From: Dehalococcoidia bacterium
GTDB lineage: Bacteria > Chloroflexota > Dehalococcoidia > UBA6926
Reading direction: 5' to 3'
Assembly: GCA_965220565.1 (NCBI GenBank)
Contig: CBDCQG010000001.1
Location: 462,030-526,029, forward strand
DNA length: 64,000 nt
Shown: positions 1 to 64,000 of the stretch, piece after piece
How positions within the stretch are numbered: the stretch's first letter is position 1
Layout of the letters: every line of letters begins with the position of its first letter
Notes under the pieces: generated by a model
Database searches by the model: none
What the model was told of the DNA's origin: nothing
Seen by the model: the letters and a program-made list of their open reading frames with translations, nothing else
Position numbers and translations under genes: made by a program

Positions 1-267
1 ACGAGGAACGGGCCAACCTCAAAGATCGTGGGGTCAATTCCAATGTTGATGGCGGCAAGAACGTTCAAGCTGTACTACCTCGCTGGTTAGAATCGGCCGG
101 GTCATGCGCCCTGCGGCTCCATACCCGTCCTCACTATTCTATGCCCCCGCCGTCACATCTGCGAGTCGGCGATCTGTGGCAACGGAGCGCCTTACCTATC
201 AGACTTTGTGATATTATTCTCTAGACGTGACGTAACACATCCATAACCAGTCAAAGGGACGGCCCGG

Positions 268-1212
268 ATGCTCGATCAACGCGTACGAGATTTCCTTGTG
301 TACCTCACTACTGTCAAAGGCTTCTCCGCCAACACGTCGGAGGCGTACCGCAGTGACATAACCCAGCTCACGGAGTGGCTCGCGACCCCGTCTGAGGGTC
401 TGGCGGCTCCGGAATCGTGGACTGATGTCTCACGTGACCATCTCCTCGAATTCATCAGCCACCTCAAGTCCCGGGAGTACGCCACCACCACCATCGCGCG
501 GAAGATTGCCGCCGTGAAGTCGTTCTTCTCCTATATGACCACACATGACCTCGTTGAATCCGATCCCTCTGAGGGACTCAGTTCACCAAAGGTGGGCAGG
601 GCGCTGCCGTCACCTCTCGGCGTCGATGAGGTCGAATCGCTCTTGAATCAGCCGAGAGGCAAATCAACGCCGGAGGCCATGCGCGCATCCGCCATGCTTG
701 AACTCCTGTATGCGACGGGAATGCGTGTCTCGGAACTCGTCTCCTTGAGCGTTGCGGACGTCAATCTCGATGAAGGTTATGTACGATGCCGTGGCAAGGG
801 GTACAAGGAGCGCATCATTCCCGTCTACCCGGAGGCCATCCGCGCCCTGCGCCTCTATATCGATGAAGCCCGACCACGGCTCCGCCGACGGCGTGACGAG
901 CCTGCGTTGTTCCTGAATCGACGCGGCAACCGCCTGACCCGGCAGGGCTTTTGGCTTCTCCTCAAGTCGCTTGCCGCCGAGGCCTGCATCACGCACAGCA
1001 TCACGCCGCACACCCTTCGCCATAGTTTCGCAACACACCTGCTGCGCGGCGGCGCTGCTCTCCGCCACGTCCAGGAGTTGCTCGGGCACTCAAGCATCTC
1101 CACCACCCAGATCTACACGCGCCTGGCCCATGACCAGCTGCGTGACGAGTACGACCGTGCCCATCCACGCGCCCGCTACGGCCGTGAGCGCGACGCCGTC
1201 ACCGCCGGATAG
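268..1212 (+). CDS. site-specific tyrosine recombinase, XerC/XerD family
   Basis: 314 aa; C-terminal catalytic motifs HTLRHSFATHLL ... LLGHSSISTTQIYT typical of XerC/XerD integrases. Confidence 0.85.
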   Translation: MLDQRVRDFLVYLTTVKGFSANTSEAYRSDITQLTEWLATPSEGLAAPESWTDVSRDHLLEFISHLKSREYATTTIARKIAAVKSFFSYMTTHDLVESDPSEGLSSPKVGRALPSPLGVDEVESLLNQPRGKSTPEAMRASAMLELLYATGMRVSELVSLSVADVNLDEGYVRCRGKGYKERIIPVYPEAIRALRLYIDEARPRLRRRRDEPALFLNRRGNRLTRQGFWLLLKSLAAEACITHSITPHTLRHSFATHLLRGGAALRHVQELLGHSSISTTQIYTRLAHDQLRDEYDRAHPRARYGRERDAVTAG

Positions 1213-1326
1213 CCTCTCCTGACAGCGTCGGCGCTCCTATCGCCTAAAGCGACACAGCATGGCATGATGGGGGCGTCCGCGAGGCGAGGCCGCACGCCGT
1301 AGGATTCGCGGTGGACTGGGGGTGCC

Positions 1327-2040
1327 ATGGCTGTTGTAGCGATTGCAGGGCAGATCGGCAGTGGCGGTCAGGATATCGGTCAGGAAGTCGCCAAAGAGCT
1401 TGAAGCTGAATTCGTCGATAACTTCCTCCTCAGCGAGGCTGCAAGCCGCACCGGTATGAGCATTGAAGAATGGGATGCGCGCGATATGCGCGTTGACAGC
1501 CTGACGGATCGCATCGCCCGCGTCTTCCAGACATTCATTCAGCGATCCGCTGCCAGCTACACCGCCGACCCGTACATGAGCGGCGAGCCGATCCTCTCAC
1601 GCACCTATGAACAGGCCGCCGCCGAGCCGCGCACTGATGAGCAGACGCTCGATGATCAGCGCTTCCTCGAGGTGACGACGGAGATCATCCAGGAGCTTGC
1701 CCGCCTGCCCAGGGTCGTCATCATCGGTCGGGGAGCGACGTATATCCTCAGGAACAGCCCCCGTGTCTTCAACGTCCTCGCGCTTGCGCCCCGTGACGCG
1801 CGCATTGAACGCTGGGCCAACCGGAACGGTTTGTCGGAGGACGCGGCGCGCAGGGAGGTCGACGATCAGGAACATCACCGGCAGGCGTTTCTGAGAAAAT
1901 TCTTCGGTGTCGATCCGTTCGATCCCAGCTGGTTTGATATGGTGCTCCGTGTCGATCGGCTCGATATCAAGCACTACGCGCAAATGGTCGCGACAGGCGC
2001 ACGCGCGCTGGACGAACAGCTGCTTTGCGACGACACTTAA
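1327..2040 (+). CDS. cytidylate kinase-like family P-loop protein
   Basis: 237 aa; N-terminal IAGQIGSGG P-loop, overall similarity to cytidylate-kinase-like/AAA family. Confidence 0.6.
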   Translation: MAVVAIAGQIGSGGQDIGQEVAKELEAEFVDNFLLSEAASRTGMSIEEWDARDMRVDSLTDRIARVFQTFIQRSAASYTADPYMSGEPILSRTYEQAAAEPRTDEQTLDDQRFLEVTTEIIQELARLPRVVIIGRGATYILRNSPRVFNVLALAPRDARIERWANRNGLSEDAARREVDDQEHHRQAFLRKFFGVDPFDPSWFDMVLRVDRLDIKHYAQMVATGARALDEQLLCDDT

Positions 2041-2084
2041 TGTGACCTCCAACGAAACGACGCAGGAATGGAGGAACGAAAGTA

Positions 2085-2477
2085 ATGCCTGGCAAACCAA
2101 GTAGAAAAGATAGAAAACGACGTGGCACTCCGGCTGAGCGTCGGCCCCGTCCGGCCCCGCCCGTTTCACCGGGACGCATCGTGAGGGCCGCGCGTGCCGG
2201 CACTCCTCCTCCTGCAGCACCTGAAGAGACTCGAACGACTGCGTCTGAGCCTGCCCCGGCGGTGCCGCAGCAAACGCCCTCAGCCGCGCAGACGGGTGTG
2301 CGGACACGAGGCAGGGGAGTCGGCGCGCTCCGACGCGGAGCGACGTCATCCGCACGCGCGCTTGACGCGCAGCGCGAAGAGCGGATCCGCCGTGATTCCA
2401 TCAAGGATCTTCGTTCCATCGGCCTCGCCGCCGTTGTCACCGCCGCCGCCCTTGTCGCTGCCGCATTCTTCCTCTAG
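2085..2477 (+). CDS. hypothetical Pro/Ala-rich protein with C-terminal transmembrane anchor
   Basis: 130 aa ORF preceded by GGAGG about 10 nt upstream of ATG; basic N-terminus, hydrophobic C-terminus (LAAVVTAAALVAAAFFL); antisense alternatives are junk. Confidence 0.35.
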   Translation: MPGKPSRKDRKRRGTPAERRPRPAPPVSPGRIVRAARAGTPPPAAPEETRTTASEPAPAVPQQTPSAAQTGVRTRGRGVGALRRGATSSARALDAQREERIRRDSIKDLRSIGLAAVVTAAALVAAAFFL

Positions 2478-2485
2478 CGCCCTCG

Positions 2486-2514
2486 CTGTCATTCTGAGCA
2501 CAGCGAAGAATCCC
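2486..2514. repeat. dispersed hairpin repeat, family 2 (GTCATTCTGAGCRCAGCGAAGAATC)
   Basis: near-identical copies at 44157-44185 and 55309-55340. Confidence 0.7.
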
Positions 2515-2555
2515 CCAACTCATACCATGTCGTGGCGCGATAGAATGAGCGCACG

Positions 2556-4499
2556 ATGAGTATTGATCTCGCCAAGGTCGCCCGCGGCCTGCCCACACAG
2601 CCCGGCGTCTACATCTTTCGTGACGCGCGCGGCAAGCCGATCTACGTCGGCAAGGCCGCCGTCCTCCGCAACCGCGTGCGTTCCTATTTCGGCTCGGACG
2701 CCCTGACGCCGGGAACCAAGGCATTCCAGATCGCTCAGCGCGCTTCCGACCTCGACTGCATCGTCACGACGACCGAGGCGGAGGCCCTGATCCTTGAGAA
2801 CACGCTCATCAAGCGCCACAAGCCGCGCTTCAACGTTCGCCTGAAAGACGACAAGACCTATCCCTATCTGAAGATCGACGTGCGTGAAGAATGGCCGCGC
2901 GTGTACATCACCCGGCGGATGCAGGACGACGGCGCTCGCTATTTCGGCCCGTACGCCAGCGCGTCGAGCGTCCGCAAGACCCTTGACCTGCTCAACAAGC
3001 TGTTCCCCTACCGCTCCTGCACCAAGGAGATTACGGGCACGGATCCGCGTCCGTGCCTTGATTACCACATCAAGCGCTGTCTCGGCCCCTGCATCGGCGC
3101 GGTATCCAACGAGGACTACCGCGAGGTCATCGGGCAGGTCTCCGCGTTCCTGGAGGGCAAGCAGGCCACCATCGCGAAGGACATCAAACGCAAGATGATG
3201 GACGCGTCCGACAGCCTTGAATATGAACGCGCAGCGTTCTTCCGCGACCAACTCAACGCCATCAACCGCGTCTCCGCTGAGCAGAAGGCCGTCTCCACGC
3301 ATGCCGTCGACGAGGACATCATCGCCATCGCCCGCGCCGGCAACGAGGCATGGGCGGAGGTGTTCTTCGTGCGCGGCGGACGGTTGCTGGAGCGCGACAA
3401 TTTCCTGCTGGACGGCACGCTCGGCGAAACGGACGGTGAGGTTCTTGCCGGGTTCATCAAGCAGTTCTACGTGAACAGCCCCGTCGTGCCGCCTCGTATC
3501 CTCACGCAGTCGCCCGTCGCGGACGGCCCTGCCATCACGGAATGGCTTGAGGAGCGACGAGAGGGCAGAAAAGTACGCCTCATCGTCCCGCAGCGCGGCG
3601 AACGCAAGAAGCTGCTGGAACTCGTTGCTGAAAACGCCCTGCAGGGCCTTGAGGCGCTGCGCATCAAAGTGCTCGCGGATGAGGCGGCGACGGAGACGGC
3701 GCTGGCGGAACTCAAGGAACAGCTCAACCTGCCGGAACTCCCGCGCCGCATTGAGTGCTACGACATATCCAACACGCAGGGAACGAACTCCGTCGCCTCC
3801 ATGGTTGTGTTCCAGGACGGGCAGCCGCTCAAGGACCACTACCGTCGTTTCAGGATAAAGACGGTGGAGGGCGCGAACGATTTCGCATCGCTGCAAGAGG
3901 TCATCCGGCGGCGATTCCGACGCTCCGGCGCGCTTGGCAGCGCCGCGCGCGGGCTTGCATCGACAGCCGAGGACGCCGAGGAGGTCATCGCGCAGTTCAA
4001 GTCGGCCCCGTCCCGCAGCAAGGACGAGCGTGATGCCAACAAGAAGGAAACGGCAGACGGCTCGTTCATGACGCTGCCTGACCTCGTGCTGATCGATGGC
4101 GGAAAAGGGCAGCTGAACGCCGTCGCTGAGGTGATGCGTGTTGAGCTGGGTCTTCACCAGATCCCGCTCGCGTCGTTGGCCAAGCAGGAGGAGGAGGTCT
4201 TCCTGCCGGAGATGGCGGAGTCGATCATGCTGCCGCGGACCTCGCCCGCCCTCTACCTTGTCCAGCGCGCCCGCGACGAGGCCCACCGCTTTGCCATCAC
4301 GTTCCATCGCGGCGTCCGCCAGAAGAAGGGGATGGAATCCATGCTGGACGCGGTGCCCGGCATCGGCCCGCGCCGCAAGCGCATGCTCATGCGCCACTTC
4401 GGCAGCCTTGACGCCATCCGTGAGGCTTCAATTGATGACTTGTCCGCCGCGCCTGGCATGACCAAACGCCTCGCCGAACGCGTCAAGGAATACGTGTAG
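2556..4499 (+). CDS. uvrC: excinuclease ABC subunit C
   Basis: 647 aa; N-terminal GIY-YIG motif (GVYIFRDARGKPIYVGKA...LRNRVRSYF), UvrC central and C-terminal HhH regions. Confidence 0.9.
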   Translation: MSIDLAKVARGLPTQPGVYIFRDARGKPIYVGKAAVLRNRVRSYFGSDALTPGTKAFQIAQRASDLDCIVTTTEAEALILENTLIKRHKPRFNVRLKDDKTYPYLKIDVREEWPRVYITRRMQDDGARYFGPYASASSVRKTLDLLNKLFPYRSCTKEITGTDPRPCLDYHIKRCLGPCIGAVSNEDYREVIGQVSAFLEGKQATIAKDIKRKMMDASDSLEYERAAFFRDQLNAINRVSAEQKAVSTHAVDEDIIAIARAGNEAWAEVFFVRGGRLLERDNFLLDGTLGETDGEVLAGFIKQFYVNSPVVPPRILTQSPVADGPAITEWLEERREGRKVRLIVPQRGERKKLLELVAENALQGLEALRIKVLADEAATETALAELKEQLNLPELPRRIECYDISNTQGTNSVASMVVFQDGQPLKDHYRRFRIKTVEGANDFASLQEVIRRRFRRSGALGSAARGLASTAEDAEEVIAQFKSAPSRSKDERDANKKETADGSFMTLPDLVLIDGGKGQLNAVAEVMRVELGLHQIPLASLAKQEEEVFLPEMAESIMLPRTSPALYLVQRARDEAHRFAITFHRGVRQKKGMESMLDAVPGIGPRRKRMLMRHFGSLDAIREASIDDLSAAPGMTKRLAERVKEYV

Positions 4500-4597
4500 A
4501 AGTCGTTCGCCCGCTCCTCTCCCTTTCCGTCCAGTACCGTATACTCAATGAGCGGCTGAGGATGGCCGCCACGTTCATTCCGGGGAGGGATTTCCAC

Positions 4598-5413
4598 ATG
4601 GCTGATTTTGAGACTGTTATCTACGAGGTTGGCGACGACGGAGTCGCGCAAGTCACCCTGAATCGACCGGAGCGCCGCAACGCGCTCAATCCGCAGTTGC
4701 TCCACGAACTCGAAGAAGTCTTCGATGCCGTTGAGAGCGACGACAATGTGCGCATCGCCGTTATCACGGGTGCAGGCCCCGCGTTCTGCGCGGGCTACGA
4801 CCTCACCCCGAACCAGGAGAGGCCGACCTATAGCGCGACGGAGCGCTGGGAGCACACCCATTGGCAGGCCATTCTCGTCTCGCGTCCGTGGTACTCCCGC
4901 GTGCCGTGGATCGCGGCGGTGGACGGTCCCGCGGCCGCGGCGGGCAATGTCCTCGCCATGAGCTGCGATCTTATTGTCGCCTCTGAGCGAGCGCAGTTCG
5001 GCGAACCGGAGATCCGCCATGTCGCGCACTCGCCCCACGTTCTGCTGCCGTTCATCACGAGCAATCGCCACCTGCGGGAGTTCTATTACACGGGTGATTT
5101 CATCGACGTGGAAACCGCTGAGAAGTGGGACCTGGTCAACAAGGTTGTTCCGGCGGGAGAGGCGCTCAACGAGGCGATGGCCATGGCGCGTCGCATCGCG
5201 CAGGTGCCGCCGTTCGCTCTCCAGATGATGAAGCGCTCCATCAACGCCGTCTATGACGCGCAGGGCTTCAAGAAGGGGCAGGACGAGCACCTCATGCTGC
5301 GCATGATTGAGTCGCTCACCCCTGACGTTCCCGAGCGTGAGCACCTCGGCAATGTGCGTGTTGAGCAGGGCATGAGAGCGTTCCTCGATGCGCGCGACGG
5401 CCCGTTCCGCTAG
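4598..5413 (+). CDS. enoyl-CoA hydratase/isomerase (crotonase) family protein
   Basis: ORF from 4562; ATG at 4598 preceded by GGAGGG; crotonase fold motifs (VITGAGPAFCAGYDL). Confidence 0.8.
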   Translation: MADFETVIYEVGDDGVAQVTLNRPERRNALNPQLLHELEEVFDAVESDDNVRIAVITGAGPAFCAGYDLTPNQERPTYSATERWEHTHWQAILVSRPWYSRVPWIAAVDGPAAAAGNVLAMSCDLIVASERAQFGEPEIRHVAHSPHVLLPFITSNRHLREFYYTGDFIDVETAEKWDLVNKVVPAGEALNEAMAMARRIAQVPPFALQMMKRSINAVYDAQGFKKGQDEHLMLRMIESLTPDVPEREHLGNVRVEQGMRAFLDARDGPFR

Positions 5414-5460
5414 GGCAGAGACGTAACCGGGACGAATTGGCTCGGTCGTGAGGCTGATGG

Positions 5461-6012
5461 ATGGCCGATAACCAGCAGGGCGGGCACCCGCCCATCATGC
5501 ACGGGCATGGTAAGGCAAAGTTCTGCCTGAACTGTGGCGACGAACTCGCTGAGCGTGAGATTGACGGCGCAATGCGTCTTGCATGCGATTCCTGTGGATA
5601 CGTCCACTACACGGATCCCAAGGTTGCCGTCGGCGTCTTGATCGGTGACGACGAGGGACGCGTGCTCCTCATGCAGCGCGCCCACCATCCCCGCAAAGAC
5701 CTGTGGTCGTATCCGGCGGGATTCGTCGATGCCGGTGAAAAGGTGGAAGACGCCGCGATCCGTGAGACGCAGGAAGAGGTCGGCGTCACCGTCGAATTGG
5801 ACGACTTGCTGGGGATCCATTCAGAGACGGGCAACCGCGTGATCCTCGTCGTGTATCAGGGACACATCGTGGAGGGTGAGCCAAAGCCGGGCGACGAGAG
5901 CCTGGCAGTCGAGTACTTTGGCCCCGACGAACTCCCGGACATGGCCTTTGAACGGGACATCAAGATTATCCGGGACTGGCATCAGCGATTCACCGTGGCC
6001 GCGCCGCACTGA
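5461..6012 (+). CDS. NUDIX hydrolase with N-terminal zinc-ribbon
   Basis: 183 aa; CLNCG...CDSCG zinc ribbon followed by Nudix box GFVDAGEKVEDAAIRETQEEVGV. Confidence 0.8.
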   Translation: MADNQQGGHPPIMHGHGKAKFCLNCGDELAEREIDGAMRLACDSCGYVHYTDPKVAVGVLIGDDEGRVLLMQRAHHPRKDLWSYPAGFVDAGEKVEDAAIRETQEEVGVTVELDDLLGIHSETGNRVILVVYQGHIVEGEPKPGDESLAVEYFGPDELPDMAFERDIKIIRDWHQRFTVAAPH

Positions 6013-6073
6013 CAGACAACATGTGAACGTGAGAGGATTGCAAGAGACCGGGGGATAAAGAAGGAGGGAAGAG

Positions 6074-6964
6074 ATGGCGGACTACGAGAACATCATCTAT
6101 GAACTGCGTGAAGCAGCAGGCGGCAACGTCGCCTACATCACGCTGAACCGCCCTGAGAGACTGAACGCGCTGAGTCGCGGCCTGCTCGCAGACCTCGGCG
6201 GCGCGCTTGAAGAGGCGGACAAGGACGAGACCGTCCGCTGCATCGTCATCAAGGGCGCAGGCCGGGCGTTCTCCGCGGGCTATGACATGAACGTGCAGTC
6301 AGAGGGCAACCTGCCGCGTGACGCCCTGACCATGATCACCAGCGACCACCCCACCACCATGTATCGCCGCTGGATCTGGAATAACCGCAAGCCGGTCATC
6401 GCGCAGTGCCACTCGTTCAGCCTCGCCGGCGGCGGCCAGCTGGCTTGCCACTGCGACATCACCATCGCGGCTGACGATGCGCTCTTCGGCTACCCGCCCG
6501 CGCGCTACGCCAGCGTGGCGACGTACATGATCTGGCCGGAACTGGTCGGCATGAAGAAGATGAAGCAGCTCGCTTTCACCGGCAACATGATGGACGCGCA
6601 GGAAGCGCTTCGCGTCGGCCTGGTAAGCGAGGTTGTCGCGCGAGATGAGCTTGACGATTATGTCTGGACGCTCGCCAACACCATCTCCAAGCTGCCGCCC
6701 GCATCCACGGAGCTCAACAAGCGCGCCATCAACTACTACTACGAGTCACAGGGCATGTTCCAGGCGTACGAGTACGCGGAGAACCTGATGTACGTGTCCT
6801 ACGCCTCCTCGCCGGAGGACTTGCCGAAGGGCCTGCAGGACGTGGATCGTGTGACGGCAGAGCAGGGGATGCGCGCCGGGTTCCAATACATGAACGACGC
6901 GTTCACCGAGGAAGATCAGGCCATCGCCGCCGAGCAGATGGCGCGCCCCAGCCGCGCGCCATAG
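6074..6964 (+). CDS. enoyl-CoA hydratase/isomerase family protein
   Basis: 296 aa; AAGGAGGG SD; crotonase motifs (VIKGAGRAFSAGYDM). Confidence 0.8.
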   Translation: MADYENIIYELREAAGGNVAYITLNRPERLNALSRGLLADLGGALEEADKDETVRCIVIKGAGRAFSAGYDMNVQSEGNLPRDALTMITSDHPTTMYRRWIWNNRKPVIAQCHSFSLAGGGQLACHCDITIAADDALFGYPPARYASVATYMIWPELVGMKKMKQLAFTGNMMDAQEALRVGLVSEVVARDELDDYVWTLANTISKLPPASTELNKRAINYYYESQGMFQAYEYAENLMYVSYASSPEDLPKGLQDVDRVTAEQGMRAGFQYMNDAFTEEDQAIAAEQMARPSRAP

Positions 6965-6988
6965 GGGTCCGCCTACACAGCCAAGAGA

Positions 6989-7020
6989 TAGAGGGGCGGG
7001 TCGCCGCTCGCCCCTCTATT
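6989..7020 (+). terminator. rho-independent terminator candidate
   Basis: GC-rich hairpin AGAGGGGCGGGTCGCCGCTCGCCCCTCT followed by ATTTA, 25 nt after stop of crotonase gene. Confidence 0.5.
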
Positions 7021-7194
7021 TACCCATGACGCCCACGCCTGCCGTGTGCTACATTGGGCGAACCGGGCGGTGCGCCGCGTCACGGCCATAACCCGGTGGG
7101 TGGGGTAGGTGAAGAGTACTCGTTTCGCGCGCCCCTGAAGAGACTCGTGATACATCGTCGTGCGCTGCACTGACGCTAAGGGAGGGAAATTGGC

Positions 7195-8208
7195 ATGAAG
7201 GCACTCGTCTTTGATGAGTACGGCGGCCCGGAAGTCCTCCAGTGGAAGGACATTGATGACCCCAAGCCCGGGCCGAATGACGTCGTGATTGAGGTTAAGG
7301 CTACGGCCATCAACTACAACGATGTCTGGGGACGCCGCGGAGCACCTATGGAGGTGGCTCTGCCCCACATATCCGGCAGTGACGCATCCGGCATCGTCGT
7401 TGACAAGGGCGCCGAGGTCACGTCGCATTCCATCGGTGACGAGGTTGTCGTCCACTGCGGCCGCCCGGCTTTCAACAATCGCACCGGGCAGGAGTGCAAC
7501 ATCTGGGGCTATGACTGGCCCGCGCTCGATGGCGCGCACGGCCAGTATGTGAGAGTTCCGGCGGAGAACGCCGTTCCCAAGCCCACCAATCTCACGCATG
7601 AAGAGGCCGCTTCATTCCCGCTTGTTCTCGTCACCACGTGGCGCAAGCTGGTTGAGAAGTCCAACATCAAGCCCGGCGACCACGTCCTCATCTGGGGCGC
7701 TGCGGGCGGTCTGGGCGTCATGGCCATCCAGATTGCGAGGCTGTTCCGGGCGCATCCGATCGCCGTTGCTTCCAGCGATGAGAAGCTGGAACTGTGCAAG
7801 GATCTCGGCGCGGAGTACCTGATCAACCGCAAGACGCAAGATGTCCGGCAAGAGATGCGCAACATTGTGGGGCGGCGCGGCGCAGAGATCGTTTTTGAAC
7901 ACCCCGGCCAGGCCACCATGGGCCTCAGCGTCCAGCTCGCCAGTTGGGGCGGCACCGTGGTCACCAGTGGCGCAACCAGCGGCTACGACTCCAACATCGA
8001 CCTGCGGCACATCTTCTTCCGACAGGTCAAGCTGGTTGGGTCCACCCTGGGTACGGTCCACCAGCTGCAGGACGCGCTGGACCAGGTGCAGGCAGGTCAC
8101 ATCAAGCCGGTTATCGACCGCGTCCTGCCCATGAAGGATGCAGGCGAAGGTCAGACCCTGCTTGAGACCGAGGCCGTGGCGGGCAAGGTTGTGCTTGTTC
8201 CCAACTAG
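7195..8208 (+). CDS. zinc-binding MDR-family alcohol dehydrogenase / quinone oxidoreductase-like
   Basis: 337 aa; GroES-like N-domain and Rossmann GAAGGLG; AGGGAGGG SD. Confidence 0.8.
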   Translation: MKALVFDEYGGPEVLQWKDIDDPKPGPNDVVIEVKATAINYNDVWGRRGAPMEVALPHISGSDASGIVVDKGAEVTSHSIGDEVVVHCGRPAFNNRTGQECNIWGYDWPALDGAHGQYVRVPAENAVPKPTNLTHEEAASFPLVLVTTWRKLVEKSNIKPGDHVLIWGAAGGLGVMAIQIARLFRAHPIAVASSDEKLELCKDLGAEYLINRKTQDVRQEMRNIVGRRGAEIVFEHPGQATMGLSVQLASWGGTVVTSGATSGYDSNIDLRHIFFRQVKLVGSTLGTVHQLQDALDQVQAGHIKPVIDRVLPMKDAGEGQTLLETEAVAGKVVLVPN

Positions 8209-8231
8209 ACCTCGAAAATACGGTCACGAAC

Positions 8232-8262
8232 AGGGGCGCCCGCAAAGGGCGCCCCTTTCATT
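8232..8262 (+). terminator. rho-independent terminator
   Basis: perfect hairpin AGGGGCGCC-CGCAAA-GGGCGCCCCT followed by TTTCATTTCC directly after MDR gene stop. Confidence 0.6.
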
Positions 8263-8296
8263 TCCCTCATGTCGGCGAGAATGAGAAACTGGGCGC

Positions 8297-9037
8297 ATGA
8301 AAGCCCCGGATAAACTCACCCGCGCCATCGTCCTGATCGATGGTCTTGACCCGCGTGCCGTTCTGCCCGCTGCGGGCCCTCATCCGGCGTTCAGGGACGT
8401 GAACGGCATGCCCGCTGCGGACGCGCTTCTCCGACATCTCGCAGAGCAGGGAATAACCGAGGTATGGCTCGTTTCCCGCGCCTTGCCGGGCATGGTCGTT
8501 CACTATTTTGGCGATGGAAGCCGGTGGGGAGTCAGGGCGACGCATATCCGGCAGGACGGCCCGCCCGGCTCAGGCGGCGCGCTCATGGCTGCCCGTCAGC
8601 ATATAACGGAATCAACGCTCGTTATCGACGGCGCTCTCGTCACGGATATCCGTCTCGGTGCCATGTATGATGTGCACCACTCCGCAGATGCAGATGTCAC
8701 CATGTGCCTGGCCGCTGAAGTAGAGGAAACGGCGGGGCTGCCCCGCGCGCAAACGGATTCCTCCTCTCGTTCCGTGCAACAGGTCCTGGTTGATCCGCCG
8801 TTCCCGGCCGACCCGCAGATTCTTGTCGGGGTCGGCGTCTACATCATCGAGCCGGAGACAGTGGAACCGCTGCAAGAGGCAGGAGTGAACGCGGATTGGG
8901 TGACGGATATCCTGCCCGTCCTGGCCCGGCAGAATCGCGTTCGGGGATGGCAGGCCAACCCGGGCGCCCAGTTCGATCTCCCGCGGCGTGTCCGGGTGCT
9001 GCATTCCCAGACCGGCCGCGCGCTTCCCACAATCTGA
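8297..9037 (+). CDS. nucleotidyltransferase-fold protein (sugar-phosphate NTP-transferase-like, signature degenerate)
   Basis: 246 aa; N-terminal AIVLIDGLDP in place of canonical LAGGxGTRL loop; overall GlmU/RmlA-like N-domain pattern. Confidence 0.5.
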   Translation: MKAPDKLTRAIVLIDGLDPRAVLPAAGPHPAFRDVNGMPAADALLRHLAEQGITEVWLVSRALPGMVVHYFGDGSRWGVRATHIRQDGPPGSGGALMAARQHITESTLVIDGALVTDIRLGAMYDVHHSADADVTMCLAAEVEETAGLPRAQTDSSSRSVQQVLVDPPFPADPQILVGVGVYIIEPETVEPLQEAGVNADWVTDILPVLARQNRVRGWQANPGAQFDLPRRVRVLHSQTGRALPTI

Positions 9038-9049
9038 ACGCCTGAGCGA

Positions 9050-9078
9050 TTGACCAGAGCGTCAAACGAGCTTATAAT
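9050..9078 (+). promoter_or_regulatory. sigma70-type promoter (TTGACC-N17-TATAAT)
   Basis: TTGACC 9050-9055, 17-nt spacer, TATAAT 9073-9078 in an AT-rich patch upstream of 9199 gene. Confidence 0.5.
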
Positions 9079-9126
9079 CCAAACTTGGTTCAAAACAAAT
9101 TTTAGGTTTCGTTTTGAATTTGGTGG
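9079..9126. promoter_or_regulatory. AT-rich imperfect palindrome (candidate operator) overlapping predicted transcription start
   Basis: CCAAACTTGGTTCAAAAC ... GTTTTGAATTTGGTGG; core arms TTCAAAAC (9089-9096) / GTTTTGAA (9111-9118). Confidence 0.4.
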
Positions 9127-9198
9127 CCCGGAGGGGCCAAAGCGCGGGATACGGGAGCGGTTGAGATAGTGGGCTGCGGCCCAAAGAGGAGTGGTGTC

Positions 9199-9969
9199 AT
9201 GCCATGGACGCATGCGGGCGTAAGCAGACGCCTGAAGTTGCTCGGCGTGCTGGGAATCGTTGGTGGACTGCTGTTGGCCTCCATTACCGTCGCCCTGGCG
9301 CAAGAAGCCCCGGCGGGCGAAGAGAACAGCGTTTCCGCAAGTTTTGAATATGACTCAGGGATCAACCTGAACATCCCGGGATCATTCTTCCCCGGCTTTG
9401 ATGCAGCGGGGTCCCTGATGATTCAGCCTCGCGCGCTGCAAGTGGACGGCAATGAGATGCCGGCGGCCTCCATCACGATTGAGCCGCTTCAGCTGGAAGA
9501 AAGCCAGACGATGCCCACGCTGATTGCGCCCAATCCGAGCAAGCCAAGCGGCAGCACGGCAGAGTACCTGCACCGCGCCGTTTCCGTGTCTGTCAGCATT
9601 GACGGCCAGGATGCGAGCGAAACGGCCCGCTTCAACCCCACCATGATGCTCAATCTGGACCTGACGGATGCCGAATGGGAAGAGGCGGACAATGACCCGG
9701 ATGCGTTCGTCGTTCGCGCTTGGGATGCCGGCAGGAATATGTGGTTGACCGTTGAAACATCCACGAACCCGTTCGATATGGTCGTGACGGCCAAGGTCGC
9801 CCGGGCCGGCCAGTTCGCCCTGTTCAGGGAGGAGCCGCCGCCGCCCATCCAGGGTGGAGACGTTTCACTGAGTTCCATGACCCTGCTGTTCATCGCCATG
9901 CTTGGATTCGCCCTGGCCGGTACCGGCGTCATGCTGGCGCGCGGCACGTTGGGTCGGCGCTCCCGCTAG
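9199..9969 (+). CDS. secreted/anchored hypothetical protein (N-terminal signal peptide, C-terminal TM helix plus basic tail)
   Basis: AGAGGAG SD before ATG 9199; LKLLGVLGIVGGLLLASITVALAQEAP signal-like; C-terminus LLFIAMLGFALAGTGVMLARGTLGRRSR. Confidence 0.55.
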   Translation: MPWTHAGVSRRLKLLGVLGIVGGLLLASITVALAQEAPAGEENSVSASFEYDSGINLNIPGSFFPGFDAAGSLMIQPRALQVDGNEMPAASITIEPLQLEESQTMPTLIAPNPSKPSGSTAEYLHRAVSVSVSIDGQDASETARFNPTMMLNLDLTDAEWEEADNDPDAFVVRAWDAGRNMWLTVETSTNPFDMVVTAKVARAGQFALFREEPPPPIQGGDVSLSSMTLLFIAMLGFALAGTGVMLARGTLGRRSR

Positions 9970-9990
9970 ATTCAGACACGCACGGACTCA

Positions 9991-10035
9991 CGGGGCGCGG
10001 TGGGCCGGGCAGGCCCTCCACGCCCCGTTCCGTTA
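9991..10035 (+). terminator. GC-rich stem-loop, weak terminator candidate
   Basis: CGGGGCG...CGCCCCG stem enclosing GGGCC/GGCCC inner pairing, followed by TTCCGTTATTG. Confidence 0.3.
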
Positions 10036-10045
10036 TTGTGGATAG

Positions 10046-10498
10046 GTGCACACTGATCCCACTGTCGTCGTTCGTGTCGCCTTGCTGCGTGAGGGCGCGC
10101 GCCTGCCGTTCCGTGCCACACCCGGCTCAACGGGCTTTGACGTCTATGCCTGCCTCCACGACGGAGAAGAAGAGATCGTCGTTGGCCCTGACCCGGTACT
10201 GATTCCAACCGGCATCGCCCTTGAGTTCCCTCCAACTCTCGATGTCCAGGTTCGCCCACGCTCCGGCCTCAGCAGCAGGGGAGTGATGAGCACCGTCGGG
10301 ACCATCGACAGCGACTATCGAGGAGAGGTCTTCGTCACCATGTATACCGTGGGGAACCGCCCGCCCCACGTCGTTCGCAGCGGTGACAGGATTGCGCAAA
10401 TGGTCGTCGGAGTCCGCGCCGACGTTTCACTGGAGATCGCGGAAAGCCTTGGGGAGACCGAGCGGGGCGGCGGCGGACACGGCTCGACCGGCGCCTAA
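10046..10498 (+). CDS. dut: dUTP diphosphatase
   Basis: 150 aa, GTG start; dUTPase motifs (ATPGSTGFDV, RSGLSSRGV, GTIDSDYRGEV, GDRIAQMVV). Confidence 0.85.
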   Translation: MHTDPTVVVRVALLREGARLPFRATPGSTGFDVYACLHDGEEEIVVGPDPVLIPTGIALEFPPTLDVQVRPRSGLSSRGVMSTVGTIDSDYRGEVFVTMYTVGNRPPHVVRSGDRIAQMVVGVRADVSLEIAESLGETERGGGGHGSTGA

Positions 10499-10508
10499 CT
10501 CCCGCCGC

Positions 10509-10547
10509 TCATCCTGAGCCTGTCGAAGGGCATGAGCGCCCTCACAC
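10509..10547. repeat. dispersed hairpin repeat, family 3 (CTGAGCCTGTCGAAGGGC core)
   Basis: second copy at 43395-43430; shares CTGAGC...GAAG architecture with family 2. Confidence 0.6.
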
Positions 10548-11369
10548 CTCAAGCGGCGTATCGTCCCGGTTCGCCCATTCCCGCATGGAACCGTCGTAGT
10601 TCCGCGTGCTTTCGTAACCCACAAGCCGCATCACGAATACTCCGTGCGCCGCACGGATGCCGCCCTGTCAATACGTGTAGACGTTCTTGTCCGGCGTGAT
10701 GCCGTGTTCCGAAAGGAGTCGCCGTATCTCGGATGCCGACTTGAACCGGTGCGTCTCGCGGTCCATCAGGTTCAGCCATTCAAGGTGAACGGCGCCGGGG
10801 ATATGCCCCGCTCGCGCGTTGGCGCGGTTGTTGGACCCGTCCCATTCGCCGTCTGTGCGAACGTCCCAAACGACGGAATCCTCAAGCGTGCACGCCTCTT
10901 TCAACCCGTCCACCGTCACCAGCATGGAGTCGTCAAGGTTGGGGGTGAACGTCACGCCCTCCGCCCGCGCCGGTCGCTGGAAACTGATTGTGTGGCCGCC
11001 TGTGACCCAGCCACGCCAGCCGCCGTTCAGGACCCGCGCGTTGCGGTGCCCATACGTGTTGAGCACCCACCACAGGCGCGCTGCCGTCACACTCTGCGCA
11101 TTGTCGTACGAGATCACCACTGTGTCATCGCCGATGCCGAGTCCCTCACACATCTCCTTGAACTGCGCGGGCGTCATCATCAACGTGCGATTCGTGTCGG
11201 GGTCTTTGACGAAGTTGTCCGGGATCAGAACCGAACCCGGGATATGCCCCCGGTTGTAGCCTGCGTCCACGTCGCAATCCACGACGACGACGTTGGCGTC
11301 GTCCAGGTGCTCCGCCAGCCAGTCCGCCTCCACCAGGTATTCCGGATGGGCATAGTTCTCGGTCGTCAT
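10542..11369 (-). CDS. tandem-domain rhodanese sulfurtransferase with in-frame TGA at catalytic Cys codon (candidate selenoprotein; alternatively nonsense pseudogene)
   Basis: ATG at 11367-11369 (MTTENYAHPEYLVEADW) with AAGGGGGG SD; two rhodanese domains; TGA at 10668-10670 falls where RhdA/SseA-type enzymes have active-site Cys (..NVYTY-TGA-QGGIRAAHGVF..); 41 further in-frame codons complete the domain (..GSMREWANRDDTPLEV) to TGA 10542-10544. Confidence 0.6.
10628..10660 (-). promoter_or_regulatory. SECIS-like stem-loop immediately downstream of in-frame TGA
   Basis: mRNA: UGA-CAGGGCGGCAU-CCGUGCGGCGCACGG; hairpin begins 11 nt after UGA; outer GCAUC/GAUGC pairing possible. Confidence 0.35.
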
Positions 11370-11480
11370 CGCGTCCCCCCTTGGCGAGTCTTCCCTGCGC
11401 CCAGGATTCGTCATCGACAGTATGCCACCACAGTGACACTCACCCGCCTGCCTTTTGTGCCGCGCATGTAGAATTGAGGT

Positions 11481-12092
11481 ATGAGCATTATCGACAAGGC
11501 GCAGCGGATGTTCGGCGGCGCGGCAGCAGTGGACAAGGATCGCGTTCCGCCCGGCCAGACCGTCACGCAGAAGTTCCCGGTACTCTCGTACGGAAAGATC
11601 CCCGAGATCGACCTCGCCACGTGGACATTTGAGGTCATCGGCCTCGTCGACAACCCGATCAGCTTCACGTGGGAGCAATTCCTCGCTCGCGCCAACGATG
11701 GCGTCACCGCGGACTTCCACTGCGTCACGGGGTGGTCTCGCCTCGACAATCGATGGGAGGGCGTCTTCGTCCGCGATCTATTCGACGAGGCCCGCATCCG
11801 CCCAACGGCCACCCACGTCATGGCCCACTGCTACGGCGGGTACACAACGAATCTGCCGATAGCGGCGCTGCTGAATCCCGATGTCCTGATTGCTCACCGG
11901 CATGACGGAATGCCGTTGGAAACCGAACACGGCGGACCTGCCCGCCTCATCGTGCCCGACCGTTACGCCTACAAGAGCGCCAAGTGGATCAAGGCGCTGG
12001 AACTTATGCCGGAGAACAAGCGCGGCTTCTGGGAGCTTCACGGCTATAACGGCAACGGAGACCCGTGGCGCTCAGAACGCTACGACTTCTAG
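11481..12092 (+). CDS. sulfite oxidase-family molybdopterin oxidoreductase (MsrP/YedY-like catalytic domain)
   Basis: 203 aa; oxidoreductase molybdopterin-binding domain pattern (FHCVTGWS..., HRHDGMPL, GGPARLIVP); GAGGT SD. Confidence 0.8.
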   Translation: MSIIDKAQRMFGGAAAVDKDRVPPGQTVTQKFPVLSYGKIPEIDLATWTFEVIGLVDNPISFTWEQFLARANDGVTADFHCVTGWSRLDNRWEGVFVRDLFDEARIRPTATHVMAHCYGGYTTNLPIAALLNPDVLIAHRHDGMPLETEHGGPARLIVPDRYAYKSAKWIKALELMPENKRGFWELHGYNGNGDPWRSERYDF

Positions 12093-12096
12093 GCTC

Positions 12097-12471
12097 CTAT
12101 CGCCGCCGCGTGATCTCTACCCAGGCGCTGTCCAGCGTTCCCCTGATGGGCGCGGACGGCTTGCTGACGCGGATGCGCACCTGCTCAATCGGCAGCTCAT
12201 CGAGCAAGCGTTGGGCTGACTCCTCCGCGATGCTCTCCAACAGCGCGTGCGGCGGCCCCTCCACCACTGCCTGCACGATCTCGAATGCCCGTCCATAGTC
12301 GGCCGTGTCATTCAGATCGTCGGAATGTCCCGCGACGGAAAGGTCCGTGGCCATTTCAAGATCGACGACAAATCGCTGTCCGACGGCCTGTTCTTCCGCC
12401 GTCGCGCCATGATGTCCGTAGAACACCATGCCCGCGAGTCCAATGAGGTCCTGCGGTTCGTATTCGTTCAT
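12097..12471 (-). CDS. folB: dihydroneopterin aldolase
   Basis: 124 aa; MVFYGHHG...EQAVGQRFVVDLE signature. Confidence 0.85.
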   Translation of the reverse strand: MNEYEPQDLIGLAGMVFYGHHGATAEEQAVGQRFVVDLEMATDLSVAGHSDDLNDTADYGRAFEIVQAVVEGPPHALLESIAEESAQRLLDELPIEQVRIRVSKPSAPIRGTLDSAWVEITRRR

Positions 12472-12492
12472 TGGAGCGTGCCTCCTGAGAAA

Positions 12493-13353
12493 CTAACGCC
12501 GCCGATAGGGCGGATACCGCGGCGGCATCGGCGGCTCGTAGTAGTCGTCATCATCGTCGTCATCGTACCGGTAGAGCCTGGATCGTCTCGTCTCATACTT
12601 GTTCGGCTGCCACACGCGCTCCCGCCTCAGGATGCGCCATCCTGCAACGATCCCCGCGCCCGCAACAAAGCCGCCAACGTGCGCCCAGTACGCCACGCCT
12701 CCACCGCCTCCGGCCACGACAAGCCCGCCGACGCCCTGGAAGAGCTGAATCACCATCCACATGACCAGCAGCCACACTGCCGGTATCTCCATCACCGTGA
12801 TCAAGCCCATCATGAACAGCGTCCGAACCCGGCGGCGCGGGAATAGCAGCAGATATGCCCCCAGAACTCCGGCGATCGCGCCGCTCGCGCCGATGGCCGG
12901 GATGCTGCTGTCCCAGTTGAACAGGATGTGCGTGGCGGACGCGAGAATGCCGGTTGCCAGGTAGAAAACAAGAAACCCCACGCGCCCGAAATGGTGCTCA
13001 AGGTTGTCGCCGAACACCCAGAGGAAAACCATGTTCCCCAGGATGTGCGCCCATCCGCCGTGCAGGAACATCGACGTGAACAGCGTCATCCATGATGGGA
13101 CGAGAGGCGCGATCGCCGCGTATTCGGGCAGCGACATTATCTGGTCGAACAACTCTCCGTGCGTGAATTCGTAGGGAACCACGCCAAAACGGAAATGGAA
13201 TATCGCCCGCTGCTCCGGGTCGAGGATGATCGTGTACAGGAACGCGAGAGCATTGATGACGATCAGCGTGATGGTCAACCACGGCGCGCCGTGCCGCTCA
13301 CCGGCGTTATCCGAAAGAGGAATCATGACCGCTCCGCTCCGCTGCGGCTGCAA
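12493..13353 (-). CDS. rhomboid family intramembrane serine protease with acidic/Pro-Tyr-rich C-terminal tail
   Basis: 286 aa; GWAHILGNMVFLWVFG, GASGAIAGVLGAY (catalytic Ser), His-containing TM; tail YRYDDDDDDDYYEPPMPPRYPPYRRR. Confidence 0.8.
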   Translation of the reverse strand: MQPQRSGAVMIPLSDNAGERHGAPWLTITLIVINALAFLYTIILDPEQRAIFHFRFGVVPYEFTHGELFDQIMSLPEYAAIAPLVPSWMTLFTSMFLHGGWAHILGNMVFLWVFGDNLEHHFGRVGFLVFYLATGILASATHILFNWDSSIPAIGASGAIAGVLGAYLLLFPRRRVRTLFMMGLITVMEIPAVWLLVMWMVIQLFQGVGGLVVAGGGGGVAYWAHVGGFVAGAGIVAGWRILRRERVWQPNKYETRRSRLYRYDDDDDDDYYEPPMPPRYPPYRRR

Positions 13354-13433
13354 CGCGTCGGCGGCGCTCCCCCGTCTACAATGAAACCCGATGCGCTTTG
13401 GCGCGCGACTCTAACGATGGAAGGCATACACGT

Positions 13434-14642
13434 ATGAGTGGACCACTGGAAGGTCTCCGAATCGTCGATTTAACCCGCATCCTCGCGGGGCCGTTCGCAA
13501 CCATGATTCTATCCGACATGGGCGCGGAGGTCATAAAGGTCGAACGCCCCGAGGGCGGCGACCTCTCTCGCGGCACAGGCCCGTTCTTCGAAGGAGAGAG
13601 CTATTACTTCGTCAGCGTCAACCGCGGCAAACAGAGCGTCAGCATCAACCTCGCTCACCCGGATGGGCAGCAGGCGCTGAAAGACATCGCCGCCGAGTGC
13701 GACGTGCTCGTCGAGAACTTCGTCCCCGGCACGATGGCCAATTTCGGCCTCTCCTACGACGACCTGCAGGCGGTGAACCCCCGCCTCGTCTATTGCTCCA
13801 TCTCCGGCTTCGGCCAGACCGGCCCCTACGCTCAGCGTCCTGCGTTGGACATCATCGTGCAGGCGATGGGCGGCATCATGAGCATCACCGGCGAGCCCAA
13901 CGGCGGCCCCGTCCGCCCCGGCAGCTCGCTCGGAGACATGATTGCCGGTCTCTTTGCAACAACCGCCATCCTCGCCGCCGTGCAGGAACGGGAGCGGAGC
14001 GGGCAGGGGCAGTACATCGACGTTTCGATGCTGGAGTGCCAACTCGCCATCCTTGAGGCCGCCGTCGGGCGATACGTCTCGACAGGCCACGTCCCCGGCC
14101 CCATCGGCACCCGCCACCCCTCGTTCACACCGTTCCAGGCGTTCAAGACGGCGGACGACTGGATCGTTGTGGCGATTGTCGGCGGCGTGAACGACCAGTG
14201 GCCGCTGTTCTGCGCCGCCATCGACCGCGTGGACCTGATCGATGATGTCCGCTACGTCGATGGCTACCACCGCACCCTGAATTACGACCAGCTGATTCCC
14301 GAACTGGAAGCGGCGCTTGCCGCCAAACCCGCCGAGCAATGGCTGCGCGAGCTTGGGCGGCTCGGCATCGCATGCGGCCCCGTCAATCGCATCGACCAGG
14401 TGCTGGCGGACGAGCAGGTCCGGGACCGCGGCGCGATGGTGGACGTTCCTCACTCGCGCGTCGGCAGCATCCCCGTCGTCAACTCGCCCCTGCGCTTCTC
14501 CCGCACCCCCGTCGGCAACCTCGGCCCCGCCCCCGACCTCGGCGAGCACAACGAAACCGTCCTGCAAGGCCTAACCGGCTACACGGAAGAAACGCTGGAA
14601 CGCCTACGCACAGAGGGCGTCATCGTGGCAGAGGAGGGGTGA
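13434..14642 (+). CDS. CoA-transferase family III (CaiB/BaiF) protein
   Basis: ATG 13434 with GGAAGG SD (track ORF begins at upstream TTG 13398); LEGLRIVDLTRILAGPFATMILSDMGAEVIKVE motif. Confidence 0.85.
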   Translation: MSGPLEGLRIVDLTRILAGPFATMILSDMGAEVIKVERPEGGDLSRGTGPFFEGESYYFVSVNRGKQSVSINLAHPDGQQALKDIAAECDVLVENFVPGTMANFGLSYDDLQAVNPRLVYCSISGFGQTGPYAQRPALDIIVQAMGGIMSITGEPNGGPVRPGSSLGDMIAGLFATTAILAAVQERERSGQGQYIDVSMLECQLAILEAAVGRYVSTGHVPGPIGTRHPSFTPFQAFKTADDWIVVAIVGGVNDQWPLFCAAIDRVDLIDDVRYVDGYHRTLNYDQLIPELEAALAAKPAEQWLRELGRLGIACGPVNRIDQVLADEQVRDRGAMVDVPHSRVGSIPVVNSPLRFSRTPVGNLGPAPDLGEHNETVLQGLTGYTEETLERLRTEGVIVAEEG

Positions 14643-14655
14643 TGGGGTAGGGACG

Positions 14656-15726
14656 CTAATCCCCGTTCACTTCGTCACAGATTTGCCTAAGCAGGTTGAT
14701 GACAGCGTCATCAAAAGGGCCTGTTTTATATGGCCGAGGATTAGATGACGGCCAACCCCAAGCGAACTTCTCAGATAACGCTTGCCAGGCTAGGGGCGCT
14801 CTTTCTTGCGCATTCGAAGAGGTCTCTAAAGCCACAGCACCGTTAAGGCAGTAAATGGTGTAGAGAAAATGATTGTCTTGTGACCGCACACTAAGGGTGG
14901 CGCCTCGCTCTATACGGTGGCTCCAGACCCTGATGGATTGCTTCTCTGACAGTTCCTTTACAAGACTGATCACGTTTCTAAAGTCGTCTTGTTGTGTGGA
15001 CGCAAGCTCATTGACGGTATCGACGAATTTGTCAATATTTTCCACCAACGGATCCGAGGATGTGTTCCGTTGCTGAGCCTGCGTCTCCTGCTCACGGTTA
15101 CGTGCCGTGACCAGATAGTCTTGAGCCTCCGGCAACGGAATGACTTGATCAATGTCTAGTAGAAGCTTGCCCTCATGCCGGTACGCTCGGACTCGGACGC
15201 ATCTGATATCCAACCCCATCTCGTTCAGCCAGAGGACTGATGTTGTGATTTCCTTGTTGAAATCCTCGGAGACGAGAATAATGCGCGGGCGCTCTGTGGC
15301 GATCGAGAAGTCGCCATCTTCTGCCGTCAGGTTAAGATGTTCACGGATTCGTTCTTCAGCCGACTCATTGATGTTCTTGTTTCTCAAGTAGCGAGCGTGA
15401 CCGTCAATGATGCTCTGTGTCTGGAAATTTGCCAGCATCGCCGCATAGCGAATTGCCTGCAACTCCATATGAACGCCGTCACCGCGTTTCAACTCGACAA
15501 CGACCAAATTCCCGGATGAGTCAATGCAAAGCAGGTCAATGTATCGCCAGGCGTCCTCCCAATCCGTGAATTCGTCGGCGATAACGAATAGACCTTCCTC
15601 AATGAATTCTGGGTGCTCGCGGAGAGCTTCTTGGAGGTCCGCCTCTGCGACACTTTCTTCGTGGAATGACGTCCGGTCAATCCCAGTCAAAGTCTTGTTA
15701 GTCATTTCATAGAGCATCCGCTTCAC
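14656..15726 (-). CDS. PD-(D/E)XK nuclease, DUF91/NucS-like N-domain plus about 190-aa C-terminal domain of unknown function
   Basis: 356 aa in a 42-52% GC patch; IDLLCIDSSGNLVVVELKRGDG...ELQAIRYAAM resembles RecB-like D..(D/E)xK nuclease core; no recognisable motifs in C-terminal half. Confidence 0.6.
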   Translation of the reverse strand: MKRMLYEMTNKTLTGIDRTSFHEESVAEADLQEALREHPEFIEEGLFVIADEFTDWEDAWRYIDLLCIDSSGNLVVVELKRGDGVHMELQAIRYAAMLANFQTQSIIDGHARYLRNKNINESAEERIREHLNLTAEDGDFSIATERPRIILVSEDFNKEITTSVLWLNEMGLDIRCVRVRAYRHEGKLLLDIDQVIPLPEAQDYLVTARNREQETQAQQRNTSSDPLVENIDKFVDTVNELASTQQDDFRNVISLVKELSEKQSIRVWSHRIERGATLSVRSQDNHFLYTIYCLNGAVALETSSNAQERAPLAWQALSEKFAWGWPSSNPRPYKTGPFDDAVINLLRQICDEVNGD

Positions 15727-15775
15727 TTCCTTGTTCGCAATTGCCGATCCCCAAACACTTTACTGCCCCCCCTAT

Positions 15776-16090
15776 TCATGAGACTCCCATCCCCTCCCGC
15801 GGCCGTATCTCCTGTAACTGATCCGCCTCAGCGTGTTCAGCATGATAAAGGTCCCAGCGTAGTTGCAGATTCATCCAGAAACCCGGGGAATTGCCGAAGA
15901 ACCGGGCAAGTCGCAGGGCAGTGCTTGGTGTCACACCTCGGCGGCCCCGCACAATCTCATTCACTCGTTGATACGGCACCCTAATCGCCTCGGCCAGGTC
16001 ATGCTGAGTCATCTCCATGGGGTCGAGGAACTCTTGCAACAACATCGCGCCGGGGTGCGTCGGCTCCCTATCTGTCGGAATGCGTACCAT
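15776..16090 (-). CDS. HigA-family HTH (XRE) antitoxin-like protein
   Basis: 104 aa; PTHPGAMLLQEFLDPMEMTQHDLAEAIRVPYQRVNEIVRGRRGVTPSTALRLARFFGNSPGFWMNLQ matches HigA/VapI antidote family. Confidence 0.75.
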   Translation of the reverse strand: MVRIPTDREPTHPGAMLLQEFLDPMEMTQHDLAEAIRVPYQRVNEIVRGRRGVTPSTALRLARFFGNSPGFWMNLQLRWDLYHAEHAEADQLQEIRPREGMGVS

Positions 16091-16112
16091 GTCTTTTCAC
16101 CATTGATGTAGA

Positions 16113-16191
16113 TGGCGTCCCCGGTGGGACTCGAACCCACAACCTGCGGATTAGAAGTCCGCTGCTCTGTCCGGTTGAGCTACAGGGACGC
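16113..16191 (-). tRNA. tRNA-Arg (anticodon TCT)
   Basis: reverse complement gives GCGTCCCTGTAGCTCAACCGGACAGAGCAGCGGACTTCTAATCCGCAGGTTGTGGGTTCGAGTCCCACCGGGGACGCCA; 7-nt anticodon loop CTTCTAA; CCA encoded. Confidence 0.85.
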
Positions 16192-16299
16192 GCTGAGGTC
16201 GCGGCATCCCATCCATGATAGCGCCGCGAATCTACGGGCGAAGCCGTGTGTGTTTCGCAGCCTGTCGGTAAAGGACCAGGTCGCGGCAGCCTTGCGCTC

Positions 16300-16842
16300 T
16301 TACGCGCTGGATTCGGCAGACTCGTTCTGCGGCGGCGGAGCGTCCACCACGTCCGGCAGCCACGTATACACGCGATGGAGCGGTCTGCCTGCCCCTCCCA
16401 ACTGGGACACGCTCTTGATCTCCAGCCCGCCGATGTCGGCTTTCGTCGTCCACTTGCGCTGGACGACCGCGCCCGCCCTGAACGAGCCGATGAGCGCCAG
16501 GGCCGACAGCCCCATCGCCTGCGGCAGCCGCCCAACCCGGTTTCGTGTGCCGAGGATCATCCCCGTCAGCAGGGCAGTCGTCATGCCGCCAAGCAGGAAA
16601 TTCGTGCCGCAGAACGGCGAAATCGCCAGGTGGGATTCCCCCGCCCGCAGCCGCTCGACGGCCTCTTTCGCCGCGTCCTCGATGCGGTCTGCCGTCGTGG
16701 GGCCATAGACGAAGAACCCGTCCTGCTTGGCGCTGCCGCCGAGCCGGCCAAACTGGTCATATTTGCGACCGAGCACGGCAATCGTCGCGTGCTCAATCGC
16801 GTGGTTCTGTCGGATGCGGTCTATCAACTCAAGAATATCCAT
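16300..16842 (-). CDS. hypothetical protein
   Basis: ORF 16300..16881; probable start at MDILELIDRIRQNHAIEHATIAVLG (16842); no recognised motifs. Confidence 0.4.
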   Translation of the reverse strand: MDILELIDRIRQNHAIEHATIAVLGRKYDQFGRLGGSAKQDGFFVYGPTTADRIEDAAKEAVERLRAGESHLAISPFCGTNFLLGGMTTALLTGMILGTRNRVGRLPQAMGLSALALIGSFRAGAVVQRKWTTKADIGGLEIKSVSQLGGAGRPLHRVYTWLPDVVDAPPPQNESAESSA

Positions 16843-16909
16843 CGCACTTTCGAGTATGGGAACCGCGCCAAACAGGGTCAAGAAAGACGACGCGATTTGA
16901 TACAGCTAT

Positions 16910-17179
16910 CTAGAAGCGACGGATTACTCTGTCATATTCCGCGTGCGGGCCAATCCAGAACCAGACAACATCTCCATCCACCATAAGAGCCAGGGCACGA
17001 TAGTGCTCTCCGATCCGCACGGAATAGAGCGGCTCCCTCACTCCAACTCTCTTGAATGCGAGACTCCGGTGATATGGGTCTGTGCGAAAGAATTCGTATG
17101 CGCGCTTGGCTTGCTCTTGTACGGACTCAGGCAGTCGCCTGAACTCAATCCAGAAGTTGCGCTCAGTGAACGAGCGCAC
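16910..17179 (-). CDS. type II toxin, RelE/ParE superfamily
   Basis: 89 aa, GTG start; FWIEFRRLPESVQ...SVRIGEHYRALALMVDGDVVWFWIGPHAEYDR typical of RelE/ParE-fold toxins; start overlaps antitoxin stop by 1 nt. Confidence 0.7.
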   Translation of the reverse strand: MRSFTERNFWIEFRRLPESVQEQAKRAYEFFRTDPYHRSLAFKRVGVREPLYSVRIGEHYRALALMVDGDVVWFWIGPHAEYDRVIRRF

Positions 17180-17406
17180 TAGCCAAAATCTTCCTCACGA
17201 AGAGGCTTGGTGCGCCCGGCTTTATGCTCAGCGCGAACCTTTTCTGCCATCTTTTCGAGCCACTCTTGGGATTCCGGGGACGCAAGCAATTCGTCCCACT
17301 TCTTGTCTGCATCCATTTCTTCGAGGATTACCGCCGCGAGAGTTTCTTGCTTCTCTTCAGGCAGTTCCGCTGCCTTTTCAAACGCCTGTTGAAGTAGCTT
17401 ATTCAT
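17179..17406 (-). CDS. type II antitoxin (addiction-module antitoxin paired with RelE/ParE toxins)
   Basis: 75 aa from ATG 17404-17406 (MNKLLQQAFEKAAELPEEKQETLAAVILEEM...); track merges it into an over-long 244-aa ORF. Confidence 0.65.
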   Translation of the reverse strand: MNKLLQQAFEKAAELPEEKQETLAAVILEEMDADKKWDELLASPESQEWLEKMAEKVRAEHKAGRTKPLREEDFG

Positions 17407-17469
17407 CACAGTGCCCCTTAGCTCTGCATCAAGTATACGCCGCTTACTTGCGTCCGCTATGCTTTTACT

Positions 17470-18084
17470 ATGGCCTCCGGCACAGAGAAAACCCGGCGGA
17501 CTAGCGGCCTTGCAGGCCCCGCCGCCAAGGGCGTCGACCGCGTCCTCATCAGCAAGACGCGCCTCCAACGCCGCGTGAAACAACTGGCGGCGCAGTTGAG
17601 CGCGGAGTATGCGGACGGAGAGGTCGTCTGCGTCGGCGCTCTCAACGGCGTCATCTGCTTTCTCGCGGACCTTGTGCGCGAGATGGACATCCCCGCGCCG
17701 GTGGAGCTTGTCCACGTTGACCGGTTCATCGATGAACGCGGCCACACCGTTGAGATGCCCAACCCGTTCCGCGAAAGCTTGCGCGGCCGCGACATCCTCA
17801 TTGTTGAAGACATCGTGGACACCGGCGTCACGCTCAAGCTGCTGGTCGATAAGGTTCTCGCGGAGAATCCCGCCTCGGTCAAGGTCTGCACGCTGCTGGA
17901 CAAGCCCGCGCACCGCGAAGTTGACGTTCAGCTTGACTTTATCGGCTTCTCGATAGACCCGGTCTTTGTCGTGGGCTATGGCCTCGACTACGAAGGCTTC
18001 TACCGGAATCTGCCGTTCGTTGGTGTTGTGGACAGCGCCGTCTGGCCGCCCGCGCTGCTGGAACGTCCCAAGATTGACTCCTAG
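17470..18084 (+). CDS. hpt: hypoxanthine-guanine phosphoribosyltransferase
   Basis: 204 aa; PRPP-binding motif ILIVEDIVDTGVTL. Confidence 0.85.
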   Translation: MASGTEKTRRTSGLAGPAAKGVDRVLISKTRLQRRVKQLAAQLSAEYADGEVVCVGALNGVICFLADLVREMDIPAPVELVHVDRFIDERGHTVEMPNPFRESLRGRDILIVEDIVDTGVTLKLLVDKVLAENPASVKVCTLLDKPAHREVDVQLDFIGFSIDPVFVVGYGLDYEGFYRNLPFVGVVDSAVWPPALLERPKIDS

Positions 18085-18216
18085 TTACCCTCTCCATGGG
18101 GGAGGGGGCTGGCGTGAGGGAGGAACATCGTTGACACGGCGCATTGCCATTGGCCACACTCGCGGTACAACTGATGAACAGGGAAAGCGCCACAACGGCG
18201 CGGGGAGAGGGAGACG

Positions 18217-18660
18217 ATGATTACGGATATTCGCTACAACGCCGTCATGGTGGAGGACCTGGAAGAGGGCGTGCAGCTGTGGAAAGACCTGTTCGGTCTT
18301 GAGGAACTCAACCAGGCCCGCGGCAACCAGTTCGGCATCCGGGCGCAGATGCTCGGTTACAACGGCCAGCCCGTCATCGAAGTCATGACGCCCGCAGGCC
18401 CCGAGACCGCCCTGGCCCGCATGATGGAGGAGCGCAAGAACGAGCGAAACCCCAAGGGCGAGGGCATGTACATGGTCTGCCTTGAGGTCGACGATATCGA
18501 GGCGACCATCAAGAACATCGAGGAAAAGGGCGGCCGTATCCAGCGTGAAGAGGGCAATGCCAACGTTGCGTGGGTGCATCCCCTCGGCACCAAGATGGTC
18601 TTCATCGAGTTGCAGCAGCGCGGAGCGGGCGGCATGGGCGCAGCCGGCGGAGGCAGCTAG
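18217..18660 (+). CDS. VOC (glyoxalase/bleomycin resistance/methylmalonyl-CoA epimerase-like) family protein
   Basis: 147 aa; two beta-alpha-beta-beta-beta modules, MYMVCLEVDDIEAT. Confidence 0.7.
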   Translation: MITDIRYNAVMVEDLEEGVQLWKDLFGLEELNQARGNQFGIRAQMLGYNGQPVIEVMTPAGPETALARMMEERKNERNPKGEGMYMVCLEVDDIEATIKNIEEKGGRIQREEGNANVAWVHPLGTKMVFIELQQRGAGGMGAAGGGS

Positions 18661-18748
18661 GCACGGCTGGGCCGCCGCATGGCGTCGGCGCTGGTGTTGA
18701 TCAGTACGCGAGCCGCCCTGGCCTCCACGATTCTCCGGAGGCGCGAAC

Positions 18749-19720
18749 GTGCAGAATGAGAACGCATTCCCTCAGCGGGGAATAAATGAGATCTTTGCGG
18801 AGCTCTGGTCCGTTTATCTCGCGCGGGTTGTGCGCCTGCTCATCATTTCTTTCGTCAGTGCCGCTGTCGTCTTTGGAGCAATGTCCGGCATCGATGCCAT
18901 TCTGCCCGAGGGAAATCAGCCCGCGATCAACGAGATCCTCACAAGCGTGCCGGAGGACGAGAGTCCAACCAATGAGCAACTCCAGGAGATAGCCGAGTTG
19001 CAGTTGGAGGACCTGCCGCTGGAACTCCTCAGGTCTGCACTTGTTGTCGCCGCCGCGTTGCTGGTTTCCGCCGTGGCTGCGGGCGCCTACATGTTCGTCA
19101 TCGGCGCGCACTATGTCGTTGGCCGCGTTCTGATCTCGGAGGCCCTGACCTTTTCCGTACAGCGTGTTGGCGGCCTGGTCATCACGACGCTGATAGCGCT
19201 GGCCGTGGTTTTCGCCGTCTGGGGCGTCCTGTTCATTGCGCCGTTCATGATTGCAAACGCTACGATGGACACCACCCTGGTTGCCGCCCTGTTCGGACTG
19301 CTGTCCCTGACCGGTTTTGTGGGCGCGGTGGTCATCACGCTCTATACGGCCATCCGCTGGACGTTCATCTGGCCTGTCATCGCGTTTGAAGGCCTCATCG
19401 GGGTTGCCGCCCTAAGGCGTAGTTGGGAACTGACGGAGAATTTCTGGTGGTGGACATTCGGCTTCGTCGTCATCGCGACGCTCGCCGTCTTCGCGGTCGG
19501 CTTTCCCGGCCTCATCGCAACCGCCGCCGGTCTGGAGACCGTTGGCACGTGGTATTCGAACCTCGTCGCCCCCACGATGGCGGGACCGATCCAGGCGATT
19601 ATGATATTCCTGCTCTACGCAAGCCTCCGAACGCGCAAGGAATCCCCGCCCGGCTACGGCCCCGACCAGATCGCGAATGAGCTTGGCTTCCAGCGCCAAG
19701 TTTGGGACGACGCGCCGTAG
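18749..19720 (+). CDS. polytopic membrane protein, hypothetical
   Basis: 323 aa with 6 or more hydrophobic segments. Confidence 0.5.
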   Translation: MQNENAFPQRGINEIFAELWSVYLARVVRLLIISFVSAAVVFGAMSGIDAILPEGNQPAINEILTSVPEDESPTNEQLQEIAELQLEDLPLELLRSALVVAAALLVSAVAAGAYMFVIGAHYVVGRVLISEALTFSVQRVGGLVITTLIALAVVFAVWGVLFIAPFMIANATMDTTLVAALFGLLSLTGFVGAVVITLYTAIRWTFIWPVIAFEGLIGVAALRRSWELTENFWWWTFGFVVIATLAVFAVGFPGLIATAAGLETVGTWYSNLVAPTMAGPIQAIMIFLLYASLRTRKESPPGYGPDQIANELGFQRQVWDDAP

Positions 19721-19751
19721 CGCGGGATCGCGAGTTTGAGGCGTAGCGCAG

Positions 19752-20027
19752 CTACCCGCCGATCACCACGTTCCATTTCCTGATTCGCCATGAGGCGACC
19801 AGGCCGTTGTTGATGTACGGGTCCTTCGAAACAAAGTCGTCGATGACGGACGTATCATCAGTGCGGAAAACGATCGATGCGCCGTCGACAGGATCATCGT
19901 ACGCCCCGGCTATGGGGACAACCCCGCGGGCATGGAGGTCTCTCAGGAGAGCCAGGTGCTCATCGCGATGCGCCGGCCGCCGTTCCAGCACGTCCGCCAC
20001 ATAGTCATAGATCAGGATGTAGTACAT
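19752..20027 (-). CDS. YciI-family protein
   Basis: 91 aa; MYYILIYDY...HLALLRDL typical YCII-related domain. Confidence 0.75.
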   Translation of the reverse strand: MYYILIYDYVADVLERRPAHRDEHLALLRDLHARGVVPIAGAYDDPVDGASIVFRTDDTSVIDDFVSKDPYINNGLVASWRIRKWNVVIGG

Positions 20028-20030
20028 CGC

Positions 20031-22862
20031 TCAGCCTAATCGCGCCAGTTGTTCCTCGATGCGCTGCACGCGTTGGCGTGATTCCTCAAGCCGCTCCTCT
20101 TCCTTGGCCACAACCTGCGGCGGCGCCTTGGAGCGGAAACTCTCGTTCGCCAACCGCTGTTCAAGGCCGGTCAGGCGTCCACGCGTTTCGTCCAATTCCT
20201 TTGAGAGCCGAGACCGCTCCGCGTCCGCGTCCACCAGCCCGGCCAGCGGCACCATGACCGTCACCCCATCGAGAATGGCTATCATTACCGACGCGGGGTC
20301 GGGCCGCTCATCCTCAGGCGCAAGCACGTTCAGAGAGGACACGCGAGCGAGCACGCCGATCGCCTCGCGCGAATCTGCGATGGCCCCCTGTGATTCCGGC
20401 ACGGCGTCGACGATTGTCTCGATCATGCGCGAATGCTCAACGTTGCCCTCGGCGCGCGCGTTGCGGATAGCCCGGACCACGTTGATAACGTCGGCGACCT
20501 CGGACTCCGCCGCCCCGTCGACACGACCTGTGTCTGCCTCCGGGTAGGCGCTGATCATGATGGAGTCCACACCCCGCGCCAACTCCGGCGCGCGGGCAAT
20601 CAGGCTCTGCCAGATTTCCTCTGTCACAAACGGCATGAACGGATGGAGCAGGCGCATCGACTGCTCAAGCACGCCAACCAGGTAGTGAACGGGTCTGTCA
20701 TCCCCGTTGCGAATACGCACCTTGGCAAGCTCGATATACCAATCCGCGAACTCATCCCACAGGAAATCACGGATGATCTGCTCGGCCTGTCCCAACTGGA
20801 AGTCCTCAAGCAGCCGGTTCACGTCGGCAGTGACGCTCGCCATACGAGAGGCGATCCACCGGTCCTCGCGGTGTTCCGGCGCAGGCATCTCGCCGCCAAC
20901 CTGCGTGTCCGCCTGTTCCATCGACCGCACGACGAACCGCGCAGCGTTCCACAACTTGTTGGCGAAATTGCGCCCCGCCTCCATGCGCCCCGGTGTCAGC
21001 GCAAGATCATTCCCCGGCGTCGTGGCAATCGTCAGGGCCATGCGCAGCGCGTCCGTGCCGTACTCCGCGATGCTCTCCAGTGGATCGATCACGTTCCCGC
21101 GTGTCTTTGACATTTTTTGTCGTTGGGCATCACGCACCAGGCCGTGCAGGTAAACGGTGCGGAAGGGAATCTCCCCCGTGTTCTCCAGTCCCATCATGAT
21201 CATCCGCGCGACCCAGAAAAACAGGATGTCGTAGCCCGTTTCCATCACGGATGTCGGATGGAAATACGTGTAGTCCTCCGTCTCGTCCGGCCAGCCGAGC
21301 GTGGAATGCGGCCACAACCCGGAGGAGAACCACGTGTCCAGCACGTCCGGATCCTGCACCAGCGCCGCCGGGCCGCACTCCGGGCACGCGGACGGACCAT
21401 CCAACGCCACGATGGGCGTCGCATCCTTGTCGGCGTTCACCCGATCGGCTCGCGTGACGATCTCCTCAGGGGTCAGCCCAATCTCCCGCAACTCCGAATA
21501 CGTCGCCTCCCACAACGGCTGCCCGTCAGGCCCCGTTATGGCATCTCGCAGGATGATTTGGAGCCGTGCGCCGTCGCATTCGCCGCAGAACCACGCCGGG
21601 ATGCGATGCCCCCACCACAACTGGCGGGAGATGCACCAGTCACGGATGCCGTCCATCCAGTTGAGATACGTGCCCGTGAAACGTTCCGGCACGATGTTGA
21701 TCCGGCCGTCACGCACGGCCTCCGCGGCGCGCTCGGCCAAGGGCAGAATGTCGACGAACCACTGGATGCTGATGCGCGGCTCAATGATGGATTGGCACCG
21801 GTAGCATCGTCCCACACGGTTCTGATAGTCCTCCGTTTTTTCGAGGAAGCCCTGCGCCTCAAGGTCGGCGACGATGCGTTGCCGCGCCTCGAATCGCTCC
21901 AGCCCCTCGAACGGCCCCGCGTGTTCATTCATCACGCCGTCCGCGTCGATAACTTCTATTGCATCGAGGCCATGCCGCTGACCGATCTCAAAGTCGTTCT
22001 GGTCGTGCGCCGGCGTCACCTTGAGCGCGCCCGTCCCGAACTCCATGTCCACGTAGTCATCCCCGACGATGGGGATTTCGCGGTCGATGAACGGCAGGCG
22101 CACCGTCGTGCCGATGGCGTCTGCGAATCGCGGGTCGTTCGTGTTCACGGCGACGGCCGTATCACCCAAATACGTCTCCGGCCGCGTCGTGGCTACGGTC
22201 ACATAACGTCCTGAGCCGTCAGTATAGGGGTAGTTGATGTGCCAGAGCTTGCCCTCGGTGTCCTCGTATTCGGTTTCAAGGTCAGACAGGGCAGTGTGGT
22301 CGGTTGGGCACCAGTTGATCATCCGCTCGCCGCGGTAGATGCGCCCCTTGTTGAACAGGTTTACGAACGTGGCTCGGACAGCCCGTGACGGCCCCTCATC
22401 GAGCGTGAACCGCTCGCGCGTCCAGTCGCATGACGCGCCGAGACGCCGGTGCTGATTCTGGATTGCGCCGCCGTACTCCCTCACCCACTCCCACACGTGC
22501 TCCAGGAATCTCTCGCGCCCGATCTCGCGCCGGTCCATGCCTTGTGACGCAAGGTGATTCTCAACGACGTATTGAGTCGCGATGCCTGCGTGATCCGTCC
22601 CGGGCAGCCACAGTGTCGGGTCGCCCCGCATCCGATGCCACCGCACCAGCGTGTCCTCAACCGACGCCGTCAGCGCATGGCCGAGATGCAGCTGCCCCGT
22701 GACGTTGGGCGGCGGCATGATGACGACGAAGGGCTGCCGCTCGTGGTCGATACGGGGTTGAAAATACCCGCGGTCCTCCCACCACTGGTAGCGCGCCTCT
22801 TCGAATCGCGCCGGGTCATACGCGGGCGGCATCTCAGCCGCAGAGTTCGAATCGATCGCCAT
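20031..22862 (-). CDS. valS: valine--tRNA ligase
   Basis: 943 aa; HLGHALTASVEDTL (HIGH), KMSKTRGNVIDP (KMSKS), C-terminal coiled coil. Confidence 0.9.
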   Translation of the reverse strand: MAIDSNSAAEMPPAYDPARFEEARYQWWEDRGYFQPRIDHERQPFVVIMPPPNVTGQLHLGHALTASVEDTLVRWHRMRGDPTLWLPGTDHAGIATQYVVENHLASQGMDRREIGRERFLEHVWEWVREYGGAIQNQHRRLGASCDWTRERFTLDEGPSRAVRATFVNLFNKGRIYRGERMINWCPTDHTALSDLETEYEDTEGKLWHINYPYTDGSGRYVTVATTRPETYLGDTAVAVNTNDPRFADAIGTTVRLPFIDREIPIVGDDYVDMEFGTGALKVTPAHDQNDFEIGQRHGLDAIEVIDADGVMNEHAGPFEGLERFEARQRIVADLEAQGFLEKTEDYQNRVGRCYRCQSIIEPRISIQWFVDILPLAERAAEAVRDGRINIVPERFTGTYLNWMDGIRDWCISRQLWWGHRIPAWFCGECDGARLQIILRDAITGPDGQPLWEATYSELREIGLTPEEIVTRADRVNADKDATPIVALDGPSACPECGPAALVQDPDVLDTWFSSGLWPHSTLGWPDETEDYTYFHPTSVMETGYDILFFWVARMIMMGLENTGEIPFRTVYLHGLVRDAQRQKMSKTRGNVIDPLESIAEYGTDALRMALTIATTPGNDLALTPGRMEAGRNFANKLWNAARFVVRSMEQADTQVGGEMPAPEHREDRWIASRMASVTADVNRLLEDFQLGQAEQIIRDFLWDEFADWYIELAKVRIRNGDDRPVHYLVGVLEQSMRLLHPFMPFVTEEIWQSLIARAPELARGVDSIMISAYPEADTGRVDGAAESEVADVINVVRAIRNARAEGNVEHSRMIETIVDAVPESQGAIADSREAIGVLARVSSLNVLAPEDERPDPASVMIAILDGVTVMVPLAGLVDADAERSRLSKELDETRGRLTGLEQRLANESFRSKAPPQVVAKEEERLEESRQRVQRIEEQLARLG

Positions 22863-22945
22863 TAGCGGGCGCTCCGACGGCTCAAAAAGGCAAGATGATA
22901 GAGGCGGTCATTCATAGCAGCTTCTATTGTAGCGAATGAATGAGA

Positions 22946-23581
22946 CTAGCCCGCCGTCTGCCCCGTCACCGCAAGCGCCCGCTCATAGTCCTCAGGGCTG
23001 TTCATGTTCACGATGACGATCGGGTCTGCAAACTCGACCCTGTTGACGCGATCAGGGTCTCGTTCCGTGATTTCACGCAGACCGCGCTTTGCCTCCGTGA
23101 TTGCCTCGATCTCGGAACGAAGGGAGGAGTTCATCACCGGCGGGTGTCCTTCGATGCCGCCGTGCCATGGATACGTGATCGGCAGCCCGCCTGAGTGATG
23201 CGCCTCCACCAGCATGTCCGTGACGTGAGCAGGCTTCGGCGAGTCCATCGCGAGAAAGATCCACTCAGTGGCACGTGGGTCGGCTGCAGCCAACCCGGCC
23301 AGCACGGACGTCGTCTTGCCGCGTTCGTAATCCGCGTTCTCGATGATCTTGTAGACGGGCACGCGCTCAAGCGACTCCGGCAAGAGAGGCCGATAGTCCC
23401 CGGCGTCCTCCCCAAGCACGACGATCAACTCATCCACGCCCGAAAGCCCGCCCTGCTCAACTTGATACGTCAACAAGTCCTTGCCCATCCAGGGCAGGGT
23501 CTGCTTGGGACGGCCCATGCGCGATGAACTGCCCGCGGCGAGAATAACCAGGGAAACGAATCGGGTACCCGTTTCGGTCAC
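22946..23581 (-). CDS. MobA-like NTP transferase (molybdenum cofactor cytidylyl/guanylyltransferase family)
   Basis: 211 aa; LAAGSSSRMGRPKQ signature. Confidence 0.75.
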   Translation of the reverse strand: MTETGTRFVSLVILAAGSSSRMGRPKQTLPWMGKDLLTYQVEQGGLSGVDELIVVLGEDAGDYRPLLPESLERVPVYKIIENADYERGKTTSVLAGLAAADPRATEWIFLAMDSPKPAHVTDMLVEAHHSGGLPITYPWHGGIEGHPPVMNSSLRSEIEAITEAKRGLREITERDPDRVNRVEFADPIVIVNMNSPEDYERALAVTGQTAG

Positions 23582-23598
23582 GCGAGTTCCTTAGGTGA

Positions 23599-24810
23599 TC
23601 ACCCGCTGAAAAGGGCGCACACGCGATCCAGCACGGTGTCCGCCACCTCGCGCTTGGACATCAGCGGCAGGTCCTCCTGGCCGCCGGACTTGTCGAGAAT
23701 GACAACGCGATTCGTATCGACCGCGAAGCCGGCATCCGCCGCCGAAACGTCGTTGGCGACGATCATGTCCAGCTTCTTGCCCTCCAGCTTGGCGCGGGCG
23801 TTCTTGAGCAGGTCCTCCGTCTCGGCGGCAAAGCCGACCTTGATGCCGGGCAGGCTGCTAACCTGCGCGAGGATGTCCGGCGTTTTCTGCATCTCGATGG
23901 TCAGGCGGTCCTGTCCCTCGACCTTTTTCATCTTCTGACCCGCCGCGGAGATCGGCTCCCAGTCCGCGACCGCAGCCGCCATGACCAGCGCATCTGCCGC
24001 GTCGTTCAGAGCGTCGGAAACCGCCGCAAGCATCTGGCGCGCGCTCTCCACCTTGACCACCTTGATGCCCGTCGGGTTGGCCAGGCTTGCCGCCGTTACG
24101 AGCGTCACGCGCGCCCCCCTGTCCCGCGCAGCCTCCGCGAACGCATAGCCCTGCTTGCCTGATGAACGATTCGTCACCACGCGCACGGGATCGATCGGTT
24201 CCTGTGTTCCGCCTGCCGAGACGACGATATGCCGTCCTGCCAGGTCCTGGTTCGCCGAGAGGATCCCTCCCAGCGCTTCGAGAATATCCGTCGCCTCGAC
24301 GAGCCGGCCGCTGCCGACCGCGCCTGAGGCAAGCCGTCCTTCATTCGGCCCGGCGAACTCGAAGCCGCGCTCTTTCAGAGCAGCCACGTTCGCCTGCGTC
24401 GCCGCGTTCGCCCACATGTGGTGCTCCATCGCGGGCGCGATGAGAACGGGGGCCTCCGTGGCGAGAACGATCGTCGAGAGCGCGTCGTCCGCAAGGCCGT
24501 GCGCAATCTTGGCCATCACGTTCGCCGTTGCGGGCGCGATGACGATGGCATCCGCCTGCCGCGCAATCTCCACGTGCTCCAACGGGTCCTCGGAGTTGGC
24601 GTCGAAGAGGTCGGTTATCACGAGGCGGTGCGTCAGGGAACGGAACGTGAGCGGGGTGATGAACTCCTGCGCGGAACGTGTCAGCACAACGTCAACAAGC
24701 GCCCCCGCCTGCATGAGCTTGGAGGCGATGTCCGCCGCCTTATAGCTCGCGATGCTGCCGGACACACCCAGCACGACTCGCTTACCCGCTATCGCGTCTA
24801 CCCTACTCAT
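23599..24810 (-). CDS. coaBC: bifunctional phosphopantothenoylcysteine decarboxylase / phosphopantothenate-cysteine ligase
   Basis: 403 aa; flavoprotein N-domain GKRVVLGVSGSIASYKA and DFP C-domain. Confidence 0.9.
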   Translation of the reverse strand: MSRVDAIAGKRVVLGVSGSIASYKAADIASKLMQAGALVDVVLTRSAQEFITPLTFRSLTHRLVITDLFDANSEDPLEHVEIARQADAIVIAPATANVMAKIAHGLADDALSTIVLATEAPVLIAPAMEHHMWANAATQANVAALKERGFEFAGPNEGRLASGAVGSGRLVEATDILEALGGILSANQDLAGRHIVVSAGGTQEPIDPVRVVTNRSSGKQGYAFAEAARDRGARVTLVTAASLANPTGIKVVKVESARQMLAAVSDALNDAADALVMAAAVADWEPISAAGQKMKKVEGQDRLTIEMQKTPDILAQVSSLPGIKVGFAAETEDLLKNARAKLEGKKLDMIVANDVSAADAGFAVDTNRVVILDKSGGQEDLPLMSKREVADTVLDRVCALFSG

Positions 24811-24835
24811 CTCCTACCTTCTCACCCGTCATTCC

Positions 24836-24877
24836 CACCCATCAACCGTCATTCCCGCGAAAGCGGGAATCTGAATC
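24836..24877. repeat. dispersed hairpin repeat, family 1 (GTCATTCCCGCGAAAGCGGGAATC), with partial upstream half-copy
   Basis: perfect 8-bp stem ATTCCCGC/GCGGGAAT with GAAA loop; copies at 44211-44240, 49001-49030, 53781-53871, 36523-36549 (inverted), 37421-37452 (variant). Confidence 0.7.
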
Positions 24878-24891
24878 GTGATTTGCTCAGT

Positions 24892-25659
24892 CTATCCCTG
24901 ATTAAGCTCCCAGATCAGCCGCAAACCCTGCAGCGTCAGGTCCGGCTCCAGCTCATCGATAATCGTCGTTCCCTCCGCGATCGTTTCAACAAGCCCGCCC
25001 GTCGCAATTACTCGAGCATCCGAACCGATCTCAGCGCGTATCCGCTGGATCACACCCTCCATCAGACCAAGATACCCGTACATCAGACCTGAGCGCATCG
25101 CCTGATCCGTGTCACGTCCGATGACCTTTTCGGGAAACACCGGTGCAATGGGCGGCAGCTGCGCCGCTCTCTGTGTCAGCGCCGCGGACGCCAGCGCGAT
25201 CCCCGGGGCGATCACGCCCCCGATGAATACCCCGTCCCCTGTCACCACGTCAAACGTTGTCGCCGTACCGAAATCGACCACGATGCCCGGCCCGCCGTAC
25301 AGCCCGTACGCCGCCGCCGCGTTCACGATCCTGTCCGTGCCGACGCCGTCCGGCTTGTCCACGTCTACTGCCACGCCCCGATGCGTTGCTGTCTTGGCGT
25401 CCAGTGCCGTGACGCCGAACGTGTCCGCTGCCGTCCGCTCCATCATCGTTGTCAGGGGGGGCACGACGGAACAGAGGGAAACGCCGTCTATATCGGCTTC
25501 ACGGATACTGTGGCGCGCCAACTCGGCGCACATGTACTCAGCCGTGTCGGACGGCGAATAGCTTTCGCCTGTCGGGAGGCGGGCAGACACGACAATTCGC
25601 TCACCGTCAAAAACGGCGAACTTCATGTTCGTGTTCCCGATATCAACCGCCAACAGCAT
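24892..25659 (-). CDS. coaX: type III pantothenate kinase
   Basis: ATG 25657-25659 (MLLAVDIGNTNMKFAV) preceded by GAGGTGG; track ORF extends to 25722. Confidence 0.8.
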   Translation of the reverse strand: MLLAVDIGNTNMKFAVFDGERIVVSARLPTGESYSPSDTAEYMCAELARHSIREADIDGVSLCSVVPPLTTMMERTAADTFGVTALDAKTATHRGVAVDVDKPDGVGTDRIVNAAAAYGLYGGPGIVVDFGTATTFDVVTGDGVFIGGVIAPGIALASAALTQRAAQLPPIAPVFPEKVIGRDTDQAMRSGLMYGYLGLMEGVIQRIRAEIGSDARVIATGGLVETIAEGTTIIDELEPDLTLQGLRLIWELNQG

Positions 25660-25790
25660 CCCGTACCACCTCATTCCGGCGACGGCCGGAATCCAGCCGG
25701 TCTGCCCAAAAGACACACGCAATTATACGCGTCGGGTCTATCCATCTGAGCCGCGAATCTGAAACAATCTGAAAACAAGGAGAATCACAT

Positions 25791-26654
25791 ATGACCAACC
25801 CGACCCGCACAGTCCTCGTCATCGGCGCAACCGGCAACCAGGGCGGCGGCCTTGTCGGCCACCTGCTGTCGTCCAAGGACTGGCACGTCCGCGGCCTCAC
25901 CCGCTCCCCGCAGAGTGAAAAGGCGCAGGCGCTTGCCGCGCGCGGCGTGGAGATTGTCGCAGGCGACATGGACGACGCTGCGTCTCTTGACGCGGCCATG
26001 GAGGGCGCATACGGCGTCTTCTCCGTGCAGGGGGAGGCGAGAGGGGACGATCCCATGCACGAGGCGCGGCAGGGCATCGCCGTCGCCGACGCCGCAAAGA
26101 GGGCAGAGGTGCAGCATCTTGTCTACACCTCCTCCTGTGGGGCAAAGGAGCCGGATCGTGGCGTTTCGTATTGGGACGCCAAGCGGGAGGTCATTGCCCA
26201 CGTCCGGGAGAATGGCGTTCCGTATACGATCCTCCGCCCTGTGTCGTTCATGGAGAACTACGTCTCCGACCGTAACGGCCTCGCCAACGGCGTCGTTCGC
26301 GGTCTGCTGACGCCGGACAAGACCCTGCAGGTTATCTCGGGCCACGACATCGGCGCATACGCTGCCGCCGCATTCAACAACCCTGCCGAATATCAGGGGC
26401 AGGAGATTGATATCGCCGCCGAAACCCTCACGATGACCGACATCGCCGCCGCCCTCACCCGCGTTATCGGGCACGAGATCGCCTACCAGGAGATACCTGA
26501 GGAGGCGCGGGCAAAGATGCCGGAGTCCGGCGTCGCGATGGGCAAGTGGTACCAGGCTTACGGCTACGACGAGGATATTCCTGCCCTGGAAGCCAGGTGG
26601 GGCATCCCCACACTTAAATTCGAGGAATGGCTCCGCGCCATCGGCTGGCGCTAG
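25791..26654 (+). CDS. NmrA-family NAD(P)-binding protein
   Basis: 287 aa; VLVIGATGNQGGGL Rossmann motif; AAGGAGA SD. Confidence 0.75.
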   Translation: MTNPTRTVLVIGATGNQGGGLVGHLLSSKDWHVRGLTRSPQSEKAQALAARGVEIVAGDMDDAASLDAAMEGAYGVFSVQGEARGDDPMHEARQGIAVADAAKRAEVQHLVYTSSCGAKEPDRGVSYWDAKREVIAHVRENGVPYTILRPVSFMENYVSDRNGLANGVVRGLLTPDKTLQVISGHDIGAYAAAAFNNPAEYQGQEIDIAAETLTMTDIAAALTRVIGHEIAYQEIPEEARAKMPESGVAMGKWYQAYGYDEDIPALEARWGIPTLKFEEWLRAIGWR

Positions 26655-28225
26655 GCGAATAGAGGCGGAACCGGGCCCTCTCCCCGCCCAATCAGTGCCA
26701 TCGCCGCCGGAATCTTCTCGATCAAGTCGGACGCCAACAGCCCCGAGGTCATGTTGCCGTTGTCCTGAGCCGCCAGCGCCGCTGCCGTGCCATGCACGTA
26801 TACACCGGCCCGCGCCGCCGCGGAGGTCGTCAGCCCCTGGGCCAGGAAGCCCGTGATGATTCCCGCCAGCGCGTCCCCCGTTCCGCCCGACGCAAGGGCG
26901 GGCATGGCGAGCGGGCAGATGGATGGCGGCTCATCAGGGCTCGCAACGACCGTATACGCGCCCTTGAGCACCACGGTCACGCCCCACTCATTTGCCTTCT
27001 CAGCCGCGAGTTCAATGCGGTTTGCCTGAACATCCTGCACGGATATGTCGCACAAGGACGCCATTTCACCCGGGTGGGGCGTGATGACAGTTGGGCCGGA
27101 CAGTGATCCCCACCAGTCCGACTTCTCGGCCAGCATATTCAGACCGTCAGCGTCGATAAGCGTCGGTGTATCCGCAGGAAGTTCTCGCAGCAGCACGTCC
27201 ACGAACATATCGCTGCCGACTGATCGACCCAAACCCGGCCCAACGCAAAACGCGTCCGGCGCTTTTGTCTGCAACGAGGCCATGAGTTGTGAAACGGCGC
27301 CTGCCCCGGTCAGACCGGTCTGTGGGTGACTGGTAAGGGGAATATGTGTTGCCTCCGGCGCGGTAGTGGCCAGAGAAGCCGTGATCGAATCGGGCGCTGC
27401 GATGGCGGTCGTTCCCCCGCCCGCCCGTGCCGCTGCCAACGCCGCCAGCGCGGGCGCGCCGCGATACGACTCACTGCCTCCGACCACTACGGCGTGCCCA
27501 AACGTGCCTTTATGGCCTGTCGCTCGCCGCTCCGGCAAGAACCCCCGGATGTCTCCGGCGGTCAGAACGCGGACGCCGCCACCGTCATCCCCATCTCCGC
27601 CAAGCCCGATTCCGGCAACGCGAATCTGCCCGCAGATCTCCGCGCCTTTCACCGTCAGGCAGCCGATCTTCACGTTGCCTAGGGCCACCGTCACATCGGC
27701 CGGCAAGGTGGCCGGGTCTACCTCTCCCGTGTCTGAATCAAGTCCTGATGGCACATCGACTGCAACGATTGTCGCCTTGCTCGAAGCCTCACGCACCGCG
27801 GTCAACGTCTCCAACATCGGCCCTTCGATGGTTCGCGACCGTCCAGTGCCGAGCAGGGCGTCAACAACAAGTTCCGCCTTTGAGAGCGTCTCGCCTAAAT
27901 CAGCCAGGTCACCCTGCGTGATTGAGCAACCGGCTGCTGCACAGTCTTCAAGCAGTGGGTCGTCCGCTCGTGGAATGGGACAAACAATCGAAACGCTTGC
28001 CCCGCGCTGCCGCAGCAACCGCGCAGCGATCAGGCCGTCGCCGCCATTCTTGCCCGGGCCTGCCAGCACAAGAATCCGCCGCCCTGCACCACGGCCGTCG
28101 AGTGCCTCACCCACGCCATCCGCCACGGCTCGCCCGGCGCGCTGCATCAATTCCTCAACGGTCGTGCCCGCCGCGATGGCTCTGTCCTCAATCTGCCGCA
28201 TCTCCGCGGCTGTGACGGCTCTCAT
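26651..28225 (-). CDS. nnr: bifunctional NAD(P)H-hydrate repair enzyme (epimerase/ADP-dependent dehydratase)
   Basis: 524 aa; YjeF N- and C-terminal domains. Confidence 0.85.
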   Translation of the reverse strand: MRAVTAAEMRQIEDRAIAAGTTVEELMQRAGRAVADGVGEALDGRGAGRRILVLAGPGKNGGDGLIAARLLRQRGASVSIVCPIPRADDPLLEDCAAAGCSITQGDLADLGETLSKAELVVDALLGTGRSRTIEGPMLETLTAVREASSKATIVAVDVPSGLDSDTGEVDPATLPADVTVALGNVKIGCLTVKGAEICGQIRVAGIGLGGDGDDGGGVRVLTAGDIRGFLPERRATGHKGTFGHAVVVGGSESYRGAPALAALAAARAGGGTTAIAAPDSITASLATTAPEATHIPLTSHPQTGLTGAGAVSQLMASLQTKAPDAFCVGPGLGRSVGSDMFVDVLLRELPADTPTLIDADGLNMLAEKSDWWGSLSGPTVITPHPGEMASLCDISVQDVQANRIELAAEKANEWGVTVVLKGAYTVVASPDEPPSICPLAMPALASGGTGDALAGIITGFLAQGLTTSAAARAGVYVHGTAAALAAQDNGNMTSGLLASDLIEKIPAAMALIGRGEGPVPPLFA

Positions 28226-28252
28226 GTCGCACCGCTGAACTTGCGAACCCGC

Positions 28253-28645
28253 TTACTCCGGCGCGTGATAGGGCGACGGATACTCCGCCGTCCCCACCAC
28301 GATCGACAGTGCGTATTCAATCGAATGCGTCTGGCTCACGGTTAGATCAGTCAGTCCGATGCGTTCCGCGACGGCTTTCGCCCGACCGTGCAGCCGCACC
28401 TCCGGCTTGCCGCCGCGCATCGGCAGGATCTCGATATCCTTCCAGCCCACGCCCCGCGCCCCCGTGCCCAGCGCCTTCATCACGGCCTCCTTGCTGGCGA
28501 ATCGCGCCGCAAGCTCCGGGTCCCGCATCCGGCTCGTCCGCTGTTCTTCCGGCGTGTAGACACGATCAAGGAACCGCTGTCCGAACCGCTCGCGAGCCTC
28601 TCTGATTCTCCATACCTCACACATATCGATTCCGGTGGTCAACAT
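28253..28645 (-). CDS. acpS: holo-[acyl-carrier-protein] synthase
   Basis: 131 aa from ATG 28643-28645 (MLTTGIDMCEVWRI...); track ORF over-extended to 28765. Confidence 0.8.
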   Translation of the reverse strand: MLTTGIDMCEVWRIREARERFGQRFLDRVYTPEEQRTSRMRDPELAARFASKEAVMKALGTGARGVGWKDIEILPMRGGKPEVRLHGRAKAVAERIGLTDLTVSQTHSIEYALSIVVGTAEYPSPYHAPE

Positions 28646-28668
28646 TACGGGTAAATGCTCCTCTGTCC

Positions 28669-29643
28669 ATGCAGTCCCCAGATTATCGCAGAACGGAATA
28701 TGCGCCGTCCCTGCCGTATACTCACAGAGGGACAGCCTGGAGACGGAGAACGCCATTGACCGCACGCATCATCGACGGCCGGAGCATCGCGGCAGACATT
28801 CGCAAGGAAGTCGCGCGTGATGTGGCCGCGCTCAAGGCGAAGGGCATCATGCCCGGTCTTGCCGCCGTCGTCGTGGGTGATGACCCCGCCTCCCAAACCT
28901 ATGTCGCCAACAAGGAACGCGCCTGCCGGGAAGTTGGCATCTACACGGAGATCCACCGCATAGATTCATCCGTGTCGCAGGACGGCCTGCTCGACATGGT
29001 GCAATCCCTCAACAATGCGGCGCGTGTTCATGGCATCCTCGTGCAGCTCCCGCTGCCTCCCCACATCGAGGAACACGCCGTCATTGAATGCGTCCGACCG
29101 GACAAGGACGCGGACGGTTTTCACCCCCTCAACATCGGACATCTTGCCATCGGCGACTCACAGTTCGTGCCGGCCACTCCGTTCGGCGTCATGGAGATGC
29201 TGCGGCGAGAGGGCGTGCAGCTTGGCGGCAAGCACGCCGTCATCGTTGGCCGCAGCAACATTGTCGGAAAGCCCATCGCGACGGCGTGGATGCAGGGCGA
29301 TCCGGTTTCGTATCCGCGCGTCACCGTCTGCCACAGGACGGACCCGAACCTCCCTGAAGTGACAAAGCAGGCGGACATCCTCGTTGTGGCCGTTGGTATT
29401 CCTGAAGTCATTACCGCTGAGATGGTCAAGCCGGGCGCCATTGTCATTGACGTGGGCATCAATCACGTTGAGGACAAGAGCCAGAGGAGAGGCTACAAGA
29501 TCGTCGGTGACGTTGACTTTGACGCTGTGTCTCAGGTGGCGAGCGCCATCACGCCCGTGCCGGGCGGTGTTGGCCCCATGACCGTGGCAATGCTGCTGCG
29601 CAACACGGTCTCTGCCGCGAGGGCGCAGTTGGAAAACAGGTGA
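28669..29643 (+). CDS. folD: bifunctional methylenetetrahydrofolate dehydrogenase/cyclohydrolase
   Basis: IIDGRSIAADIRKEV...AVVVGDDPASQTYV motifs; true start may be TTG 28756 rather than ATG 28669. Confidence 0.85.
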   Translation: MQSPDYRRTEYAPSLPYTHRGTAWRRRTPLTARIIDGRSIAADIRKEVARDVAALKAKGIMPGLAAVVVGDDPASQTYVANKERACREVGIYTEIHRIDSSVSQDGLLDMVQSLNNAARVHGILVQLPLPPHIEEHAVIECVRPDKDADGFHPLNIGHLAIGDSQFVPATPFGVMEMLRREGVQLGGKHAVIVGRSNIVGKPIATAWMQGDPVSYPRVTVCHRTDPNLPEVTKQADILVVAVGIPEVITAEMVKPGAIVIDVGINHVEDKSQRRGYKIVGDVDFDAVSQVASAITPVPGGVGPMTVAMLLRNTVSAARAQLENR

Positions 29644-30131
29644 GGGGGGAAAGCGATGGGCAGCGCAGCAAAGGGAGCCCATTGGGACGTTTGGCGCGCC
29701 CGCAACTGAAAGCTCAATGGCTCGTGCCTGTCCGGCTAGCTGCCCTCGTATGCGTGCTGCTCGCCCTGGCGCTCGCAGCCGCCTGCGGAAACAACAATGA
29801 CCTTGGCGCGAGAGACCTGCAGCCGGATGGCACCTATATCATCGTCGGAACGGAATTCGCCTTTGAACCGGACACAATCGAGATTCCCGTGAACCAGGAA
29901 GCCGTTATCGAGTTCAGGAATCTTGGCACCGTCGACCATGATCTCGTCATCGAGGAGTTCGGCGTTGCAACGGGGTCGATGCGCATCGGTTCAAAGAAAA
30001 CAGTCCGCTTCACGCCTACTGAAGTCGGCGAATTCGATCTCATCTGCTCGATCCCCGGCCATCCGGAGGCCGGTATGACGGGAACCGTCCTCGTTGTAGA
30101 ATCACCAGTACAGACAGGCGCGCAAGGCTGA
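29640..30131 (+). CDS. cupredoxin (type-1 blue copper) lipoprotein
   Basis: LALALAAAC lipobox; C-terminal Cu ligands CSIPGHPEAGM; start codon uncertain (possibly internal GTG about 29724). Confidence 0.65.
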   Translation: MRGESDGQRSKGSPLGRLARPQLKAQWLVPVRLAALVCVLLALALAAACGNNNDLGARDLQPDGTYIIVGTEFAFEPDTIEIPVNQEAVIEFRNLGTVDHDLVIEEFGVATGSMRIGSKKTVRFTPTEVGEFDLICSIPGHPEAGMTGTVLVVESPVQTGAQG

Positions 30132-30139
30132 CATATCTC

Positions 30140-31249
30140 ATGACATCTGACGATACCGGCAACAACGACTCCACCCCCTTGATGGTGACCGATTATGAGT
30201 TCGAACTGCCGGAACACCTGATAGCCCAACAGCCTGCTGAGCCGCGTGACCATTCCCGCCTCCTCGTCATCCACCGTGACTCCGGCCTGATCGAGCACAA
30301 GCACTTTTACGACCTCGGTTCCGTGCTCACCGAGGGAGACGTCCTGGTTGTCAATGAAACGCGCGTCATCCCCGCCCGCCTCTTGGGAACGAAGCGAGAC
30401 GGCGGCGGGCGTGTTGAGATCCTCCTCATCCGCCCCGTCGCGGGAACCGGCGAGGGCGTTGAGGCAAATGAGCGCATGTGGACCGCGATGGTGCGGCCTT
30501 CCCGCCGCGTGGCCGCGAACACGATCGTTGAATTGGACGCCCCCGGCGCGCCACGCGTCCACGTTGGCCAGCAATACACGGACGGCACCCGGCTCGTCAC
30601 CCTTCCGGAAGGCTTTGTCCTCGATGATGTCGGACAGGTTCCTCTGCCACCGTACATCCGGCAGGAGATCCCAAACCTTGAGCGGTATCAGACCATCTAT
30701 GCCTCAAAGCCCGGCAGCGTGGCTGCGCCAACCGCCGGCCTCCATTTCACGCCGGAACTGATGGAGAGCTTGCAGGAGCAGGGCGTCCGTGTCGCCCGCC
30801 TGACCCTGGATGTGGGCCCCGGCACATTCCGACCCGTCAAGGTGGATGATCCACGTGAGCACGTCATGGGACAGGAGCGCTACGAGCTGCCGGATGACGC
30901 CGCAGAGACCATCTCCCAGGCTCTTGCGGATGGCCGCCGCGTGGTCGCAGTCGGTTCAACTCCCGTCCGCGCCCTTGAAACAATCGCCATCAACCAGGAA
31001 GTGGCCGCCGGCCAAGGCGAACCGCGGAGAATCGCTGCTGAGATCGGAGAAACGGAACTCATGATCCTCCCTGGGTTCGAGTTCAAAGTGATCGGCGCGA
31101 TGATTACCAACTTCCACCTGCCGCGTTCCACCCTCCTCATGCTTGCATCCGCATTCGCGAGCAAGGAGCTTGTGGATCGCGCCTACCGTGAGGCAATCGC
31201 CCGTGAATACCGCTTCTACTCCTTCGGCGACTCCATGATCATGCTTTAG
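30140..31249 (+). CDS. queA: S-adenosylmethionine:tRNA ribosyltransferase-isomerase
   Basis: 369 aa; full-length QueA pattern (LPEHLIAQQPAEPRDHSRLLV...). Confidence 0.9.
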   Translation: MTSDDTGNNDSTPLMVTDYEFELPEHLIAQQPAEPRDHSRLLVIHRDSGLIEHKHFYDLGSVLTEGDVLVVNETRVIPARLLGTKRDGGGRVEILLIRPVAGTGEGVEANERMWTAMVRPSRRVAANTIVELDAPGAPRVHVGQQYTDGTRLVTLPEGFVLDDVGQVPLPPYIRQEIPNLERYQTIYASKPGSVAAPTAGLHFTPELMESLQEQGVRVARLTLDVGPGTFRPVKVDDPREHVMGQERYELPDDAAETISQALADGRRVVAVGSTPVRALETIAINQEVAAGQGEPRRIAAEIGETELMILPGFEFKVIGAMITNFHLPRSTLLMLASAFASKELVDRAYREAIAREYRFYSFGDSMIML

Positions 31250-31257
31250 GAGGTTCA

Positions 31258-32334
31258 ATGATCGACAGAGACCGCCTCGTCAAAACGTTCACTGATCTCG
31301 TCCGCATTGACAGCCCGTCCGGCGAGGAAGCCGCCATCGCGGATGTTCTCATGGGCCGCCTCACCGAGCTGGGATTCACCGTCTCGCGTGACGCCTACGG
31401 CAACGTCATCGCGTCCGAACCCGGTGACTCCCCCGTCCTCCTCTCCGCCCACATGGACACCGTTGAGCCCGGCCGGGGCGTGAACCCCATCATCGATGGC
31501 GACGTTATCCACACGGACGGCTCCACCGTCCTTGGCGGCGACTGCAAGGCCGGCCTCTCCATGATCCTTGAAGCAATCGAATCTCTGCGGAACGATGGCG
31601 TGGCGCGCCGTCCTGTTGAGATCGCTCTCACGCGTGAAGAGGAGATCGGTCTTGTCGGCGCAAAGAATCTCGACTTCTCCATGCTTCGCGCCAAGCAGGC
31701 CGTCGTCTTTGACGGCGAGGGCCCCGCATATCACGTGACAACGGGCAGCCCCACGTACATCGCCTTTGACATCGACATCACCGGACGCGCCGCGCACGCG
31801 GGCGTTGAACCTGAAAAGGGCATCTCCGCCATCCAGATTGCCGCCGAGATGATCGTCCAGATGCGGCTCGGCCGTCTCGATGAAAACACCACGTTCAATG
31901 TCGGCCTCATCGAGGGCGGCAGCGTCCGCAACGCCGTGCCCGAACATGCCCGCGTCACTGGCGAAACCCGCAGCCATGACCCGGAGGCCCTGGAGCGCGT
32001 CCGGGCGTATCTCCTCAACGTCGTCCAGGACACGCAGGGGCGGTGGGCGGACGCCACCATCAACTGTGAACTCCAGGAGCAATTTGTCGGATATCGCCTG
32101 GATGAGAACGCCGGCTTGCTCGCCCGCGTCAAGGAAACGCTGACCGGACTTGGCATGACTGCAGAACTGGCGATTTCCGGCGGCGGCACGGACGGCAACG
32201 TTTTCGTCCTCAATGGCATTGAGGCCGTCGTCGTTGGCGCGGCCATGCATGATGCTCACACCGTTCGTGAGAGCGTCAGCATCTCGGAGCTTGAGCAGGG
32301 CGCCCAATTCTGCCGCGCGCTCATCGAAGCCTGA
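31258..32334 (+). CDS. M20-family metallopeptidase (PepT-like)
   Basis: 358 aa; SAHMDTV, GGDCKAG, metal-binding His/Asp/Glu pattern. Confidence 0.8.
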   Translation: MIDRDRLVKTFTDLVRIDSPSGEEAAIADVLMGRLTELGFTVSRDAYGNVIASEPGDSPVLLSAHMDTVEPGRGVNPIIDGDVIHTDGSTVLGGDCKAGLSMILEAIESLRNDGVARRPVEIALTREEEIGLVGAKNLDFSMLRAKQAVVFDGEGPAYHVTTGSPTYIAFDIDITGRAAHAGVEPEKGISAIQIAAEMIVQMRLGRLDENTTFNVGLIEGGSVRNAVPEHARVTGETRSHDPEALERVRAYLLNVVQDTQGRWADATINCELQEQFVGYRLDENAGLLARVKETLTGLGMTAELAISGGGTDGNVFVLNGIEAVVVGAAMHDAHTVRESVSISELEQGAQFCRALIEA

Positions 32335-32351
32335 CCTCCCCACTTTTCGCA

Positions 32352-32381
32352 TTGACATGCGCTTCTCGCCATCCGTATAGT
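32352..32381 (+). promoter_or_regulatory. rRNA promoter (TTGACA-N18-TATAGT)
   Basis: TTGACA 32352-32357, TATAGT 32376-32381, about 130 nt upstream of 23S 5' end; leader hairpin CCCGTCC/GGACGGG follows. Confidence 0.6.
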
Positions 32382-32511
32382 GGTAGTCCGCGCCCGTCCT
32401 CGGACGGGTGCTGGATGGTTGGCGCCTTAACAAGTGAATAGGTCAAGAAAGGTCAGTATGTACTGACCGCGGTTCTTCAATGAATGAGAAACGAGTCAAG
32501 AACGATAGTAG

Positions 32512-35503
<2,992 letters not shown>

Positions 35504-35611
35504 ACCTACTACTTACCTCGTTTCTACCCCACAATGGATGACCGCAATGGTCAGCACATGAAATCCCTTTTCTTGACCCGTTCACTTGTTTCGGCGCCAA
35601 CCGCCTACCCC

Positions 35612-35640
35612 CACTCTCCTTTGCCACCGCACAACGCGGC
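35612..35640 (+). promoter_or_regulatory. promoter candidate for tRNA-fMet (TTGCCA-N17-TATACT)
   Basis: TTGCCA 35612-35617, TATACT 35635-35640, about 30 nt upstream of tRNA 5' end. Confidence 0.45.
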
Positions 35641-35671
35641 GCGTATACTTACCAAGTCCCATCCGTTCCGA

Positions 35672-35746
<75 letters not shown>

Positions 35747-35759
35747 ATCTCTTTCACTC

Positions 35760-36545
35760 ATGTCCCGCTCTCTGAAGATCTTCACCCTCTTCGGCACCCC
35801 GGTACGGGTCAATTACACGTGGCCCATCGCCCCCATATTCATCACCATCGTCCTTGGCACGGTGCTTGTTGAAGACCTGGAATTCTCAGGAGGTCTCGCC
35901 CTCAGTTACGGGTTTAGCGCAATCATTGCCCTCAGCCTCACCGCCGCTATCCTGCTGCACGAATTCGCTCACGTCCTGGTCGCCCGCCGATTCGGCATCC
36001 GCGCGTCCGCCATCACCCTGTTCGCCCTGGGCGGAGTCTCTCACATCGACGATGAGCAGAAAGGCCCCGGCAGTGACCTGGCCATCTCCATCGCCGGCCC
36101 GCTGGCGAGCATTGTGCTTGGAGTCGCCTCGTACCTTGCCTCGGTACTTTTGACCGCCCCGTTCGCGGTCGCCTGCCAGGATGTTTACTCCGAATCGCTC
36201 GCGTGTGCCTCAGGCCCTTCGCTGCTCGGCCTCCCGTTTTACTACCTCGCCATCGCCAACATCATCATCGGGGTCTTCAACCTGCTGCCCCTGTTTCCCC
36301 TCGACGGCGGCCGCATCCTCAGCGCCATCCTTTGGGCAATAACGAACAACCGGCAGCGGGGGGTCAGGATCGCATCACTGGTGGGCCAACTCGGCGCGGG
36401 CGCGATGATCATCTACGGCGCCCATAACCTCTTCTTTGGCGAGCTGCTCGTCGGCGTCTGGCTCATCGCCATCGGCGTCTTCCTCATGGAAGCCGCGGTG
36501 GGGGCTGCGCCAGGCCGTGCTGGATTCCCGCTTTCGCGGGAATGA
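35760..36545 (+). CDS. M50-family (site-2 protease-like) membrane metallopeptidase
   Basis: 261 aa; HEFAHVLVARRFG (HExxH) and NLLPLFPLDGGR motifs; C-terminal codons run into a family-1 repeat. Confidence 0.8.
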   Translation: MSRSLKIFTLFGTPVRVNYTWPIAPIFITIVLGTVLVEDLEFSGGLALSYGFSAIIALSLTAAILLHEFAHVLVARRFGIRASAITLFALGGVSHIDDEQKGPGSDLAISIAGPLASIVLGVASYLASVLLTAPFAVACQDVYSESLACASGPSLLGLPFYYLAIANIIIGVFNLLPLFPLDGGRILSAILWAITNNRQRGVRIASLVGQLGAGAMIIYGAHNLFFGELLVGVWLIAIGVFLMEAAVGAAPGRAGFPLSRE

Positions 36546-36549
36546 CGGG
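36523..36549. repeat. dispersed hairpin repeat, family 1 (inverted orientation)
   Basis: GATTCCCGCTTTCGCGGGAATGACGGG. Confidence 0.65.
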
Positions 36550-36553
36550 AATT

Positions 36554-36778
36554 CTAAGTCGCTGCCGAGGCCGTAGTCGGCGCGAGGGAGTCAAGAAGAG
36601 TCGCGGAAACACGGGCGATGTCCTGGACGGCCTGATCGAACGCCGGTCGATTGCGCTGTGACGGCACGCGATAGCCGCTGATCTTCCGCACGAACTGCAG
36701 CGCCGCCTCCCGGACCTCATCCTCGGACGCTGCCGGCCCGTCGCTGACCCTCAACCGCTTGATACTCCGGCACATCAC
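36554..36778 (-). CDS. DUF2277-family protein
   Basis: 74 aa; MCRSIKRL...ALQFVRKISGY pattern characteristic of DUF2277. Confidence 0.65.
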   Translation of the reverse strand: MMCRSIKRLRVSDGPAASEDEVREAALQFVRKISGYRVPSQRNRPAFDQAVQDIARVSATLLDSLAPTTASAAT

Positions 36779-37053
36779 CCAATCTCCTTACGCTGTAGCC
36801 ACATCCAAATGCCGCCCCACATGGCGGATGATTCATGCGCTCTCTTGTTCAGACCAAGCCAAATGAATCCTCATAATCTGTTTGCCGCTGCCGCCTAACT
36901 GCACATGCGGAGAGATGCTAGCGGATTGGTTGCAAGCGCCGTCTCTGACAGTGCGCCCGAATTTCTGACGAGCCTGCTGACCTTCATGTGGCTCGTAATC
37001 GACGTTGCGCATGGCCCGCCAATTCTTAGGAGATGTATCTAGAGTCCCCTTCA

Positions 37054-37267
37054 TTACTCCGTTGTCATATAGAGCGTCTCATCGTCAAGCTCACCACGCC
37101 GCTTCAAAGCATCGTACTCTTTCTGTGTTATAACCTTCATCGGCATGATTTCGAGATAACCTCTGACTGCAGACTTGATTCTCCTGAGTTTTAGAACACT
37201 CCAAACGACACCCACTAAAGCGGCAATCGTAGCAAAGAGATCTACTATGTCGATGAACTCAGCCACC
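37054..37267 (-). CDS. small membrane protein, hypothetical
   Basis: GTG 37265-37267 preceded by perfect GAGGAGG SD; single TM helix (FIDIVDLFATIAALVGVVWSVL) then charged tail; low-GC islet. Confidence 0.35.
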
Positions 37268-37420
37268 GTGCACCTCCTCACAGCCCCCTCTGAGGTGTCT
37301 TGACTCTCACGGGCAGGATGGCCAGTTACCACTTGGGGCCAGCACTTTTTGTGTCAGTTTACCATCGCCCTCTTTTCTTGCTTTTGTGACAAGCTCCCGT
37401 CATACACCCAGCCCTCATTC

Positions 37421-37452
37421 CGGCGAAAGCCGGAATCCATCATCCCCGTCTA
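37421..37452. repeat. dispersed hairpin repeat, family 1 variant (CATTCCGGCGAAAGCCGGAATC)
   Basis: same architecture with CCGGC/GCCGG stem. Confidence 0.55.
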
Positions 37453-37564
37453 ACGGATAGTCTTGGCCAAACTGCTTGCCGATCCTCGATCCGAAGACCA
37501 TATTCAATTGATGGCAAGCCCAATACCTAGGAACACGGCACAAAGGGACTATAGGAGAAAACAC

Positions 37565-38449
37565 ATGGTTGACGGCCTAAACATCTTCATCAATGAAGAC
37601 CTTAGCAAGCCAGAGAATCGCGTAAACCTCGCATTGTTCTCACTAATGCAACAAGACTGGTTCCGCGTATGGTTCTTGGAACAACTTGGCCTTGATGTGA
37701 ACGCTGTTGTTTATCCGCCAGTGAATGTACGGGGTCGGCGTCCAGACTTGAAAGTCGAGCGGGATGGGAAGCCCGTCGCATGGATCGAAATCGAGCTTGG
37801 CAAGAATGAGAAACAAGTTCGAGATTACCAAAGCATTTTCAGAGAGACGGTAAAGACGGTATGGGGCAAGAGAGAAGATAAGGGCGACCTCAGCTTAGAG
37901 GAGGTTAGGGAGTTTGTCATCGAGAAGCGCGACCAAGGGTCCCTGTCCTTGCAGGACAAACTTCATTGTGAGTATCTGGCGAAACTGATTGAGAAAGGAC
38001 TGAACGGACATACAGCGGCTCAACCCCGCGCAGGCGTGTCAGAGATAATGCGCAAGGAGCATCTAATCGTGGCGCTGGAGGGAGCCCTTGGAGACCGGCT
38101 CCACTACACCATTGGGCCTGTTGGCAGGGATTTCATCAGAGCTGATACCGTTGGGCAAAATGGAATCTCGCTCAAGGTGAATCGACGCGATAGGTCGGGT
38201 TACGTAGCGATATTCTCCATCTCGGCAGGCTCTCGGATTATCTTTCCAAGCAGGCAAAAGCTCGAGCGTTGTCTGCGAGGGAAAGATAATGCAATTGGCG
38301 ACTATTTGCGCTTTATTCAAGACGAAATGCGCTGTGACGTAGACGTTGATCGAAACAACGCTACTCCTCAGCCAAGCCTGGAAGAGCACAGGAGTCAGCT
38401 CGTGGATTCTGTTGGCGAACTCTCTAAGCTGATCTTGGCGCTGGCCTAG
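37565..38449 (+). CDS. hypothetical protein (possible PD-(D/E)XK-like motif)
   Basis: ATG 37565 with AGGAGA SD (track ORF from 37463 overlaps repeat); about 50% GC; RPDLKVERDGKPVAWIEIELGK segment loosely resembles nuclease core. Confidence 0.45.
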   Translation: MVDGLNIFINEDLSKPENRVNLALFSLMQQDWFRVWFLEQLGLDVNAVVYPPVNVRGRRPDLKVERDGKPVAWIEIELGKNEKQVRDYQSIFRETVKTVWGKREDKGDLSLEEVREFVIEKRDQGSLSLQDKLHCEYLAKLIEKGLNGHTAAQPRAGVSEIMRKEHLIVALEGALGDRLHYTIGPVGRDFIRADTVGQNGISLKVNRRDRSGYVAIFSISAGSRIIFPSRQKLERCLRGKDNAIGDYLRFIQDEMRCDVDVDRNNATPQPSLEEHRSQLVDSVGELSKLILALA

Positions 38450-38483
38450 CAAGAACCCTCCCGCTCTCTGCTATTCTGTCCAC

Positions 38484-38957
38484 ATGACGGCATCCAATCG
38501 GTCAAACGGCGCCAATCCGGACGCCCGCCAACAGGCGCGTGACATCATCACCGGCTACGTCGGCCACAAGGGCGCGCTCCTCATGGCCCTGCTGGACGTC
38601 CAGTACCAGCTCAACTACATCCCGGAAACGACCGTCGATGACGCCGCCGAGATCCTTGGCTACTCGAAGCCGGAGGTGTGGGGCGTTCTCTCCTTCTACT
38701 CCGATTTCTCCGTGGGGCAGGGCAGCGACCACTTCATCGACGTGTGTATCGATGCCCCGTGCCACGTCACCGGCGCGCGGTCCATCGAACGCGCCATTCG
38801 CGACGCCGTGGCTGATTCGGATGTGGAGGTGCGCCCTATCTCATGCCCACGCCTCTGCAACCAGGCCCCCGTCGTCGCCTACGACCAGCAATGGCGGGGC
38901 CAACTGACGCCTGATACCGCCGCCGAATTCGCCCGAAACATGGGAGTTGCTTCCTGA
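38484..38957 (+). CDS. nuoE: NADH-quinone oxidoreductase subunit E-like [2Fe-2S] thioredoxin-fold protein
   Basis: 157 aa; Cys ligands in CIDAPCHV and CPRLCNQAP. Confidence 0.8.
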   Translation: MTASNRSNGANPDARQQARDIITGYVGHKGALLMALLDVQYQLNYIPETTVDDAAEILGYSKPEVWGVLSFYSDFSVGQGSDHFIDVCIDAPCHVTGARSIERAIRDAVADSDVEVRPISCPRLCNQAPVVAYDQQWRGQLTPDTAAEFARNMGVAS

Positions 38958-38959
38958 CT

Positions 38960-40651
38960 ATGTCCTCTGATATCTACACCACACTCAAGCAAGAAGCTGA
39001 CGCCGCGTGGGCGGAGTGGGATGACCCGTCCATTGCCCGCGTCAGCGTCGGCATCTCTGCTGCCGCCCTCACCGTCGGCGCAGGCGAGACGCTTGAGGCA
39101 ATCCAGTCGACACTAGGGGAACTCGATATCGACGTTCGGCTGCTGGAAGTCGGAGACATCGGCTTCTCGTGGGCCGATCCCGTCGTTCACATTGCCCCGC
39201 CCAACATGCCGCGCATCACCTACGGAAAGGTGACGGCCGATGCCGCGCCCCAACTGATCCGTGATGTGCTTGTGGACGGCAACCTGCGACCGGATCTTGC
39301 GCTCGGCGTACAGGGCGATACACCCATCGACGGCGCAGACATCCCTCTCCTCGATGAGCAGAACTGGATGCGCGACCAACTCCGCCTCCTGATGACCAAT
39401 TTCGGCCATATCGAGCCGGGCAATTTGATGCACTACGTGGCCCGTGGCGGCCTGGAATCGCTGGACAAGGCGCTGAATGAGATGTCGCCGCAGGACGTTG
39501 TGGATACCGTCCGCAACTCCGGCCTGCGCGGGCGCGGCGGCGCGCTTTTCCCCGCCGGCGTCAAGTGGAGCTTCATGGGCCCGCCCGGCCCCGGAGACCG
39601 CTATCTCGCCATCAACGGTGAGGAGGGCGACCCCGGCGCGTTCACGGACGCTGCCATCGTCGAGAATGATCCACATCGCCTCTTGGAAGGCATCCTGATT
39701 GCCTCCTATGCGATGGGCGCAAACAAGAGCTATATCCACATCCGCGCCGAATACCGGCTACCCCTTGAGCGGCTCCGCCGCGCGCTCCATGAGATGGAGG
39801 AGCGGGGACTCGTTGGCGATAACATCATGGGCACCGACTTCTCCCATGAGGTCGAGATCGAGGCCACCGGCCACGCCTATATCTGTGGTGAAGAGACGGC
39901 GCTGATGGAGTCCGTTGAGGGCAAGCGCGGCGCGCCCCGCCCACGCCCGCCGTTCCCCGCCGCCTACGGCATCTTTGGCCGACCGACCACCATCAACAAC
40001 GTCAAGACGATTTCCTATGTTCCGCATGTGCTTGAGATAGGCGCGGAGGCATTCGCCGCCATCGGCACGGAGAACGCGTCCGGCACGGCGATGTTGTCAC
40101 TTTCCGGCCATATCAATAAACCCGGAATTGCAGAAATCCCCGTTGGAATTAATTTGGCCGGAGTTATTGAAAACGTTGCGGGCGGCATTCGCGGCGGCAA
40201 GAAAGTGAAGGCTCTCCAGTGCGGCGGCCCGCTCGGCGGCATCATGCCCGCTTCCGAGATGGACATGCCGGCTGAGTTCCAGGCCATGACCGCCAAGGGC
40301 AGCCCGCTCGGTTCCGGCGGCATCCTCGTGCTTGATGAGGACACCTCCATCGTGGATCTCGTCAAGAACATCGCTGAGTTCATCGACGCGGAATCGTGCG
40401 GCAAGTGCTTTCCGTGCCGCAAGGGAGCGACCCATATCTCCCACCTGCTTGCCAATATCATGGAGGGCTACGGGCAGGAGGGCGACCTCGACAAGATACA
40501 GAACGTTGGCACGTCGATGGTGCAGGGCTCGCTGTGCGGCCTGGGGCAGCTCGCGCCCGGCGTCCTGAACAGCGCCATCCGCTATTTCCGTGAGGAATTT
40601 GAGGAGCATATCAGGGCAGTTTCTGCCGCGCCGGCCCACGCGCAGCCCTAA
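38960..40651 (+). CDS. nuoF: NADH dehydrogenase flavoprotein subunit F-like (NuoF/HoxF/FdsB family) with N-terminal extension
   Basis: 563 aa; GLRGRGGALFPAGVKW (FMN/NADH site), ESCGKCFPCR 4Fe-4S; about 130-aa N-terminal extra domain. Confidence 0.85.
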   Translation: MSSDIYTTLKQEADAAWAEWDDPSIARVSVGISAAALTVGAGETLEAIQSTLGELDIDVRLLEVGDIGFSWADPVVHIAPPNMPRITYGKVTADAAPQLIRDVLVDGNLRPDLALGVQGDTPIDGADIPLLDEQNWMRDQLRLLMTNFGHIEPGNLMHYVARGGLESLDKALNEMSPQDVVDTVRNSGLRGRGGALFPAGVKWSFMGPPGPGDRYLAINGEEGDPGAFTDAAIVENDPHRLLEGILIASYAMGANKSYIHIRAEYRLPLERLRRALHEMEERGLVGDNIMGTDFSHEVEIEATGHAYICGEETALMESVEGKRGAPRPRPPFPAAYGIFGRPTTINNVKTISYVPHVLEIGAEAFAAIGTENASGTAMLSLSGHINKPGIAEIPVGINLAGVIENVAGGIRGGKKVKALQCGGPLGGIMPASEMDMPAEFQAMTAKGSPLGSGGILVLDEDTSIVDLVKNIAEFIDAESCGKCFPCRKGATHISHLLANIMEGYGQEGDLDKIQNVGTSMVQGSLCGLGQLAPGVLNSAIRYFREEFEEHIRAVSAAPAHAQP

Positions 40652-40669
40652 CCCGCCGGGAGCAATCCG

Positions 40670-41614
40670 TTGCCTAAAGTAATCCTCGATATGGACGTCG
40701 GCGTCGATGATTCGCTCGCCATCCTCCTCGCCCTCCGTTCCCCGGAACTGGAAATCCTGGGCATCACGGCAGTCGCGGGCAACGCTCCACTGGCAAACAC
40801 CGCCAACAACGTCTTGCGCGTGCTGGAGGCGGCAGGAAGGACGGAGATTCCGGTAGCAAAAGGCGCGGCCAAACCGCTTACCCGCGAACCGGAGGCTGCC
40901 CTGCATGTTCATGGCAACGATGGCCTTGGCGGCGCGCCCGTTCCCCAACCCACGCAGATGACCTTTGATGCACGCCCCGCCGTTCAATTCATCTCTGACA
41001 TCGTTATGGCGCACGAACCGGGCGAAATCACCCTGATCCCCACGGGCCCCATGACAAACGTCGCCCACCTCATGCGAGAAGCTCCTGACGCTTTCGCGCG
41101 CCTGAGCAACATCGTCCTCATGGGTGGCGCATTCGCGCTCACGCCGTACGGCCACGGCAACGTCACCACCGTCTCCGAGTTCAACATCTGGGCCGACCCT
41201 GAGGCCGCCGCCGAACTCGTTCAGGCGGATATTCCCATCACGGCAGTCGGGCTCGATGTCACCACCGATCCCACCGCATCCATCAACCCCGAGCGCCACG
41301 AGATGCTCCGCAACAGCGGCGATCCCTACGCGCAAACCGCCGCCCTCATCAGCACGCAGGTGCTCGAACGATTCGGCGTCGTCAATATCCATGACGCGCA
41401 GGCCGTGGCCGCCGTCATCGACCCCACACTCATGCGGCTCGAAACCTACCCGATTGAGATCATCACGCAGGACGGGTCAGTGCGCGGCCAGACCATCGTT
41501 GACCGCCGCCCCGGACCTCGCCGCAGCAGCGGCCCGGAAATAGCGGTTGCGACCGCCGTTGACGGCCCGCGCTTTCTTGAACTCTTGTTGGGACGGCTGA
41601 CGCAGGAGGCGTAA
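40670..41614 (+). CDS. nucleoside hydrolase (inosine-uridine preferring family)
   Basis: 314 aa; N-terminal DMDVGVDDSLAILLA Ca-binding aspartate motif. Confidence 0.85.
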   Translation: MPKVILDMDVGVDDSLAILLALRSPELEILGITAVAGNAPLANTANNVLRVLEAAGRTEIPVAKGAAKPLTREPEAALHVHGNDGLGGAPVPQPTQMTFDARPAVQFISDIVMAHEPGEITLIPTGPMTNVAHLMREAPDAFARLSNIVLMGGAFALTPYGHGNVTTVSEFNIWADPEAAAELVQADIPITAVGLDVTTDPTASINPERHEMLRNSGDPYAQTAALISTQVLERFGVVNIHDAQAVAAVIDPTLMRLETYPIEIITQDGSVRGQTIVDRRPGPRRSSGPEIAVATAVDGPRFLELLLGRLTQEA

Positions 41615-41676
41615 CGACTACGCAAGCGCCCCTCGTCGTTGCCTTTGGGGCCATCAACTGGGACATCACCCTGTTC

Positions 41677-42603
41677 GTGGAGTCGCTGCCGACCCCCGGA
41701 CAGGAGGTAACAGTTTCTGACGTTGCCCGCGTTCCGGGCGGCACTGCCGCCAATGTCGCCGTCGCGGCTGCGCGGCTGCTCACCCCGGACGCCGTCGCCT
41801 TTGTCGGCGCGCTTGGCGATGACGCCATCGCGGAGCAACAGCGTGACATCCTGCGTTCAGAGAGAGTGTCCGCAGACGGCATCGTGACGATTCCGAACAC
41901 CGAGTCCGGCCAGGCGTTCATCCTTGTTGACGCGAACAGCCAGAACGTGATTGCCAGCGCGCTTGGCGCAAACGCCCTGCTCGCTCCTGGCCATATCCGC
42001 CAACCCATTGTGCGGAACACGATCGCAAATGCCCGCAACTGCGCCATCACCGATCCGCCGCTCCCTGTCATTGAGGAAATCCTGAGCAGTACGGAGAACA
42101 CGGGATGCCGTGTCTCATGGGACCCGGGCGTGCTGGCAACAGACCGTGACGCCGTCCGGCCTCTGGCGCGGCGTGTTGACACCCTGCTCCTGAATGAAGA
42201 AGAAACGGCGGCTCTCTTTGGCGAGGACAACCCTCCCGCTATCGCCCGGCGGCTGCGAGACGAGGGCTGGACCAACCGCATCATCCTCAAGCGGGGCGGG
42301 CAGGGAGCAACCGTCATTGACTTTGCAAACGGTCGACTCATCGACGTGCCGCCACTCCCGCTCATGGAGCTCGGGATGAATCCGGTCAACAGCGTTGGGG
42401 CAGGGGACGCCTTTCATGGCGCGCTCGCCGCCCTCGAAGCCGAAGGACAGGCATTCACCGATGCGCTGCTCGGCGCAACGGCCGCCGCCGGCATCAATGT
42501 CTCTCGCTCTGGGACACGCGACGCCCCAACATCCGATGAACTGGCACAGGTTCTCGCTGCGTGGCGCGAGATGGGTGGAGCCGTCAGCACAAGCCCGCTA
42601 TGA
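41677..42603 (+). CDS. PfkB-family carbohydrate kinase (ribokinase-like)
   Basis: 308 aa from ATG; C-terminal AVGAGDAFHGAL; conserved N-terminal segment (LVVAFGAINWDITLFVESLP) lies in frame upstream of first ATG/GTG. Confidence 0.75.
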   Translation: MESLPTPGQEVTVSDVARVPGGTAANVAVAAARLLTPDAVAFVGALGDDAIAEQQRDILRSERVSADGIVTIPNTESGQAFILVDANSQNVIASALGANALLAPGHIRQPIVRNTIANARNCAITDPPLPVIEEILSSTENTGCRVSWDPGVLATDRDAVRPLARRVDTLLLNEEETAALFGEDNPPAIARRLRDEGWTNRIILKRGGQGATVIDFANGRLIDVPPLPLMELGMNPVNSVGAGDAFHGALAALEAEGQAFTDALLGATAAAGINVSRSGTRDAPTSDELAQVLAAWREMGGAVSTSPL

Positions 42604-42668
42604 GGTGGCGCTATAGTGGGAGAAGCACGTGAGCCTGAAGACACCCCTTTGGTCACAGGAGGAAAAAC

Positions 42669-43349
42669 GTGAAGGTAACGACTGAATTCGATCCGGCATA
42701 TTCGTATCTGACGGTGGAACTGGATCAGGGCGAGTCCATCAAGGTTGAACCCGGCGCGATGGCCACGTCTCAAGGCGTCGATATGCAGACGGGCATGACC
42801 GGCGGCGGCCTTTTCGGGAAAGTGCGCCGCATGGTCGCCGGCGAGTCCTTTTTCGTCAACACGTTTACCGGCGGGCCCGGCGGCGGCTGGGTGGGCATCG
42901 CCTCGACCGTCCCCGGAGACGTGAAGTCGTTTGATATCGAGCCGGGCCAGAACCTCTATATCCAGGGCGGTTCGTTCCTTGCGTCCGATTTGAACGTTGA
43001 ACTGGACACCAAGTTCCAGGGGATGCGCGGCCTGTTCAGCGGGGAGAATCTCTTCTTCCTGCGCGCCTACACGGAGCGCGCGACAGGCACCGTTTTCTGC
43101 AACTGCTACGGCGCGATCAAGGAACTGACCGTCTCGGGCGGCCAGGAGCTTGTTGTCGATACCGGCCATCTTGTCGCGTTCACGGATGGCGTTGAATACT
43201 CCATCGGCAAGGTTGGCGGGCTCGTCTCGCTCATCGGCGGCGGCGAGGGTCTGGTGATGAAGTTCCGCGGTGAGGGCAAGGTGTGGGTGCAGAGGCGCAC
43301 CATCGCCACGCTGGCCGATTTGCTGAACCCCCTCATCTCCAAGAACTAA
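42669..43349 (+). CDS. AIM24-family (DUF124/TIGR00266) protein
   Basis: 226 aa; beta-rich, Gly-rich repeats characteristic of AIM24 family. Confidence 0.7.
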   Translation: MKVTTEFDPAYSYLTVELDQGESIKVEPGAMATSQGVDMQTGMTGGGLFGKVRRMVAGESFFVNTFTGGPGGGWVGIASTVPGDVKSFDIEPGQNLYIQGGSFLASDLNVELDTKFQGMRGLFSGENLFFLRAYTERATGTVFCNCYGAIKELTVSGGQELVVDTGHLVAFTDGVEYSIGKVGGLVSLIGGGEGLVMKFRGEGKVWVQRRTIATLADLLNPLISKN

Positions 43350-43372
43350 ACGCCACCCAGGGGAGGAGACTA

Positions 43373-44140
43373 ATGGCAACAAACGGACAACACGCCGCTC
43401 GCCCTGAGCCTGTCGAAGGGCGATCTCGCCCATGGGACGCATTCATCAGCGACCGCGACCGTGAGATCTACGCCAAGAGCGGCTTCGGCGCGAGCGTCGG
43501 CGTCGGCGAGCGTCCCGCGCTCCTGATCATTGACGCGCAGTACCGCACCACCGGTGAGGGCCCCGTCCCCATACAGGAGGCGATGAAGCAGTACGCCACC
43601 GCCGTCGGCGAGGATGCGTGGCGCGCCGTCGACAAGATTGAGCAACTGGTCAAGGTGTTCCGGGGCAAGGGCTGGCCGGTCATGTACGCGCAGGGTGAGC
43701 GCACCGGCGCGCAGGAGGGCGCGCGCTACACCGACAAGATTCCGTCGCTCTCCGCCGACTACAACCTCCCCGGCAGCCACGGCGCGCAGATTGTCGAGCC
43801 GCTCACGCCGGAGCCCGGGGATGTCATCATCTACAAGCGTTTCCCCTCCATCTTCTTTGGGACCAACCTCGTCACCCAGCTTGTTGCAGCCGGCGCGGAC
43901 ACGCTCGTTGTGGTCGGCTGCACCACCAGCGGATGCGTACGTGGCACGGTCGTTGACGGCATGAGCTACGGTTTCCGGTGCATCGTCCCCGAGGACTGTG
44001 TTTGGGATCGCGGGCAGGCGTCGCACGCTATCAACCTGTTTGACATCGCCCAGAAATACGCAGATGTCATGCCGCTGGACGAACTCGAACCCATCCTCGA
44101 CTCCGTCCCCGCTCGCACGGAAAGCGCCGCCACCGTCTAA
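43373..44140 (+). CDS. isochorismatase-family cysteine hydrolase (N-carbamoylsarcosine amidase-like)
   Basis: ATG 43373; LLIIDAQY (Asp), K, VVGCTTSGCVRGT (Cys) catalytic triad pattern; family-3 repeat embedded in first 20 codons. Confidence 0.75.
   Translation: MATNGQHAARPEPVEGRSRPWDAFISDRDREIYAKSGFGASVGVGERPALLIIDAQYRTTGEGPVPIQEAMKQYATAVGEDAWRAVDKIEQLVKVFRGKGWPVMYAQGERTGAQEGARYTDKIPSLSADYNLPGSHGAQIVEPLTPEPGDVIIYKRFPSIFFGTNLVTQLVAAGADTLVVVGCTTSGCVRGTVVDGMSYGFRCIVPEDCVWDRGQASHAINLFDIAQKYADVMPLDELEPILDSVPARTESAATV
43395..43430. repeat. dispersed hairpin repeat, family 3
   Basis: CGCTCGCCCTGAGCCTGTCGAAGGGCGATCTCGCCC; lies inside 5' end of isochorismatase-family CDS. Confidence 0.6.
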
Positions 44141-44156
44141 CGGCATTTCGCTTTGT

Positions 44157-44185
44157 GTTGTCATTCTGAGCGCAGCGAAGAATCC
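44157..44185. repeat. dispersed hairpin repeat, family 2
   Basis: GTTGTCATTCTGAGCGCAGCGAAGAATCC. Confidence 0.7.
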
Positions 44186-44210
44186 AAAGACACGGAAGTA
44201 GAATCAACAC

Positions 44211-44240
44211 GTCATTCCCGCGAAAGCGGGAATCTGAATC
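44211..44240. repeat. dispersed hairpin repeat, family 1
   Basis: GTCATTCCCGCGAAAGCGGGAATCTGAATC directly abutting ATG of next gene. Confidence 0.7.
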
Positions 44241-45113
44241 ATGACCACTAAGCCCAACACCCTTCGCCAACTGCTGGACACCCGGTCTCCCCTTGTCGTC
44301 CCGTTCGCCTATGACGCCTTCTCCGCCAAGCTGATAGAGGCTGCCGGTTTCCCCGCCGCGGGCATCAGCGGCTCTTCCGTCGCCGCCTCCGCATTCGGCC
44401 TGCCGGACGTTGGCCTTCTTTCACGCGAGGATGTTGTAGGACAGGCGCGCCGCATCGCGGCAGCCGTCACCATCCCTGTCATCGCGGATGCCGACACCGG
44501 CTACGGCGGCCCGCTACAGGCTGCGCACACGATACGAGCCATGGAGGACGCCGGACTCGCCGGTCTCTTCATGGAGGATCAGGAAGACCCCAAGCGCTGC
44601 GCGCACCTCGCCGGAACAACCGTCATCCCGGTAGAGGCGATGCTGGGCAAATTGAAAGCCGCGCTCGGCGCGCGCCGCGACAACGACTTTCTCATCATCG
44701 CCCGCACCGACGCTGTCGAGACCGAGGGAGTCGAGGGCGCGGCGAAACGCGCCCGCGCCTATCTTGACGCCGGCGCAGACATGGCATTCCTGGCAGGCCC
44801 GGGGACGGTGGACGAACTGGAGAGATTCCCGAAACTGGTTGGGCAGGGTACGTTCATGGTCGTCCTGACGGAGGGTGGCAAAACACCGCTCCTGCCCGCC
44901 GCCAAACTCGCCGACATGGGCTACGGCTTAATCGGCTACTCCGGCCTCGCCATCGGTTCCGCGGCAAAGGCCGTGCAGCACAGCCTGAATGCCCTGAAAG
45001 AGCAGGGCAGCAATGTTGACCTCATCGACCGCGTCATGCCGCTCAACGAGCGTAACGAGGTCCTCGAACTGTTGAAGTGGCAGCAGCTGGAAACGGATAC
45101 GCTGCCACCATAA
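44241..45113 (+). CDS. isocitrate lyase/PEP mutase superfamily enzyme (methylisocitrate lyase / carboxyvinyl-carboxyphosphonate phosphorylmutase-like)
   Basis: 290 aa; VVPFAYDAFSAKLIEAAGF, ADADTGYGG motifs. Confidence 0.8.
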   Translation: MTTKPNTLRQLLDTRSPLVVPFAYDAFSAKLIEAAGFPAAGISGSSVAASAFGLPDVGLLSREDVVGQARRIAAAVTIPVIADADTGYGGPLQAAHTIRAMEDAGLAGLFMEDQEDPKRCAHLAGTTVIPVEAMLGKLKAALGARRDNDFLIIARTDAVETEGVEGAAKRARAYLDAGADMAFLAGPGTVDELERFPKLVGQGTFMVVLTEGGKTPLLPAAKLADMGYGLIGYSGLAIGSAAKAVQHSLNALKEQGSNVDLIDRVMPLNERNEVLELLKWQQLETDTLPP

Positions 45114-45198
45114 TCCGACTCGCAGAGAGTAGGCCCGTGAAACAGCTCCTGTTTCGAGATAGCGTGTCGGATGCTCTGCAATCTGCTATAAAGGTGAC

Positions 45199-46110
45199 AT
45201 GCAAGCTGAGTCGTTACTCGAAGCCACAAACCTCACCAAGCGCTATGGCAGAGTCCTCGCCCTCGACAATGTCACCTTCAACGTCGGTGATGGAATAACG
45301 GGCCTTCTTGGCCCCAACGGCGCGGGCAAGAGCACCGCGATCAAGCTCTTTCTCGGCCTGCTTCAGCCGACGGAGGGCGTCGCCCAGGTCATGGGCGCCC
45401 AGCCCTACCACGATGTGAATGCCCGGTCCCTGATTGGCTATATGCCGGAGCATGACTGTCTCCCAACGTCCGTCAACGCCTCGGAGTTCCTCACCCACAT
45501 GGCGCAGGTCAGTGGTTTGCCGCCTGCCCAGGCCCGCACACGCGCTGCGGACACCATGCGCCACGTCGGCCTTGATGAAGCCCGCTACCGCAGCATCGGC
45601 GAGTATTCGACGGGCATGAAACAGCGCGTCAAGCTCGCGCAGGCCATCGTCCATGACCCGCGCCTTGTTCTGCTTGATGAGCCGACGGCGGGCCTTGACC
45701 CGGGCGGTCGCGATGAAATGCTCGACCTGGTCAGGCGCACGGGGCGCGACTTCGGCATCAGCATCGTCTTTTCCTCGCACCTCATGGGCGAAGTGGAGCG
45801 CACCTGCGACAACATCATCGTCCTGGAGGCGGGCCGGGTGACGCACGAGGGCAGCGTCTCCGGATTCACGGAGAACACAGATGTCCTCTCTGTTGATATC
45901 GACTCCCGCCATGATGAATTCATGGCGGCTCTGACTGCCCGCGGCATGGACGTGGAGCGAGACGGCAACTCCGTGTTGATCGCGCATGAGAGCGGCGAGC
46001 ATCTTGCGGCCATCCAGGAGGCGCTCATCGAGACGCAGGCGCCGCTCCGCCGCATGGCCAACCGCCGCCGCATGTTGACCGAGATCTTCCGGGACGAACC
46101 CACGGACTGA
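45199..46110 (+). CDS. ABC transporter ATP-binding protein (ABC-2 type exporter)
   Basis: Walker A GPNGAGKST, signature YSTGMKQRV, Walker B LLDEP. Confidence 0.85.
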   Translation: MQAESLLEATNLTKRYGRVLALDNVTFNVGDGITGLLGPNGAGKSTAIKLFLGLLQPTEGVAQVMGAQPYHDVNARSLIGYMPEHDCLPTSVNASEFLTHMAQVSGLPPAQARTRAADTMRHVGLDEARYRSIGEYSTGMKQRVKLAQAIVHDPRLVLLDEPTAGLDPGGRDEMLDLVRRTGRDFGISIVFSSHLMGEVERTCDNIIVLEAGRVTHEGSVSGFTENTDVLSVDIDSRHDEFMAALTARGMDVERDGNSVLIAHESGEHLAAIQEALIETQAPLRRMANRRRMLTEIFRDEPTD

Positions 46111-46116
46111 ACAGGT

Positions 46117-47247
46117 ATGGAATCCCGTCCGTCAGGCCAACTCTTTGACATCGGCTATCAGCGCTATGACGGCCCCCGGCAGGGTCGAAATCGCGCGCGC
46201 CTTGCCCTGTTCGTCAGCGGCGTCCGCCAATCCCTCGGCCTGGGCCGCGGAGGGCGCTCAAAGATCCTGCCCGTCCTCATGGTGTTGGTGTCTGTCGTTC
46301 CGGCAGCGGTCATCCTTGTCATAGCCGCCATAGGGGGCGGAATCATAGATCGTCCCGTTGAACTGGGCGACTATTTCCCCATAAACGCCTTGCTCCTCAT
46401 GATCGTTGCGGCCATCCTCGCGCCGGGACTCATCGTCTCCGACCGGACGGAGAATGTGCTGAGCCTCTATCTTGTGAGGCCGATGGGCGTATTTGACTAT
46501 CTCGCCGGACGCTGGCTTGCGTTCTTCCTCGTGACGGCCGTCATTATTTCCAGCGGCCCCCTGCTCCTGCTCCTCGGCTACATCCTCCTGTCGAACAACG
46601 CGGCGCAGGAATTCCGCGATAACTGGCTCGATTTCCCCAGGATCCTCATTGCCGCTGCCGCCATGGGCGCATTCATTACATCCATACCACTGGCAGTCGC
46701 CGCCTTTACACCCCGTCGCGTCTATGCGGCGGCAGTCGTCATCGGTGGTGTTCTTGTGCTGAGCACTGCGGTGGGGGTCTTGACTGAACCCATTGATTTC
46801 GATGGATCGTCATTTGAAACAGTCGAAGAACGGCCGATCACGGATGAAGAGCTCGCCGCGGCTGAACAGTTCCTGGATGCGACACGATCCATGCCGGACA
46901 ACGTGGAAGTCATGATATCTGTGGAACTTGAATCGGGAGAGACGAGGCAGTACCTGATGTCGCGGGCTGATGTTGAAGAAGCCCTCGATGGCGGCAATGT
47001 CCGTGTATTTGGATCAGAAGAGCCTGAATCCCTTCTGGGCGCTGAAACCAGTAAGTGGGTTGTCTTTACTGATCCGACGGGAGCAACCGTATTCGTGACC
47101 GATCTCCTCTTCGAGGATGTGCAGTCGAATAACTACCGCCGATTGGTCGCCCAACATCCGGATTACTACCCTGTAGCCGCCTATCTCGTCTGGATCCTCG
47201 TTCCCCTCTCGCTCATGTGGTGGCGGTATCGGAGGTATGCGGCATGA
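46117..47247 (+). CDS. ABC-2 type transporter permease with large extracytoplasmic loop
   Basis: 376 aa; 6 predicted TM segments, acidic about 150-aa loop. Confidence 0.65.
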   Translation: MESRPSGQLFDIGYQRYDGPRQGRNRARLALFVSGVRQSLGLGRGGRSKILPVLMVLVSVVPAAVILVIAAIGGGIIDRPVELGDYFPINALLLMIVAAILAPGLIVSDRTENVLSLYLVRPMGVFDYLAGRWLAFFLVTAVIISSGPLLLLLGYILLSNNAAQEFRDNWLDFPRILIAAAAMGAFITSIPLAVAAFTPRRVYAAAVVIGGVLVLSTAVGVLTEPIDFDGSSFETVEERPITDEELAAAEQFLDATRSMPDNVEVMISVELESGETRQYLMSRADVEEALDGGNVRVFGSEEPESLLGAETSKWVVFTDPTGATVFVTDLLFEDVQSNNYRRLVAQHPDYYPVAAYLVWILVPLSLMWWRYRRYAA

Positions 47248-48206
47248 GCACTGATGAGGCCAACATGGACAGCACCATCCAACCCTCTTCGGACGCCACC
47301 ATCGTCGTTGACAACGTCTCCAAGTGGTTCGGCAATGTCGTTGCCGTCAACGAGGTGTCGCTGGAATTCGGCCCCGGCATCACCGGCCTTCTTGGCCCGA
47401 ACGGCGCGGGCAAGACCACGCTCCTGCATATGATGACCGGCCTCTCCGCCACCTCGCGCGGCAACGTCACCATCCTTGGCCGCCCGGTGCGCGGCGACAC
47501 GCAGTTGTATCGGCAGATCGGCGTCATGACGGAGCATCAGGCCGTGTACGATTTCTACACGGGCCGCGAGTTCGTTGAGCTGTCCGCCCGCATGCACAGG
47601 CTCGAGAATATCGGTGATGCGGTTGACAAGGCCATCGAGGCCGTCCGTATGGCGGATGCGCAGGATCGACGCCTCTCCACGTATTCACGCGGGATGCGGC
47701 AGCGGATGCGCCTGGCCGCCACGCTTGTGCACGATCCGCCCATCCTTGTGCTCGATGAGCCGTTGAACGGCACTGATCCCCGCCAACGGCTGGAGTTCCA
47801 TGACCTCGCGCGGAGCCTTGCGGCAGAGGGACGCACGATTGTCGTTTCTTCGCACATCCTTGAAGAGGTGGAGACGCTTGCCGACAACATCGTTCTCATG
47901 GTGAGCGGCAAGCTCGCCGCCTCCGGCGATTTCCGTTCCATACGCGCCCTGCTGGACGACCGCCCGTATCAGATCCGCGTCACATCCACCAATCCGCGCG
48001 CACTGGCCGGCGGCCTCATCGGCAGTGATGCTGTCACGTCCGTCACCATGGAGGATGACGGCTCGATTCTCTTCCTGACGAATGACCTGCCGTCCGTGCA
48101 GGTGCAGCTTGCCGACGTGGCGCGTGACGCGGGCGCGATCCTTCAGACCGTTGAACCGCAGGACGAATCGCTGGAAAGCGTATTCACGTACATCGTGGAG
48201 CGGTAG
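47244..48206 (+). CDS. ABC transporter ATP-binding protein
   Basis: ATG 47244 overlaps upstream stop (ATGA); GPNGAGKTT, YSRGMRQRM, VLDEP. Confidence 0.85.
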   Translation: MSTDEANMDSTIQPSSDATIVVDNVSKWFGNVVAVNEVSLEFGPGITGLLGPNGAGKTTLLHMMTGLSATSRGNVTILGRPVRGDTQLYRQIGVMTEHQAVYDFYTGREFVELSARMHRLENIGDAVDKAIEAVRMADAQDRRLSTYSRGMRQRMRLAATLVHDPPILVLDEPLNGTDPRQRLEFHDLARSLAAEGRTIVVSSHILEEVETLADNIVLMVSGKLAASGDFRSIRALLDDRPYQIRVTSTNPRALAGGLIGSDAVTSVTMEDDGSILFLTNDLPSVQVQLADVARDAGAILQTVEPQDESLESVFTYIVER

Positions 48207-48209
48207 CAG

Positions 48210-48971
48210 ATGATCACCGTCTTTTCGCTCACCCTCCGCCAACTCACCGGCACGCGCCGGCAGGTCATTCTGTGGCTCTTTGCGCTCCTGCCGTTGGCTT
48301 TCGCCATCCTCATCCGTTACCTCACGGATGATTACGTTGACGTGATCCTCGGGCCTGCTATGAGTCTGCTCCTCATTCCTGTTGTCCTGCCCCTCGTTGT
48401 TGCAATCCTTGCGACAACCGCGCTTGGCGAGGACGTGGAAGACCGTACGCTGTCCTACATCGTCCTGAGACCCGTCCCCCGTTGGCAGATCATTGCGGCC
48501 AAGTATGCTGCGGTCGTCATTCTCGCCGCCGTCCCGCTGCTTCTGCTGGGCGCGGCAACCGCCGCCGTGGCATTCATCGGCGACCTCAACGGTGAATCGG
48601 CCTTCGATTATGAGAGCGTCGTCAAACCAATCATCGGAATCGTTGCGGGCCTGGCCATCGGTGTCCTCGCCTATGCGGCCGCCTTTATGTGGCTCGGCCT
48701 GATCTCCGGGCAAGCACTCGGTATCGCCATCGTCTACGTCTTCGTCTGGGAGGGCGTTGCCGCCGGCATCTTTGGAGGCATTAGGTACCTGAGTGTTCGG
48801 AGTTATAGCATCACCACCATGAAAGAGATTGGCGGAGACTCGCTTGACCTGGTCGGCGCTATCGCCGGCTCGGAGATTGCCCTTAATGTTGCGCTCGGCA
48901 GCGCAGCAGCCGTCGTCGTCGCCTTCCTTGCCCTCACCCTCATCCAACTCCGCAACATGGACGTCCCCTGA
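48210..48971 (+). CDS. ABC-2 type transporter permease
   Basis: 253 aa, 6 hydrophobic segments. Confidence 0.65.
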   Translation: MITVFSLTLRQLTGTRRQVILWLFALLPLAFAILIRYLTDDYVDVILGPAMSLLLIPVVLPLVVAILATTALGEDVEDRTLSYIVLRPVPRWQIIAAKYAAVVILAAVPLLLLGAATAAVAFIGDLNGESAFDYESVVKPIIGIVAGLAIGVLAYAAAFMWLGLISGQALGIAIVYVFVWEGVAAGIFGGIRYLSVRSYSITTMKEIGGDSLDLVGAIAGSEIALNVALGSAAAVVVAFLALTLIQLRNMDVP

Positions 48972-49000
48972 ACCCAACCTGACATTTCCGCCCCGTGCCC

Positions 49001-49030
49001 GTCATTCCCGCGAAAGCGGGAATCTTGATC
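49001..49030. repeat. dispersed hairpin repeat, family 1
   Basis: GTCATTCCCGCGAAAGCGGGAATCTTGATC. Confidence 0.7.
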
Positions 49031-49130
49031 TACATGTCTCAGCCAAGTCTCACTTTGCCCGTGTGCCAACCGCTAACCCCTGATTTCCCCTATCATTCCC
49101 CTATAGAAATCTACCCAATCGGAGTTCCAT

Positions 49131-50492
49131 ATGCCTTTCGACACACTCATCCGCGGCGGCGACGTTGTCCTGCCGTACAGCGGAGTTCACCGCCTCGATC
49201 TCGCCATCACGGACGGGCGCATTGCTGCCCACCTCGGCCCGAACACTGACGTAGACGCCAATGAGGTCATCGACGCCGCCGGCAAGGTCATCCTCCCCGG
49301 CGTCATCGATCCCCACACGCACCTCAACCTCGGTGATGCCGAGACCGCCTTTGAGACCGAAACACGCGCCGCCGCCCTCCACGGCATCACCACCCTTATC
49401 CACTTCCTCATGTCCAACGACCCGTATGAGGCCGAGTACAAGCAATACCGCGAGTGGGGCGACTCCCAGAGCCTGATTGACTACGCTCTCCATGCGATTA
49501 TCTCGACCCGGGACCAACTGGCGGAGGTCGACAGGTATATCGACGAATTCGGCATCGGCAGCTTCAAGTTCTTCATGAGCTTCCGCGGCGAGGAGGGCGC
49601 CTACATTGGCCTGCCGCCAATCGATGACGGCCTGATGTACGAGCTGCTGGAGAAACTCGGCCAGCGCCCCGGTACCGTCCTCTGCGTCCACACGGAGAAC
49701 ATCGAGGTCGTCTGGTCGATCCGAAAACGTCTCGAAGAATCGGGCCGTGACGACCTCAAGGCGTGGCATGAGTCGCGTCCGCCGTTCACGGAGGCGGAGG
49801 CCGCCGTCCGCGTCATGCTCTTTGGGCGTGAAACCGGCTCCACGCCATACATCGTTCATACAACGTCGGCGGATACTCTCGCAGCCGCCCGCGCATTCCG
49901 TCGCGACGGCGGCAGCATCTACATCGAGACGTGCCCGCACTACCTCTCCCACACGTATGAATCCCTGGTCGGTACCTTCGGCAAGCAGAACCCGCCCCTT
50001 CGCAGCCCTGAGGACCAGGACGCGTTGTGGGAGGCCATCGCCGACGGCACGGTCGACACCATGGGTTCAGACCACGCCGCCCGGTTGGGCGACCGCAAAC
50101 AGGGCACGATCTGGAGCGCGTCGCCCGGCCAGCCCAACATGCCCATGCTCTTGCCCGTCATGCTCAATGATGGCGTCCTCGCTCGCGGACTCCCGCTTGA
50201 GCGTGTGGCGGAGGTGACGTCCGCCAATGTCGCGCGCATATTTGGCATGTGGCCGCAGAAGGGTTCTCTGCAAGTCGGCGCGGATGCCGACATCGCCATC
50301 GTTGATATGGACGAGACCCGAACCGTCACCGCGGCGGGCCTGCAGGGCCGCGCCGACTACTCCATCTATGAGGGCATGTCCTACACCGGCTGGCCCGTCC
50401 GCACCCTCGTCCGCGGAAAAACAATCACTGAAAACGGCAAAGTTGTAGCATCTGGGGGTGACGGTCGGTATATTTATCGTTCAGTGGGGTAG
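49131..50492 (+). CDS. cyclic amidohydrolase (dihydropyrimidinase/hydantoinase/allantoinase family)
   Basis: 453 aa; metal-binding VIDPHTHLN, carbamylated-Lys region, HTENIEV... Confidence 0.8.
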   Translation: MPFDTLIRGGDVVLPYSGVHRLDLAITDGRIAAHLGPNTDVDANEVIDAAGKVILPGVIDPHTHLNLGDAETAFETETRAAALHGITTLIHFLMSNDPYEAEYKQYREWGDSQSLIDYALHAIISTRDQLAEVDRYIDEFGIGSFKFFMSFRGEEGAYIGLPPIDDGLMYELLEKLGQRPGTVLCVHTENIEVVWSIRKRLEESGRDDLKAWHESRPPFTEAEAAVRVMLFGRETGSTPYIVHTTSADTLAAARAFRRDGGSIYIETCPHYLSHTYESLVGTFGKQNPPLRSPEDQDALWEAIADGTVDTMGSDHAARLGDRKQGTIWSASPGQPNMPMLLPVMLNDGVLARGLPLERVAEVTSANVARIFGMWPQKGSLQVGADADIAIVDMDETRTVTAAGLQGRADYSIYEGMSYTGWPVRTLVRGKTITENGKVVASGGDGRYIYRSVG

Positions 50493-50521
50493 GCCGACGA
50501 ATCCGGCCAAAGGGGGCGCTC

Positions 50522-52933
50522 ATGTCAGGTCCACTGTCGCATCTGCGAGTTGTCGATGTTACCGCATCGCTTGCCGGAGCCTACGCCGCCCGCCTCCTCG
50601 GTGAGTTGGGCGCGGACGTTGATCGCGTCCGCCGCATGAGGGATCTCTATGTCCGCCTCAAGGGACGGGAGATGCCGGAGTGGGATCCGCTCCTGCATCG
50701 CTCCCTCAACGCCAACAAGTCTCACCGCTCTGACACCGACGCCGAGACTGTCACGCCCGAATCCCTTTTGGCCGCGTTGGACGGACAGAATGTCCTTGTT
50801 GAGGACGTTGGGATGTTCGACGGCGATAAGCCCTTCCTTGATTGGGATGCCGTTCACGCTCGCTACCCTCATCTGTCCGTCGTTTCTCTGACACCCTATG
50901 GCAAGGACGCTCCATTGGCCGATCTGCCGCCAAGCGACCTCGCAACGTGGGCGCTCTGCGGCATGGCGTGGACAACCCCGGGCCCGCCCGACACCACCTT
51001 TGATCTCCCTGAAGAGCCCCCGCTCATGCCCACCGGCGCGTCCGTTCCCTCGCTCATGGCCGGGGCGGTCAGCGTCGTGGGAACACTCGCCACGTTGTAT
51101 GCCGACTCCGGCAGCGGCAACGGCACGGGGCCGGGAGTGACCGGCACGCGCATCGAGATCTCTGAACTGGAGGCCATCACCGCCCTCAACTACCATCCCG
51201 TCACACAGCGCGAATACCTGGAATACGTGCTTGACCGCGGCCCCAACATCCTTGCGCGGCAGCCGAACTGCTACATCCCATGCAAGGACGGCTACATCGT
51301 CATCGTCGCCATGAGCCCCCGCCACTGGGAGCAGTTCGCGGAGGTCATGGGCAGCCCGAAGTGGGCATACACCGAGGACTTTGACGACGGCACGAAGCGC
51401 GCCATGAACTGGGACGCCGTCAGCGTGCTCATGACCAACTGGACGATGGAGCACACTGGCGAGGAGATCACCACTCAACTGCAGGCCCGGAACATTCCCG
51501 CGTTCTGGGCAACCTCTCTTGAGGAGGTCATAACCCACGAACACGTCAAGGCGCGGCGCTACATCCGCCACGTAAAGGCACAGGACGGACAGGAGATCCC
51601 GTTCACCGGCGCGCCGTTCATCCTCACCGGCTACCCGCGGAACGAGGACGGCAAGCCGGAAGCCGATGGCTCTGTCCCCGCACCAACGTCTGTGAACGGC
51701 GCTGCTGCGTCGCACATGGGCTCAACGCCCAGTCTCCCGCTTGCGGGCCTCCGCGTCGTTGATTTCGGTCAGTACATCGCGATCCCGTACTGCGCCAAGT
51801 GGCTCGCCGCCCTCGGCGCGGACGTGATCCAGGTGGAAAGCCGTGAGAATCCCGCCGATTTCCGCAACTCCCCGCCGTTCGCCGGTCAGATTCCGGGCAT
51901 GAACCGCGCAGGCGCGTACAACACCCTCAGCATGGGCAAGCGCGCCATCCCCATCAACCTCCGCACCGAAGAGGGCAGGGACGTTGCCCGCCGACTGTGC
52001 GCGACGGCCGACATCGTGCTCGAGAACTTCTCAACCGGCCTGATGGAGCGATGGGGGCTTGGCTACAGCGACATCGCGCCGCTCAACCCGCGCGTCATCT
52101 ACACGTCCGTCGCCGCGTTCGGCAGGAGTGGCCCGCTCAAGGACTACAGCGGCCTCCACAGCATCATCAACGCCTTCTGCGGCCTCGCGGACGTTACCGG
52201 ATATACGGACGGCCACCGCCGGCTGCTCGGCTCCTACTTCCCGGATGTCGTGTCCGCTACCTACGCCACCATGGCCACGCTGACGGCCCTCCACGACCGC
52301 AAGCGCACCGGCATGGGACATCACGTCGACGTCGCGATGACCGAGGCCCTGATGACGCTCATCACGGAACCGATGGTCGCTCGCGCCATCGGCAGCTACG
52401 AACCCGTCCGCGACGGCTCGCATCACCCGTTCCATGCGCCGCACAACGTCTATGCAACGAGCGGCGATGACCAATGGATCGCCATTACGGCCCGGACCGA
52501 CGCCGAATGGGCCGGCCTGTGCGGCATCATTGATGGCCTTGCCAACGATGATCGTTTTGCCACACCTGAATCCCGCAAGCAGAACGAGGCCGCGCTGGAT
52601 GAGATCATCGCGGCATGGGCGGCATCGCGTGACAAGTACGAGACGGCCGACCAACTGGCCGGCGCGGGCGTGTCCGCCGCCCCGATCCTCGACCCGCTTG
52701 AAGTTGTCGAGCACCCGCATCAGCGGGCGCGCGGCTTCTTCGCCACGATTGACCACCCGGAGGCCGGTCCACGCCGAACGGCCAAAGTGCCCTGGCAGGT
52801 GAACGGCGAGTACGCGGGTGAACTGCGCCGCGCCCCTATGCTCAATGAGCACACGGACGCCATCCTCACCGAGATCCTCGGCATCGGCCAGCAAGAGACG
52901 CAGGAACTGGTAGCCGCCGACGCCCTGAGATAA
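50522..52933 (+). CDS. fused tandem CoA-transferase family III protein (two CaiB/BaiF-like domains)
   Basis: 803 aa; domain 1 LSHLRVVDVTASLAGAYAARLLGELGADVDRV; domain 2 LAGLRVVDFGQYIAIPYCAKWLAALGADVIQVE. Confidence 0.75.
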   Translation: MSGPLSHLRVVDVTASLAGAYAARLLGELGADVDRVRRMRDLYVRLKGREMPEWDPLLHRSLNANKSHRSDTDAETVTPESLLAALDGQNVLVEDVGMFDGDKPFLDWDAVHARYPHLSVVSLTPYGKDAPLADLPPSDLATWALCGMAWTTPGPPDTTFDLPEEPPLMPTGASVPSLMAGAVSVVGTLATLYADSGSGNGTGPGVTGTRIEISELEAITALNYHPVTQREYLEYVLDRGPNILARQPNCYIPCKDGYIVIVAMSPRHWEQFAEVMGSPKWAYTEDFDDGTKRAMNWDAVSVLMTNWTMEHTGEEITTQLQARNIPAFWATSLEEVITHEHVKARRYIRHVKAQDGQEIPFTGAPFILTGYPRNEDGKPEADGSVPAPTSVNGAAASHMGSTPSLPLAGLRVVDFGQYIAIPYCAKWLAALGADVIQVESRENPADFRNSPPFAGQIPGMNRAGAYNTLSMGKRAIPINLRTEEGRDVARRLCATADIVLENFSTGLMERWGLGYSDIAPLNPRVIYTSVAAFGRSGPLKDYSGLHSIINAFCGLADVTGYTDGHRRLLGSYFPDVVSATYATMATLTALHDRKRTGMGHHVDVAMTEALMTLITEPMVARAIGSYEPVRDGSHHPFHAPHNVYATSGDDQWIAITARTDAEWAGLCGIIDGLANDDRFATPESRKQNEAALDEIIAAWAASRDKYETADQLAGAGVSAAPILDPLEVVEHPHQRARGFFATIDHPEAGPRRTAKVPWQVNGEYAGELRRAPMLNEHTDAILTEILGIGQQETQELVAADALR

Positions 52934-52965
52934 GGGGAACGCCAACTGGCACAGGGGCCGATCAG

Positions 52966-53775
52966 ATGACAACCCTCATCGGCGTAGACTTCAGTGGGTC
53001 GCAGGCCGACAACGCCACGTGGATCGCAATGGCCACCGTTGGTGACGATGGCGGCATCGATTGGCAAACCCCGTTCCCCATCCGCCGCGCCGATCTTGAA
53101 CAACTGCTGCTGACCATTGAGGGCCCCGCTGTCGCCGCGCTGGATTTCCCCTTCGGACTGCCGGTTGACTTTGCCGTCACGCAAGGTTTCATCAGGTGGG
53201 GCGAGGGCCAGATGGACTCCTGCGACCGCACGGCGCAGATTTCCCAGGCCGAATTCGAGCAGGTTGCGCGGGAGTATGTTGCCGCGTATGGGGAACCCCG
53301 CCGCGCCAGCGACGCAGCGCCCGCCTTCTCACCCCTCCACACCACCAACCCCAACATGGTTCCCATGACTTACCACGGCATGAGGATGCTTGGCCGCATC
53401 CTCGCTCGTGCCCAGGGCCGATTCCACATCCCGCCCATCCCCGCCAATGCCGCAAATTGGGACGTGACTCTCGTGGAGTTGATGCCGGGCCAGCTGCTGC
53501 GTGCCAGGGGCGACTCGGGCGTCGGCTACAAGAACGGCGACAACAACCTCCAACGCCGCCACCAGATCCTCTCAATCGTTGAAGAGTGGATCGGGACAGA
53601 ACTCCCTGAGCACGTTCGCCTCGCGTGCCGTGCCAACCACGATTGCCTCGATGCCGTCGTGAACCTGGCGGGCGCGCTCCAATGGCATCGCGACCCCGGC
53701 GCTTTCGACCATCCCGATGATGTCCAACGAGGCTTCGCCCACGACGAAGGCTGGCTCTACACCCTCCGCCCTTAA
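52966..53775 (+). CDS. DUF429-domain protein (RNase H-like fold)
   Basis: 269 aa; N-terminal LIGVDFSGS characteristic of DUF429. Confidence 0.6.
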   Translation: MTTLIGVDFSGSQADNATWIAMATVGDDGGIDWQTPFPIRRADLEQLLLTIEGPAVAALDFPFGLPVDFAVTQGFIRWGEGQMDSCDRTAQISQAEFEQVAREYVAAYGEPRRASDAAPAFSPLHTTNPNMVPMTYHGMRMLGRILARAQGRFHIPPIPANAANWDVTLVELMPGQLLRARGDSGVGYKNGDNNLQRRHQILSIVEEWIGTELPEHVRLACRANHDCLDAVVNLAGALQWHRDPGAFDHPDDVQRGFAHDEGWLYTLRP

Positions 53776-53780
53776 CCCTC

Positions 53781-53871
53781 CCGTCATTCCCGCTGTACTC
53801 CGCCATTCCCATACACACGCCGTCATTCCCGCCCCCCTCCGTCATTCCCGCGAAAGCGGGAATCTGAATCA
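53781..53871. repeat. tandem cluster of family-1 repeat half-copies plus one full copy
   Basis: CGTCATTCCCGC x3 partial, then GTCATTCCCGCGAAAGCGGGAATCTGAATC. Confidence 0.7.
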
Positions 53872-53964
53872 CATTCCGCCTTCCCACATACCCAAACAGG
53901 GGGTTGACAGGCTCAGAGAGTCCTCTATGATATAGAACATTAGTTCCATACAAGGAGGCCCGCC

Positions 53965-55304
53965 ATGCTCATCAAAAGCACTCCGGACGTCTACGAGAAG
54001 CTCCGCCACCTTGGCGGAATGGCCACCGATGATATCCTCTCGCCGGCCGAGCGGTCGGACGGGATCACGCGGCCGGGTGTTGGCGGGGAACGCGTGGGCC
54101 CGCGAGGCGGTGCAACTCCTCATGCCGGCGTCTACAAGGCCGCCATGCCGAACGGCAAACGCATTTCATTGATGCGCGTGATGTTCACCGATCACTGCAT
54201 CATGGACTGCCACTACTGCCCCAACTCCCACTGGGTCCCGCGCAGGCGCTACGGGTTCAAGGTGGATGAACTCGCGCGGCTGTTCAATGAGATGCACCAG
54301 CGCCACATGGTTGACGGACTCTTCCTCAGCTCCGGGATCTTCAAGAATCCCAACGCCACGCAGGAGCGCCTGCTCGATGTGGTGGACGCGGTCCGCTCTC
54401 GCTACGGATTCCGCGGCTATGTTCACCTGAAAGTGATGCCCGGCACGAATGACGACTCGCTCCTGGAAGCCAGCCAGCGGCTCGGCGCGCGCCTCTCCAT
54501 CAATATCGAGTCGCCGTCGCCGAACACCTCCGCAAAGTCAGCAAGATGAAGGACTTTGACAAGGGCATCATCGACCCGATGGGGCGCATCAGCGACCTCA
54601 TGCAGGAGAAGTACGGCGGCGCGGTCGGCCAGGCCACGCAGATGGTCGTCGGCGCGGCGGATGAGTCGGACTGGGACATCTACAACCGGATGACGAGCCT
54701 CTACGGAAACTACGGGTTCAAGCGCGTCTACTACTCGGCGTTCCGCCCCGTCAGGTACACGCCACTGGAGGAGCACCCCGCAACGCCGCCCGCGCGGGAG
54801 CATCGCCTCTACCAGATGGATTGGCTGTCGCGCATCTACGGCTACGACTCCGAGGAATTGCGCCCCGCCTTCAGCGACGAGGGCTTTCTTGACACGCGCA
54901 CCGACCCGAAGCTCATGATCGCGATGACCAATTTCGAGCGCTTTCCGGTGGACGTAAATCAGGCGACCGAACAGGAACTGCTGCGTGTCCCCGGTGTCGG
55001 TCCGTTGGCGGCCAGCCGCATCATCGGGCAGCGGCGCGAGCACTCAATCACACAGACCAGGGAACTCAAGGCGATGGGTGTGGTGATGAAGCGCGCGCTT
55101 CCGTTCCTGCGCTTCCCGGGCCACAAACCCAGCCCCGCCAAGCAAGCTGAGATGCCCCTCTTCCAGGAGCAGCCCGCGTCTCCCCTCATCTCGGCGAAAG
55201 CCGGAACCCGGCCATCCAGACGCACGATGGAACTGCACAACGCGTCGGCGGCCAACTGCTCCACGTGCCCCCTCAACCCCGGCACCTGCGGCATGGCAGC
55301 GTAA
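53965..55304 (+). pseudogene. putative DNA modification/repair radical SAM protein (TIGR03916-like) interrupted by a frameshift
   Basis: ORF 53965..54549 has CIMDCHYC radical-SAM cluster motif and stops mid-domain; ORF 54546..55304 in another frame continues the core (QMVVGAADESDWD) and ends with HhH (LLRVPGVGPLAASRI); frames switch within 54500-54548. Confidence 0.55.
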
Positions 55305-55308
55305 CAAG

Positions 55309-55340
55309 GATGTCATTCTGAGCGCAGCGAAGAATCTGAC
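55309..55340. repeat. dispersed hairpin repeat, family 2
   Basis: GATGTCATTCTGAGCGCAGCGAAGAATCTGAC. Confidence 0.7.
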
Positions 55341-55417
55341 AACTCGCCCCAACCCCGCGTGTGTTACGATTTCTTTACGTTTTGAATACGATCTCTGTCC
55401 TCATGGCTTACAGGTAG

Positions 55418-56779
55418 GTGTTCCGACTAAGAAGCGGCAGTCGATTCAATCCCAGCCAGGTCTTCTTCGGCTGGTGGATTGTATTGGGCGCGTTCCTTAT
55501 CCAGGTTCTCAACGGCGGGCTGTTCTTCCAGGCGTTCCAGGTCTACTTCAACCACCTCCTGCTGGAATTCGGGTGGACACGACGGCAGATAGCTCTGGCA
55601 TTCACCCTCGCGCGCGCCGAGAGTGGCGTTCTTGGCCCGTTCCAGGGCTGGCTGGTTGACCGGTTCGGGACGCGCCGCGTTCTCCAGGTTGGCGTGCTGC
55701 TCTATTCCGGCGGTTTCTTTCTCTTCGCGAACATCGAGGAACTCTGGCAGTACTACGGCGCGTACCTGATTATCTCCATTGGATCGAGCCTCGGCGGGTT
55801 TATCACCATCAACGCCGCCATCGCCAACTGGTTCGACAAGAAACGATCCCGCGCGATGGGACTGGCCGCCGTTGGATGGGGGGTATCCGGCTGGGCGGTG
55901 CCGGCCGTCGTCTTCGGGATGGACGCGTTGGGGTGGCGTGGTCTCGCCATGTGGTCCGGTGTGATCGTCCTTTGTCTTGGCTTGCCTCTGACCTTCCTCT
56001 TCAGGCATTCTCCTGAGCCATACGGCTATTTGCCGGACGGCGAAAAACCGGACAATGGCGGCCGGGAGGAAGACGGAATTCCTGCGACGGCGCGGCCGAT
56101 TCTCAGCCTGGTTGCACGGGGATTCACTGCCCGTGAAGCGCTTAAGAATCCGTCCTTCTGGTTCGTTTCCTTCGGTCACGCCAGCGCGATGTTTGCCGTT
56201 TCGGCCATCAATGCCCAGTTCATTCCATATCTTGAGGAAGACCTGGGCATATCGAGGGCAACCGGAGCGTGGATCTATACCTTCTTGACCACAATCATGA
56301 TCGGCGCACAGCTGGCGACAGGATTCCTCGCGGAGAGGGTCGAGATGCGACTCATCATCGTCGCCTGCATGTTTGGCCACACGCTCGCCCTTATCCTGCT
56401 TGTCCTGCCCACGGGAAATCCGGAATACGCCATCCCGCTGCTGTTAATGTTTGCAGTCGTTCAGGCCCTGTCGTGGGGATTCCGGGGGCCGCTGATGACG
56501 GCAATTCGCGCAGAGTACTTTGGCCGAGGCTCCTTTGCGACGATCATGGGATTCTCCTCGCTTGTCGTTCAGGCCGGGACGATGTTTGGCCCCGTGGTGG
56601 CAGCGGAATTCAAGGATGTATTTGACTCGTATGCCGGCGCGTTCATCCTCATGGCTTTCGTCACAACCGCAGGCGCGTTCCTGTTTGCCGCGGCCCGCAA
56701 ACCGCCCCTGCCTCCCCGTTCTCCGGATGAGATGGTCGAAGGAGAACGCGGCGACTCAAATGTCTACGCGGCCCACTAA
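55418..56779 (+). CDS. MFS transporter
   Basis: 453 aa; 12 TM segments, G..DRFGTRRV motif. Confidence 0.8.
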   Translation: MFRLRSGSRFNPSQVFFGWWIVLGAFLIQVLNGGLFFQAFQVYFNHLLLEFGWTRRQIALAFTLARAESGVLGPFQGWLVDRFGTRRVLQVGVLLYSGGFFLFANIEELWQYYGAYLIISIGSSLGGFITINAAIANWFDKKRSRAMGLAAVGWGVSGWAVPAVVFGMDALGWRGLAMWSGVIVLCLGLPLTFLFRHSPEPYGYLPDGEKPDNGGREEDGIPATARPILSLVARGFTAREALKNPSFWFVSFGHASAMFAVSAINAQFIPYLEEDLGISRATGAWIYTFLTTIMIGAQLATGFLAERVEMRLIIVACMFGHTLALILLVLPTGNPEYAIPLLLMFAVVQALSWGFRGPLMTAIRAEYFGRGSFATIMGFSSLVVQAGTMFGPVVAAEFKDVFDSYAGAFILMAFVTTAGAFLFAAARKPPLPPRSPDEMVEGERGDSNVYAAH

Positions 56780-56852
56780 CCCCAAACTTGAGCGTCTCCC
56801 CCGCGTGGGATAGTCTGAACACAGAAACGTAAACTCCCGGGAGGTTTCGGAC

Positions 56853-59171
56853 GTGACCCAGGCATCTCCTGCCAACACAATCACCATTACGATTGACGGA
56901 CGGCAGGTCACTGCCCCTGCGGGGTCTACCATCCTCGAGGCAGCCGCAGAGGCCGGTATCTACATCCCCACCCTCTGCTACGACGAACGCCTCAAGGCCT
57001 ATGGCGCCTGCCGCATGTGCATGGTTCAGCAGGTCGACCGCCCCGGCTTCGCCGCCGCGTGCGTCGCCCCCGCCATGCCGGACGCCGCCTACAAGACCAA
57101 CTCCGACGAAACCGTCGAACTCCGCCAATCCGTCCTCAACCTGCTCATGTCCGAGCACCCGCACGGATGCCTGACGTGCGACCGTATCGTTCACTGCGGC
57201 CCCAACGATATCTGCTTGCGCAACGTCTCAGTCACAGACCGCTGCGTCGTCTGCCCGCAGAACCAGCGATGCGAGCTGCAGGCCACCGTCGAGATCGTCG
57301 GCGTCACGGAACAACTGCTCCCGTATACCTACCGTGAACTGCCGATCCGCACCGAAGACCCGCACATCGACCGCGACTACAACCTGTGCATCTCCTGCGC
57401 GCGCTGCGTGCGTGTCTGTGATGAGGTCATCGGCGCTGAGGCCATCTCCATGGTGGATCGCGGCGACCGCATCCTCCCCGGCACGCCGAATGACGTGCCC
57501 CTCTCTGACCCGCTGACCGGCTGCACCTTCTGTGGCGCGTGCGTGGATGTCTGCCCCGTGGGCGCGCTCACGGAAAAGGACAACAAGTGGGCCGGCCTGC
57601 CGGACACCGGCGTCACAACGGTCTGCACGGAATGTGAGATCGGCTGCCAGGTCACTGCGGAACTCCAGGACGGTCGCCTGCTGCGCGTGACTCCTGACAT
57701 TGATGGCGGCGCGAACGGCGGCTTTGCCTGCATCCACGGCAAGTTCGAACTCGCGAACGAGTCCAACAATGAGGCCCGCCTCATCAGCGCCATGATCCGG
57801 GATGCCAACGGCGCGCTTGCCGAAGCGTCCTGGGACGATGCGATCACTGCCGCTGCGGACGGTCTCGGCGGCCATGCCGCCGGTTCTGCTGCCGTCGTGA
57901 TTTCTCCCCGCGTCGCAAATGAGGACGCGTGGGCATTGAATCGTCTCGCACGTGAATCCCTGCAGACCGAATTTATTGCGATGGCATCGTCCGCGCCAAT
58001 TCAGGCGGGCAGGGAACTCGCCGCAATGTTCGGCAGCGCCGCCAATGCCAACCCTATCCGGGACATCGCCAAGTCCCGCGCCGTTCTCGTGATCGGTTCA
58101 GATATCGAAATCACCCATCCCGTCGCGTCCTACCAGGTTCACAAGGCCATCAACTACAACGATGCCGCTCTCATTGGCATCGGCCCCGTCGCCTACCCGG
58201 AGCTTGGCCGCGCGTCTGAGCGATGGCTTGCCTGCGCGGAGGGAACTGAGCCCGCCGTCTTGCGCGGCATCCTCCGCGCGCTGCTCGATGCCAATCTTGT
58301 GCATGATGAATTCACCGAAGAGTCGATAGACGGCCTGCCTGCCTTGTCTGAGAGTCTTGAGAACACGACGGTTGAAGACGCGGCGGCTCAGGCAAACGTC
58401 TCAGCCGACGATCTCCGTTGGGCTGCCCGCATCATCGGCACGTCTGCCCCCGCTGCTCTCATCTACGGGGTGAGCGAAAATGATGCGCCCGGCCTGGCCA
58501 CGCTGATTGCCTCAATCGCCGCGGTGACGGGCAACGTCGCAAACGCGCAGGGCGGCGGGCTGCACGTGCTGCGGCCCGGCGGCGGCAACGTGCAGGGAGT
58601 CAGTGACGTGCTTGGCGCAGACGCCGCTACGCTTGACGACGTCATTGATTCCATCGAGTCCGGCGCCGTCAAAGCCCTCTACTGGACGGGCGGCATCCCC
58701 GCTGAAATGAGTGACTCTTCCCGCGCACGGCTGCTCACCGCCCTGGGTCGCCTTGAGTTCCTGGTGGTGCAGGGCCTTGTCATCGATGACGAGCTTGCCG
58801 CGCTGGCCAGCGTGATGATTCCCGCCGCGGCTGCCGTCGAGCGTGAGGGCACCTACACGAATACCGAGCGGCGCGTCCAGCGCGTCCGCCCCATCAAGGA
58901 CGCCGCGGGTGAAGCGCAGCCGGTTTGGCGCGCTCCGGTTGAGATTGCAAACCGACTCGGCGCATCGGGTTTCGGCTATGAGAATGCTGACGCGATCCTT
59001 GCCGACATCGTTGCGGCTGTTCCCGGTTACGCCGGCATCACCGCCGAGGCGCTGGAATCTCGACTCACCGGCCCCACGTGGCCGCTCCGGGACGATGGCG
59101 CGGATGAGCGCCTCTACCAGGGCGGCGCGTTCGGCAACGCCAGTGGCCGCATCCGCCTCGCCGCCGTTTAA
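56853..59171 (+). CDS. nuoG: NuoG-like Fe-S molybdopterin-fold protein (formate dehydrogenase alpha-like, lacking Mo-ligand Cys/Sec)
   Basis: 772 aa; N-terminal 2Fe-2S, HPHGCLTCDR His-ligated cluster, two CxxCxxC(P) ferredoxin motifs, CTECEIGC...C cluster; position equivalent to FdhF Sec140 is Ser/Ala. Confidence 0.8.
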   Translation: MTQASPANTITITIDGRQVTAPAGSTILEAAAEAGIYIPTLCYDERLKAYGACRMCMVQQVDRPGFAAACVAPAMPDAAYKTNSDETVELRQSVLNLLMSEHPHGCLTCDRIVHCGPNDICLRNVSVTDRCVVCPQNQRCELQATVEIVGVTEQLLPYTYRELPIRTEDPHIDRDYNLCISCARCVRVCDEVIGAEAISMVDRGDRILPGTPNDVPLSDPLTGCTFCGACVDVCPVGALTEKDNKWAGLPDTGVTTVCTECEIGCQVTAELQDGRLLRVTPDIDGGANGGFACIHGKFELANESNNEARLISAMIRDANGALAEASWDDAITAAADGLGGHAAGSAAVVISPRVANEDAWALNRLARESLQTEFIAMASSAPIQAGRELAAMFGSAANANPIRDIAKSRAVLVIGSDIEITHPVASYQVHKAINYNDAALIGIGPVAYPELGRASERWLACAEGTEPAVLRGILRALLDANLVHDEFTEESIDGLPALSESLENTTVEDAAAQANVSADDLRWAARIIGTSAPAALIYGVSENDAPGLATLIASIAAVTGNVANAQGGGLHVLRPGGGNVQGVSDVLGADAATLDDVIDSIESGAVKALYWTGGIPAEMSDSSRARLLTALGRLEFLVVQGLVIDDELAALASVMIPAAAAVEREGTYTNTERRVQRVRPIKDAAGEAQPVWRAPVEIANRLGASGFGYENADAILADIVAAVPGYAGITAEALESRLTGPTWPLRDDGADERLYQGGAFGNASGRIRLAAV

Positions 59172-59176
59172 CCCGC

Positions 59177-59407
59177 ATGGTCGCAACTGCCGCAACGTGG
59201 TACCTCCGCGCCCATGACGACGGTCGGCCCCTCGGTATACACATCCGCGATGACGAGCCTCTCGAACCCGCTCCCGGCGTCGTCATCACTGCCGAAGACC
59301 CGGGCCAGGCGTGGCGCAGCGCTGAAGTTGTCTCCTTTGAAGCTCTCCCCCACGCGTGCTCCATGCCGCGCTACACCGTCATCGTCAAGGTCCTGGTTGC
59401 GGCATGA
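59177..59407 (+). CDS. small hypothetical protein
   Basis: 76 aa; stop overlaps tag start (ATGA at 59404-59407) suggesting translational coupling. Confidence 0.3.
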   Translation: MVATAATWYLRAHDDGRPLGIHIRDDEPLEPAPGVVITAEDPGQAWRSAEVVSFEALPHACSMPRYTVIVKVLVAA

Positions 59408-60006
59408 CTGACTCTCAAACTGACCCAGACCAACCGACCCGCTGCTGGCCTGATGTAGACGTCGATTCGCAGATGATCGCCTACCACGATGAGGAGTGGG
59501 GCACGCCGCTCCATGACGACGACAAGCTCTTTGAATTCCTGATCCTCGAGGGATTCCAGGCTGGCCTCTCATGGCGCATCATCCTCAACAAGCGTGAGGC
59601 GTTTCGGAAGGCGTTCGCCGATTTCGATGTTCAGAGAGTCGCTCAATTTGACGACGATGATGTTGCGCGCCTGCTCGAAGACAAGGGCATCGTTCGAAAC
59701 CGGCTCAAGATCCTCGGCGCAATCACGAACGCCCAGCGATTCATTGAGATCCAGGAAGAGTTCGGCTCATTCGACCGCTACATCTGGCAGTTCACCAACT
59801 ACAAGACCCTGCGTAGCCCCAGGCCCATTACAGGCTGGGAGGACGTTCCTGCTACCTCGCCGGAATCGGACGCCATGGCGAAAGACCTCAGGGCGCGCGG
59901 CTTCAAGTTCGTTGGATCAACCGTGTGCTACGCCCACATGCAGGCCACCGGCATGGTCAACGACCACCGTGACGGCTGCTTCAAGGCCACCCTCGGCGAC
60001 TGGTAG
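59404..60006 (+). CDS. tag: DNA-3-methyladenine glycosylase I
   Basis: start MTDSQTDPDQPTRCW; YHDEEWGTP, EGFQAGLSW motifs. Confidence 0.85.
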   Translation: MTDSQTDPDQPTRCWPDVDVDSQMIAYHDEEWGTPLHDDDKLFEFLILEGFQAGLSWRIILNKREAFRKAFADFDVQRVAQFDDDDVARLLEDKGIVRNRLKILGAITNAQRFIEIQEEFGSFDRYIWQFTNYKTLRSPRPITGWEDVPATSPESDAMAKDLRARGFKFVGSTVCYAHMQATGMVNDHRDGCFKATLGDW

Positions 60007-60030
60007 ACCCCACCCTCGTCATTCACGCCC

Positions 60031-61104
60031 TTACGGAATCCGGCTGTCTGGCATGTTCACCCACGCGCTCATCTCGTGCGGCGGCGTTACCGGGTACCCC
60101 TCCGTCACGTAGGCCCCATCGATCTGATCGATCCTGGACACGCCGATCAGCGCCATCGCGCTCAGCATCTCGTCTTCCATGATCTCCAGCGAACGCACGA
60201 TGCCGTCGATGCCGCCCGCCGCGAGGCCCCAGCCCTGCAGTTTTCCAACCGCCACGCAGTCCGCGCCCAGCGCAAGAGCCTTGACCACGTCGCTTCCGCG
60301 GACGATCCCGCCGTCCAGCACGATCTTGGCGCGCCCGTCAACGGCCTTTGCGATCTCCGGCAGGGTGTCGAGACTGCCAAGCGCATGATCGATCTGACGC
60401 CCGCCATGGTTGGACACCCAGATGATGTCAAAGCCGCGCTCGACTGCCATCTCCGCATCCTCCGCCGTCTGGATGCCCTTCACCGCGAACGGCAGACCAA
60501 TCAGGTCGCGGATGCGCTCCGCCAGCTCCCACGTGACCGACGAGCCGGGCGAGACTCTCTGAACGTTCAGATTCGCCGGTACTGAACGCCCGACGATTGG
60601 CCGCTCGCGTCGACTGTACCGGGCGTTGTCCACGGTCAGGACGAATGCGTGATAGCCGGCGGCCTTGATGCGCGGCGCCATGCCCTCGATCCAATCCCAG
60701 TCGCCCTGGATGTACATCTGGAACAGCTTGGGGCCGCTGGCGGCCTCCATCGTGCCCTCAAGACCCGGCTCTGAGACTGAACTGACCGTCTGTATCGTGC
60801 CGAATGCCTCAGCCGCCTTTGCAGACGCGCCCGCCCCCTCAGCGTGAAGTCGCTGCATTCCTCCAACCGGCGCGAGCATCACGGGTATACGCATCGTGTG
60901 GCCCAGGAAATCGACGGATGGATCCATCTGGGAAACATCGCGCAGCACCCGCGGACGGAACGCGACGCGGTCGAACGCGGCACGGTTGCGCCGCATCGTC
61001 GTCTCGGACTCCGACCCGCCGACCAGGTAGTCCCACCCCGCCTGGTCAAGGTTCTTGCGCGCCGCCTGTACCGTCTCCTCGTTGCTTACAAAATCCACGG
61101 TCAT
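60031..61104 (-). CDS. FMN-dependent alpha-hydroxy acid dehydrogenase (L-lactate dehydrogenase/glycolate oxidase family)
   Basis: 357 aa; SNHGGRQID catalytic motif, TIM-barrel FMN-binding pattern. Confidence 0.85.
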   Translation of the reverse strand: MTVDFVSNEETVQAARKNLDQAGWDYLVGGSESETTMRRNRAAFDRVAFRPRVLRDVSQMDPSVDFLGHTMRIPVMLAPVGGMQRLHAEGAGASAKAAEAFGTIQTVSSVSEPGLEGTMEAASGPKLFQMYIQGDWDWIEGMAPRIKAAGYHAFVLTVDNARYSRRERPIVGRSVPANLNVQRVSPGSSVTWELAERIRDLIGLPFAVKGIQTAEDAEMAVERGFDIIWVSNHGGRQIDHALGSLDTLPEIAKAVDGRAKIVLDGGIVRGSDVVKALALGADCVAVGKLQGWGLAAGGIDGIVRSLEIMEDEMLSAMALIGVSRIDQIDGAYVTEGYPVTPPHEMSAWVNMPDSRIP

Positions 61105-61214
61105 TGCCGAATATCCTCCGGTTTATTGAATTGCCCCACACGCGCTGTATGAACCGTCACGCGCCTGGTGTCTTCAGATTGTAGCGCCCACGTTCCTCAT
61201 TGGGCATCTCTTTC

Positions 61215-62489
61215 TTACGTCGTGCCCCGTTCCGGCGTCACCAGCAACGGAATCTGCCGCCGTCGGAACCCCCACCACGCGATAACCAGCGCCACCCCCG
61301 CCGTCAACGCCAGCCCGAGGAACGCCGCCGTGAAGTCCAGCCGCTCGCTCACCTCGCCGACGAATACCGTTCCCGCCGCCGAGCCGAATGAGAACCCGCC
61401 CATCATCATCGCCATCGCCCGTCCATATTTCTCCGGTGGCGTCCAGTCCGCGGCGACGGCCTGCAGCATCGGCTGTCCCGTTCCGAACCCCAGCCCCAGC
61501 ATGAACGCCGCCGCCAGGAATCCGACGGTCGAATACGTGAACGCCAGCGTGATCATGCAACCGACGGTGAGGATGAGCGACGGCAGCAGGATGATCGCCC
61601 GGCCGTACGTGTCCGAGATGCGGCCGGTCAGCAGCCGACCGGCTATAACCACGACCGCGTACATCACGAAGAACCACTCGTAATTCGGGACCTCTCTGGT
61701 CTCACCGAGGATGGACACGAATGTCGTCGTTGCCAGGTACGCTGCCGCTATGAGCAGCACCGTGATTCCCGGCACCAGCGCCTCCGGAACAATCAGTTTG
61801 TCCACCCACGTCTCCCTGCGCGACTCTCTGTCCCCTTTTCCTGCGGCGCCGGAGTCTCCTCCTCCCGTGCGGGACACGGTTGAGGTGGAGGGTGGGGCAG
61901 GTCGCTGCGCCCTGACAGGGAAGAGAAAGAGGGTCGCCCCGGCCATCAGCGCCGCGCAGGCAAGGAACAGCTCCGTCGACCCGAAACCGTGGTAGATCCA
62001 CAGCCCGACCGCGGGCCCAAACGCGATGGCGATGTTGTGTGACGTGGCGAAATTCGTCATCGCCTCGCCACGCCTGTTGGGCGGCGCGATGTCAAGGATG
62101 AGCGTCCGCGTCGCAGACCCGGTGGCCCCGCTTCCCACGCGCCGCAGAATCGTCGGCAGCAGCATCGTCAGCGGCGACACGACGATGATCATGACCAGCG
62201 CGCCGATCACGTTGATCCCGAGGCCGAGGGTCGCCATGCCCTTGCGGCTCCACCGGTCAACACCCAGCCCGTATAGGGGAACGCCGAACGCCGCTATCGG
62301 CCCCGCGATGCCGATGACCAAACCAACTGTCGAATTCGTGCCGCCAAGCTCCTTGATATAGAGGGGAACCGTCGGCAGCAGCATGTAGAACGTCACGAAG
62401 ATCGTGAACTCCATCAGGAACAACAGGACGAAAGAGCGTGTATAGAGGCGCTGTCCCGCCGCCGCCCCGCGTTCAGCGTCAACCGTCAT
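61215..62489 (-). CDS. MFS transporter
   Basis: start at MTVDAERG (ATG 62487-62489); 12 TM; track ORF extends to 62678. Confidence 0.75.
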   Translation of the reverse strand: MTVDAERGAAAGQRLYTRSFVLLFLMEFTIFVTFYMLLPTVPLYIKELGGTNSTVGLVIGIAGPIAAFGVPLYGLGVDRWSRKGMATLGLGINVIGALVMIIVVSPLTMLLPTILRRVGSGATGSATRTLILDIAPPNRRGEAMTNFATSHNIAIAFGPAVGLWIYHGFGSTELFLACAALMAGATLFLFPVRAQRPAPPSTSTVSRTGGGDSGAAGKGDRESRRETWVDKLIVPEALVPGITVLLIAAAYLATTTFVSILGETREVPNYEWFFVMYAVVVIAGRLLTGRISDTYGRAIILLPSLILTVGCMITLAFTYSTVGFLAAAFMLGLGFGTGQPMLQAVAADWTPPEKYGRAMAMMMGGFSFGSAAGTVFVGEVSERLDFTAAFLGLALTAGVALVIAWWGFRRRQIPLLVTPERGTT

Positions 62490-62631
62490 TCCGCACCCGA
62501 TTCCCGTTGCATTCCATCCACGAATCCTAACCCGCGGCTTAGCGCCTGTATATCCGCCGCCCTCCTCCGCTATACAATGTTCCATCGGGGGTAGGCAGCG
62601 TGGCAGACTGCAAAAAGGTTGGGATCGGTCG

Positions 62632-64000
62632 ATGACGACTAGGGGTTCTCCCCTCAAGCAACAATACGAGCGGATCAAGGCTGAATTTCCTGACGGAATC
62701 CTGCTCTTTCGACTCGGCGATTTCTATGAGACGTTCGGCGAGGATGCCAAGATCGTCTCGCGTGACCTCGGCATCGCCCTCACGTCAAAGGAGCTTGGGC
62801 GCGGCCACCGCGTCCCGCTTGCCGGCGTCCCAACCCACTCCCTTGATGCTTCGCTTGCGCGACTGCTGGAGAAGGGACACCGCGTCGCCGTCTGTGAGCA
62901 GTTTGGCGACCCCAAGACGGCAAAAGGCATCCTCGACCGTGAGATCATCCGTGTCGTCACGCCCGGCACTGTTCTCCAACACGATTTGCTGCCTGAGAGC
63001 GCAAACAATTTCCTGGCCGCGCTCATCATTGATGGCGAACGCGCCGGCCTGTCCTACGCCGATATCTCCACTTCCGAGTTCGTCACCCTCGAGGTGCCCG
63101 TCGATGACCTACAAACCGAACTCGCCGCCCTCTCCCCGGCGGAGTTGATCGTTCCGGAAAACCTGCACGTGCCGCCGACCCTGGAGAGCACAGCCCTCGT
63201 TGCCATCGATGCCTCCGGCTTTGGCGAACACGACGCCCGTCAGCGCTTGCTAAAGCATTTCGGCGTCCACTCGCTTGAACCGTACGGCTGCGACAACCTG
63301 CCCCTTGCCGTCTCGGCTGCAGGCGCCGTTCTTTCCTACTTGCAGGAAACGCAACGCGGCGCGCTTACGCAGGTTCAGTCCCTCTCCACGCGACAAACTG
63401 CGGAGACGATGGTCCTTGATCCCCAGACCGTCCGCACCCTTGAACTCTTTGAGGGCAGTTCCGGCACACGCGAAGGCGGGTTGCTTGACCTCCTTGACAC
63501 AACGCAGACCCCCATGGGACGCAGGCTGTTGCGCCAATGGCTCGGACGCCCCCTCCTCAACCGCGAGGCCGTCATCGAGCGGCATGACAACGTGGAGGCC
63601 CTCGTTCAGGACCCCATGCTCCGCTCACGACTCCGTACGGCCATGCACGGACTTCCGGACCTCGAGCGCCTCATCAACTTCATCCGCTCCGGCTCCGCCG
63701 CGCCGCGTGACGTTGTTGCCGTCCGCCGCGGCCTTGAGGCCGTCGCCGGCATCCATACCGTGCTCACCGCCGCCTTACCCGGGATTCAGCGGGACGATGA
63801 GACCGTCAGCCCACTCACGTGGACTCTCAACGACGTCGAAACGCATGATGAAATCCGCAAGCTGCTGAACGAGGCCATCGCCGACGAGCCCGGCGCAACA
63901 CTCTCCGCGGGCGGCGTCGTACGCAAAGGCTTCTCGCAGGAACTCGAAGACCTGCGCGCGATTTCCTCTGATGCCCGCGTCGCCGTCGCTGCCCTCGAAA
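62632..64000 (+). CDS. mutS: DNA mismatch repair protein MutS (5' part; continues beyond window)
   Basis: ATG 62632; MTTRGSPLKQQYERIKAEFPDGILLFRLGDFYETFGEDA... mismatch-binding domain; open to window end, so absent from ORF track. Confidence 0.85.
   Translation, partial: MTTRGSPLKQQYERIKAEFPDGILLFRLGDFYETFGEDAKIVSRDLGIALTSKELGRGHRVPLAGVPTHSLDASLARLLEKGHRVAVCEQFGDPKTAKGILDREIIRVVTPGTVLQHDLLPESANNFLAALIIDGERAGLSYADISTSEFVTLEVPVDDLQTELAALSPAELIVPENLHVPPTLESTALVAIDASGFGEHDARQRLLKHFGVHSLEPYGCDNLPLAVSAAGAVLSYLQETQRGALTQVQSLSTRQTAETMVLDPQTVRTLELFEGSSGTREGGLLDLLDTTQTPMGRRLLRQWLGRPLLNREAVIERHDNVEALVQDPMLRSRLRTAMHGLPDLERLINFIRSGSAAPRDVVAVRRGLEAVAGIHTVLTAALPGIQRDDETVSPLTWTLNDVETHDEIRKLLNEAIADEPGATLSAGGVVRKGFSQELEDLRAISSDARVAVAALE

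Follow-up and report, generated by a model that had tools for sequence, protein, structure and literature searches.

Dispersed hairpin repeats in a Dehalococcoidia genome are local copies of the Neisseria dRS3/NTS, CGTC-REP and Ssn-related class

What are the short hairpin-forming repeats scattered through this stretch of a Dehalococcoidia (Chloroflexota) MAG, and what maintains them? Within the window, by which we mean the whole 64,000 nt analysed, a first-pass annotation had listed 11 copies in three families and likened them to REP or MITE elements. We found all 11 copies, with 0 chance matches expected for each family in 100 shuffles. A covariance model trained on elements of the window and its relatives gave 10 matches above 31 bits, the next best scoring 16.7 bits, and added one overlooked copy at 25669-25693. 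Together with two Family 3 copies, these matches bring the full hairpin elements to 12. Most of the original coordinates held, but the variant with a CCGGC stem lies at 37413-37437 rather than 37421-37452, the fourth plus-strand Family 1 copy starts at 53841 rather than 53842, and the Family 2 cores shift slightly to 2488-2512, 44160-44184 and 55312-55336. The elements, with partial and decayed units, are as follows.

2487..2512, + strand: Family 2, TGTCATTCTGAGCACAGCGAAGAATC, TGTC head; 37 bits; 43 nt upstream of the uvrC start
10505..10538, + strand: Family 3 with extended stem, CCGCTCATCCTGAGCCTGTCGAAGGGCATGAGCG; right past the dUTPase stop, between convergent genes
24828..24838, + strand: head-only half unit, GTCATTCCCAC; 20 nt upstream of the Family 1 copy at 24847
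24847..24877, + strand: Family 1 (NTS-type), CGTCATTCCCGCGAAAGCGGGAATC plus TGAATC; 39.4 bits; between coaBC and coaX (both - strand), antisense to both
25669..25693, + strand: CCTC-headed variant, CCTCATTCCGGCGACGGCCGGAATC, the additional copy; 31.4 bits; 11 nt upstream of the likely coaX start, antisense
36520..36547, - strand: Family 1, the sole minus-strand element, CGTCATTCCCGCGAAAGCGGGAATCCAG; perfect match to the 28-nt NTS consensus
37413..37437, + strand: CCTC-headed variant with compensated stem, CCTCATTCCGGCGAAAGCCGGAATC; 35.5 bits
43399..43419, + strand: Family 3 core, TCGCCCTGAGCCTGTCGAAGG; in the N-terminal coding region of an isochorismatase-family gene (start ATG 43373)
44159..44184, + strand: Family 2; 36.6 bits; head-to-tail with the Family 1 copy at 44210
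44210..44240, + strand: Family 1 plus TGAATC; touches the ATG (44241) of a PEP-mutase-family gene
48981..48991, + strand: degenerate head-only unit, GACATTTCCGC; 20 nt upstream of the Family 1 copy at 49000
49000..49027, + strand: Family 1; 29 nt past an ABC-2 permease stop; fits the published SRM search pattern
53783..53832, + strand: head-only array of three units with C-rich spacers, GTCATTCCCGC at 53783, GCCATTCCC at 53802 and GTCATTCCCGC at 53822; spacing 19-20 nt
53840..53870, + strand: Family 1 plus TGAATC; closes the 3' end of the head-only array
55311..55336, + strand: Family 2; covariance-model match; 7 nt past the stop of the gene at 54546-55304
60017..60040, + strand: possible decayed copy; 15.5 bits, E 0.04; C-rich leader, GTCATTC and GAATC kept, inner stem gone

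Each full element is an oriented hairpin: its base, (C/T)(G/C)TC-ATTC ... GAAT-C, is invariant, its inner stem varies in sequence yet stays paired, and its loop is short. Head-only units, corresponding to the 5' half, lie in tandem arrays on the 5' side of full copies, repeating every 19-20 nt. The loci are independent, as had been proposed, rather than parts of one duplicated segment: the longest unit common to copies is ~54 nt, and no larger duplication includes them. The peptides VIPAKAGI and RHSRESGNL, earlier called spurious translations of the repeats, do derive from them.

All families had been described as folding into hairpins. Folded as ssDNA, Family 1 and its variant did so strongly (-9 kcal/mol, z ~ -4.5) and Family 3 moderately (-7 to -7.7, z ~ -2), but Family 2 was indistinguishable from shuffles (-1.9, z 0), its stem requiring two tandem G.A mismatches. 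In the class with invariant GTCATTC...GAATC, a helix gains support from compensatory changes in the inner stem. We counted 32 two-sided cells versus 12.4 in shuffles, a comparison biased upward by pre-selection of the sequences for pairing, and pairing reached 88.5% versus at most 45% in slid controls. The outer 4 bp were invariant, and a C followed the palindrome in 67 of 71 elements. The hairpins are also directional, with the covariance model scoring 39 bits on the forward strand versus 12 bits on the reverse strand at the same sites.

Sequence identity places the repeats in a known class. Five Family 1 copies have at most one mismatch to the 28-nt NTS consensus CGTCATTCCCGCGMAVGCGGGAATCYRG (PMC11893778), one being perfect, and share 100% identity over 24 nt; the Family 1 25-mer has an identical copy in N. 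gonorrhoeae. Its palindrome is ATTCCC-N8-GGGAAT, flanked by GTC on the 5' side and C on the 3' side. In Neisseria, the 94-aa GIY-YIG nuclease SsnA binds the NTS hairpin exclusively as ssDNA and in its forward-strand form, and the nick falls a few nucleotides to the hairpin's 5' side. Cutting depends on the GTC that precedes the palindrome, and binding on the C immediately past it (PMC11893778). Both of these critical features are nearly invariant here. The published SRM search pattern finds only 2 of the 12 elements, and Families 2 and 3 fall outside it. Families 1-3 are local copies of a described class of bacterial DNA hairpins comprising Neisseria dRS3/NTS, CGTC-tagged REPs and Ssn-related motifs. 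The earlier view that the three families are related is borne out in that all are Ssn-related motifs, and calling them REP-like dispersed hairpin repeats was correct in kind, Family 1 being the CGTC-1 REP, or dRS3, or NTS.

In other organisms, all three types sit beside GIY-YIG genes. Hairpins of the Family 1 type adjoin SsnA homologues from three hosts, N. gonorrhoeae, Aeromonas and Azospirillum; beside SsnA-clade genes, Planktothrix has the Family 2 type and Spirosoma a variant related to it. The Family 3 core CTGAGC..CGAAG adjoins a sister GIY-YIG clade at 8 of 8 loci examined, and the Family 3-type sequence CTGAGCCTGTCGAAG is identical at three GIY-YIG loci. A profile HMM that recovered 360 of 360 control GIY-YIG proteins detected no small GIY-YIG (ssn) gene in the 64-kb window, in 24 comparison loci or in 35 viral loci (best E 0.63).

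Orientation was strongly biased, with 11 of 12 full elements on the plus strand. Most copies lie between co-directional plus-strand genes, just past stops or touching starts, in agreement with the intergenic placement first reported. One exception is the copy at 43399 within a coding region, and another, reported from 36523, supplies the final 7 codons and TGA stop (36543-36545) of an M50 peptidase ORF. The plus-strand copies at 24847 and 25669 are antisense to their minus-strand neighbors (the true coaX start is likely the minus-strand ATG at 25659), and therefore orientation tracks the DNA strand rather than transcription.

We compared the window with 24 loci (L001-L024), most from Dehalococcoidia and all matched on one amidohydrolase gene; because these loci are syntenic, they are not independent samples of the genome. 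In species-level relatives (~85-90% nucleotide identity), orthologous intergenic spots were empty, filled or occupied by a different family, and in some relatives the element made up the entire 31-nt spacer between two genes. Filled sites carried a trailer with purine-rich, Shine-Dalgarno-like stretches ahead of the next ATG. Loop variants were more similar within a genome (0.68) than between genomes (0.36; permutation p ~0.003). The Family 3 core at 43399 is a clean 21-nt in-frame insertion at the middle of a pre-existing ccgc|gcgg palindrome, missing from 8 related genomes, and this single clean filled/empty comparison showed no target-site duplication. Relatives also had 0.9-1.4 kb insertions with extra genes at the same intergenic spots, several directly after a hairpin, as in L004 and L022 (NucS-like gene), L010, L013, L014 and L015. 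The recombination-hotspot role suggested at first is a possible one, and it fits this turnover and these cassettes.

Taken as a whole, the explanation we consider probable is that the repeats are non-autonomous Ssn-related motifs recognized in trans by an Ssn-type nuclease encoded elsewhere. Copies without their own nuclease gene would be dispersed in short intergenic spacers and recognized by at least one such enzyme from elsewhere in the genome, and an SsnA-clade enzyme would act on Families 1 and 2, one from the sister clade on Family 3. Hairpins may be gained, lost, exchanged and homogenized via ssDNA intermediates, and they would act chiefly as marks of ssDNA cleavage sites, which become hotspots for indels and insertions. 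We infer that an Ssn enzyme is present and active in the Dehalococcoidia host genome and drives repeat spread. No demonstrated mechanism is known, in any organism, by which Ssn would copy hairpins to new sites.

Could the hairpins instead act at the RNA level, with sense-transcribed 3' or intercistronic copies shielding mRNA from exonucleases or adjusting how the following gene is translated, roles that have been proposed for classical REPs? Their placement between co-directional genes, the spacers consisting wholly of an element and the Shine-Dalgarno-like trailers all favor this, as do RNA folds of -13.6 kcal/mol for Family 1, with a GAAA tetraloop, and -14 kcal/mol for Family 3. Nonetheless, we regard it as unlikely. 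Two copies are antisense to the flanking genes, Family 2 is weak as RNA (-4.6 kcal/mol, z -0.4), Rfam holds no family matching these elements, and SsnA does not bind the RNA form of NTS (PMC11893778). Action as RNA would also leave unexplained why sequences are identical across phyla and why the unpaired GTC and C are so strictly conserved. The initial suggestion of terminators fails, since no T-run follows any copy and none scored terminator-like, so they are not intrinsic terminators; a stabilizing role for sense-oriented copies is possible.

Somewhat less plausible again is that the copies are decaying, neutral leftovers of a once-active Ssn-hairpin element whose partner enzyme has gone from the genome. 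The lack of ssn in the window and syntenic loci would agree with this, as would the decayed copy at 60017 and the head-only halves, and an earlier survey considered it possible that CGTC families have no enzyme of their own and are dying out (PMC3733652). However, five Family 1 copies remain identical over 24 nt and two Family 2 copies over 25 nt, when the surrounding genomes differ by 10-15%. The greater likeness of copies within genomes and the variable occupancy among related species also argue against relics, and in a published survey 81% of genomes with >200 SRMs encoded an Ssn homologue (PMC11893778).

Less plausible still is a chief role as attachment sites or targets, used by a site-specific recombinase, a filamentous phage or an IS110-type transposase in the way that Neisseria Nf/MDA prophages use dRS3. 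This would account for the accessory cassettes adjoining hairpins, and dRS3 is a reported phage-recombinase target (PMC11893778). Yet no IS110, Piv or phage integrase gene adjoins any copy in the window, where a XerC/D-like gene (268-1212) is the sole tyrosine recombinase, and most copies have no neighboring cassette. Such use is compatible with the Ssn explanation and leaves hairpin multiplication unexplained.

Classical REPs or MITEs moved by a RAYT or IS200/IS605-type enzyme, the kind of partner the first-pass annotation advised looking for, are very improbable despite the short, GC-rich, intergenic, many-copy appearance and the use of ssDNA hairpins by IS200/IS605 enzymes: the heads are CGTC, TGTC or CCTC rather than the GTAG that defines RAYT-linked REPs, the window has no Y1 transposase, CGTC repeats were not seen to flank tyrosine-transposase genes in a survey (PMC3733652), the demonstrated partner is the GIY-YIG nuclease Ssn (PMC11893778), all three hairpin types adjoin GIY-YIG genes elsewhere, and the elements, just 24-36 nt long, have neither separate terminal inverted repeats nor, at the one clean comparison, a target-site duplication.

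Recognition by an Ssn-type nuclease can be set beside known systems. GTAG REPs and BIMEs with RAYT, and IS200/IS605 ends, are likewise short intergenic hairpins that a small nuclease or transposase recognizes in ssDNA form, and in these as in Ssn systems the enzyme gene is flanked by its own hairpins while many copies are gene-less. They differ in head (GTAG versus CGTC) and enzyme fold (HUH/Y1 versus GIY-YIG), and IS200/IS605 elements are demonstrated to transpose and RAYT systems proposed to, but neither applies to Ssn.

CGTC-tagged REPs, which include Rickettsia RPE-4 and RPE-6 and, as CGTC-1, dRS3, were found in five phyla, not including Chloroflexi, in the survey of Di Nocera et al. 2013 (PMC3733652). 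The elements here broadly fit their definition (a CGTC, TGTC or CCTC head, an 8-9 bp stem opening with AT, a 3-4 nt loop and a short tail), a likeness judged by that definition rather than by the tandem G.A core seen in Families 2 and 3. Several families per genome and some intragenic copies, here the 21-nt in-frame insertion, are common to both. CGTC REPs are mainly head-to-head dimers with negligible head-to-tail arrangement (PMC3733652), whereas the copies here are head-to-tail or single, and co-oriented.

The closest system is Neisseria NTS/dRS3 with SsnA (Chenal et al. 2025, PMC11893778). Family 1 has the same sequence, palindrome, oriented flanks and intergenic placement, and Families 2 and 3 are alike in architecture, with similar hairpins adjoining Ssn-type genes in other phyla. 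The host here differs, being a Dehalococcoidia MAG with 64 kb free of ssn, and three families coexist and swap at the same sites. Orientation is mixed around N. gonorrhoeae ssnA, whereas here nearly all copies are co-oriented. The class is already known, and what is unusual is its single-strand bias and head-only tandem arrays in a Dehalococcoidia genome.

The short hairpin repeats described by the first-pass annotation are real: every copy that it claimed was recovered by pattern search, where none were expected from shuffled sequences, although some of its positions were off by 1-8 nt. The pattern matches numbered six for Family 1 (the CCGGC-stem variant included), three for Family 2 and two for Family 3. 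A loose frame of GTCATTC-N(6-22)-GAATC matched 10 times in the window against 0.21 expected. We also built a covariance model, which had been suggested as a check, from 27 distinct GTCATTC...GAATC sequences of the window and its relatives; it returned 10 window matches scoring 31-39 bits, and no other site exceeded 16.7 bits. The tenth match, absent from the earlier annotation, lies antisense, 11 nt upstream of what is probably the true start of coaX. With two Family 3 copies, these matches make 12 full elements, 11 of them on the + strand.

Full hairpin elements in the window
24851, 44214, 49004 and 53844 (+ strand) and 36524 (- strand): Family 1, GTCATTC...GAATC base, exact match to the palindrome ATTCCC-N8-GGGAAT
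25669-25693, + strand: Family 1 variant with CCTC head and CCGG stem, tenth covariance-model match
37413-37437, + strand: second Family 1 variant with CCTC head and CCGG stem
2487, 44159 and 55311, + strand: Family 2, TGTC-headed hairpin with tandem G.A stem
10505 and 43399, + strand: Family 3, hairpin with CTGAGC..CGAAG core

The longest unit shared between these loci is ~54 nt and their flanks are unrelated, so the loci are independent rather than parts of one larger duplicated segment. Related genomes hold 0-8 full copies per ~21 kb, compared with 12 per 64 kb here, which would imply a few hundred per 1.9-Mb genome if density is uniform. A candidate degenerate copy of the CCTC variant at 55184-55210 (CCTCATCTCGGCGAAAGCCGGAACCCG, 78% identical to the reference), inside the C-terminal region of the gene at 54546-55304, was not recovered by the covariance model. 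Outside the repeat families, a strong 10-bp GC-rich hairpin at 8232-8256 (AGGGGCGCCC-GCAAA-GGGCGCCCCT), just past the gene at 7195-8208, may be a terminator-like structure.

The host region is 62% G+C and its genes are ordinary chromosomal ones, including uvrC, dUTPase, coaBC, coaX, valS, 23S rRNA, NADH dehydrogenase subunits and ABC transporters. By a protein-based scan it belongs to Dehalococcoidia MAGs whose chromosomes measure ~1.9 Mb. The complete 23S rRNA gene (32512-35505) has no 16S upstream and no 5S called downstream, and is followed by tRNA-Met (35672-35746); since it stands alone, the rRNA genes are unlinked. A stretch of lower GC (36550-38450, ~0.57-0.59) adjoins the place where the - strand Family 1 copy and the + strand variant stand head-to-head. 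Within this stretch are a DUF2277 gene, ~630 nt of non-coding gap containing small ORFs, and an ORF of 328 aa (37463-38449) without a Pfam match; it may have been acquired as an island.

When the repeat sequence was searched against the literature, an identical 25-mer, CGTCATTCCCGCGAAAGCGGGAATC, turned up in a Neisseria gonorrhoeae construct. The 28-nt Neisseria Transformation Sequence (NTS), CGTCATTCCCGCGMAVGCGGGAATCYRG, contains the dRS3 palindrome ATTCCC-N8-GGGAAT and is bound by SsnA, a 94-aa GIY-YIG protein (cd10448) that recognizes it as forward-strand ssDNA only and cuts a few nt upstream; the C directly 3' of the palindrome is critical for binding and the three bases 5' of it for cutting (Chenal et al. 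2025, PMC11893778). In the same work, ssnA homologues of many phyla were flanked by similar Ssn-related motifs (SRMs). The same elements had earlier been classed as CGTC-tagged REPs, with Neisseria CGTC-1 corresponding to dRS3 (Di Nocera et al. 2013, PMC3733652). These have a head that is often TGTC or CCTC, a stem of 8-9 bp starting with AT, a loop of 4-5 nt and a short tail; they occur in five phyla, Chloroflexi not among them, and no associated transposase was found (PMC3733652).

In the window, the 20-bp palindrome has five exact matches, all in Family 1, and is lacking from both CCGG-stem variants. Under the search criterion of PMC11893778, at most one mismatch to the 28-nt NTS, five Family 1 copies match the consensus, and the one at 36520-36547 (-) is perfect. 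Heads are TGTC in Family 2, CCTC in the Family 1 variant and CCG(C/T)TC-type in Family 3. Family 1 has an 8-bp stem and a 4-nt loop, whereas the Family 2 stem spans 9 positions and its loop 3 nt. Apart from the head type of Family 3, the elements broadly conform to the CGTC-REP definition of head, stem, loop and tail. Among 71 elements from the window and relatives, GTC/CTC is preceded by C in 46 cases and by T in 25, 67 tails open with C, and ATTC/GAAT is essentially invariant. Conservation of the residues reported as critical makes these elements candidates for forward-strand ssDNA binding and cutting by an Ssn-type nuclease. The original description as REP-like was right in kind, in that the elements belong to the dRS3/NTS, CGTC-REP or SRM class, but their lineage, Dehalococcoidia, is not reported for such elements in either source paper (PMC11893778, PMC3733652).

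The inner stems carry compensatory changes (CCCGCG/CGCGGG, CCGGCG/CGCCGG, CTGGCC/GGCCAG and CCGAGC/GCGAGG). Cells changed on both sides numbered 32 versus 12.4 in shuffles, in a sequence set pre-filtered for pairing. When folded as ssDNA, Family 1 reached -9 kcal/mol (z -4.6) and Family 3 reached -7 to -7.7 (z ~-2). The Family 2 stem depends on tandem G.A pairs, and its fold therefore came to only -1.9 (z 0). Values for RNA folding ranked similarly.

Other readings of the repeats were not supported. The elements had been likened to MITEs, but each is a single 24-36 nt hairpin without terminal inverted repeats, and the Family 3 insertion at 43399 lacks a target-site duplication. A role as terminators had also been proposed; none of the seven elements (of twelve in the window) in the scanned interval 43000-56000 was called terminator-like, and the bases 3' of the elements (TGAATC, CAG, CCA and similar) form a T-tract in no case. 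Nor is a REP-associated tyrosine transposase (RAYT) supported as partner: the GTAG head is absent, as is any Y1 transposase domain among ~60 window proteins; the window holds no transposase, RAYT or IS110 element. Rfam returned no match for the elements. The claim that the repeats generate spurious small ORFs was borne out, as they account for the ubiquitous peptides VIPAKAGI, SFPRKRES and RHSRESGN.

We next considered whether the three families are linked to GIY-YIG nucleases. The published SRM pattern, HGTCWYN(0-2)YYVSBRHN(0-5)WNVSBRGN(0-2)RNCYNB, is a hand-made search tool and not a functional definition. Only 2 of the 12 elements passed it (36520- and 49000+, versus ~0.7 expected by chance), and Families 2 and 3 never did. 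Therefore, we tested association with GIY-YIG genes directly. A first consensus query returned the UPF0213/YazA subfamily, whose HMM was too narrow for a fair test. A second retrieved a Bacteroidota-type subfamily whose genes are associated with tRNA genes and with GTCCCG...CGGGAAG hairpins rather than with the GTCATTC families. In metagenome loci (L115-L194, e.g., L117 2914-3322, L124, L128, L132 and L136), an intact tRNA gene (Arg-ACG, Ala, Ile, Asp or Gly) ends ~10 nt before the start of such a Bacteroidota-type gene. Beyond the gene, the 3' part of the tRNA recurs as a degenerate second copy, with the GTCCCG...CGGGAAG hairpin in place of the anticodon arm. This looks like a GIY-YIG unit targeting tRNA genes.

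The SsnA clade was reached only via tblastn on a plasmid collection that includes some chromosomes and chromids, and the matches included the N. gonorrhoeae homologue. Hairpins of the Family 1 type flank the SsnA-clade gene in N. gonorrhoeae, Aeromonas and Azospirillum (L205, L208 and L195). The gene of Planktothrix agardhii (L206) is flanked by TGTCATTCTGAGTGAAACGAAGAATC, which has the Family 2 architecture, and that of Spirosoma (L207) by GTCATCCCGAGGAACGAGGGATC, a related tandem-G.A variant. A sister GIY-YIG clade (motif MAFYxYILxCSDGSYYTGHT...ERxIKGWSRAKK) has, in all eight loci examined (L196 and L198-L204), hairpins at its gene that carry the Family 3 core, CTGAGC..CGAAG. Several of these hairpins read CCGTTCGYCCTGAGCYTGTCGAAGGRCGA, and the window 15-mer CTGAGCCTGTCGAAG is identical in three of the loci. 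In the usual layout there, one forward copy precedes the start by a short distance, and a reverse copy lies at the stop or overlaps it. Family 2 combines the base of Family 1 (GTCATTC/GAATC) with the core of Family 3 (CTGAGC...CGAAG). Because each type flanks GIY-YIG genes elsewhere, all three families represent hairpin types linked to Ssn-type nucleases.

The nuclease gene itself was sought in the window and relatives. Regular expressions for GIY-YIG motifs found no matches in six-frame translations, and HMMs were used instead. An HMM of six SsnA-clade proteins, which recovered 360 of 360 control small GIY-YIG proteins, detected no small ssn-type gene in the window or in L001-L114 (best E 0.63); UvrC is the only GIY-YIG domain in the window. 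No GIY-YIG gene lay nearby in 35 viral contigs carrying exact Family 2, and a scan of viral contigs with the Family 3-linked clade gave no matches. A partner nuclease would, by inference, be encoded elsewhere in the genome. The window also encodes, at 14656-15726 (-), a 356-aa protein with a weak NucS_C (PD-(D/E)XK nuclease) domain, in a lower-GC stretch near tRNA-Arg (16113-16189). One relative (L004) has a 1.3-kb cassette directly 3' of a hairpin with a gene 25% identical to this protein, and L022 has a similar-looking cassette. A NucS-like partner was dropped given that the window gene is only this distantly similar to the hairpin-side cassettes.

The elements are biased in strand: 11 of the 12 window elements share one orientation (+), as do 68 of the 71 from window and relatives combined. 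Adjacent copies run head-to-tail, as at 44159 and 44210. This bias follows the DNA strand and not transcription, because two + strand copies sit among - strand genes. By comparison, orientations around the N. gonorrhoeae ssnA gene are mixed, and CGTC REPs are predominantly head-to-head dimers in the literature (PMC3733652), a predominance not seen here. GC skew on the + strand is negative across the window whatever the gene orientation, except over rRNA, while ~70% of coding sequence and the 23S rRNA lie on the + strand. By its negative skew, + would be the lagging strand. Skew and gene placement, from which replication direction is usually read, thus disagree, and linking strand bias to replication direction failed on this conflict within a 64-kb window.

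Just 5' of full copies we found tandem arrays, with a period of 19-20 nt, of head-only units, each corresponding to the 5' half of an element and consisting of GTCATTCCCGC plus a C-rich spacer of 8-9 nt.

Head-only units in the window
53783, 53802 and 53822, + strand: three units preceding the full copy at 53841
24828, + strand: further unit
48981, + strand: further unit

In one relative the units number four. Downstream of the Planktothrix ssn gene, three GTCATTCTGAG units with a period of 23 nt show this architecture as well, and it also adjoins, with a similar period, a Family 3-linked GIY-YIG gene (L200). Neither source paper mentions these arrays (PMC11893778, PMC3733652). Stems put together from two separate halves are also cut by SsnA (PMC11893778), so each head-only unit could pair with the single 3' half, which would offer further places to cut. 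Conceivably, repeated rounds of cut-and-repair or template switching left the arrays as footprints. Just 3' of the array at 53783, and not part of it, is a near-consensus sigma-70-type promoter (53904-53931, TTGACA-16-TATGAT, 11/12) upstream of a radical-SAM gene; it is kept in several relatives.

Comparison with the related Dehalococcoidia loci among L001-L024, the closest of which are ~85-90% nucleotide-identical to the window, revealed turnover. The same intergenic spots are empty, filled or occupied by another family depending on the species, and the spacer 3' of the DUF429 gene holds Family 1, 2, 3 or combinations by genome. Very fast turnover, read from the 98% amino-acid match of L001, was rejected; nucleotide identity there is only ~87%, so turnover is at species-level divergence. 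Loop variants (GAAA, GAAG and GCAG) were more alike within a genome (0.68) than between genomes (0.36; p ~0.003), which suggests homogenization, with shared ancestry contributing too. Several relatives have 0.9-1.2 kb insertions with extra small genes (L010, L013, L014 and L015 at ~16100-18100; L013 and L022 at ~9100-10000), reverse-oriented ORFs resembling toxin-antitoxin pairs. The same spots hold hairpins in the window, suggesting shared insertion hotspots.

The elements can also alter real genes, by in-frame insertion, by replacing a C-terminus and stop codon, and by loss of a start codon. At 43399, the Family 3 copy forms a clean in-frame insertion of 21 nt (7 codons), TCRCCCTGAGCCTGTCGAAGG, within the part of an isochorismatase-family gene that encodes the N-terminal region; it lies at the centre of a ccgc|gcgg palindrome and is absent in eight relatives. 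The inverted Family 1 copy at 36523 supplies the last seven codons and stop of an M50 peptidase ORF. At 40651-40676, the window lacks a Family 1 unit seen in four relatives together with the first 11 nt of the downstream gene, such that the stop of a NuoF-like gene is fused directly to codon 4-5 of a nucleoside hydrolase gene. In relatives, the junction is either a plain TAG-ctcc-ATG or holds a Family 1 unit of 53-63 nt plus a ATGCCCACCAA start. The window arrangement resembles the outcome of an imprecise deletion at an element site, with the annotated start codon lost.

Experimental work on the Ssn/NTS hairpin system has so far covered Neisseria species and Wolbachia; these results extend it to a Chloroflexota lineage that is free-living, and show that two hairpin types outside the published pattern (CTGAGC...CGAAG cores with tandem G.A mismatches) also pair with GIY-YIG nuclease clades. 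The one-strand bias regardless of gene direction, the fixed-period head-only arrays and the family swaps at the same sites are undescribed in both source papers. The strand bias, the head-only arrays and the association of Families 2 and 3 with GIY-YIG clades add modestly to what is known; the first two offer concrete handles on how the repeats multiply. It is conceivable, but in our judgment rather unlikely, that the hairpins here are products of strand-specific, replication-coupled copying driven by Ssn-type GIY-YIG nucleases, making them a true mobile system of a new mechanistic type. Were this copying reading true, an Ssn nuclease and its hairpin would be the GIY-YIG counterpart of the RAYT/REP system.

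Follow-up and report, generated by a model that had tools for sequence, protein, structure and literature searches.

An in-frame UGA at the catalytic position of a Dehalococcoidia tandem-rhodanese gene very probably encodes selenocysteine

In this study, we analysed a tandem-rhodanese sulfurtransferase gene whose reading frame contains an in-frame TGA, located on the minus strand of a 64-kb stretch of DNA from a Dehalococcoidia bacterium, which as a whole is referred to here as the window. The features of the locus, with the evidence by which each was placed, are as follows.

10542–11369, minus strand: full-length coding sequence of the predicted selenoprotein, a tandem-rhodanese sulfurtransferase, with 275 codons including predicted Sec234, plus the stop (translation)
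11367–11369, minus strand: ATG start codon, with a purine-rich GGGGGGA just ahead of it (direct reading)
11004–11327, minus strand: N-terminal rhodanese domain, residues 15–122 (best Pfam stretch)
10668–10670, minus strand: in-frame UGA for predicted Sec234, the catalytic residue of the C-terminal domain (alignment with 1uar and 3hzu, in which this residue is the catalytic Cys; orthologues)
10545–10667, minus strand: 41-codon continuation, comprising the remainder of the catalytic loop (QGGIRA) together with the domain's final helices and strands (conservation in frame)
10641–10657, minus strand: predicted SECIS hairpin UCCGUGC-GGC-GCACGGA, nt 14–30 counted from the U of the UGA, with the GGC loop at 10648–10650 (minimum free energy fold)
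10542–10544, minus strand: true terminator TGA (direct reading; orthologue stops at the same place)

The original prediction had described a tandem-rhodanese reading frame that starts at 11369 and reaches a TGA at 10668–10670, and every one of these coordinates was reproduced, the TGA being codon 234. The same holds for the 41 codons past it, which had been said to stay in frame, to complete the domain and to end at the TGA at 10542–10544; they translate as QGGIRAAHGVFVMRLVGYESTRNYDGSMREWANRDDTPLEV. A Pfam search of the translation gave two Rhodanese domains (PF00581, E 1.6e-35), and the alignment of the N-terminus, MTTENYAHPE, with 1uar begins at residue 2 of that structure. The loop position of the N-terminal domain has neither Cys nor Sec (the loop region reads ..ISYDNAQS..). 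In the C-terminal domain, the structure alignments put the TGA on the catalytic Cys, as had been proposed (vvyCRIAERSSH in 1uar and vvyCRIGERSSH in 3hzu versus ytyCQGGIRAAH in the query), and the 41-codon tail finishes this domain through ..GSxxEWxN..P. With Sec at this codon the catalytic loop would be U-Q-G-G, that is, a UxxG motif. The best NCBIfam match of the protein is the SseA model; when it was considered as a member of the SseA equivalog (3-mercaptopyruvate sulfurtransferase, NF008557), it reached 127.7 bits where the cut-off is 250, which makes it related but places it below equivalog level. The divergent neighbour of the gene belongs to the sulfite-oxidase family and has been kept only in the window's own clade, and for this reason no inference on mechanism was drawn from operon structure or neighbouring genes.

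Elsewhere in the window TGA is used as a normal stop, which is what had been claimed. The 39 confident open reading frames end in TAG (14), TGA (13) or TAA (12), and the NUDIX gene is among those terminated by TGA, at 6010–6012. A genome-wide change of the genetic code, by which UGA would have come to specify an amino acid (translation tables 4 and 25 are examples), has nothing in its favour except the in-frame TGA itself, and its probability is negligible, as TGA also ends the rhodanese gene itself and 22 of 81 orthologous sequences, and one TGA alone in the window is followed by both a coding continuation and a hairpin. Since genes of this genome regularly end in TGA, an altered genetic code plays no part. 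A window-wide scan for further selenoprotein genes passed the rhodanese gene alone; a candidate site at 52800 was rejected as an alternative-frame artefact. Naive clustering of in-frame TGA codons among close relatives yields hundreds of such alternative-frame or antisense artefacts, so that filters on composition and frame were required.

A comparison of codon 234 among orthologues had been suggested as a check, and we consider its outcome decisive. Orthologues were collected by tblastn from 80 species-level, Dehalococcoidia/SAR202-like genomes, with matches spanning residues 1–275; counts out of 81 given here include the window sequence. The codon is TGA in 76 of the 80 other genomes (77 of 81 with the window) and TGC or TGT in the remaining four, across protein identities of 49–97 %. 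The tail that follows measures 40–43 codons and lies in the same frame in all 81 sequences, none of which has a further in-frame stop or a frameshift, and the terminators, which stand at the same place, are TAG in 32, TAA in 27 and TGA in 22. In the tail, substitutions are distributed over the three codon positions as 13935/8782/33998 (f3 = 0.60), and upstream of the UGA they are likewise weighted towards the third position (f3 = 0.52). Invariant residues in the tail are Q, G, I, R, A, A, L, G, D, S, E, W, N and P. Judged from these alignments, the recurrence of both the TGA and the frame behind it across the relatives is a pattern far beyond chance, and the tail is, with the exception of the hairpin region, under purifying selection at the protein level.

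These data bear on two explanations in which the UGA is an ordinary stop. The first is a pseudogene, in which the enzyme is cut before its catalytic loop by one nonsense mutation (TGC/TGT to TGA) or by an error in sequencing. The window sequence, viewed by itself, would allow this, and gene callers and public annotation do give a 233-residue product; however, the same TGA recurs in 77 of 81 orthologues with a tail of conserved length that is free of decay and in which third-position substitutions dominate. The apparent truncation is moreover family-wide, as the best 120 database homologues (94–64 % identity) are all annotated with 232–237 residues, except one with 267, and a sequencing error is untenable because independent assemblies from many studies cannot have one error in common. 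A nonsense mutation, which the original prediction had kept as the alternative to Sec, is in our opinion excluded by the conservation among orthologues, and the pseudogene explanation as a whole is hardly credible. The second explanation, which we regard as very improbable, is that the 233-residue product functions as a non-catalytic rhodanese-like module while the 123 nt downstream have been kept as a small open reading frame or a regulatory RNA. Catalytically inactive rhodanese domains exist, and gene callers end the gene at the TGA, both of which would fit such a module. However, in all 81 sequences the tail is in the frame of the upstream reading frame and lacks a start codon at its beginning, and it encodes exactly the residues that finish the rhodanese fold, those of the catalytic loop among them. 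In addition, four genomes have a Cys codon that joins the two parts into one, and outside the hairpin the conservation of the tail is of the protein-level kind described above.

A hairpin of 17 nt begins 10 nt past the UGA, inside the coding sequence, and has a G as the first nucleotide of its apical loop. Synonymous sites are frozen over it, from codon +4 to codon +9, with ATC used in 70/77, CGT in 62/77, GCG in 76/77, again GCG in 77/77 and CAC in 65/65 sequences; for comparison, other invariant four-fold sites give 1.25–1.86 bits. All 55 of 55 sequences have GGC as the loop, and the stem is invariant except for pair 15–29, which occurs as C-G (51), A-U (3) and G-C (1) among the same number of sequences and hence as three Watson–Crick types. 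Covariation is confined to this one pair, and the support for the hairpin is mainly conservation. The 76-nt fold is no more stable than shuffled sequences (z = −0.55), and since this value is non-significant, the case for the hairpin is one of conservation and not of energy. An extended lower stem (columns 5–13 with 33–41) was also considered and rejected, being paired in 81.6 % versus 81.1 % in shuffles, and RNAalifold retains the upper stem alone. An Rfam search over 10450–10800 gave no match to a SECIS family at E ≤ 10, which is to be expected of a short bacterial SECIS element that lacks a curated model. An intact hairpin is absent from the four Cys orthologues. One subclade (L017–L030, L054 and L064) is without the main hairpin; in its place another hairpin lies some 8 nt more downstream, the loop of which is at nt 29–31, and this difference in hairpin is accompanied by amino-acid differences beside the catalytic loop (AAH-G-V to AAN-S-L). 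From its conservation and position, we predict that the hairpin at 10657–10641 is a bacterial SECIS element. The original proposal that the UGA at the catalytic Cys encodes Sec is thus supported by the orthologues, the intact frame and a conserved SECIS-type hairpin in the canonical position.

The machinery for Sec incorporation was sought in the window, which makes up about 4 % of its 1.6-Mb contig, and in 1.66 Mb of related DNA, which corresponds to about 1 % of each relative's genome. Within these limits ARAGORN found no tRNA-Sec in the window and 80 related loci, E. coli SelA and SelD as tblastn queries gave no match in the window and the related DNA, a SelD profile built from 59 SelD matches likewise found nothing there, and selB was not found in the same sequences either. 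With a Dehalogenimonas SelD query, none of the 120 closest matches listed lay on the window's contig or on the relatives' chromosomes. Seven related genomes have a second candidate selenoprotein gene, an AhpC-TSA/Redoxin protein with the motif W-U-G-[ST]-C and a conserved in-frame TGA; this UxxC protein of the thioredoxin fold is unrelated to rhodanese, and its gene has a hairpin in the same register. SelA and SelB have been reported in SAR202-affiliated sponge bins; for Dehalogenimonas, the reports are of SelA and of a SelD of the Sec type. We count the AhpC-TSA/Redoxin candidate and these published Sel proteins as indirect support for reading the UGA as Sec.

The failure to find any sel gene in the window and the related DNA, at about 1 % of each relative's genome, would also be consistent with a read-through process that does not involve selenium, in which a near-cognate or suppressor tRNA inserts Cys, Trp or Gly at the UGA and a full-length sulfur enzyme is made. 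Downstream hairpins can promote read-through in general, and the hairpin might stimulate it here too. Nevertheless, this explanation is very unlikely, as the site is that of the catalytic Cys and orthologues with a Cys codon exist, so that the long retention of an inefficient stop would be hard to explain without Sec. The position of the hairpin is that of a SECIS element, its loop contains a G and it is common to published selenoproteins, and the UxxC gene with its hairpin and the SelA and SelB reports from SAR202-affiliated bins also speak against it.

We therefore favour the interpretation that the product of the gene is a tandem-rhodanese sulfurtransferase of 275 residues in which the catalytic Cys is very probably replaced by Sec234, within the loop U-Q-G-G-I-R-A; on the strength of sequence comparison, the apparent premature stop is almost certainly a genuine Sec codon. 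As suggested by the sequence signals together with the standard bacterial Sec pathway, the UGA at 10670–10668 would not be decoded as a stop; instead, the hairpin at 10657–10641 would bring SelB-GTP-Sec-tRNA(Sec) to the ribosome, Sec would be inserted, and translation would run 41 codons further to the stop at 10544–10542. Based on rhodanese chemistry and the conservation of fold and loop, the enzyme would be expected to act as a thiosulfate or mercaptopyruvate-type sulfurtransferase, in which the selenolate would take up sulfane sulfur to form an Se-S(H) intermediate and then donate it to an acceptor. Compared with sulfur, selenium would lower the pKa of the catalytic residue and raise its nucleophilicity.

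Public records, those of the best 120 homologues included, list products of about 233 residues, some under the name 'sulfurtransferase', that are without the catalytic residue. As a consequence of this short annotation, metabolic reconstructions from SAR202 and Dehalococcoidia genomes miscount a probably active selenoenzyme and overlook a selenium requirement of the lineage. We tentatively suggest, at slightly less than an even chance, that among marine and sponge-associated Dehalococcoidia of the SAR202 type the Sec-rhodanese is nearly universal and a selenoenzyme that defines the lineage, and that on at least one occasion a hairpin elsewhere has taken the place of its in-frame SECIS. If so, part of the sulfur metabolism of these bacteria would depend on selenium, and the replacement would document SECIS turnover under coding-sequence constraint. 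The biology as such is not new, and the additions made here are modest: the Sec-rhodanese is widespread in the lineage, and two alternative predicted SECIS hairpins occur in different subclades. That what is almost certainly a real recoding event was caught also indicates that a reading of raw sequence is able to find selenoprotein genes.

The protein can be compared with several known systems. Cys-type tandem rhodaneses, which are thiosulfate or 3-mercaptopyruvate sulfurtransferases and are represented by Thermus 1uar, Mycobacterium SseA 3hzu, Azotobacter RhdA 1e0c and E. coli SseA 1urh, align with it from end to end (E 1e-44 to 1e-30). They have in common with it an N-terminal domain whose loop lacks Cys and Sec, a catalytic C-terminal domain and a six-residue loop after the nucleophile; they differ in that the nucleophile is Cys whereas it is a UGA-encoded, predicted Sec in the window, and in the loop itself, which is QGGIRA in the window compared with CRIAERS, CGSGVTA and CQTHHRS. 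SECIS elements of the E. coli fdhF type are SelB-binding hairpins immediately 3′ of the UGA, with a minimal upper stem-loop of 17 nt located 11 nt from it. The window hairpin resembles them in its 17-nt stem-loop, its start 10 nt past the UGA, its location in the coding sequence and a loop that begins with G, but its loop is a GGC triloop, which would become a CGGCG pentaloop on opening of the closing pair, and a bulged U is not evident.

Other rhodanese-domain selenoproteins have been listed in a 2026 review, in which forms 1–3 are single-domain proteins of the COG0607 type, their motifs being UxxS or CxU, and form 5 is TsoB. These forms, which include NF041203 (rhodanese_LYCAU), share with the window protein the rhodanese fold and a Sec in or beside the active-site loop; unlike it, they consist of a single domain or are fusions, and their motifs are different. 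Membership of NF041203 was rejected, as the window protein scores 37 bits, through its N-terminal domain, against a cut-off of 115. The same review lists the family to which the window protein belongs, probably as its form 4 (UxxG), with MCY3690685.1 as representative.

The closest known system is the 'rhodanase-related sulfurtransferase' selenoprotein family (COG2897), which was described in the selenoproteome of the Sargasso Sea metagenome (Zhang, Fomenko and Gladyshev, 2005; PMC1088965) with three published members, AACY01016424, AACY01314374 and AACY01110644. It had been stated for this locus that rhodanese selenoproteins have been reported before but are rare, which is accurate; the exact family, with its motif and hairpin, is found in that work, so that the family, the Sec position and the SECIS have been known since 2005. 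The window protein is 47 % identical to AACY01110644 over 154 aa (E 3e-51), across the Sec site, and 57 % identical to AACY01016424 over 72 aa. The window protein and the Sargasso Sea proteins belong to the same domain family with Sec, predicted in the window, at the same catalytic position, and they share the motif T-Y-U-Q-[GA]-G-[IV]-R-A-A-H ... Y-D-[GA]-S-M-x-E-[WY]-A-N. The codon context TAT-TGA-CAR of the window recurs in two of the three Sargasso Sea genes, the third having TAC. A CGUGC-GGC-GCAYG hairpin core stands in the same register in the window and all three Sargasso Sea sequences; in the form CGUGC-GGC-GCACG it is intact in two AT-rich Sargasso Sea reading frames, with one G·U change in the third. 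The two sources differ in GC content, which is 62 % in the Dehalococcoidia/SAR202-like genome of the window and 28–44 % in the Sargasso Sea sequences, and in completeness, as the Sargasso Sea entries are fragments whereas the window shows the full two-domain gene in its genomic context; nothing in the window gene is different in kind from the Sargasso Sea family.

The tandem-rhodanese gene of the window, referred to here as the Sec-rhodanese, has the following landmarks, all read from the sequence:

11369-11367, minus strand, ATG start codon
10670-10668, minus strand, internal TGA, after 233 sense codons
10544-10542, minus strand, terminator TGA

Direct reading bore out the open reading frame of the original prediction, with its internal TGA, the 41 in-frame codons beyond it (QGGIRAAHGVFVMRLVGYESTRNYDGSMREWANRDDTPLEV) and the final TGA. 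The product of 275 residues, analysed with Cys put in for the TGA, contains two Pfam Rhodanese domains (E 1.6e-35) and aligns end to end with the solved tandem rhodaneses 1uar from Thermus (E 1.3e-44), Mycobacterium SseA 3hzu (E 1.9e-36) and RhdA 1e0c (E 4.6e-35). These alignments place the internal TGA exactly at the catalytic Cys, as had been claimed (vvyC-RIAERSSH in 1uar, ytyC-QGGIRAAH in the query), and the 41-codon tail completes the catalytic loop and adds the conserved domain end ..YDGSxxEWxN..P. The loop reads U-Q-G-G-I-R-A in the C-terminal domain, and the loop position of the N-terminal domain (..ISYDNAQS..) lacks a nucleophile. A change of the genetic code that made UGA a sense codon is excluded, as TGA is otherwise the ordinary terminator it was said to be, ending 13 confident ORFs of the window (TAG 14, TAA 12).

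A search of 5.8 billion proteins gave 120 best homologues with identities from 94% down to 64%, 119 of which measure 232-237 aa and span just 85% of the query; from these lengths and this coverage it follows that all 120 have been called with the same end, which is the Sec codon (120/120). Two such public records, both named 'sulfurtransferase', are MYD36759.1 (234 aa) and NQW23686.1 (232 aa). NCBIfam holds no dedicated model for the family, and its best match to the window protein, the SseA equivalog, scores 127.7, below the cut-off of 250. Sec-rhodanese genes are systematically mis-annotated as truncated products in public records.

Orthologous DNA was collected from 80 relatives, one genome per species, nearly all of them Dehalococcoidia/SAR202-type MAGs and including several closed chromosomes. 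Counting the window, the catalytic codon is TGA in 77 of 81 sequences and TGC or TGT in four (L060, L068, L078 and L080, two of them Tepidiformaceae), with the same downstream frame throughout. Tail length is 40-43 codons and further in-frame stops are absent in all 81; the true terminators are mixed (TAG 32, TAA 27, TGA 22) and the internal stop codon is always TGA. In pairwise comparisons, the third codon position takes most of the substitutions in the tail (13935/8782/33998 by position, 60% on the third; 52% upstream of the TGA), which means that the tail is translated and kept by purifying selection. With TGA and an intact tail in 77 of 81 sequences, no additional stops and the fixation of synonymous sites described below, a nonsense mutation or sequencing error in the window gene is excluded. 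It might also be argued that the truncated protein is functional and the downstream region conserved independently; this is contradicted by the frame that the tail shares with the upstream ORF, by the existence of Cys-fused orthologues and by protein-level conservation of exactly those residues that finish the rhodanese fold. A conserved UGA, orthologues with a Cys codon there and conservation on either side of the site form the standard signature by which comparative work recognises a selenoprotein gene, and by this signature SAR202-type Dehalococcoidia as a rule have the Sec form (76 of the 80 species genomes). Among otherwise Chloroflexota matches, a Sec-type orthologue with 50% identity lies on a scaffold binned as Candidatus Entotheonella sp. 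TSY1 (Tectomicrobia; L076, KI931786.1) and has A-U as a compensatory change at pair 15-29 of its hairpin; either the gene moved horizontally from one sponge symbiont to another or the scaffold was mis-binned.

Folding predicts a hairpin of 7 bp around a GGC loop, UCCGUGC-GGC-GCACGGA, which begins 10 nt past the UGA:

10657-10641, minus strand, predicted hairpin (nt 14-30 from the U of UGA)

Codons +4 to +9 of the 77 Sec-type genes are near-fixed (ATC 70/77, CGT 62/77, GCG 76/77, GCG 77/77, CAC 65/65, GGA 54/65), as are the codons before (TAT 75/75) and after (CAG 74/77) the UGA; at other invariant four-fold-degenerate residues of the same gene, third-position entropy is 1.25-1.86 bits. This synonymous-site fixation is the strongest sign that the predicted hairpin matters as RNA. 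Covariation is scarce because the stem is almost invariant: with published sequences included, pair 15-29 is C-G in 51, A-U in 3 and G-C in 1, GGC forms the loop in all 55, and a single C·A mismatch occurs in four sequences. The orthologue alignment did not support a longer lower stem, the 76-nt region folds with unexceptional energy (z = -0.55), no Rfam model detects the hairpin, and the four Cys-type genes have not kept it. The main hairpin spans 17 nt, begins 10-11 nt from the UGA and has a G at the start of the loop; in position and size it agrees with the minimal E. coli SECIS. This main hairpin is lost in L054, L064 and the L017-L030 subclade of mostly open-ocean MAGs (except L020, L023, L026 and L027), where another 7-8-bp hairpin, GCGAACA-GUY-UGUUCGU, lies some 8 nt farther 3' (nt 19-43 after the UGA, loop nt 29-31), accompanied by amino-acid changes from AAH-G-V to AAN-S-L. 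In these genomes this is an apparent replacement of the putative SECIS inside coding sequence.

Inferring from these signals and the standard bacterial pathway, SelB-GTP-Sec-tRNA(Sec) would bind the hairpin when the ribosome arrives at the UGA, Sec234 would be inserted and translation would go on as far as the TGA at 10544-10542. On the model of Cys rhodaneses, the product should take up sulfane sulfur, form a Se-S intermediate and hand the sulfur on. A sulfite-oxidase-family molybdopterin-binding gene (11481-12092, plus strand; 203 aa; Pfam Oxidored_molyb, E 1e-39) is divergent from the rhodanese gene, 112 bp from its start, and is a weak hint at a link with sulfite or thiosulfate metabolism, weak because the pairing is kept only in the window's own clade (L001, L003-L015).

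The only tRNAs in the 64-kb window are tRNA-Arg and tRNA-Met, and tRNA-Sec is absent among the 35 tRNAs of the window and 80 loci. SelA and SelD probes and a SelD profile found no match in these 1.66 Mb, which cover about 1% of each relative's genome; a protein search with the Sec-type Dehalogenimonas SelD (PMC4561486 supplement) listed only the nearest relatives of that SelD. A screen of 7,867 in-frame-TGA junctions in the window and related loci, with alternative-frame artefacts filtered out, left one family beyond the rhodanese, an AhpC-TSA/Redoxin (TlpA-like) thioredoxin-fold gene with the motif ..YFHATW-U-G[ST]C.. Seven genomes (L051, L053, L059, L061, L062, L067 and L070) have it 6-8 kb upstream of their Sec-rhodanese, two of its TGA codons being:

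4739-4741 of L070, plus strand, TGA of the thioredoxin-fold candidate
2334-2336 of L067, TGA of the thioredoxin-fold candidate

Past the TGA there are 103-105 conserved in-frame codons, with third-position substitution shares of 0.60 and 0.66, and most copies have a hairpin GCGUCG-AGUUR-CGGCGU at nt 14-30, the register of the rhodanese gene, with exchanges of U·G to C-G and U-A. The candidate agrees with the known 'thiol-disulfide isomerase-like / Prx-like UxxC' selenoprotein families. For the class, the Sec trait is on record from Dehalogenimonas lykanthroporepellens, which has six selenoproteins, SelA and a Sec-type SelD. Among sponge-symbiont MAGs, three SAR202-affiliated bins have SelA matches (bin16 1, bin22 2, bin127 4) and one SelB each; two close window relatives, L004 (SB0661_bin_39) and L011 (APA_bin_32), bear names that suggest sponge metagenomes. 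The second UxxC gene, the Dehalogenimonas trait and the SelA/SelB matches are indirectly favourable to the presence of Sec machinery.

Several other features of the window were observed. NuoE- and NuoF-like genes and a separate NuoG/formate-dehydrogenase-alpha-like molybdopterin oxidoreductase were seen by eye (38433-40651 and 56814-59171, plus strand); the last (785 aa; Pfam Molybdopterin, Fer2_4 and Fer4 domains) lacks an in-frame stop and so is no Sec-type FdhA. A radical-SAM 'DNA modification/repair'-type gene, judged by eye from the translation, appears to be divided between two overlapping ORFs that lie in different frames (53944-54549 and 54453-55304, plus strand); a sequencing error, a frameshift or decay to a pseudogene could account for this. 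A complete 23S rRNA gene (32512-35505, plus strand) is followed by tRNA-Met (35672-35746, plus strand), and no 16S or 5S rRNA gene was detected in the 64 kb; the rRNA genes therefore appear unlinked. Two islands (14656-16189, minus strand, and 36833-38449) have a GC3 of 0.54-0.65 against 0.7-0.85 elsewhere; the one by tRNA-Arg(tct) (16113-16189), with a HigA/XRE-type antitoxin-like gene seen by eye, may represent mobile DNA that has integrated. Close relatives differ by over 3 kb in the spacing between tRNA-Arg and the rhodanese gene.

The family, its Sec position and its SECIS were all published in 2005, still stand in current reviews and are not new. The Sargasso Sea selenoproteome (Zhang, Fomenko and Gladyshev 2005, PMC1088965) described 'Rhodanese-related sulfurtransferase' (COG2897), with three sequences, as a new selenoprotein family, the legend to its Figure 3 including the predicted SECIS element; the family was relisted in the GOS survey and in a 2026 review, there as 'form 4 (rhodanese-related sulfurtransferase)' with the motif UxxG. 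What is added here is a full-length Sec-rhodanese gene in genomic context, the prevalence of the Sec form in SAR202-type Dehalococcoidia, two alternative forms of the predicted SECIS hairpin found in different subclades, a thioredoxin-fold UxxC selenoprotein candidate that occurs alongside the Sec-rhodanese and the systematic truncation in public annotation. A reading of the UGA without selenium is very improbable, as it leaves unexplained both a stop codon kept lineage-wide at the catalytic Cys and a SECIS-like hairpin common to published selenoproteins. The finding is real, and the selenocysteine sulfurtransferase originally proposed is very probably what the window gene encodes, given the TGA/Cys pattern of the orthologues, the hairpin and the published family. 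The members in the PMC1088965 supplement read ..KAIYTYuQAGVRAAHANFVLQLIG..YDGSMGEWANLEDTPLVK (AACY01016424), ..IATYuQGGIRAAHVF.. (AACY01314374) and ..IVTYuQGGIRAAHVMF..YDGSMGEWANRDDTPLIK (AACY01110644), and the window protein shares 57% identity with AACY01016424 across 72 aa and 47% with AACY01110644 across 154 aa (E 3e-51). Their DNA has, like the window gene, a CGUGC-GGC-GCAYG hairpin core in the same register, which is 77-85% GC although the ORFs themselves are only 28-44% GC, and the TAT-TGA-CAR context of the window gene is found in two of the three published genes, the third having TAC. With this identity, the same Sec site and the same hairpin core, the window gene is an orthologue of the published selenoprotein family.

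Follow-up and report, generated by a model that had tools for sequence, protein, structure and literature searches.

Do the two genes of a low-GC islet beside a tRNA gene, one for a HigA-like regulator and the other for a nuclease, form a new toxin/defence pair, or are they unrelated neighbours? The islet is a 1.47-kb segment bordered on one side by a CoA-transferase gene and on the other by tRNA-Arg(TCT), and it lies in a 64-kb stretch of DNA (hereafter the window) from Dehalococcoidia bacterium GCA_965220565.1 (contig CBDCQG010000001.1, positions 462,030-526,029 of the forward strand). Dehalococcoidia are a group rich in uncultivated members and, to our knowledge, almost nothing is known of their defence biology. 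The initial annotation had singled out the islet by its composition, and its GC content is indeed low (0.525, i.e., 52.5%), although the background is about 62% (window mean 0.619, 61.9%) and not 65%. The nuclease ORF is the lowest region of the 64 kb (GC 0.508, z = -4.05 relative to all 1062-nt segments), with minima of 0.487 over 300 nt and 0.40 over 100 nt, and the GC content of the nuclease gene is low in every relative compared. In the direction of transcription, the features are the following:

16113..16189, minus strand: tRNA-Arg(TCT), detected by ARAGORN; intact, in the same orientation as higA and the nuclease gene.
16091..16112, minus strand: junction of 22 nt that leads from the tRNA 3' end to the higA ATG; a deletion scar from which the higBA promoter/operator and higB are gone.
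15776..16090, minus strand: orphan higA (104 aa), still an intact gene for a HigA-family HTH antitoxin, left from a higBA cassette.
15718..15775, minus strand: higA-nuclease spacer of 58 nt, with the ribosome-binding site AAGGAAG.
14656..15717, minus strand: nuclease gene (353 aa plus stop), a single-gene candidate defence nuclease with a PDC-S11-type N-terminal module.

We consider it the best explanation, with a probability of about 0.6, that the islet holds two unrelated neighbour genes, a candidate solitary defence nuclease and the higA relic of a higBA cassette.

Comparison with ten related Dehalococcoidia loci (L001-L010) reveals, downstream of tRNA-Arg(TCT), a small variable hotspot of defence and toxin-antitoxin genes. 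L001 and L003-L010 share the order tRNA-Arg, nuclease, CoA-transferase, which places the nuclease at the same tRNA site in nine of the ten loci, and higA is found in four; in L002, the nuclease lies at a different site, without HigA. In five loci (L004-L008), the nuclease stands alone directly after the tRNA, with neither HigB nor HigA, and one of them, L004, carries an additional Mrr_cat nuclease at the same spot. An intact higB-higA pair lies upstream of the nuclease in three loci (L001, L003 and L010), and L009, as the window, has higA without higB. HigA and HigB were scored here by phmmer on all six-frame ORFs, greedy ORF calling being avoided because an antisense ORF masks higBA in L001. 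The proposal of a variable hotspot at the tRNA is thereby supported. The tRNA gene itself had been correctly recognized next to the islet, on the minus strand, but its end is at 16189 and not at 16191. It is the integration target and probably also the source of read-through transcription. The islet does not conform to a tRNA-integrated genomic island, since the tRNA 3' end is not repeated elsewhere in the 64 kb, even with three mismatches allowed, and no integrase is encoded in the islet; an attachment-site repeat search of the window returned only short, chance-level repeats.

The assignment of the regulator to the HigA-family HTH proteins holds: it matches TIGR02607 ('HigA family antitoxin') with E = 3e-31 (107 bits versus a cutoff of 47.7) and HTH_3 with E = 7e-10. 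It is 93% identical to the HigA of L003, which follows HigB, and the HigB proteins of L001, L003 and L010 match PF05015 (E = 2e-15). The window protein is thus the HigA equivalog of a HigB-HigA type II module, in which the HigA of the relatives lies directly behind HigB; the window differs in that a deletion has taken away both the toxin gene and the promoter/operator, leaving higA an orphan. As first remarked, nothing precedes higA, since only 22 nt separate its ATG from the tRNA 3' end; the window has no adjacent upstream HigB gene of the kind that L001, L003 and L010 have at the orthologous place. In L001, the tRNA is followed by CATTTGCCTCACCGATGAAAAGAC, by 352 nt containing the promoter and higB, and by GAAGCAGAC directly ahead of the higA ATG; at the junction of the window, TCTACATCAATGGTGAAAAGAC stands directly before the ATG. 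A short deletion between AGAC microhomologies would have removed the higBA promoter/operator and higB in the window.

The origin of the lost gene is visible in L003, where a higBA cassette of 715 bp is enclosed by a perfect repeat, 30 nt long, of the tRNA 3' end. This repeat bounds higBA only, and beyond its second copy comes a spacer with homology to the one that separates tRNA and nuclease in L004 and L005. The tRNA repeats around higBA therefore mark it as a separate insertion, of which the window has lost higB and the promoter. The higA gene of the window is the relic of a higB-higA cassette of about 700 bp, which entered the 3' end of the tRNA gene ahead of a nuclease gene that already stood there. 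An operator-like palindrome, TAGCA-N-TGCTA, is present in the higBA promoter of L001, L003 and L010; no counterpart of this putative HigA operator occurs in the window.

HigA and the nuclease are neighbours, and not a new toxin/regulator pair. The initial annotation had cast HigA as the partner or regulator of the nuclease, i.e., as the antitoxin or transcriptional controller in an inverted two-gene toxin/defence module with the regulator first. The two genes are co-oriented, 58 nt apart (and not 49, see below), and no promoter specific to the nuclease can be discerned: the spacer contains no promoter-like or operator-like site, and a sigma-70 scan found none on the coding (minus) strand for higA or the nuclease, with the proviso that Chloroflexota promoters may differ. 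Moreover, higA has been kept under purifying selection in two higB-less lineages, although the pairwise omega values (0.07-0.11) are blind to the period after the loss of higB. Such control of the nuclease by HigA is nevertheless unlikely, given that the nuclease occurs without HigA at five orthologous loci (L004-L008) and also at its other site in L002, that HigA is accompanied by its own HigB in three loci, that higBA forms a discrete cassette between tRNA repeats in L003, and that the palindrome of higBA is absent from the window. Of 82 loci surveyed, four have HigA immediately ahead of the nuclease, in addition to the window, all of them from one clade and at one tRNA site. At non-syntenic loci, none of the 67 upstream neighbours scanned is a HigA or HTH_3 protein; they include chorismate synthase (14), QueG (10) and miscellaneous genes. 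The higB gene was lost by different junctions in the window and in L009, and higA is intact in both; its persistence after two independent losses could point to an acquired role, possibly in the control of the nuclease.

The same arrangement, an HTH gene directly upstream of a PD-(D/E)XK nuclease, had also been likened to C-protein-controlled restriction nucleases, and the pair could in principle be the remnant of such a restriction-modification system after loss of its methyltransferase. We reject this scenario, to which we attach hardly any weight, because the HTH protein is the TIGR02607 HigA equivalog and no C-protein, with HigB beside it in relatives. In agreement with the original remark on the missing methyltransferase, neither the window nor any of the ten related loci has one next to the nuclease, and none is conserved beside other homologues.

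The nuclease was first called as an ORF at 14656-15726 on the minus strand. Its start is almost certainly the ATG at 15717, which gives a predicted protein of 353 aa, because AAGGAAG precedes this ATG, all orthologues begin with MLYEM and the database protein P0001 has 353 aa; it follows that 58 nt instead of 49 lie between higA and the nuclease gene. Three parts can be distinguished in the protein:

15118..15717, minus strand: N-terminal module (aa 1-200), a NucS-like PD-(D/E)XK core and, after it, a conserved middle region of alpha/beta type (aa 135-200).
15052..15117, minus strand: inter-domain linker helix (aa about 201-222), of low model confidence.
14659..15054, minus strand: C-terminal domain (aa 222-353), allelic class I, with an alpha/beta two-layer fold.

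The RecB/NucS-like core recognized in the initial annotation is confirmed by a match of aa 28-126 to Pfam NucS_C (formerly DUF91; E = 8e-9). The catalytic residues D61, E75 and K77 (nt 15535-15537, 15493-15495 and 15487-15489; 353-aa numbering) are invariant, together with Q87 and Y91, across 55 homologues, and they line up with the catalytic motif of NucS. Other PD-(D/E)XK matches include AspBHI, SduA, FokI and Can2, and a Foldseek search of the two-domain model against the PDB gave no match below E = 0.001. The N-terminal part is 76-86% identical among orthologues at the amino acid level, with omega of about 0.05-0.14.

The search of the locus with PADLOC models places this N-terminal part in a known candidate family. 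Five PDC-S11 HMMs match the nuclease (PDLC04909, E = 1.3e-86; 04915, E = 2e-69; 04913, E = 4e-57; 04910, E = 1e-46; 04916, E = 1e-29), all confined to the region from aa 5 to about 242-286. The models PDLC04911, 04912 and 04914, which cover the middle region and DUF4268, do not match the nuclease; they match aa 149-372 of the homologue P0064. Homologues of the P0064 type share 49% identity with the N-terminal 62% of the query, have DUF4268 at aa 230-367, match PDLC04913 over its full length and have an invariant D63/E77/K79. The window nuclease thus resembles PDC-S11 in its N-terminal ~240 residues, its solitary gene, its low GC content and the frequency of its homologues on plasmids (352 plasmid records), but canonical members combine NucS with DUF4268, whereas its own C-terminal domain is different. 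The single-gene organization is apparent at L004-L008, where the nuclease is alone, and in the upstream neighbours at the 67 loci, which are housekeeping genes of various kinds. With the PDC-S11 match (E = 1e-86), the intact PD-(D/E)XK site, the solitary homologues and the plasmid records, the nuclease is a credible candidate for a stand-alone anti-phage effector, as had been suggested. The novelty attributed to it does not stand, since the family is already catalogued as the PDC-S11 candidate and a NucS+DUF4268 member, MdgA, is experimentally anti-T4 (PMC12366544). PDC-S11 is itself a candidate family, and a defence role of the subfamily of the window nuclease is likewise putative.

The C-terminal domain belongs to no Pfam family. 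It is not recognized as DUF4268 by Pfam, and its hhalign probability against DUF4268 is 1%. A search of 1.84 billion representatives with the single C-terminal sequence, an approach insensitive to wider distribution, returned only its own cluster (P0003) and one weak match within a protein of 2640 aa. At this fixed locus, the domain occurs in three allelic classes (I in the window, II in L003 and III in L008), whose grouping is at odds with the flanks and with genome relatedness, suggesting a swappable recognition module. The flanking genes have protein identities of 90-98% and dS of 0.3-0.6, unlike the N-terminal part of the nuclease, in which dS is saturated. In a sliding comparison with L003, nucleotide identity drops at about position 15100, from 0.80 to 0.50; within the gene it is as low as 0.43-0.50, and by the stop codon of the CoA-transferase gene it has recovered to 0.93. 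The linker, in which pLDDT of the model is 48-59 (aa 190-220), is probably a recombination boundary, since identity to close relatives collapses there. C-terminal alleles are swapped between neighbourhoods that are otherwise 97% identical. The gene-wide omega of the C-terminal part (0.2-0.33) indicates relaxed constraint and not positive selection.

This behaviour also bears on whether the nuclease could be a housekeeping NucS/EndoMS mismatch repair enzyme that lies near the tRNA by chance, as might be supposed from the database records that name some homologues 'endonuclease NucS' and from the synteny kept across nine related loci. With NucS/EndoMS (PDB 2vld, 5gke), it has in common the catalytic PD-(D/E)XK domain and the D...ExK...Q..Y motif, but it scores far below the cutoffs of the NucS equivalogs (37 bits versus 216 for NF003270; 32 versus 252 for NF002876). 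Only the catalytic half aligns (NucS residues 126-195), preceded by about 25 residues, so that the N-terminal DNA-binding domain of NucS is missing, and a middle region and a C-terminal domain are present in addition. Furthermore, the composition is foreign in all relatives, the synonymous divergence is saturated, C-terminal alleles are exchanged within near-identical neighbourhoods, the gene is relocated in L002, homologues are common on plasmids and the PADLOC PDC-S11 models are matched. We reject the identification as a NucS repair enzyme, which is very improbable, its behaviour in the genome being that of a mobile defence gene.

A clue to what a solitary nuclease of this kind may recognize comes from MdgA (modification defence gene A), a protein of NucS+DUF4268 architecture that defends against T4 and degrades glucosyl-HMC T4 DNA; in vitro, it cuts modified T4 DNA directly (Cell Host Microbe 2025, PMC12366544). 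MdgA is inactivated by the E77A substitution, the mutagenic primer encoding VIV(E>A)NK (PMC12366544). E77 of MdgA lies in VIVENK and E75 of the window nuclease in VVVELK, both in a hhh-E-x-K strand, and both proteins have an N-terminal NucS-like domain and are encoded by a single ORF without a partner gene. Only this architecture and the position of the motif link the two as homologues; DUF4268 is present in MdgA and absent from the window nuclease, and the activity of MdgA on glc-HMC DNA has an experimental basis. An exact scan of metagenome_contigs with a 27-mer derived from the MdgA primer gave no match. As the C-terminal domain is unlike DUF4268, the substrate specificity of MdgA may not transfer.

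The trigger could also be something other than DNA modification: the enzyme might sense free or foreign DNA ends, as in Shedu, or might be activated so as to cause abortive infection, with the C-terminal domain as a sensor of a protein or ligand and not as a reader of DNA. The fold group of this domain takes in non-DNA-binding proteins such as frataxin, and that of its DUF4268 counterpart includes T3SS chaperones, which is consistent with such a sensor. We regard this alternative as rather doubtful, since MdgA, the only characterized protein with this N-terminal architecture, cleaves modified DNA. The likeness to the DUF4263 nuclease SduA (E = 5e-4 to 0.04) is confined to the generic PD-(D/E)XK core, the flanking domains differ, the N-terminal sensing domains of SduA are absent and no family-level match to DUF4263 was found in the nuclease. 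Membership in Shedu was rejected on these grounds.

In the explanation that we prefer, the nuclease would be a solitary defence-type PD-(D/E)XK endonuclease whose first ~220 residues form the PDC-S11 module and whose unannotated C-terminal alpha/beta domain may serve in target recognition. In restricting foreign DNA, it would need neither a methyltransferase nor an antitoxin as partner, and most likely it would recognize, in a type IV-like manner, a DNA feature or modification that the host lacks. The gene would have resided at the locus since before these species diverged, with recombination exchanging alleles and, separately, the N- and C-terminal halves, so that its composition stays foreign. 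Transcription of higA, and probably of the nuclease too, would most likely proceed by read-through from the tRNA.

The locus illustrates how an orphan antitoxin beside a nuclease can mimic a new two-gene system when it is really the product of higBA decay next to an older nuclease; comparison of orthologous loci settles which of the two is at hand. It also reveals that the NucS-like PDC-S11 module can be joined to another large C-terminal domain, as yet unannotated, which is swapped between alleles at a fixed chromosomal site. We tentatively suggest, as a possibility well short of even odds, that the locus is a specificity-switching site at the level of the population, at which a constant PDC-S11 catalytic module, with N-terminal alleles that have diverged independently, is recombined at the linker with three or more highly diverged cassettes for C-terminal recognition domains; a further step would be the co-option of the orphan HigA, retained twice without higB, to tune the read-through expression of the nuclease from the tRNA. 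If so, closely related Dehalococcoidia would each restrict different sets of phage DNA features and, if the C-terminal domain sets specificity, these alleles would provide a natural domain-swap series for studying how a type IV-like nuclease reads phage DNA.

The islet between the CoA-transferase gene and tRNA-Arg(TCT) (14643-16112) has the contents and the low GC described in the initial annotation (GC 0.525 against 0.619 for the window), and GC reaches its lowest point in the 64 kb over its nuclease gene (0.508; z = -4.05 relative to all windows of equal length). The tRNA gene is present at the end of the islet as annotated, but ARAGORN places its own end at 16189 rather than 16191. The features of this region are as follows:

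14656-15726, minus strand: nuclease ORF, matching Pfam NucS_C (former DUF91; E = 8e-9)
15776-16090, minus strand: higA, 104-aa ORF, matching TIGR02607 and HTH_3
16113-16189, minus strand: tRNA-Arg(TCT), ARAGORN
16910-17179, minus strand: ParE-like toxin, matching PF24732 (E = 5e-9)
17179-17406, minus strand: 75-aa ORF, upstream of and overlapping the ParE-like ORF, no family match

The higA ORF begins 22 nt downstream of the tRNA-Arg 3' end on the same strand, and its assignment as a HigA-family HTH protein is well founded (TIGR02607, E = 3e-31, 107 bits for a cutoff of 47.7; HTH_3, E = 7e-10). Translation of the nuclease most likely starts at the ATG at 15717, for a protein of 353 aa: AAGGAAG precedes this codon, orthologues begin with MLYEM, and a database protein with 100% identity, P0001, has this length. 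Across the tRNA from the islet, between the genes for DUF6391 and hpt, lies the small toxin-antitoxin-like pair (16910-17406, GC 0.51-0.55); this segment is absent from the related loci L001 and L003 and aligns at only 0.5-0.6 identity in L005.

The prediction of a DUF91-like PD-(D/E)XK nuclease also stands: the NucS_C match is accompanied by an intact active site, in which D61, E75, K77, Q87 and Y91 are invariant across the family and aligned with the NucS catalytic motif. The protein is not a NucS orthologue, as it lacks the NucS N-terminal domain and scores 37 and 32 bits against NCBIfam equivalogs with cutoffs of 216 and 252. Its strongest family is the PADLOC single-gene phage-defence candidate PDC-S11 (five models match, best E = 1.3e-86), so the family is already catalogued and the proposal of a novel system is not supported. 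All PDC-S11 matches stop between residues 242 and 286, covering an N-terminal module, and the AlphaFold2 model (55 homologues; pLDDT 88) has two bodies, with a low-confidence helix at about residues 200-222 linking them. The family is very large (E <= 0.001 for at least 4,982 of 8,000 scored candidates), and homologues are found in 352 plasmid records, mainly from Klebsiella and E. coli, with many of these plasmids being conjugative.

A major branch of the family is represented by P0064, which shares 49% identity with the window nuclease over the N-terminal 62%, carries Pfam DUF4268 at residues 230-367 and is matched end to end by the PDC-S11 model PDLC04913. In this branch D63, E77 and K79 are invariant. 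In MdgA, a NucS and DUF4268 nuclease, the E77A mutation abolishes activity, with a mutagenic primer encoding VIV(E>A)NK, and the purified enzyme degrades T4 DNA but has only weak activity on unmodified T4-GT7 DNA (PMC12366544). The link between MdgA and the window nuclease comes from architecture and motif position, not from the sequence of MdgA. In three sequence-based tests, the C-terminal domain of the window nuclease differs from DUF4268: Pfam gives no match, the probability is 1% when profiles of 114 window-type domains and 112 DUF4268 domains are compared, and three PDC-S11 models covering the DUF4268 half do not match. Among 1.84 billion representatives, the sole match to this domain outside its own cluster was P0236 (2640 aa), with four weak repeated matches of query residues 29-81 at about residues 1187-1236 (E = 6e-5), which may be spurious or reflect a repeated module.

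We compared 82 loci, found by looking up exact proteins and by scanning GTDB species genomes, and five more from later look-ups; Dehalococcoidia MAGs account for all of the closest ones. Nine of the loci (L001 and L003-L010) share with the window the order hpt, DUF6391, tRNA-Arg(TCT), nuclease, CoA-transferase, rhomboid and folB, and differ in what lies between tRNA and nuclease. The locus is variable at this tRNA, and the nuclease also occurs without higA: in L004-L008 no gene intervenes and its ATG lies 22-60 nt past the tRNA (22 nt in L006). A full higB-higA pair (HigB against PF05015, E = 1.8e-15) is present in L001, L003 and L010, and higA without higB in L009 and the window. In the tenth locus, L002 (5377-7074 and 2272-3258), the nuclease is found between rhomboid and folB, two genes that are neighbours in the window, and behind an unrelated ORF of 168 aa that matches nothing in Pfam or PADLOC; the tRNA-Arg site of L002 is occupied instead by unrelated high-GC sequence of about 1 kb.

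In L003, copies of the tRNA 3' end (TTGTGGGTTCGAGTCCCACCGGGGACGCCA) flank a 715-bp unit that lacks an integrase and holds nothing but higB-higA and their promoter:

L003 5199-5228 and 5914-5943: 30-nt direct repeat of the tRNA-Arg 3' end, perfect match

Past the second copy, the sequence shows homology to the spacer between tRNA and nuclease in L004 and L005, which have no HigBA. On these two sequence features, HigBA is a separate cassette that integrated at the tRNA 3' end ahead of a pre-existing nuclease. For the unit itself there are two readings, a minimal integrative cassette or the addictive remnant of a larger element that has decayed. The three intact cassettes have a promoter region in common, with a TAGCA...TGCTA inverted repeat. 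This palindrome is absent from the window, where the promoter region and higB are missing: the 22 nt past the tRNA (…TGAAAAGAC, followed by the ATG) correspond to the initial ~24 nt of the L001 cassette (…GATGAAAAGAC), and the join falls at AGAC, which also precedes the higA ATG in L001 and L003. The L009 junction differs, keeping TGATGAGGA from the higB stop and the higA RBS, which indicates that higB was lost twice independently. The remaining higA is intact, with omega at 0.07-0.11 in every comparison, pairwise values that cannot isolate the period after higB loss. A second, divergent higB-higA pair occurs in L009 (727-1386), about 4 kb upstream of the tRNA, and is a possible source or sink of cross-talk with the orphan HigA at the tRNA site.

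The initial annotation proposed HigA as a candidate regulator of the nuclease. At 67 loci outside the clade, no HigA or HTH_3 gene was found among its upstream neighbours, which are chorismate synthase (14), QueG (10), MerR (4) and assorted enzymes. Together with the context of L002, the missing palindrome and the related loci, in which HigBA is a separate cassette and L004-L008 have no HigA, this leaves a functional HigA-nuclease pair unsupported. The recurrence of family members in other Dehalococcoidia directly downstream of chorismate synthase and beside QueG (among L011-L082 and L085-L087) suggests further preferred insertion sites.

The nuclease itself, though its locus is fixed, is a mosaic. 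Compared with L003-L010, the flanking CoA-transferase and rhomboid proteins of the window are 90-98% identical (dS 0.3-0.6), but the N-terminal 210 residues of the nuclease reach only 76-86% identity; their synonymous divergence is saturated (pS 0.72-0.81) and their constraint strong (omega 0.05-0.14). The variable C-terminal domain falls into three classes: I (window, L001, L002; 60-64% identical), II (L003, L004, L005, L009; 92-96%) and III (L006, L007, L008, L010; 61-83%), with 15-43% identity between them. They are homologous, 114 of 120 domains forming one BLAST-linked component, and do not follow genome relatedness: the window CoA-transferase is 96-98% identical to those of L003, L004 and L005, yet its nuclease has the class of L001 and L002, the most distant genomes. 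The two halves also differ in dS, from 0.75 (N-terminal) to 0.20 (C-terminal) between L003 and L009 and from saturation to 0.44 between L006 and L008. Nucleotide identity between the window and L003 is 0.87-0.95 in the flanks and 0.84 in higA, drops from 0.69-0.80 to 0.43-0.50 between the 5' and 3' parts of the nuclease gene, at the modelled linker, and returns to 0.93 at the CoA-transferase stop. Positive selection across the gene is not indicated, since the C-terminal omega (0.2-0.33) points to relaxed constraint. The gene is GC-poor in all relatives (0.51-0.565; neighbours 0.61-0.65). The simplest reading of these results is a hotspot of long standing, at which recombination with a wider, lower-GC gene pool replaces whole nuclease alleles and, separately, their halves. 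We give the evolutionary account of the locus a probability of about 0.85.

In L004, a Mrr_cat restriction endonuclease gene with a C-terminal zinc ribbon (5406-6305, minus strand; E = 1e-15) is inserted between nuclease and CoA-transferase, so that this spot also collects other type IV-like nucleases. In L007 (7068-7838), the nuclease and the full CoA-transferase gene are separated by a CoA-transferase fragment of 63 aa and a 'Septum_form' ORF of 145 aa, a sign that the 3' border of the hotspot has been rearranged or duplicated.

In L004-L008 the co-oriented tRNA-Arg and nuclease ATG are too close for a conventional promoter to fit between them, which implies that the two would be co-transcribed. 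For this reason, and because a promoter scan of the window islet found no promoter-like site, the nuclease, and in the window also higA, is probably transcribed by read-through from the tRNA. The proposal of a stand-alone effector fits a solitary nuclease with no adjacent methyltransferase, and a restriction-type role in defence is probable. The C-terminal domain would select the target, and the MdgA analogy suggests that this is some feature found in foreign DNA and lacking in the host, most likely a modification; modification dependence of this nuclease in particular is a tentative suggestion. Recognition of a feature absent from the host would explain why neither antitoxin nor methylase is needed. 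In this tRNA-linked hotspot, a catalytic module of the PDC-S11/MdgA type is joined to a C-terminal domain that is not DUF4268 and is swapped between alleles, and a decayed HigBA cassette lies next to the gene.

Follow-up and report, generated by a model that had tools for sequence, protein, structure and literature searches.

A PDC-S11/MdgA-family nuclease gene of a Dehalococcoidia bacterium with an exchangeable C-terminal domain, a candidate recognition cassette

Introduction

A minus-strand gene of a Dehalococcoidia bacterium encodes a protein that begins as a nuclease and ends in a region of no obvious identity. The gene raises two connected questions, namely to which family of nucleases the protein belongs and what its C-terminal region might do. 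The window analyzed here is a stretch of 64,000 nucleotides (contig CBDCQG010000001.1, positions 462,030 to 526,029), and all coordinates below refer to positions within it.

Results

Gene and domain layout

The ORF list placed the gene at 14656-15726 on the minus strand, with the stop codon at 14656-14658; this is the 356-aa ORF claimed in an earlier note on this DNA, and the peptides quoted there were present. The length of 356 residues results from using the GTG at 15726 as the start, and the ORF numbering used below follows it. Translation is likely to start at the ATG at 15717 instead of this GTG, giving a protein of 353 residues, since the ATG is preceded by an AGGAAG ribosome-binding site and all homologues begin with MLYEM. 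A 353-aa protein in the public databases (P0001) was found to be identical to the window nuclease. The GC content of the gene was 0.51 compared with 0.62 for the locus, and a promoter and terminator scan of the nuclease locus revealed none on the coding strand.

Based on family conservation and the AlphaFold model, the protein was divided into the following three parts: a nuclease module (aa 4-198; 15133-15717, minus strand), a low-confidence linker helix (aa 199-228; 15043-15132, minus strand; pLDDT 52-58), and a C-terminal domain, here termed type-A (aa 229-356; 14659-15042, minus strand). The full-length model had a pTM of 0.57, with no confident placement of the domains relative to each other. 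The C-terminal extension, given as about 190 residues in the earlier note, therefore measures about 130 residues; conservation, the AlphaFold model and the PDC-S11 profile matches, which reach aa 242, indicated that its boundary had been set too early.

The N-terminal nuclease module

Pfam, Foldseek, AlphaFold and homologue identity together identified the N-terminal part as a NucS-like PD-(D/E)XK nuclease module. NucS_C was the sole Pfam assignment in the ORF (aa 28-126, E 8e-9), Foldseek matched the module to NucS (2vld and 5gke) at E 1e-4 and to SduA (8ps4) at E 0.03, and the AlphaFold pLDDT was mostly above 85. The estimate that only the first 45% or so of the protein is NucS-like core falls short of the module, which runs to aa 198. 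In particular, the stretch RCVRVRAYRHEGKLLLDIDQVIPLPEAQDYL, which had been listed as unassigned, belongs to the nuclease module: it was among the most conserved regions of the family, with an invariant C and P and the motif QVIPLPE, and formed a beta-hairpin within the module in the AlphaFold model.

The catalytic motif comprised D64, E78-x-K80, Q90 and Y94 (15445-15537, minus strand). These five residues were invariant in 110 homologues and aligned with D160, E174, K176, Q187 and Y191 of Pyrococcus abyssi NucS (2vld). Additionally, the module was acidic, with a pI of 4.6. Over 105 homologues, the mean identity to the query was 57% in the nuclease module and 18% in the C-terminal domain.

The C-terminal type-A domain

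The statement that the remainder of the protein carries no assignable motif was borne out for its C-terminal part, as the type-A domain had no sequence match in Pfam, NCBIfam or the PDB. The earlier note had also said that disorder, low complexity or a trivial domain would speak against its view of this region; instead, the domain modelled alone gave a pLDDT of 93.9 and a pTM of 0.87. It was modelled as a compact alpha/beta sandwich, and its predicted fold class is that of the frataxin/YjbR/'double-wing'-like sandwiches. We compared it with E. coli YjbR (2fki), a YdhG-like protein (9t2w), CyaY and the C-terminal domain of T4 MotA (5jlt), and found sequence identities of only 4-13% and no profile match; any homology is putative. 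DNA binding is absent from several proteins that share this fold. A search of a viral structure library revealed no significant match (best E 0.05).

The type-A family comprised 667 cluster representatives at 50% identity. The domain of the query was acidic, with a pI of 5.0 (family median 5.2), and an acidic pI is untypical of DNA binders; nevertheless, this acidity is weak evidence against DNA binding, because the nuclease module is acidic as well. DUF4268 was considered as the identity of the domain and rejected, since there was no PF14088 hit and an hhalign comparison of the type-A profile with the C-termini of four DUF4268-bearing homologues gave a probability of 0.1. The DUF4268 segment itself had no match among PDB sequences.

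Membership of the PDC-S11 family and relationship to MdgA

The best PADLOC model for the query was PDC-S11 PDLC04909, with an E-value of 1.3e-86 over aa 5-242, and four more PDC-S11 models matched at E 1.7e-69 to 1e-29. These models missed the bulk of the C-terminal domain, the longest alignment ending at aa 286, and they include versions with DUF4268-type (PDLC04913) and other C-termini (PDLC04915 and PDLC04916). About 5000 homologues had lengths of 350-375 residues. Shedu, Card1/Can2 and NucS, which the earlier note had named as comparators, turned out to be the wrong family, as the PADLOC and NCBIfam results placed the query as PDC-S11/MdgA-like. The PDC families are 'guilt-by-embedding' defence candidates embedded in loci of BREX, DISARM and type I RM systems, and PDC-S11 is an untested candidate according to its authors (Payne et al. 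2024, bioRxiv 10.1101/2024.01.29.577857).

Rodriguez-Rodriguez et al. (2025, Cell Host Microbe, PMC12366544) demonstrated that MdgA (modification defence gene A) is necessary and sufficient for defence against T4 but not against T4-GT7. MdgA degrades T4 DNA in vitro, the purified protein discriminates modified from unmodified DNA, and the E77A substitution abolishes both nuclease activity and defence (PMC12366544). PDC-S11 very probably includes MdgA, the link being a chain of entries in supplementary tables rather than an alignment of the MdgA sequence. According to these tables, mdgA was defined on the insert T4-29, which is F01A_T4_pc4_2, and PADLOC finds a PDC-S11 match on it; seven inserts have such a match, and each of them was recovered in a selection with T4 or T2. 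The homologues P0069 and P0078 combine NucS_C with DUF4268, have the catalytic glutamate exactly at position 77 and are 51-52% identical to the query in the nuclease module, and P0064 matched PDLC04913 from end to end. Through these DUF4268-bearing homologues, the catalytic glutamate of the query corresponds to E77 of MdgA. The pattern GTTATTGTTGARAACAAGCTAGATGAT, taken from the MdgA mutagenesis primer, had no match in genome or metagenome contigs.

As in the query, MdgA is encoded by a single gene for about 370 residues and has an N-terminal NucS-like PD-(D/E)XK nuclease, a glutamate at about position 77 and an appended C-terminal domain; no methyltransferase partner is involved in either case. 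The two proteins differ in that domain, which is DUF4268 in MdgA and by sequence unrelated to type-A. They differ also in how they are known, as MdgA has been tested with phages (T4 versus T4-GT7), whereas the query protein is known from its sequence and a model.

Genomic context

Directly upstream of the nuclease lies an orphan higA antitoxin gene (15776-16090, minus strand; TIGR02607 HigA, E 3e-31, 107 bits), beyond which is a tRNA-Arg(TCT) gene identified with ARAGORN (16113-16189, minus strand), the 3' flank of which is a variable spot holding higA and the nuclease. The higA gene is on the same strand as the nuclease, at a distance of 49 nt from its GTG and 58 nt from the probable ATG. In L001 and L002, too, the nuclease locus lies next to this tRNA gene. 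We found no convincing att-like direct repeat at the locus that copies the 3' end of the tRNA gene, and a tRNA-flanking integrative islet with att repeats was rejected for this reason.

The neighbours in the window and in the syntenic L001 and L002 were tRNA-Arg, higA or higBA, a CoA-transferase gene and housekeeping genes, and no defence island was present. We found no methyltransferase in the ORFs that surround the nuclease in the window or among the genes called in L001 and L002. By tblastn, higB was absent from the window. The helix-turn-helix (HTH) gene thus belongs to a separate higBA module from which the window has lost higB, since an intact higB lies upstream of higA in the orthologous L001, L005 and L012. 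The closest genome (L002/L008) contains the nuclease without higBA, and in L003 and L004 the nuclease stands alone; in L002, L003 and L004, it has no partner gene. As evident from these comparisons, higA is probably a neighbour rather than a functional partner of the nuclease.

Exchange and re-use of the type-A domain

Comparison with the closest genome revealed that the type-A domain is exchanged as a cassette between near-identical genomes. The flanking genes of L002/L008 were 91-99% identical to those of the window, and its nuclease (P0005) was 83% identical to the query in the nuclease module and 21% identical in the C-terminal domain. At the nucleotide level, identity to the L002 allele was 74-84% up to about gene positions 600-660 and 35-46% beyond them. 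This drop lies within the linker helix, which is also the recombination breakpoint between the alleles. The phylogenies of the two domains disagreed: identity to the query in the nuclease module and the C-terminal domain, respectively, was 78% and 62% for P0002 and 85% and 21% for P0004. Additionally, DUF4268 takes the position of type-A in 4 of the 110 homologues and shows no profile similarity to it.

The type-A domain is also common to nuclease, TIR and caspase effectors. In Cryptosporangium japonicum, P0245 is a fusion of TIR_2 and type-A (hhalign probability 99.5, E 5e-23), and the same fusion was found in P0199, P0132 and P0202; altogether, TIR was fused to type-A in at least five cluster representatives. 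The TIR half of P0199 matched PADLOC ThsB1 at E 6e-50. One cluster representative, P0216, combines a caspase, HEAT repeats and type-A, with type-A matched in two stretches. P0154 joins type-A to an MGMT-like DNA_binding_1 domain, and P0121 and P0122 carry tandem type-A copies.

Comparison with other known systems

NucS/EndoMS (2vld, 5gke) share the catalytic PD-(D/E)XK core of the query, with the D, ExK, Q and Y aligned, but their nuclease half is C-terminal, whereas that of the query is N-terminal, and they differ from the query in genomic behaviour. The NCBIfam NucS equivalog models, which have cut-offs of 216 and 252 bits, gave the query 37.4 and 31.7 bits, and only model positions 126-202, the catalytic half, were matched; the NucS N-terminal half had no match in the query in NCBIfam or PDB searches.

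Shedu SduA (DUF4263 nuclease, 8ps4) is likewise a PD-(D/E)XK, NucS-like defence nuclease with a variable appended domain, although its order is the reverse of that in the query, with a C-terminal nuclease and a variable N-terminus. The PADLOC SduA models matched only aa 49-86 of the query, a core motif of 35 residues (E 5e-4 and 5e-3), and of the 110 homologues, 10 matched SduA_C at E<=0.1, the best of them at E 3e-4. Membership of Shedu was rejected on the grounds of the reversed domain order and a match confined to the core motif.

Type IV enzymes with reader domains, such as GmrSD, follow the same logic as the query, namely a nuclease without a methyltransferase and with an interchangeable accessory domain (Machnicka et al. 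2015, PMC4619093). The GmrSD accessory domains DUF4268 and DNA_binding_1 recur in the query family or fused to type-A. The nuclease folds are different, however, being PD-(D/E)XK in the query and DUF262/HNH in GmrSD, and modification dependence is known for the relative MdgA alone.

Discussion

Our main reading, to which we give a probability of roughly 55%, is that the window gene specifies a restriction-like defence nuclease, made of a single polypeptide and belonging to the PDC-S11/MdgA family, that works without a methyltransferase and whose C-terminal cassette sets recognition, possibly of modified DNA. In the proposed mechanism, the N-terminal 200 residues, with their complete catalytic set, would cut DNA, and a flexible helix would join them to the C-terminal alpha/beta sandwich of 130 residues. 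The latter would act as a specificity module that recognises an invader-specific feature and licenses cleavage, so that host DNA is spared. The feature would most likely lie on the invading DNA, for example a base modification as in MdgA, and less likely be some other sign of infection such as a phage protein. The cassette would diverge fast, recombine at the linker between alleles at a fixed site beside tRNA-Arg, and be re-used on other immune effectors (TIR and caspase).

Type-A is probably the invader-recognising part of the protein because it is well folded, changes fast and is also attached to other immune killer enzymes. The view that such an appended domain is a sensor or target-recognition module accordingly gained ground from its fast evolution, the cassette exchange, the replacement by DUF4268 and the TIR and caspase fusions; what it recognises, like the anti-phage function and the DNA cleavage of the nuclease, is something that we infer from the sequence.

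The closest competitor retains the same anatomy and differs in what type-A would sense, namely a phage protein or infection cue that switches on a silent, non-specific nuclease, giving a defence of the abortive-infection type. We consider this unlikely, although the TIR and caspase fusions fit protein or small-molecule sensing at least as well as DNA reading: type-A is fused there to effectors that need a trigger and do not act on DNA. Modules that sense proteins typically diversify fast, the acidity of the domain points the same way, and its fold also serves protein binding, with frataxin and secretion chaperones as examples. Against these points, type-A sits where DUF4268 does in MdgA, which in purified form tells modified from unmodified DNA, and a fusion of type-A to an MGMT-like DNA-binding domain exists.

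Pairing with the HigA-like HTH protein, either as the toxin of a toxin-antitoxin pair or under its control, is suggested by the short distance and shared strand of the two genes and by the recurrence of this arrangement in L001, L005, L011 and L012. However, in three of these loci the HTH gene is accompanied by an intact higB of its own, L002/L008 keeps the nuclease without an HTH gene, and just 4-6 of 84 loci have such a gene nearby. The intact higB genes and the close relative without higA led us to reject a controlling or antitoxin role of HigA towards the nuclease, and we regard such a pairing as very improbable. Even less credible is a housekeeping mismatch-repair endonuclease of the NucS/EndoMS type. 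The Pfam NucS_C match, the best PDB matches (NucS and EndoMS) and the name 'endonuclease NucS' given by NCBI to the homologues P0027 and P0089 all invite this assignment, but the scores of 37 and 32 bits lie far below the NCBIfam cut-offs, the similarity is confined to the catalytic core with the NucS N-terminal half unmatched, and the low GC content, the replacement between near-identical genomes and the hypervariable C-terminus are unlike a conserved repair gene.

Beyond the recognition role set out in our main reading, a broader and more tentative proposal concerns the type-A domain as such. It may be an unnamed invader-sensing module that serves at least three effectors (NucS-like nuclease, TIR and caspase) and undergoes allelic cassette exchange beside tRNA-Arg in one Dehalococcoidia lineage, in which case strains that are 91-99% identical in flanking proteins would differ in recognition specificity. 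Such an exchange of type-A would resemble the shuffling of specificity subunits known from type I restriction systems.

These findings extend a known pattern and overturn no current ideas. In public records the query has no name, or its relatives are called 'endonuclease NucS', which is a misannotation, and placement in PDC-S11/MdgA gives the query a testable function. Type-A is a well-folded domain absent from Pfam that bears hallmarks of immune recognition, namely fast evolution, cassette exchange and effector re-use. The natural allele pairs, in which the same nuclease carries different C-termini, are ready-made domain swaps for mapping specificity. If type-A reads DNA modifications, the family would be a source of modification-dependent nucleases from an uncultured phylum, here represented by Dehalococcoidia.

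Domain organization of the nuclease

The nuclease ORF at 14656-15726 on the minus strand, with 356 aa counted from GTG, is real, as the earlier note held, and is present in the window's ORF list. The favoured true start is the ATG at 15717, since the resulting 353-aa protein is identical to one in public databases (P0001), all homologues start with MLYEM and AGGAAG lies at ribosome-binding-site distance from this ATG. Pfam matched NucS_C alone (aa 28-126, E 8e-9), and the NCBIfam NucS equivalogs reached 37 and 32 bits, far below their cut-offs of 216 and 252; it was therefore correct that most of the protein lacks a standard domain. The domain boundary proposed previously was misplaced. When 110 full-length homologues were aligned (A1), strong conservation extended to approximately aa 206 (P0001 numbering, three less than ORF numbering), PADLOC HMMs spanned aa 5-242, and the peptide 'RCVRVRAY...QVIPLPEAQDYL', once counted among the unexplained part, lay inside the strongly conserved stretch.

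The full-length AlphaFold2 model built from A1 (mean pLDDT 88) was composed of the following three parts (P0001 numbering): an N-terminal module (1-195), in which a PD-(D/E)XK core is followed by three helices, a fourth strand and a conserved beta-hairpin; a long helix (196-218; pLDDT 52-58); and a compact C-terminal domain (229-350). The relative placement of the two domains is uncertain, as the pTM was 0.57. The catalytic residues D64, E78, K80, Q90 and Y94 (ORF numbering) are invariant across the family and align with D160, E174, K176, Q187 and Y191 of P. abyssi NucS. Foldseek with the full model ranked NucS/EndoMS first (E 1e-4) and Shedu SduA next (E 0.03).

Structure of the C-terminal domain

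Modelled alone (alignment A2), the C-terminal domain, which we named type-A, showed a pLDDT of 93.9 and a pTM of 0.87, with elements in the order three helices, four strands, two helices, one strand and one helix. It is thus folded and not the disordered or low-complexity tail that the earlier note had allowed for; the uncharacterised extension described there is genuine and without assignment, although it measures about 130 aa rather than about 190. The domain was present in 106 of 110 close homologues, and 36 diverse members gave no Pfam match; no PDB sequence match was found for type-A. DUF4268, the alternative at the same position, was considered as a relative and proved profile-unrelated (hhalign probability 0.1).

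The 'double-wing' DNA-binding motif is typified by YjbR and the C-terminal domain of MotA. The type-A model resembled a YdhG-like structure (9t2w, score 7.6), E. coli YjbR (2fki, 7.4), Nqo15 (2fug_7, 6.9), CyaY/frataxin (4hs5 and 4jpd, 6.6-6.3), the T4 MotA C-terminal domain (5jlt, 5.9) and DR2400 (2a1v, 5.4). At 4-13% identity, the predicted likeness to YjbR/MotA-type structures is one of fold and not demonstrated homology.

Cassette exchange between alleles

Mean identity to the query across the family was 57% for the nuclease module and 18% for the C-terminal domain. P0002 retained 78% and 62% in the respective parts, and P0004 85% and 21%, indicating that the two halves have discordant histories. 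The clearest case of modularity was P0005, whose genome (locus L002, also listed as L008) encodes six flanking proteins 91-99% identical to those of the window; its N-terminal module was 83% and its C-terminal domain 21% identical to the query. DNA identity between the two alleles dropped from 74-84% before gene position ~600 to 35-46% past ~660, which places the break within the linker. The pattern is what replacement of allelic cassettes at one fixed site would look like. The nuclease gene also had a GC content of 0.51-0.54 against 0.60-0.62 for the genome or local region in three genomes (window, 14656-15800; the syntenic locus L001, 8001-9080; L002, 6001-7068), which fits a locus that was acquired horizontally or has turned over.

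Type-A domains on other effectors

A type-A profile searched against 1.84 billion cluster representatives matched 667 proteins at E <= 1e-3, of which 460 reached E <= 1e-10. Most had the same nuclease architecture or were its fragments, and short 'stand-alone' matches were indistinguishable from gene fragments. Type-A was joined to TIR_2 in P0245 (Cryptosporangium japonicum WP_344650114.1; type-A at residues 325-454, hhalign probability 99.5, E 5e-23), P0199 (TIR half matching PADLOC ThsB1, E 6e-50), P0132 and P0202, and to a weak TIR in P0161 (TIR_2 E 3e-4, under the Pfam cut-off). Further architectures were caspase and HEAT with type-A (P0216, two stretches matched by the C-domain profile), type-A with MGMT-like DNA_binding_1 (P0154), tandem type-A (P0121, P0122 and P0143) and, in P0249, type-A preceding the C-terminus of a different PDC-S11 subtype. 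DUF4268 and DNA_binding_1 both occur as accessory domains in the GmrSD type IV enzymes (PMC4619093). The presence of type-A on different immune effectors and its interchangeability with DUF4268 are explained most simply if it serves in recognition or sensing.

Downstream of P0245 on the same strand (L086, 5001-8026; BAAAGX010000014.1), we observed a protein of 529 aa that matched TIR and TPR only faintly; the pair may be a two-gene TIR system, and no ThsA-like gene was found near P0245.

Relationship to PDC-S11 and MdgA

PADLOC assigned the query to PDC-S11 (E 1.3e-86); PDC families are predictions based on genes lying within BREX, DISARM and type I RM loci (Payne et al., bioRxiv 10.1101/2024.01.29.577857). 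We retrieved 4982 homologues, the majority of 350-375 aa, and found 448 loci when one genome per species was scanned, mostly in Dehalococcoidia/Chloroflexota MAGs, the rest including Latescibacterota, Paraburkholderia, Armatimonadota, Hydrogenedentota and Bryobacterales. Synteny places the window, too, in a Dehalococcoidia MAG. The name 'endonuclease NucS' that NCBI gives to family members such as P0027 and P0089, whose scores are far under the equivalog cut-offs, is probably a propagated misannotation.

Rodriguez-Rodriguez et al. (PMC12366544) found MdgA to be necessary and sufficient against T4 but not against T4-GT7; purified MdgA degraded T4 DNA much better than T4-GT7 DNA, and E77A was inactive. 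Their supplementary tables define mdgA on insert T4-29 (contig F01A_T4_pc4_2), which carries a PDC-S11 PADLOC match, and all seven inserts with such a match came from T4 or T2 selections. We found NucS_C plus DUF4268 (aa 229-367) in P0064, P0065, P0069 and P0078, with nuclease modules 51-52% identical to the query's; the catalytic glutamate is exactly at position 77 in P0069 and P0078, and P0064 matched the PDC-S11 model PDLC04913 end to end. From the insert tables and these homologues, MdgA very probably belongs to the query's family, although with a different C-terminal domain from that of the query. PDC-S11 is also named six times in the bioRxiv preprint 'H-NS silences antiviral immunity through 3D chromatin compaction' (10.64898/2026.09.05.749240), which may contain experiments on an E. 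coli member.

Genomic neighbourhood

The minus-strand order was tRNA-Arg(TCT) (16113-16189), 22 nt, higA (15776-16090), 58 nt and the nuclease, with a convergent CoA-transferase gene ending 13 nt from the nuclease stop codon. The HigA family assignment is confident by profile (TIGR02607, 107 bits). Intact higB lies immediately upstream of orthologous higA in L001 (higBA region, 7324-7617 and 7633-7983), L005 and L012, whereas the window has no higB and only 22 nt between the tRNA 3' end and the higA ATG; by this comparison, the window higA is an orphan antitoxin that lost higB. In L002, the closest genome, the tRNA is followed after 22 nt by the nuclease, without higBA. No methyltransferase gene was seen in the window's ORFs close to the nuclease or among the genes called in L001 and L002, and no att repeats were found at the nuclease locus.

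A ParE-like toxin gene (16910-17179, minus; PF24732, E 5e-9), preceded by a small ORF (~17179-17430, minus), sits between DUF6391 and HPRT genes at a local GC of ~0.52; the absence of this pair from syntenic L001 and L002 indicates a second small strain-specific insertion near the nuclease. The window's lowest-GC patch (37001-38500, GC 0.497) contains a 328-aa ORF (37463-38449, plus) in which a PD-(D/E)XK-like string, 'RRPDLKVERDGKPVAWIEIELGK', was spotted by eye. This ORF had no Pfam match, PADLOC match or HMM similarity to the query nuclease, and may be another acquired nuclease-like gene.

Proposed function

We propose, with a probability of roughly 0.55, that the query acts in defence as a restriction-like nuclease lacking a methyltransferase, in which the C-terminal cassette would recognise an invader-specific feature and thereby license the NucS-like nuclease. 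The feature would lie on DNA, for example a base modification; this target is favoured, given the MdgA precedent, DUF4268 interchangeability, the MGMT-like fusion and the double-wing-like fold. Sensing of a phage protein or another cue by the cassette, which the TIR and caspase fusions and the acidic character of type-A would suit, seems a less likely though serious alternative, and the charge carries little weight, the nuclease module being equally acidic. That the nuclease is a toxin-antitoxin component is very improbable: with higB in orthologous loci, no higBA in L002 and an HTH gene of this type nearby in only 4-6 of 84 loci, higA appears to be a separate, neighbouring higBA remnant and no partner of the nuclease. 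Slimmer still is the chance of a housekeeping NucS, which the equivalog scores (37 and 32 bits against 216 and 252) contradict.

The earlier suggestion of a sensor or target-recognition domain is accordingly supported in part. The query belongs to a known candidate family with one validated relative, and carries an undescribed, predicted recognition domain. The main value of the analysis lies in defining the type-A family and its cassette-like behaviour, and the natural allele pairs can be used for specificity experiments.
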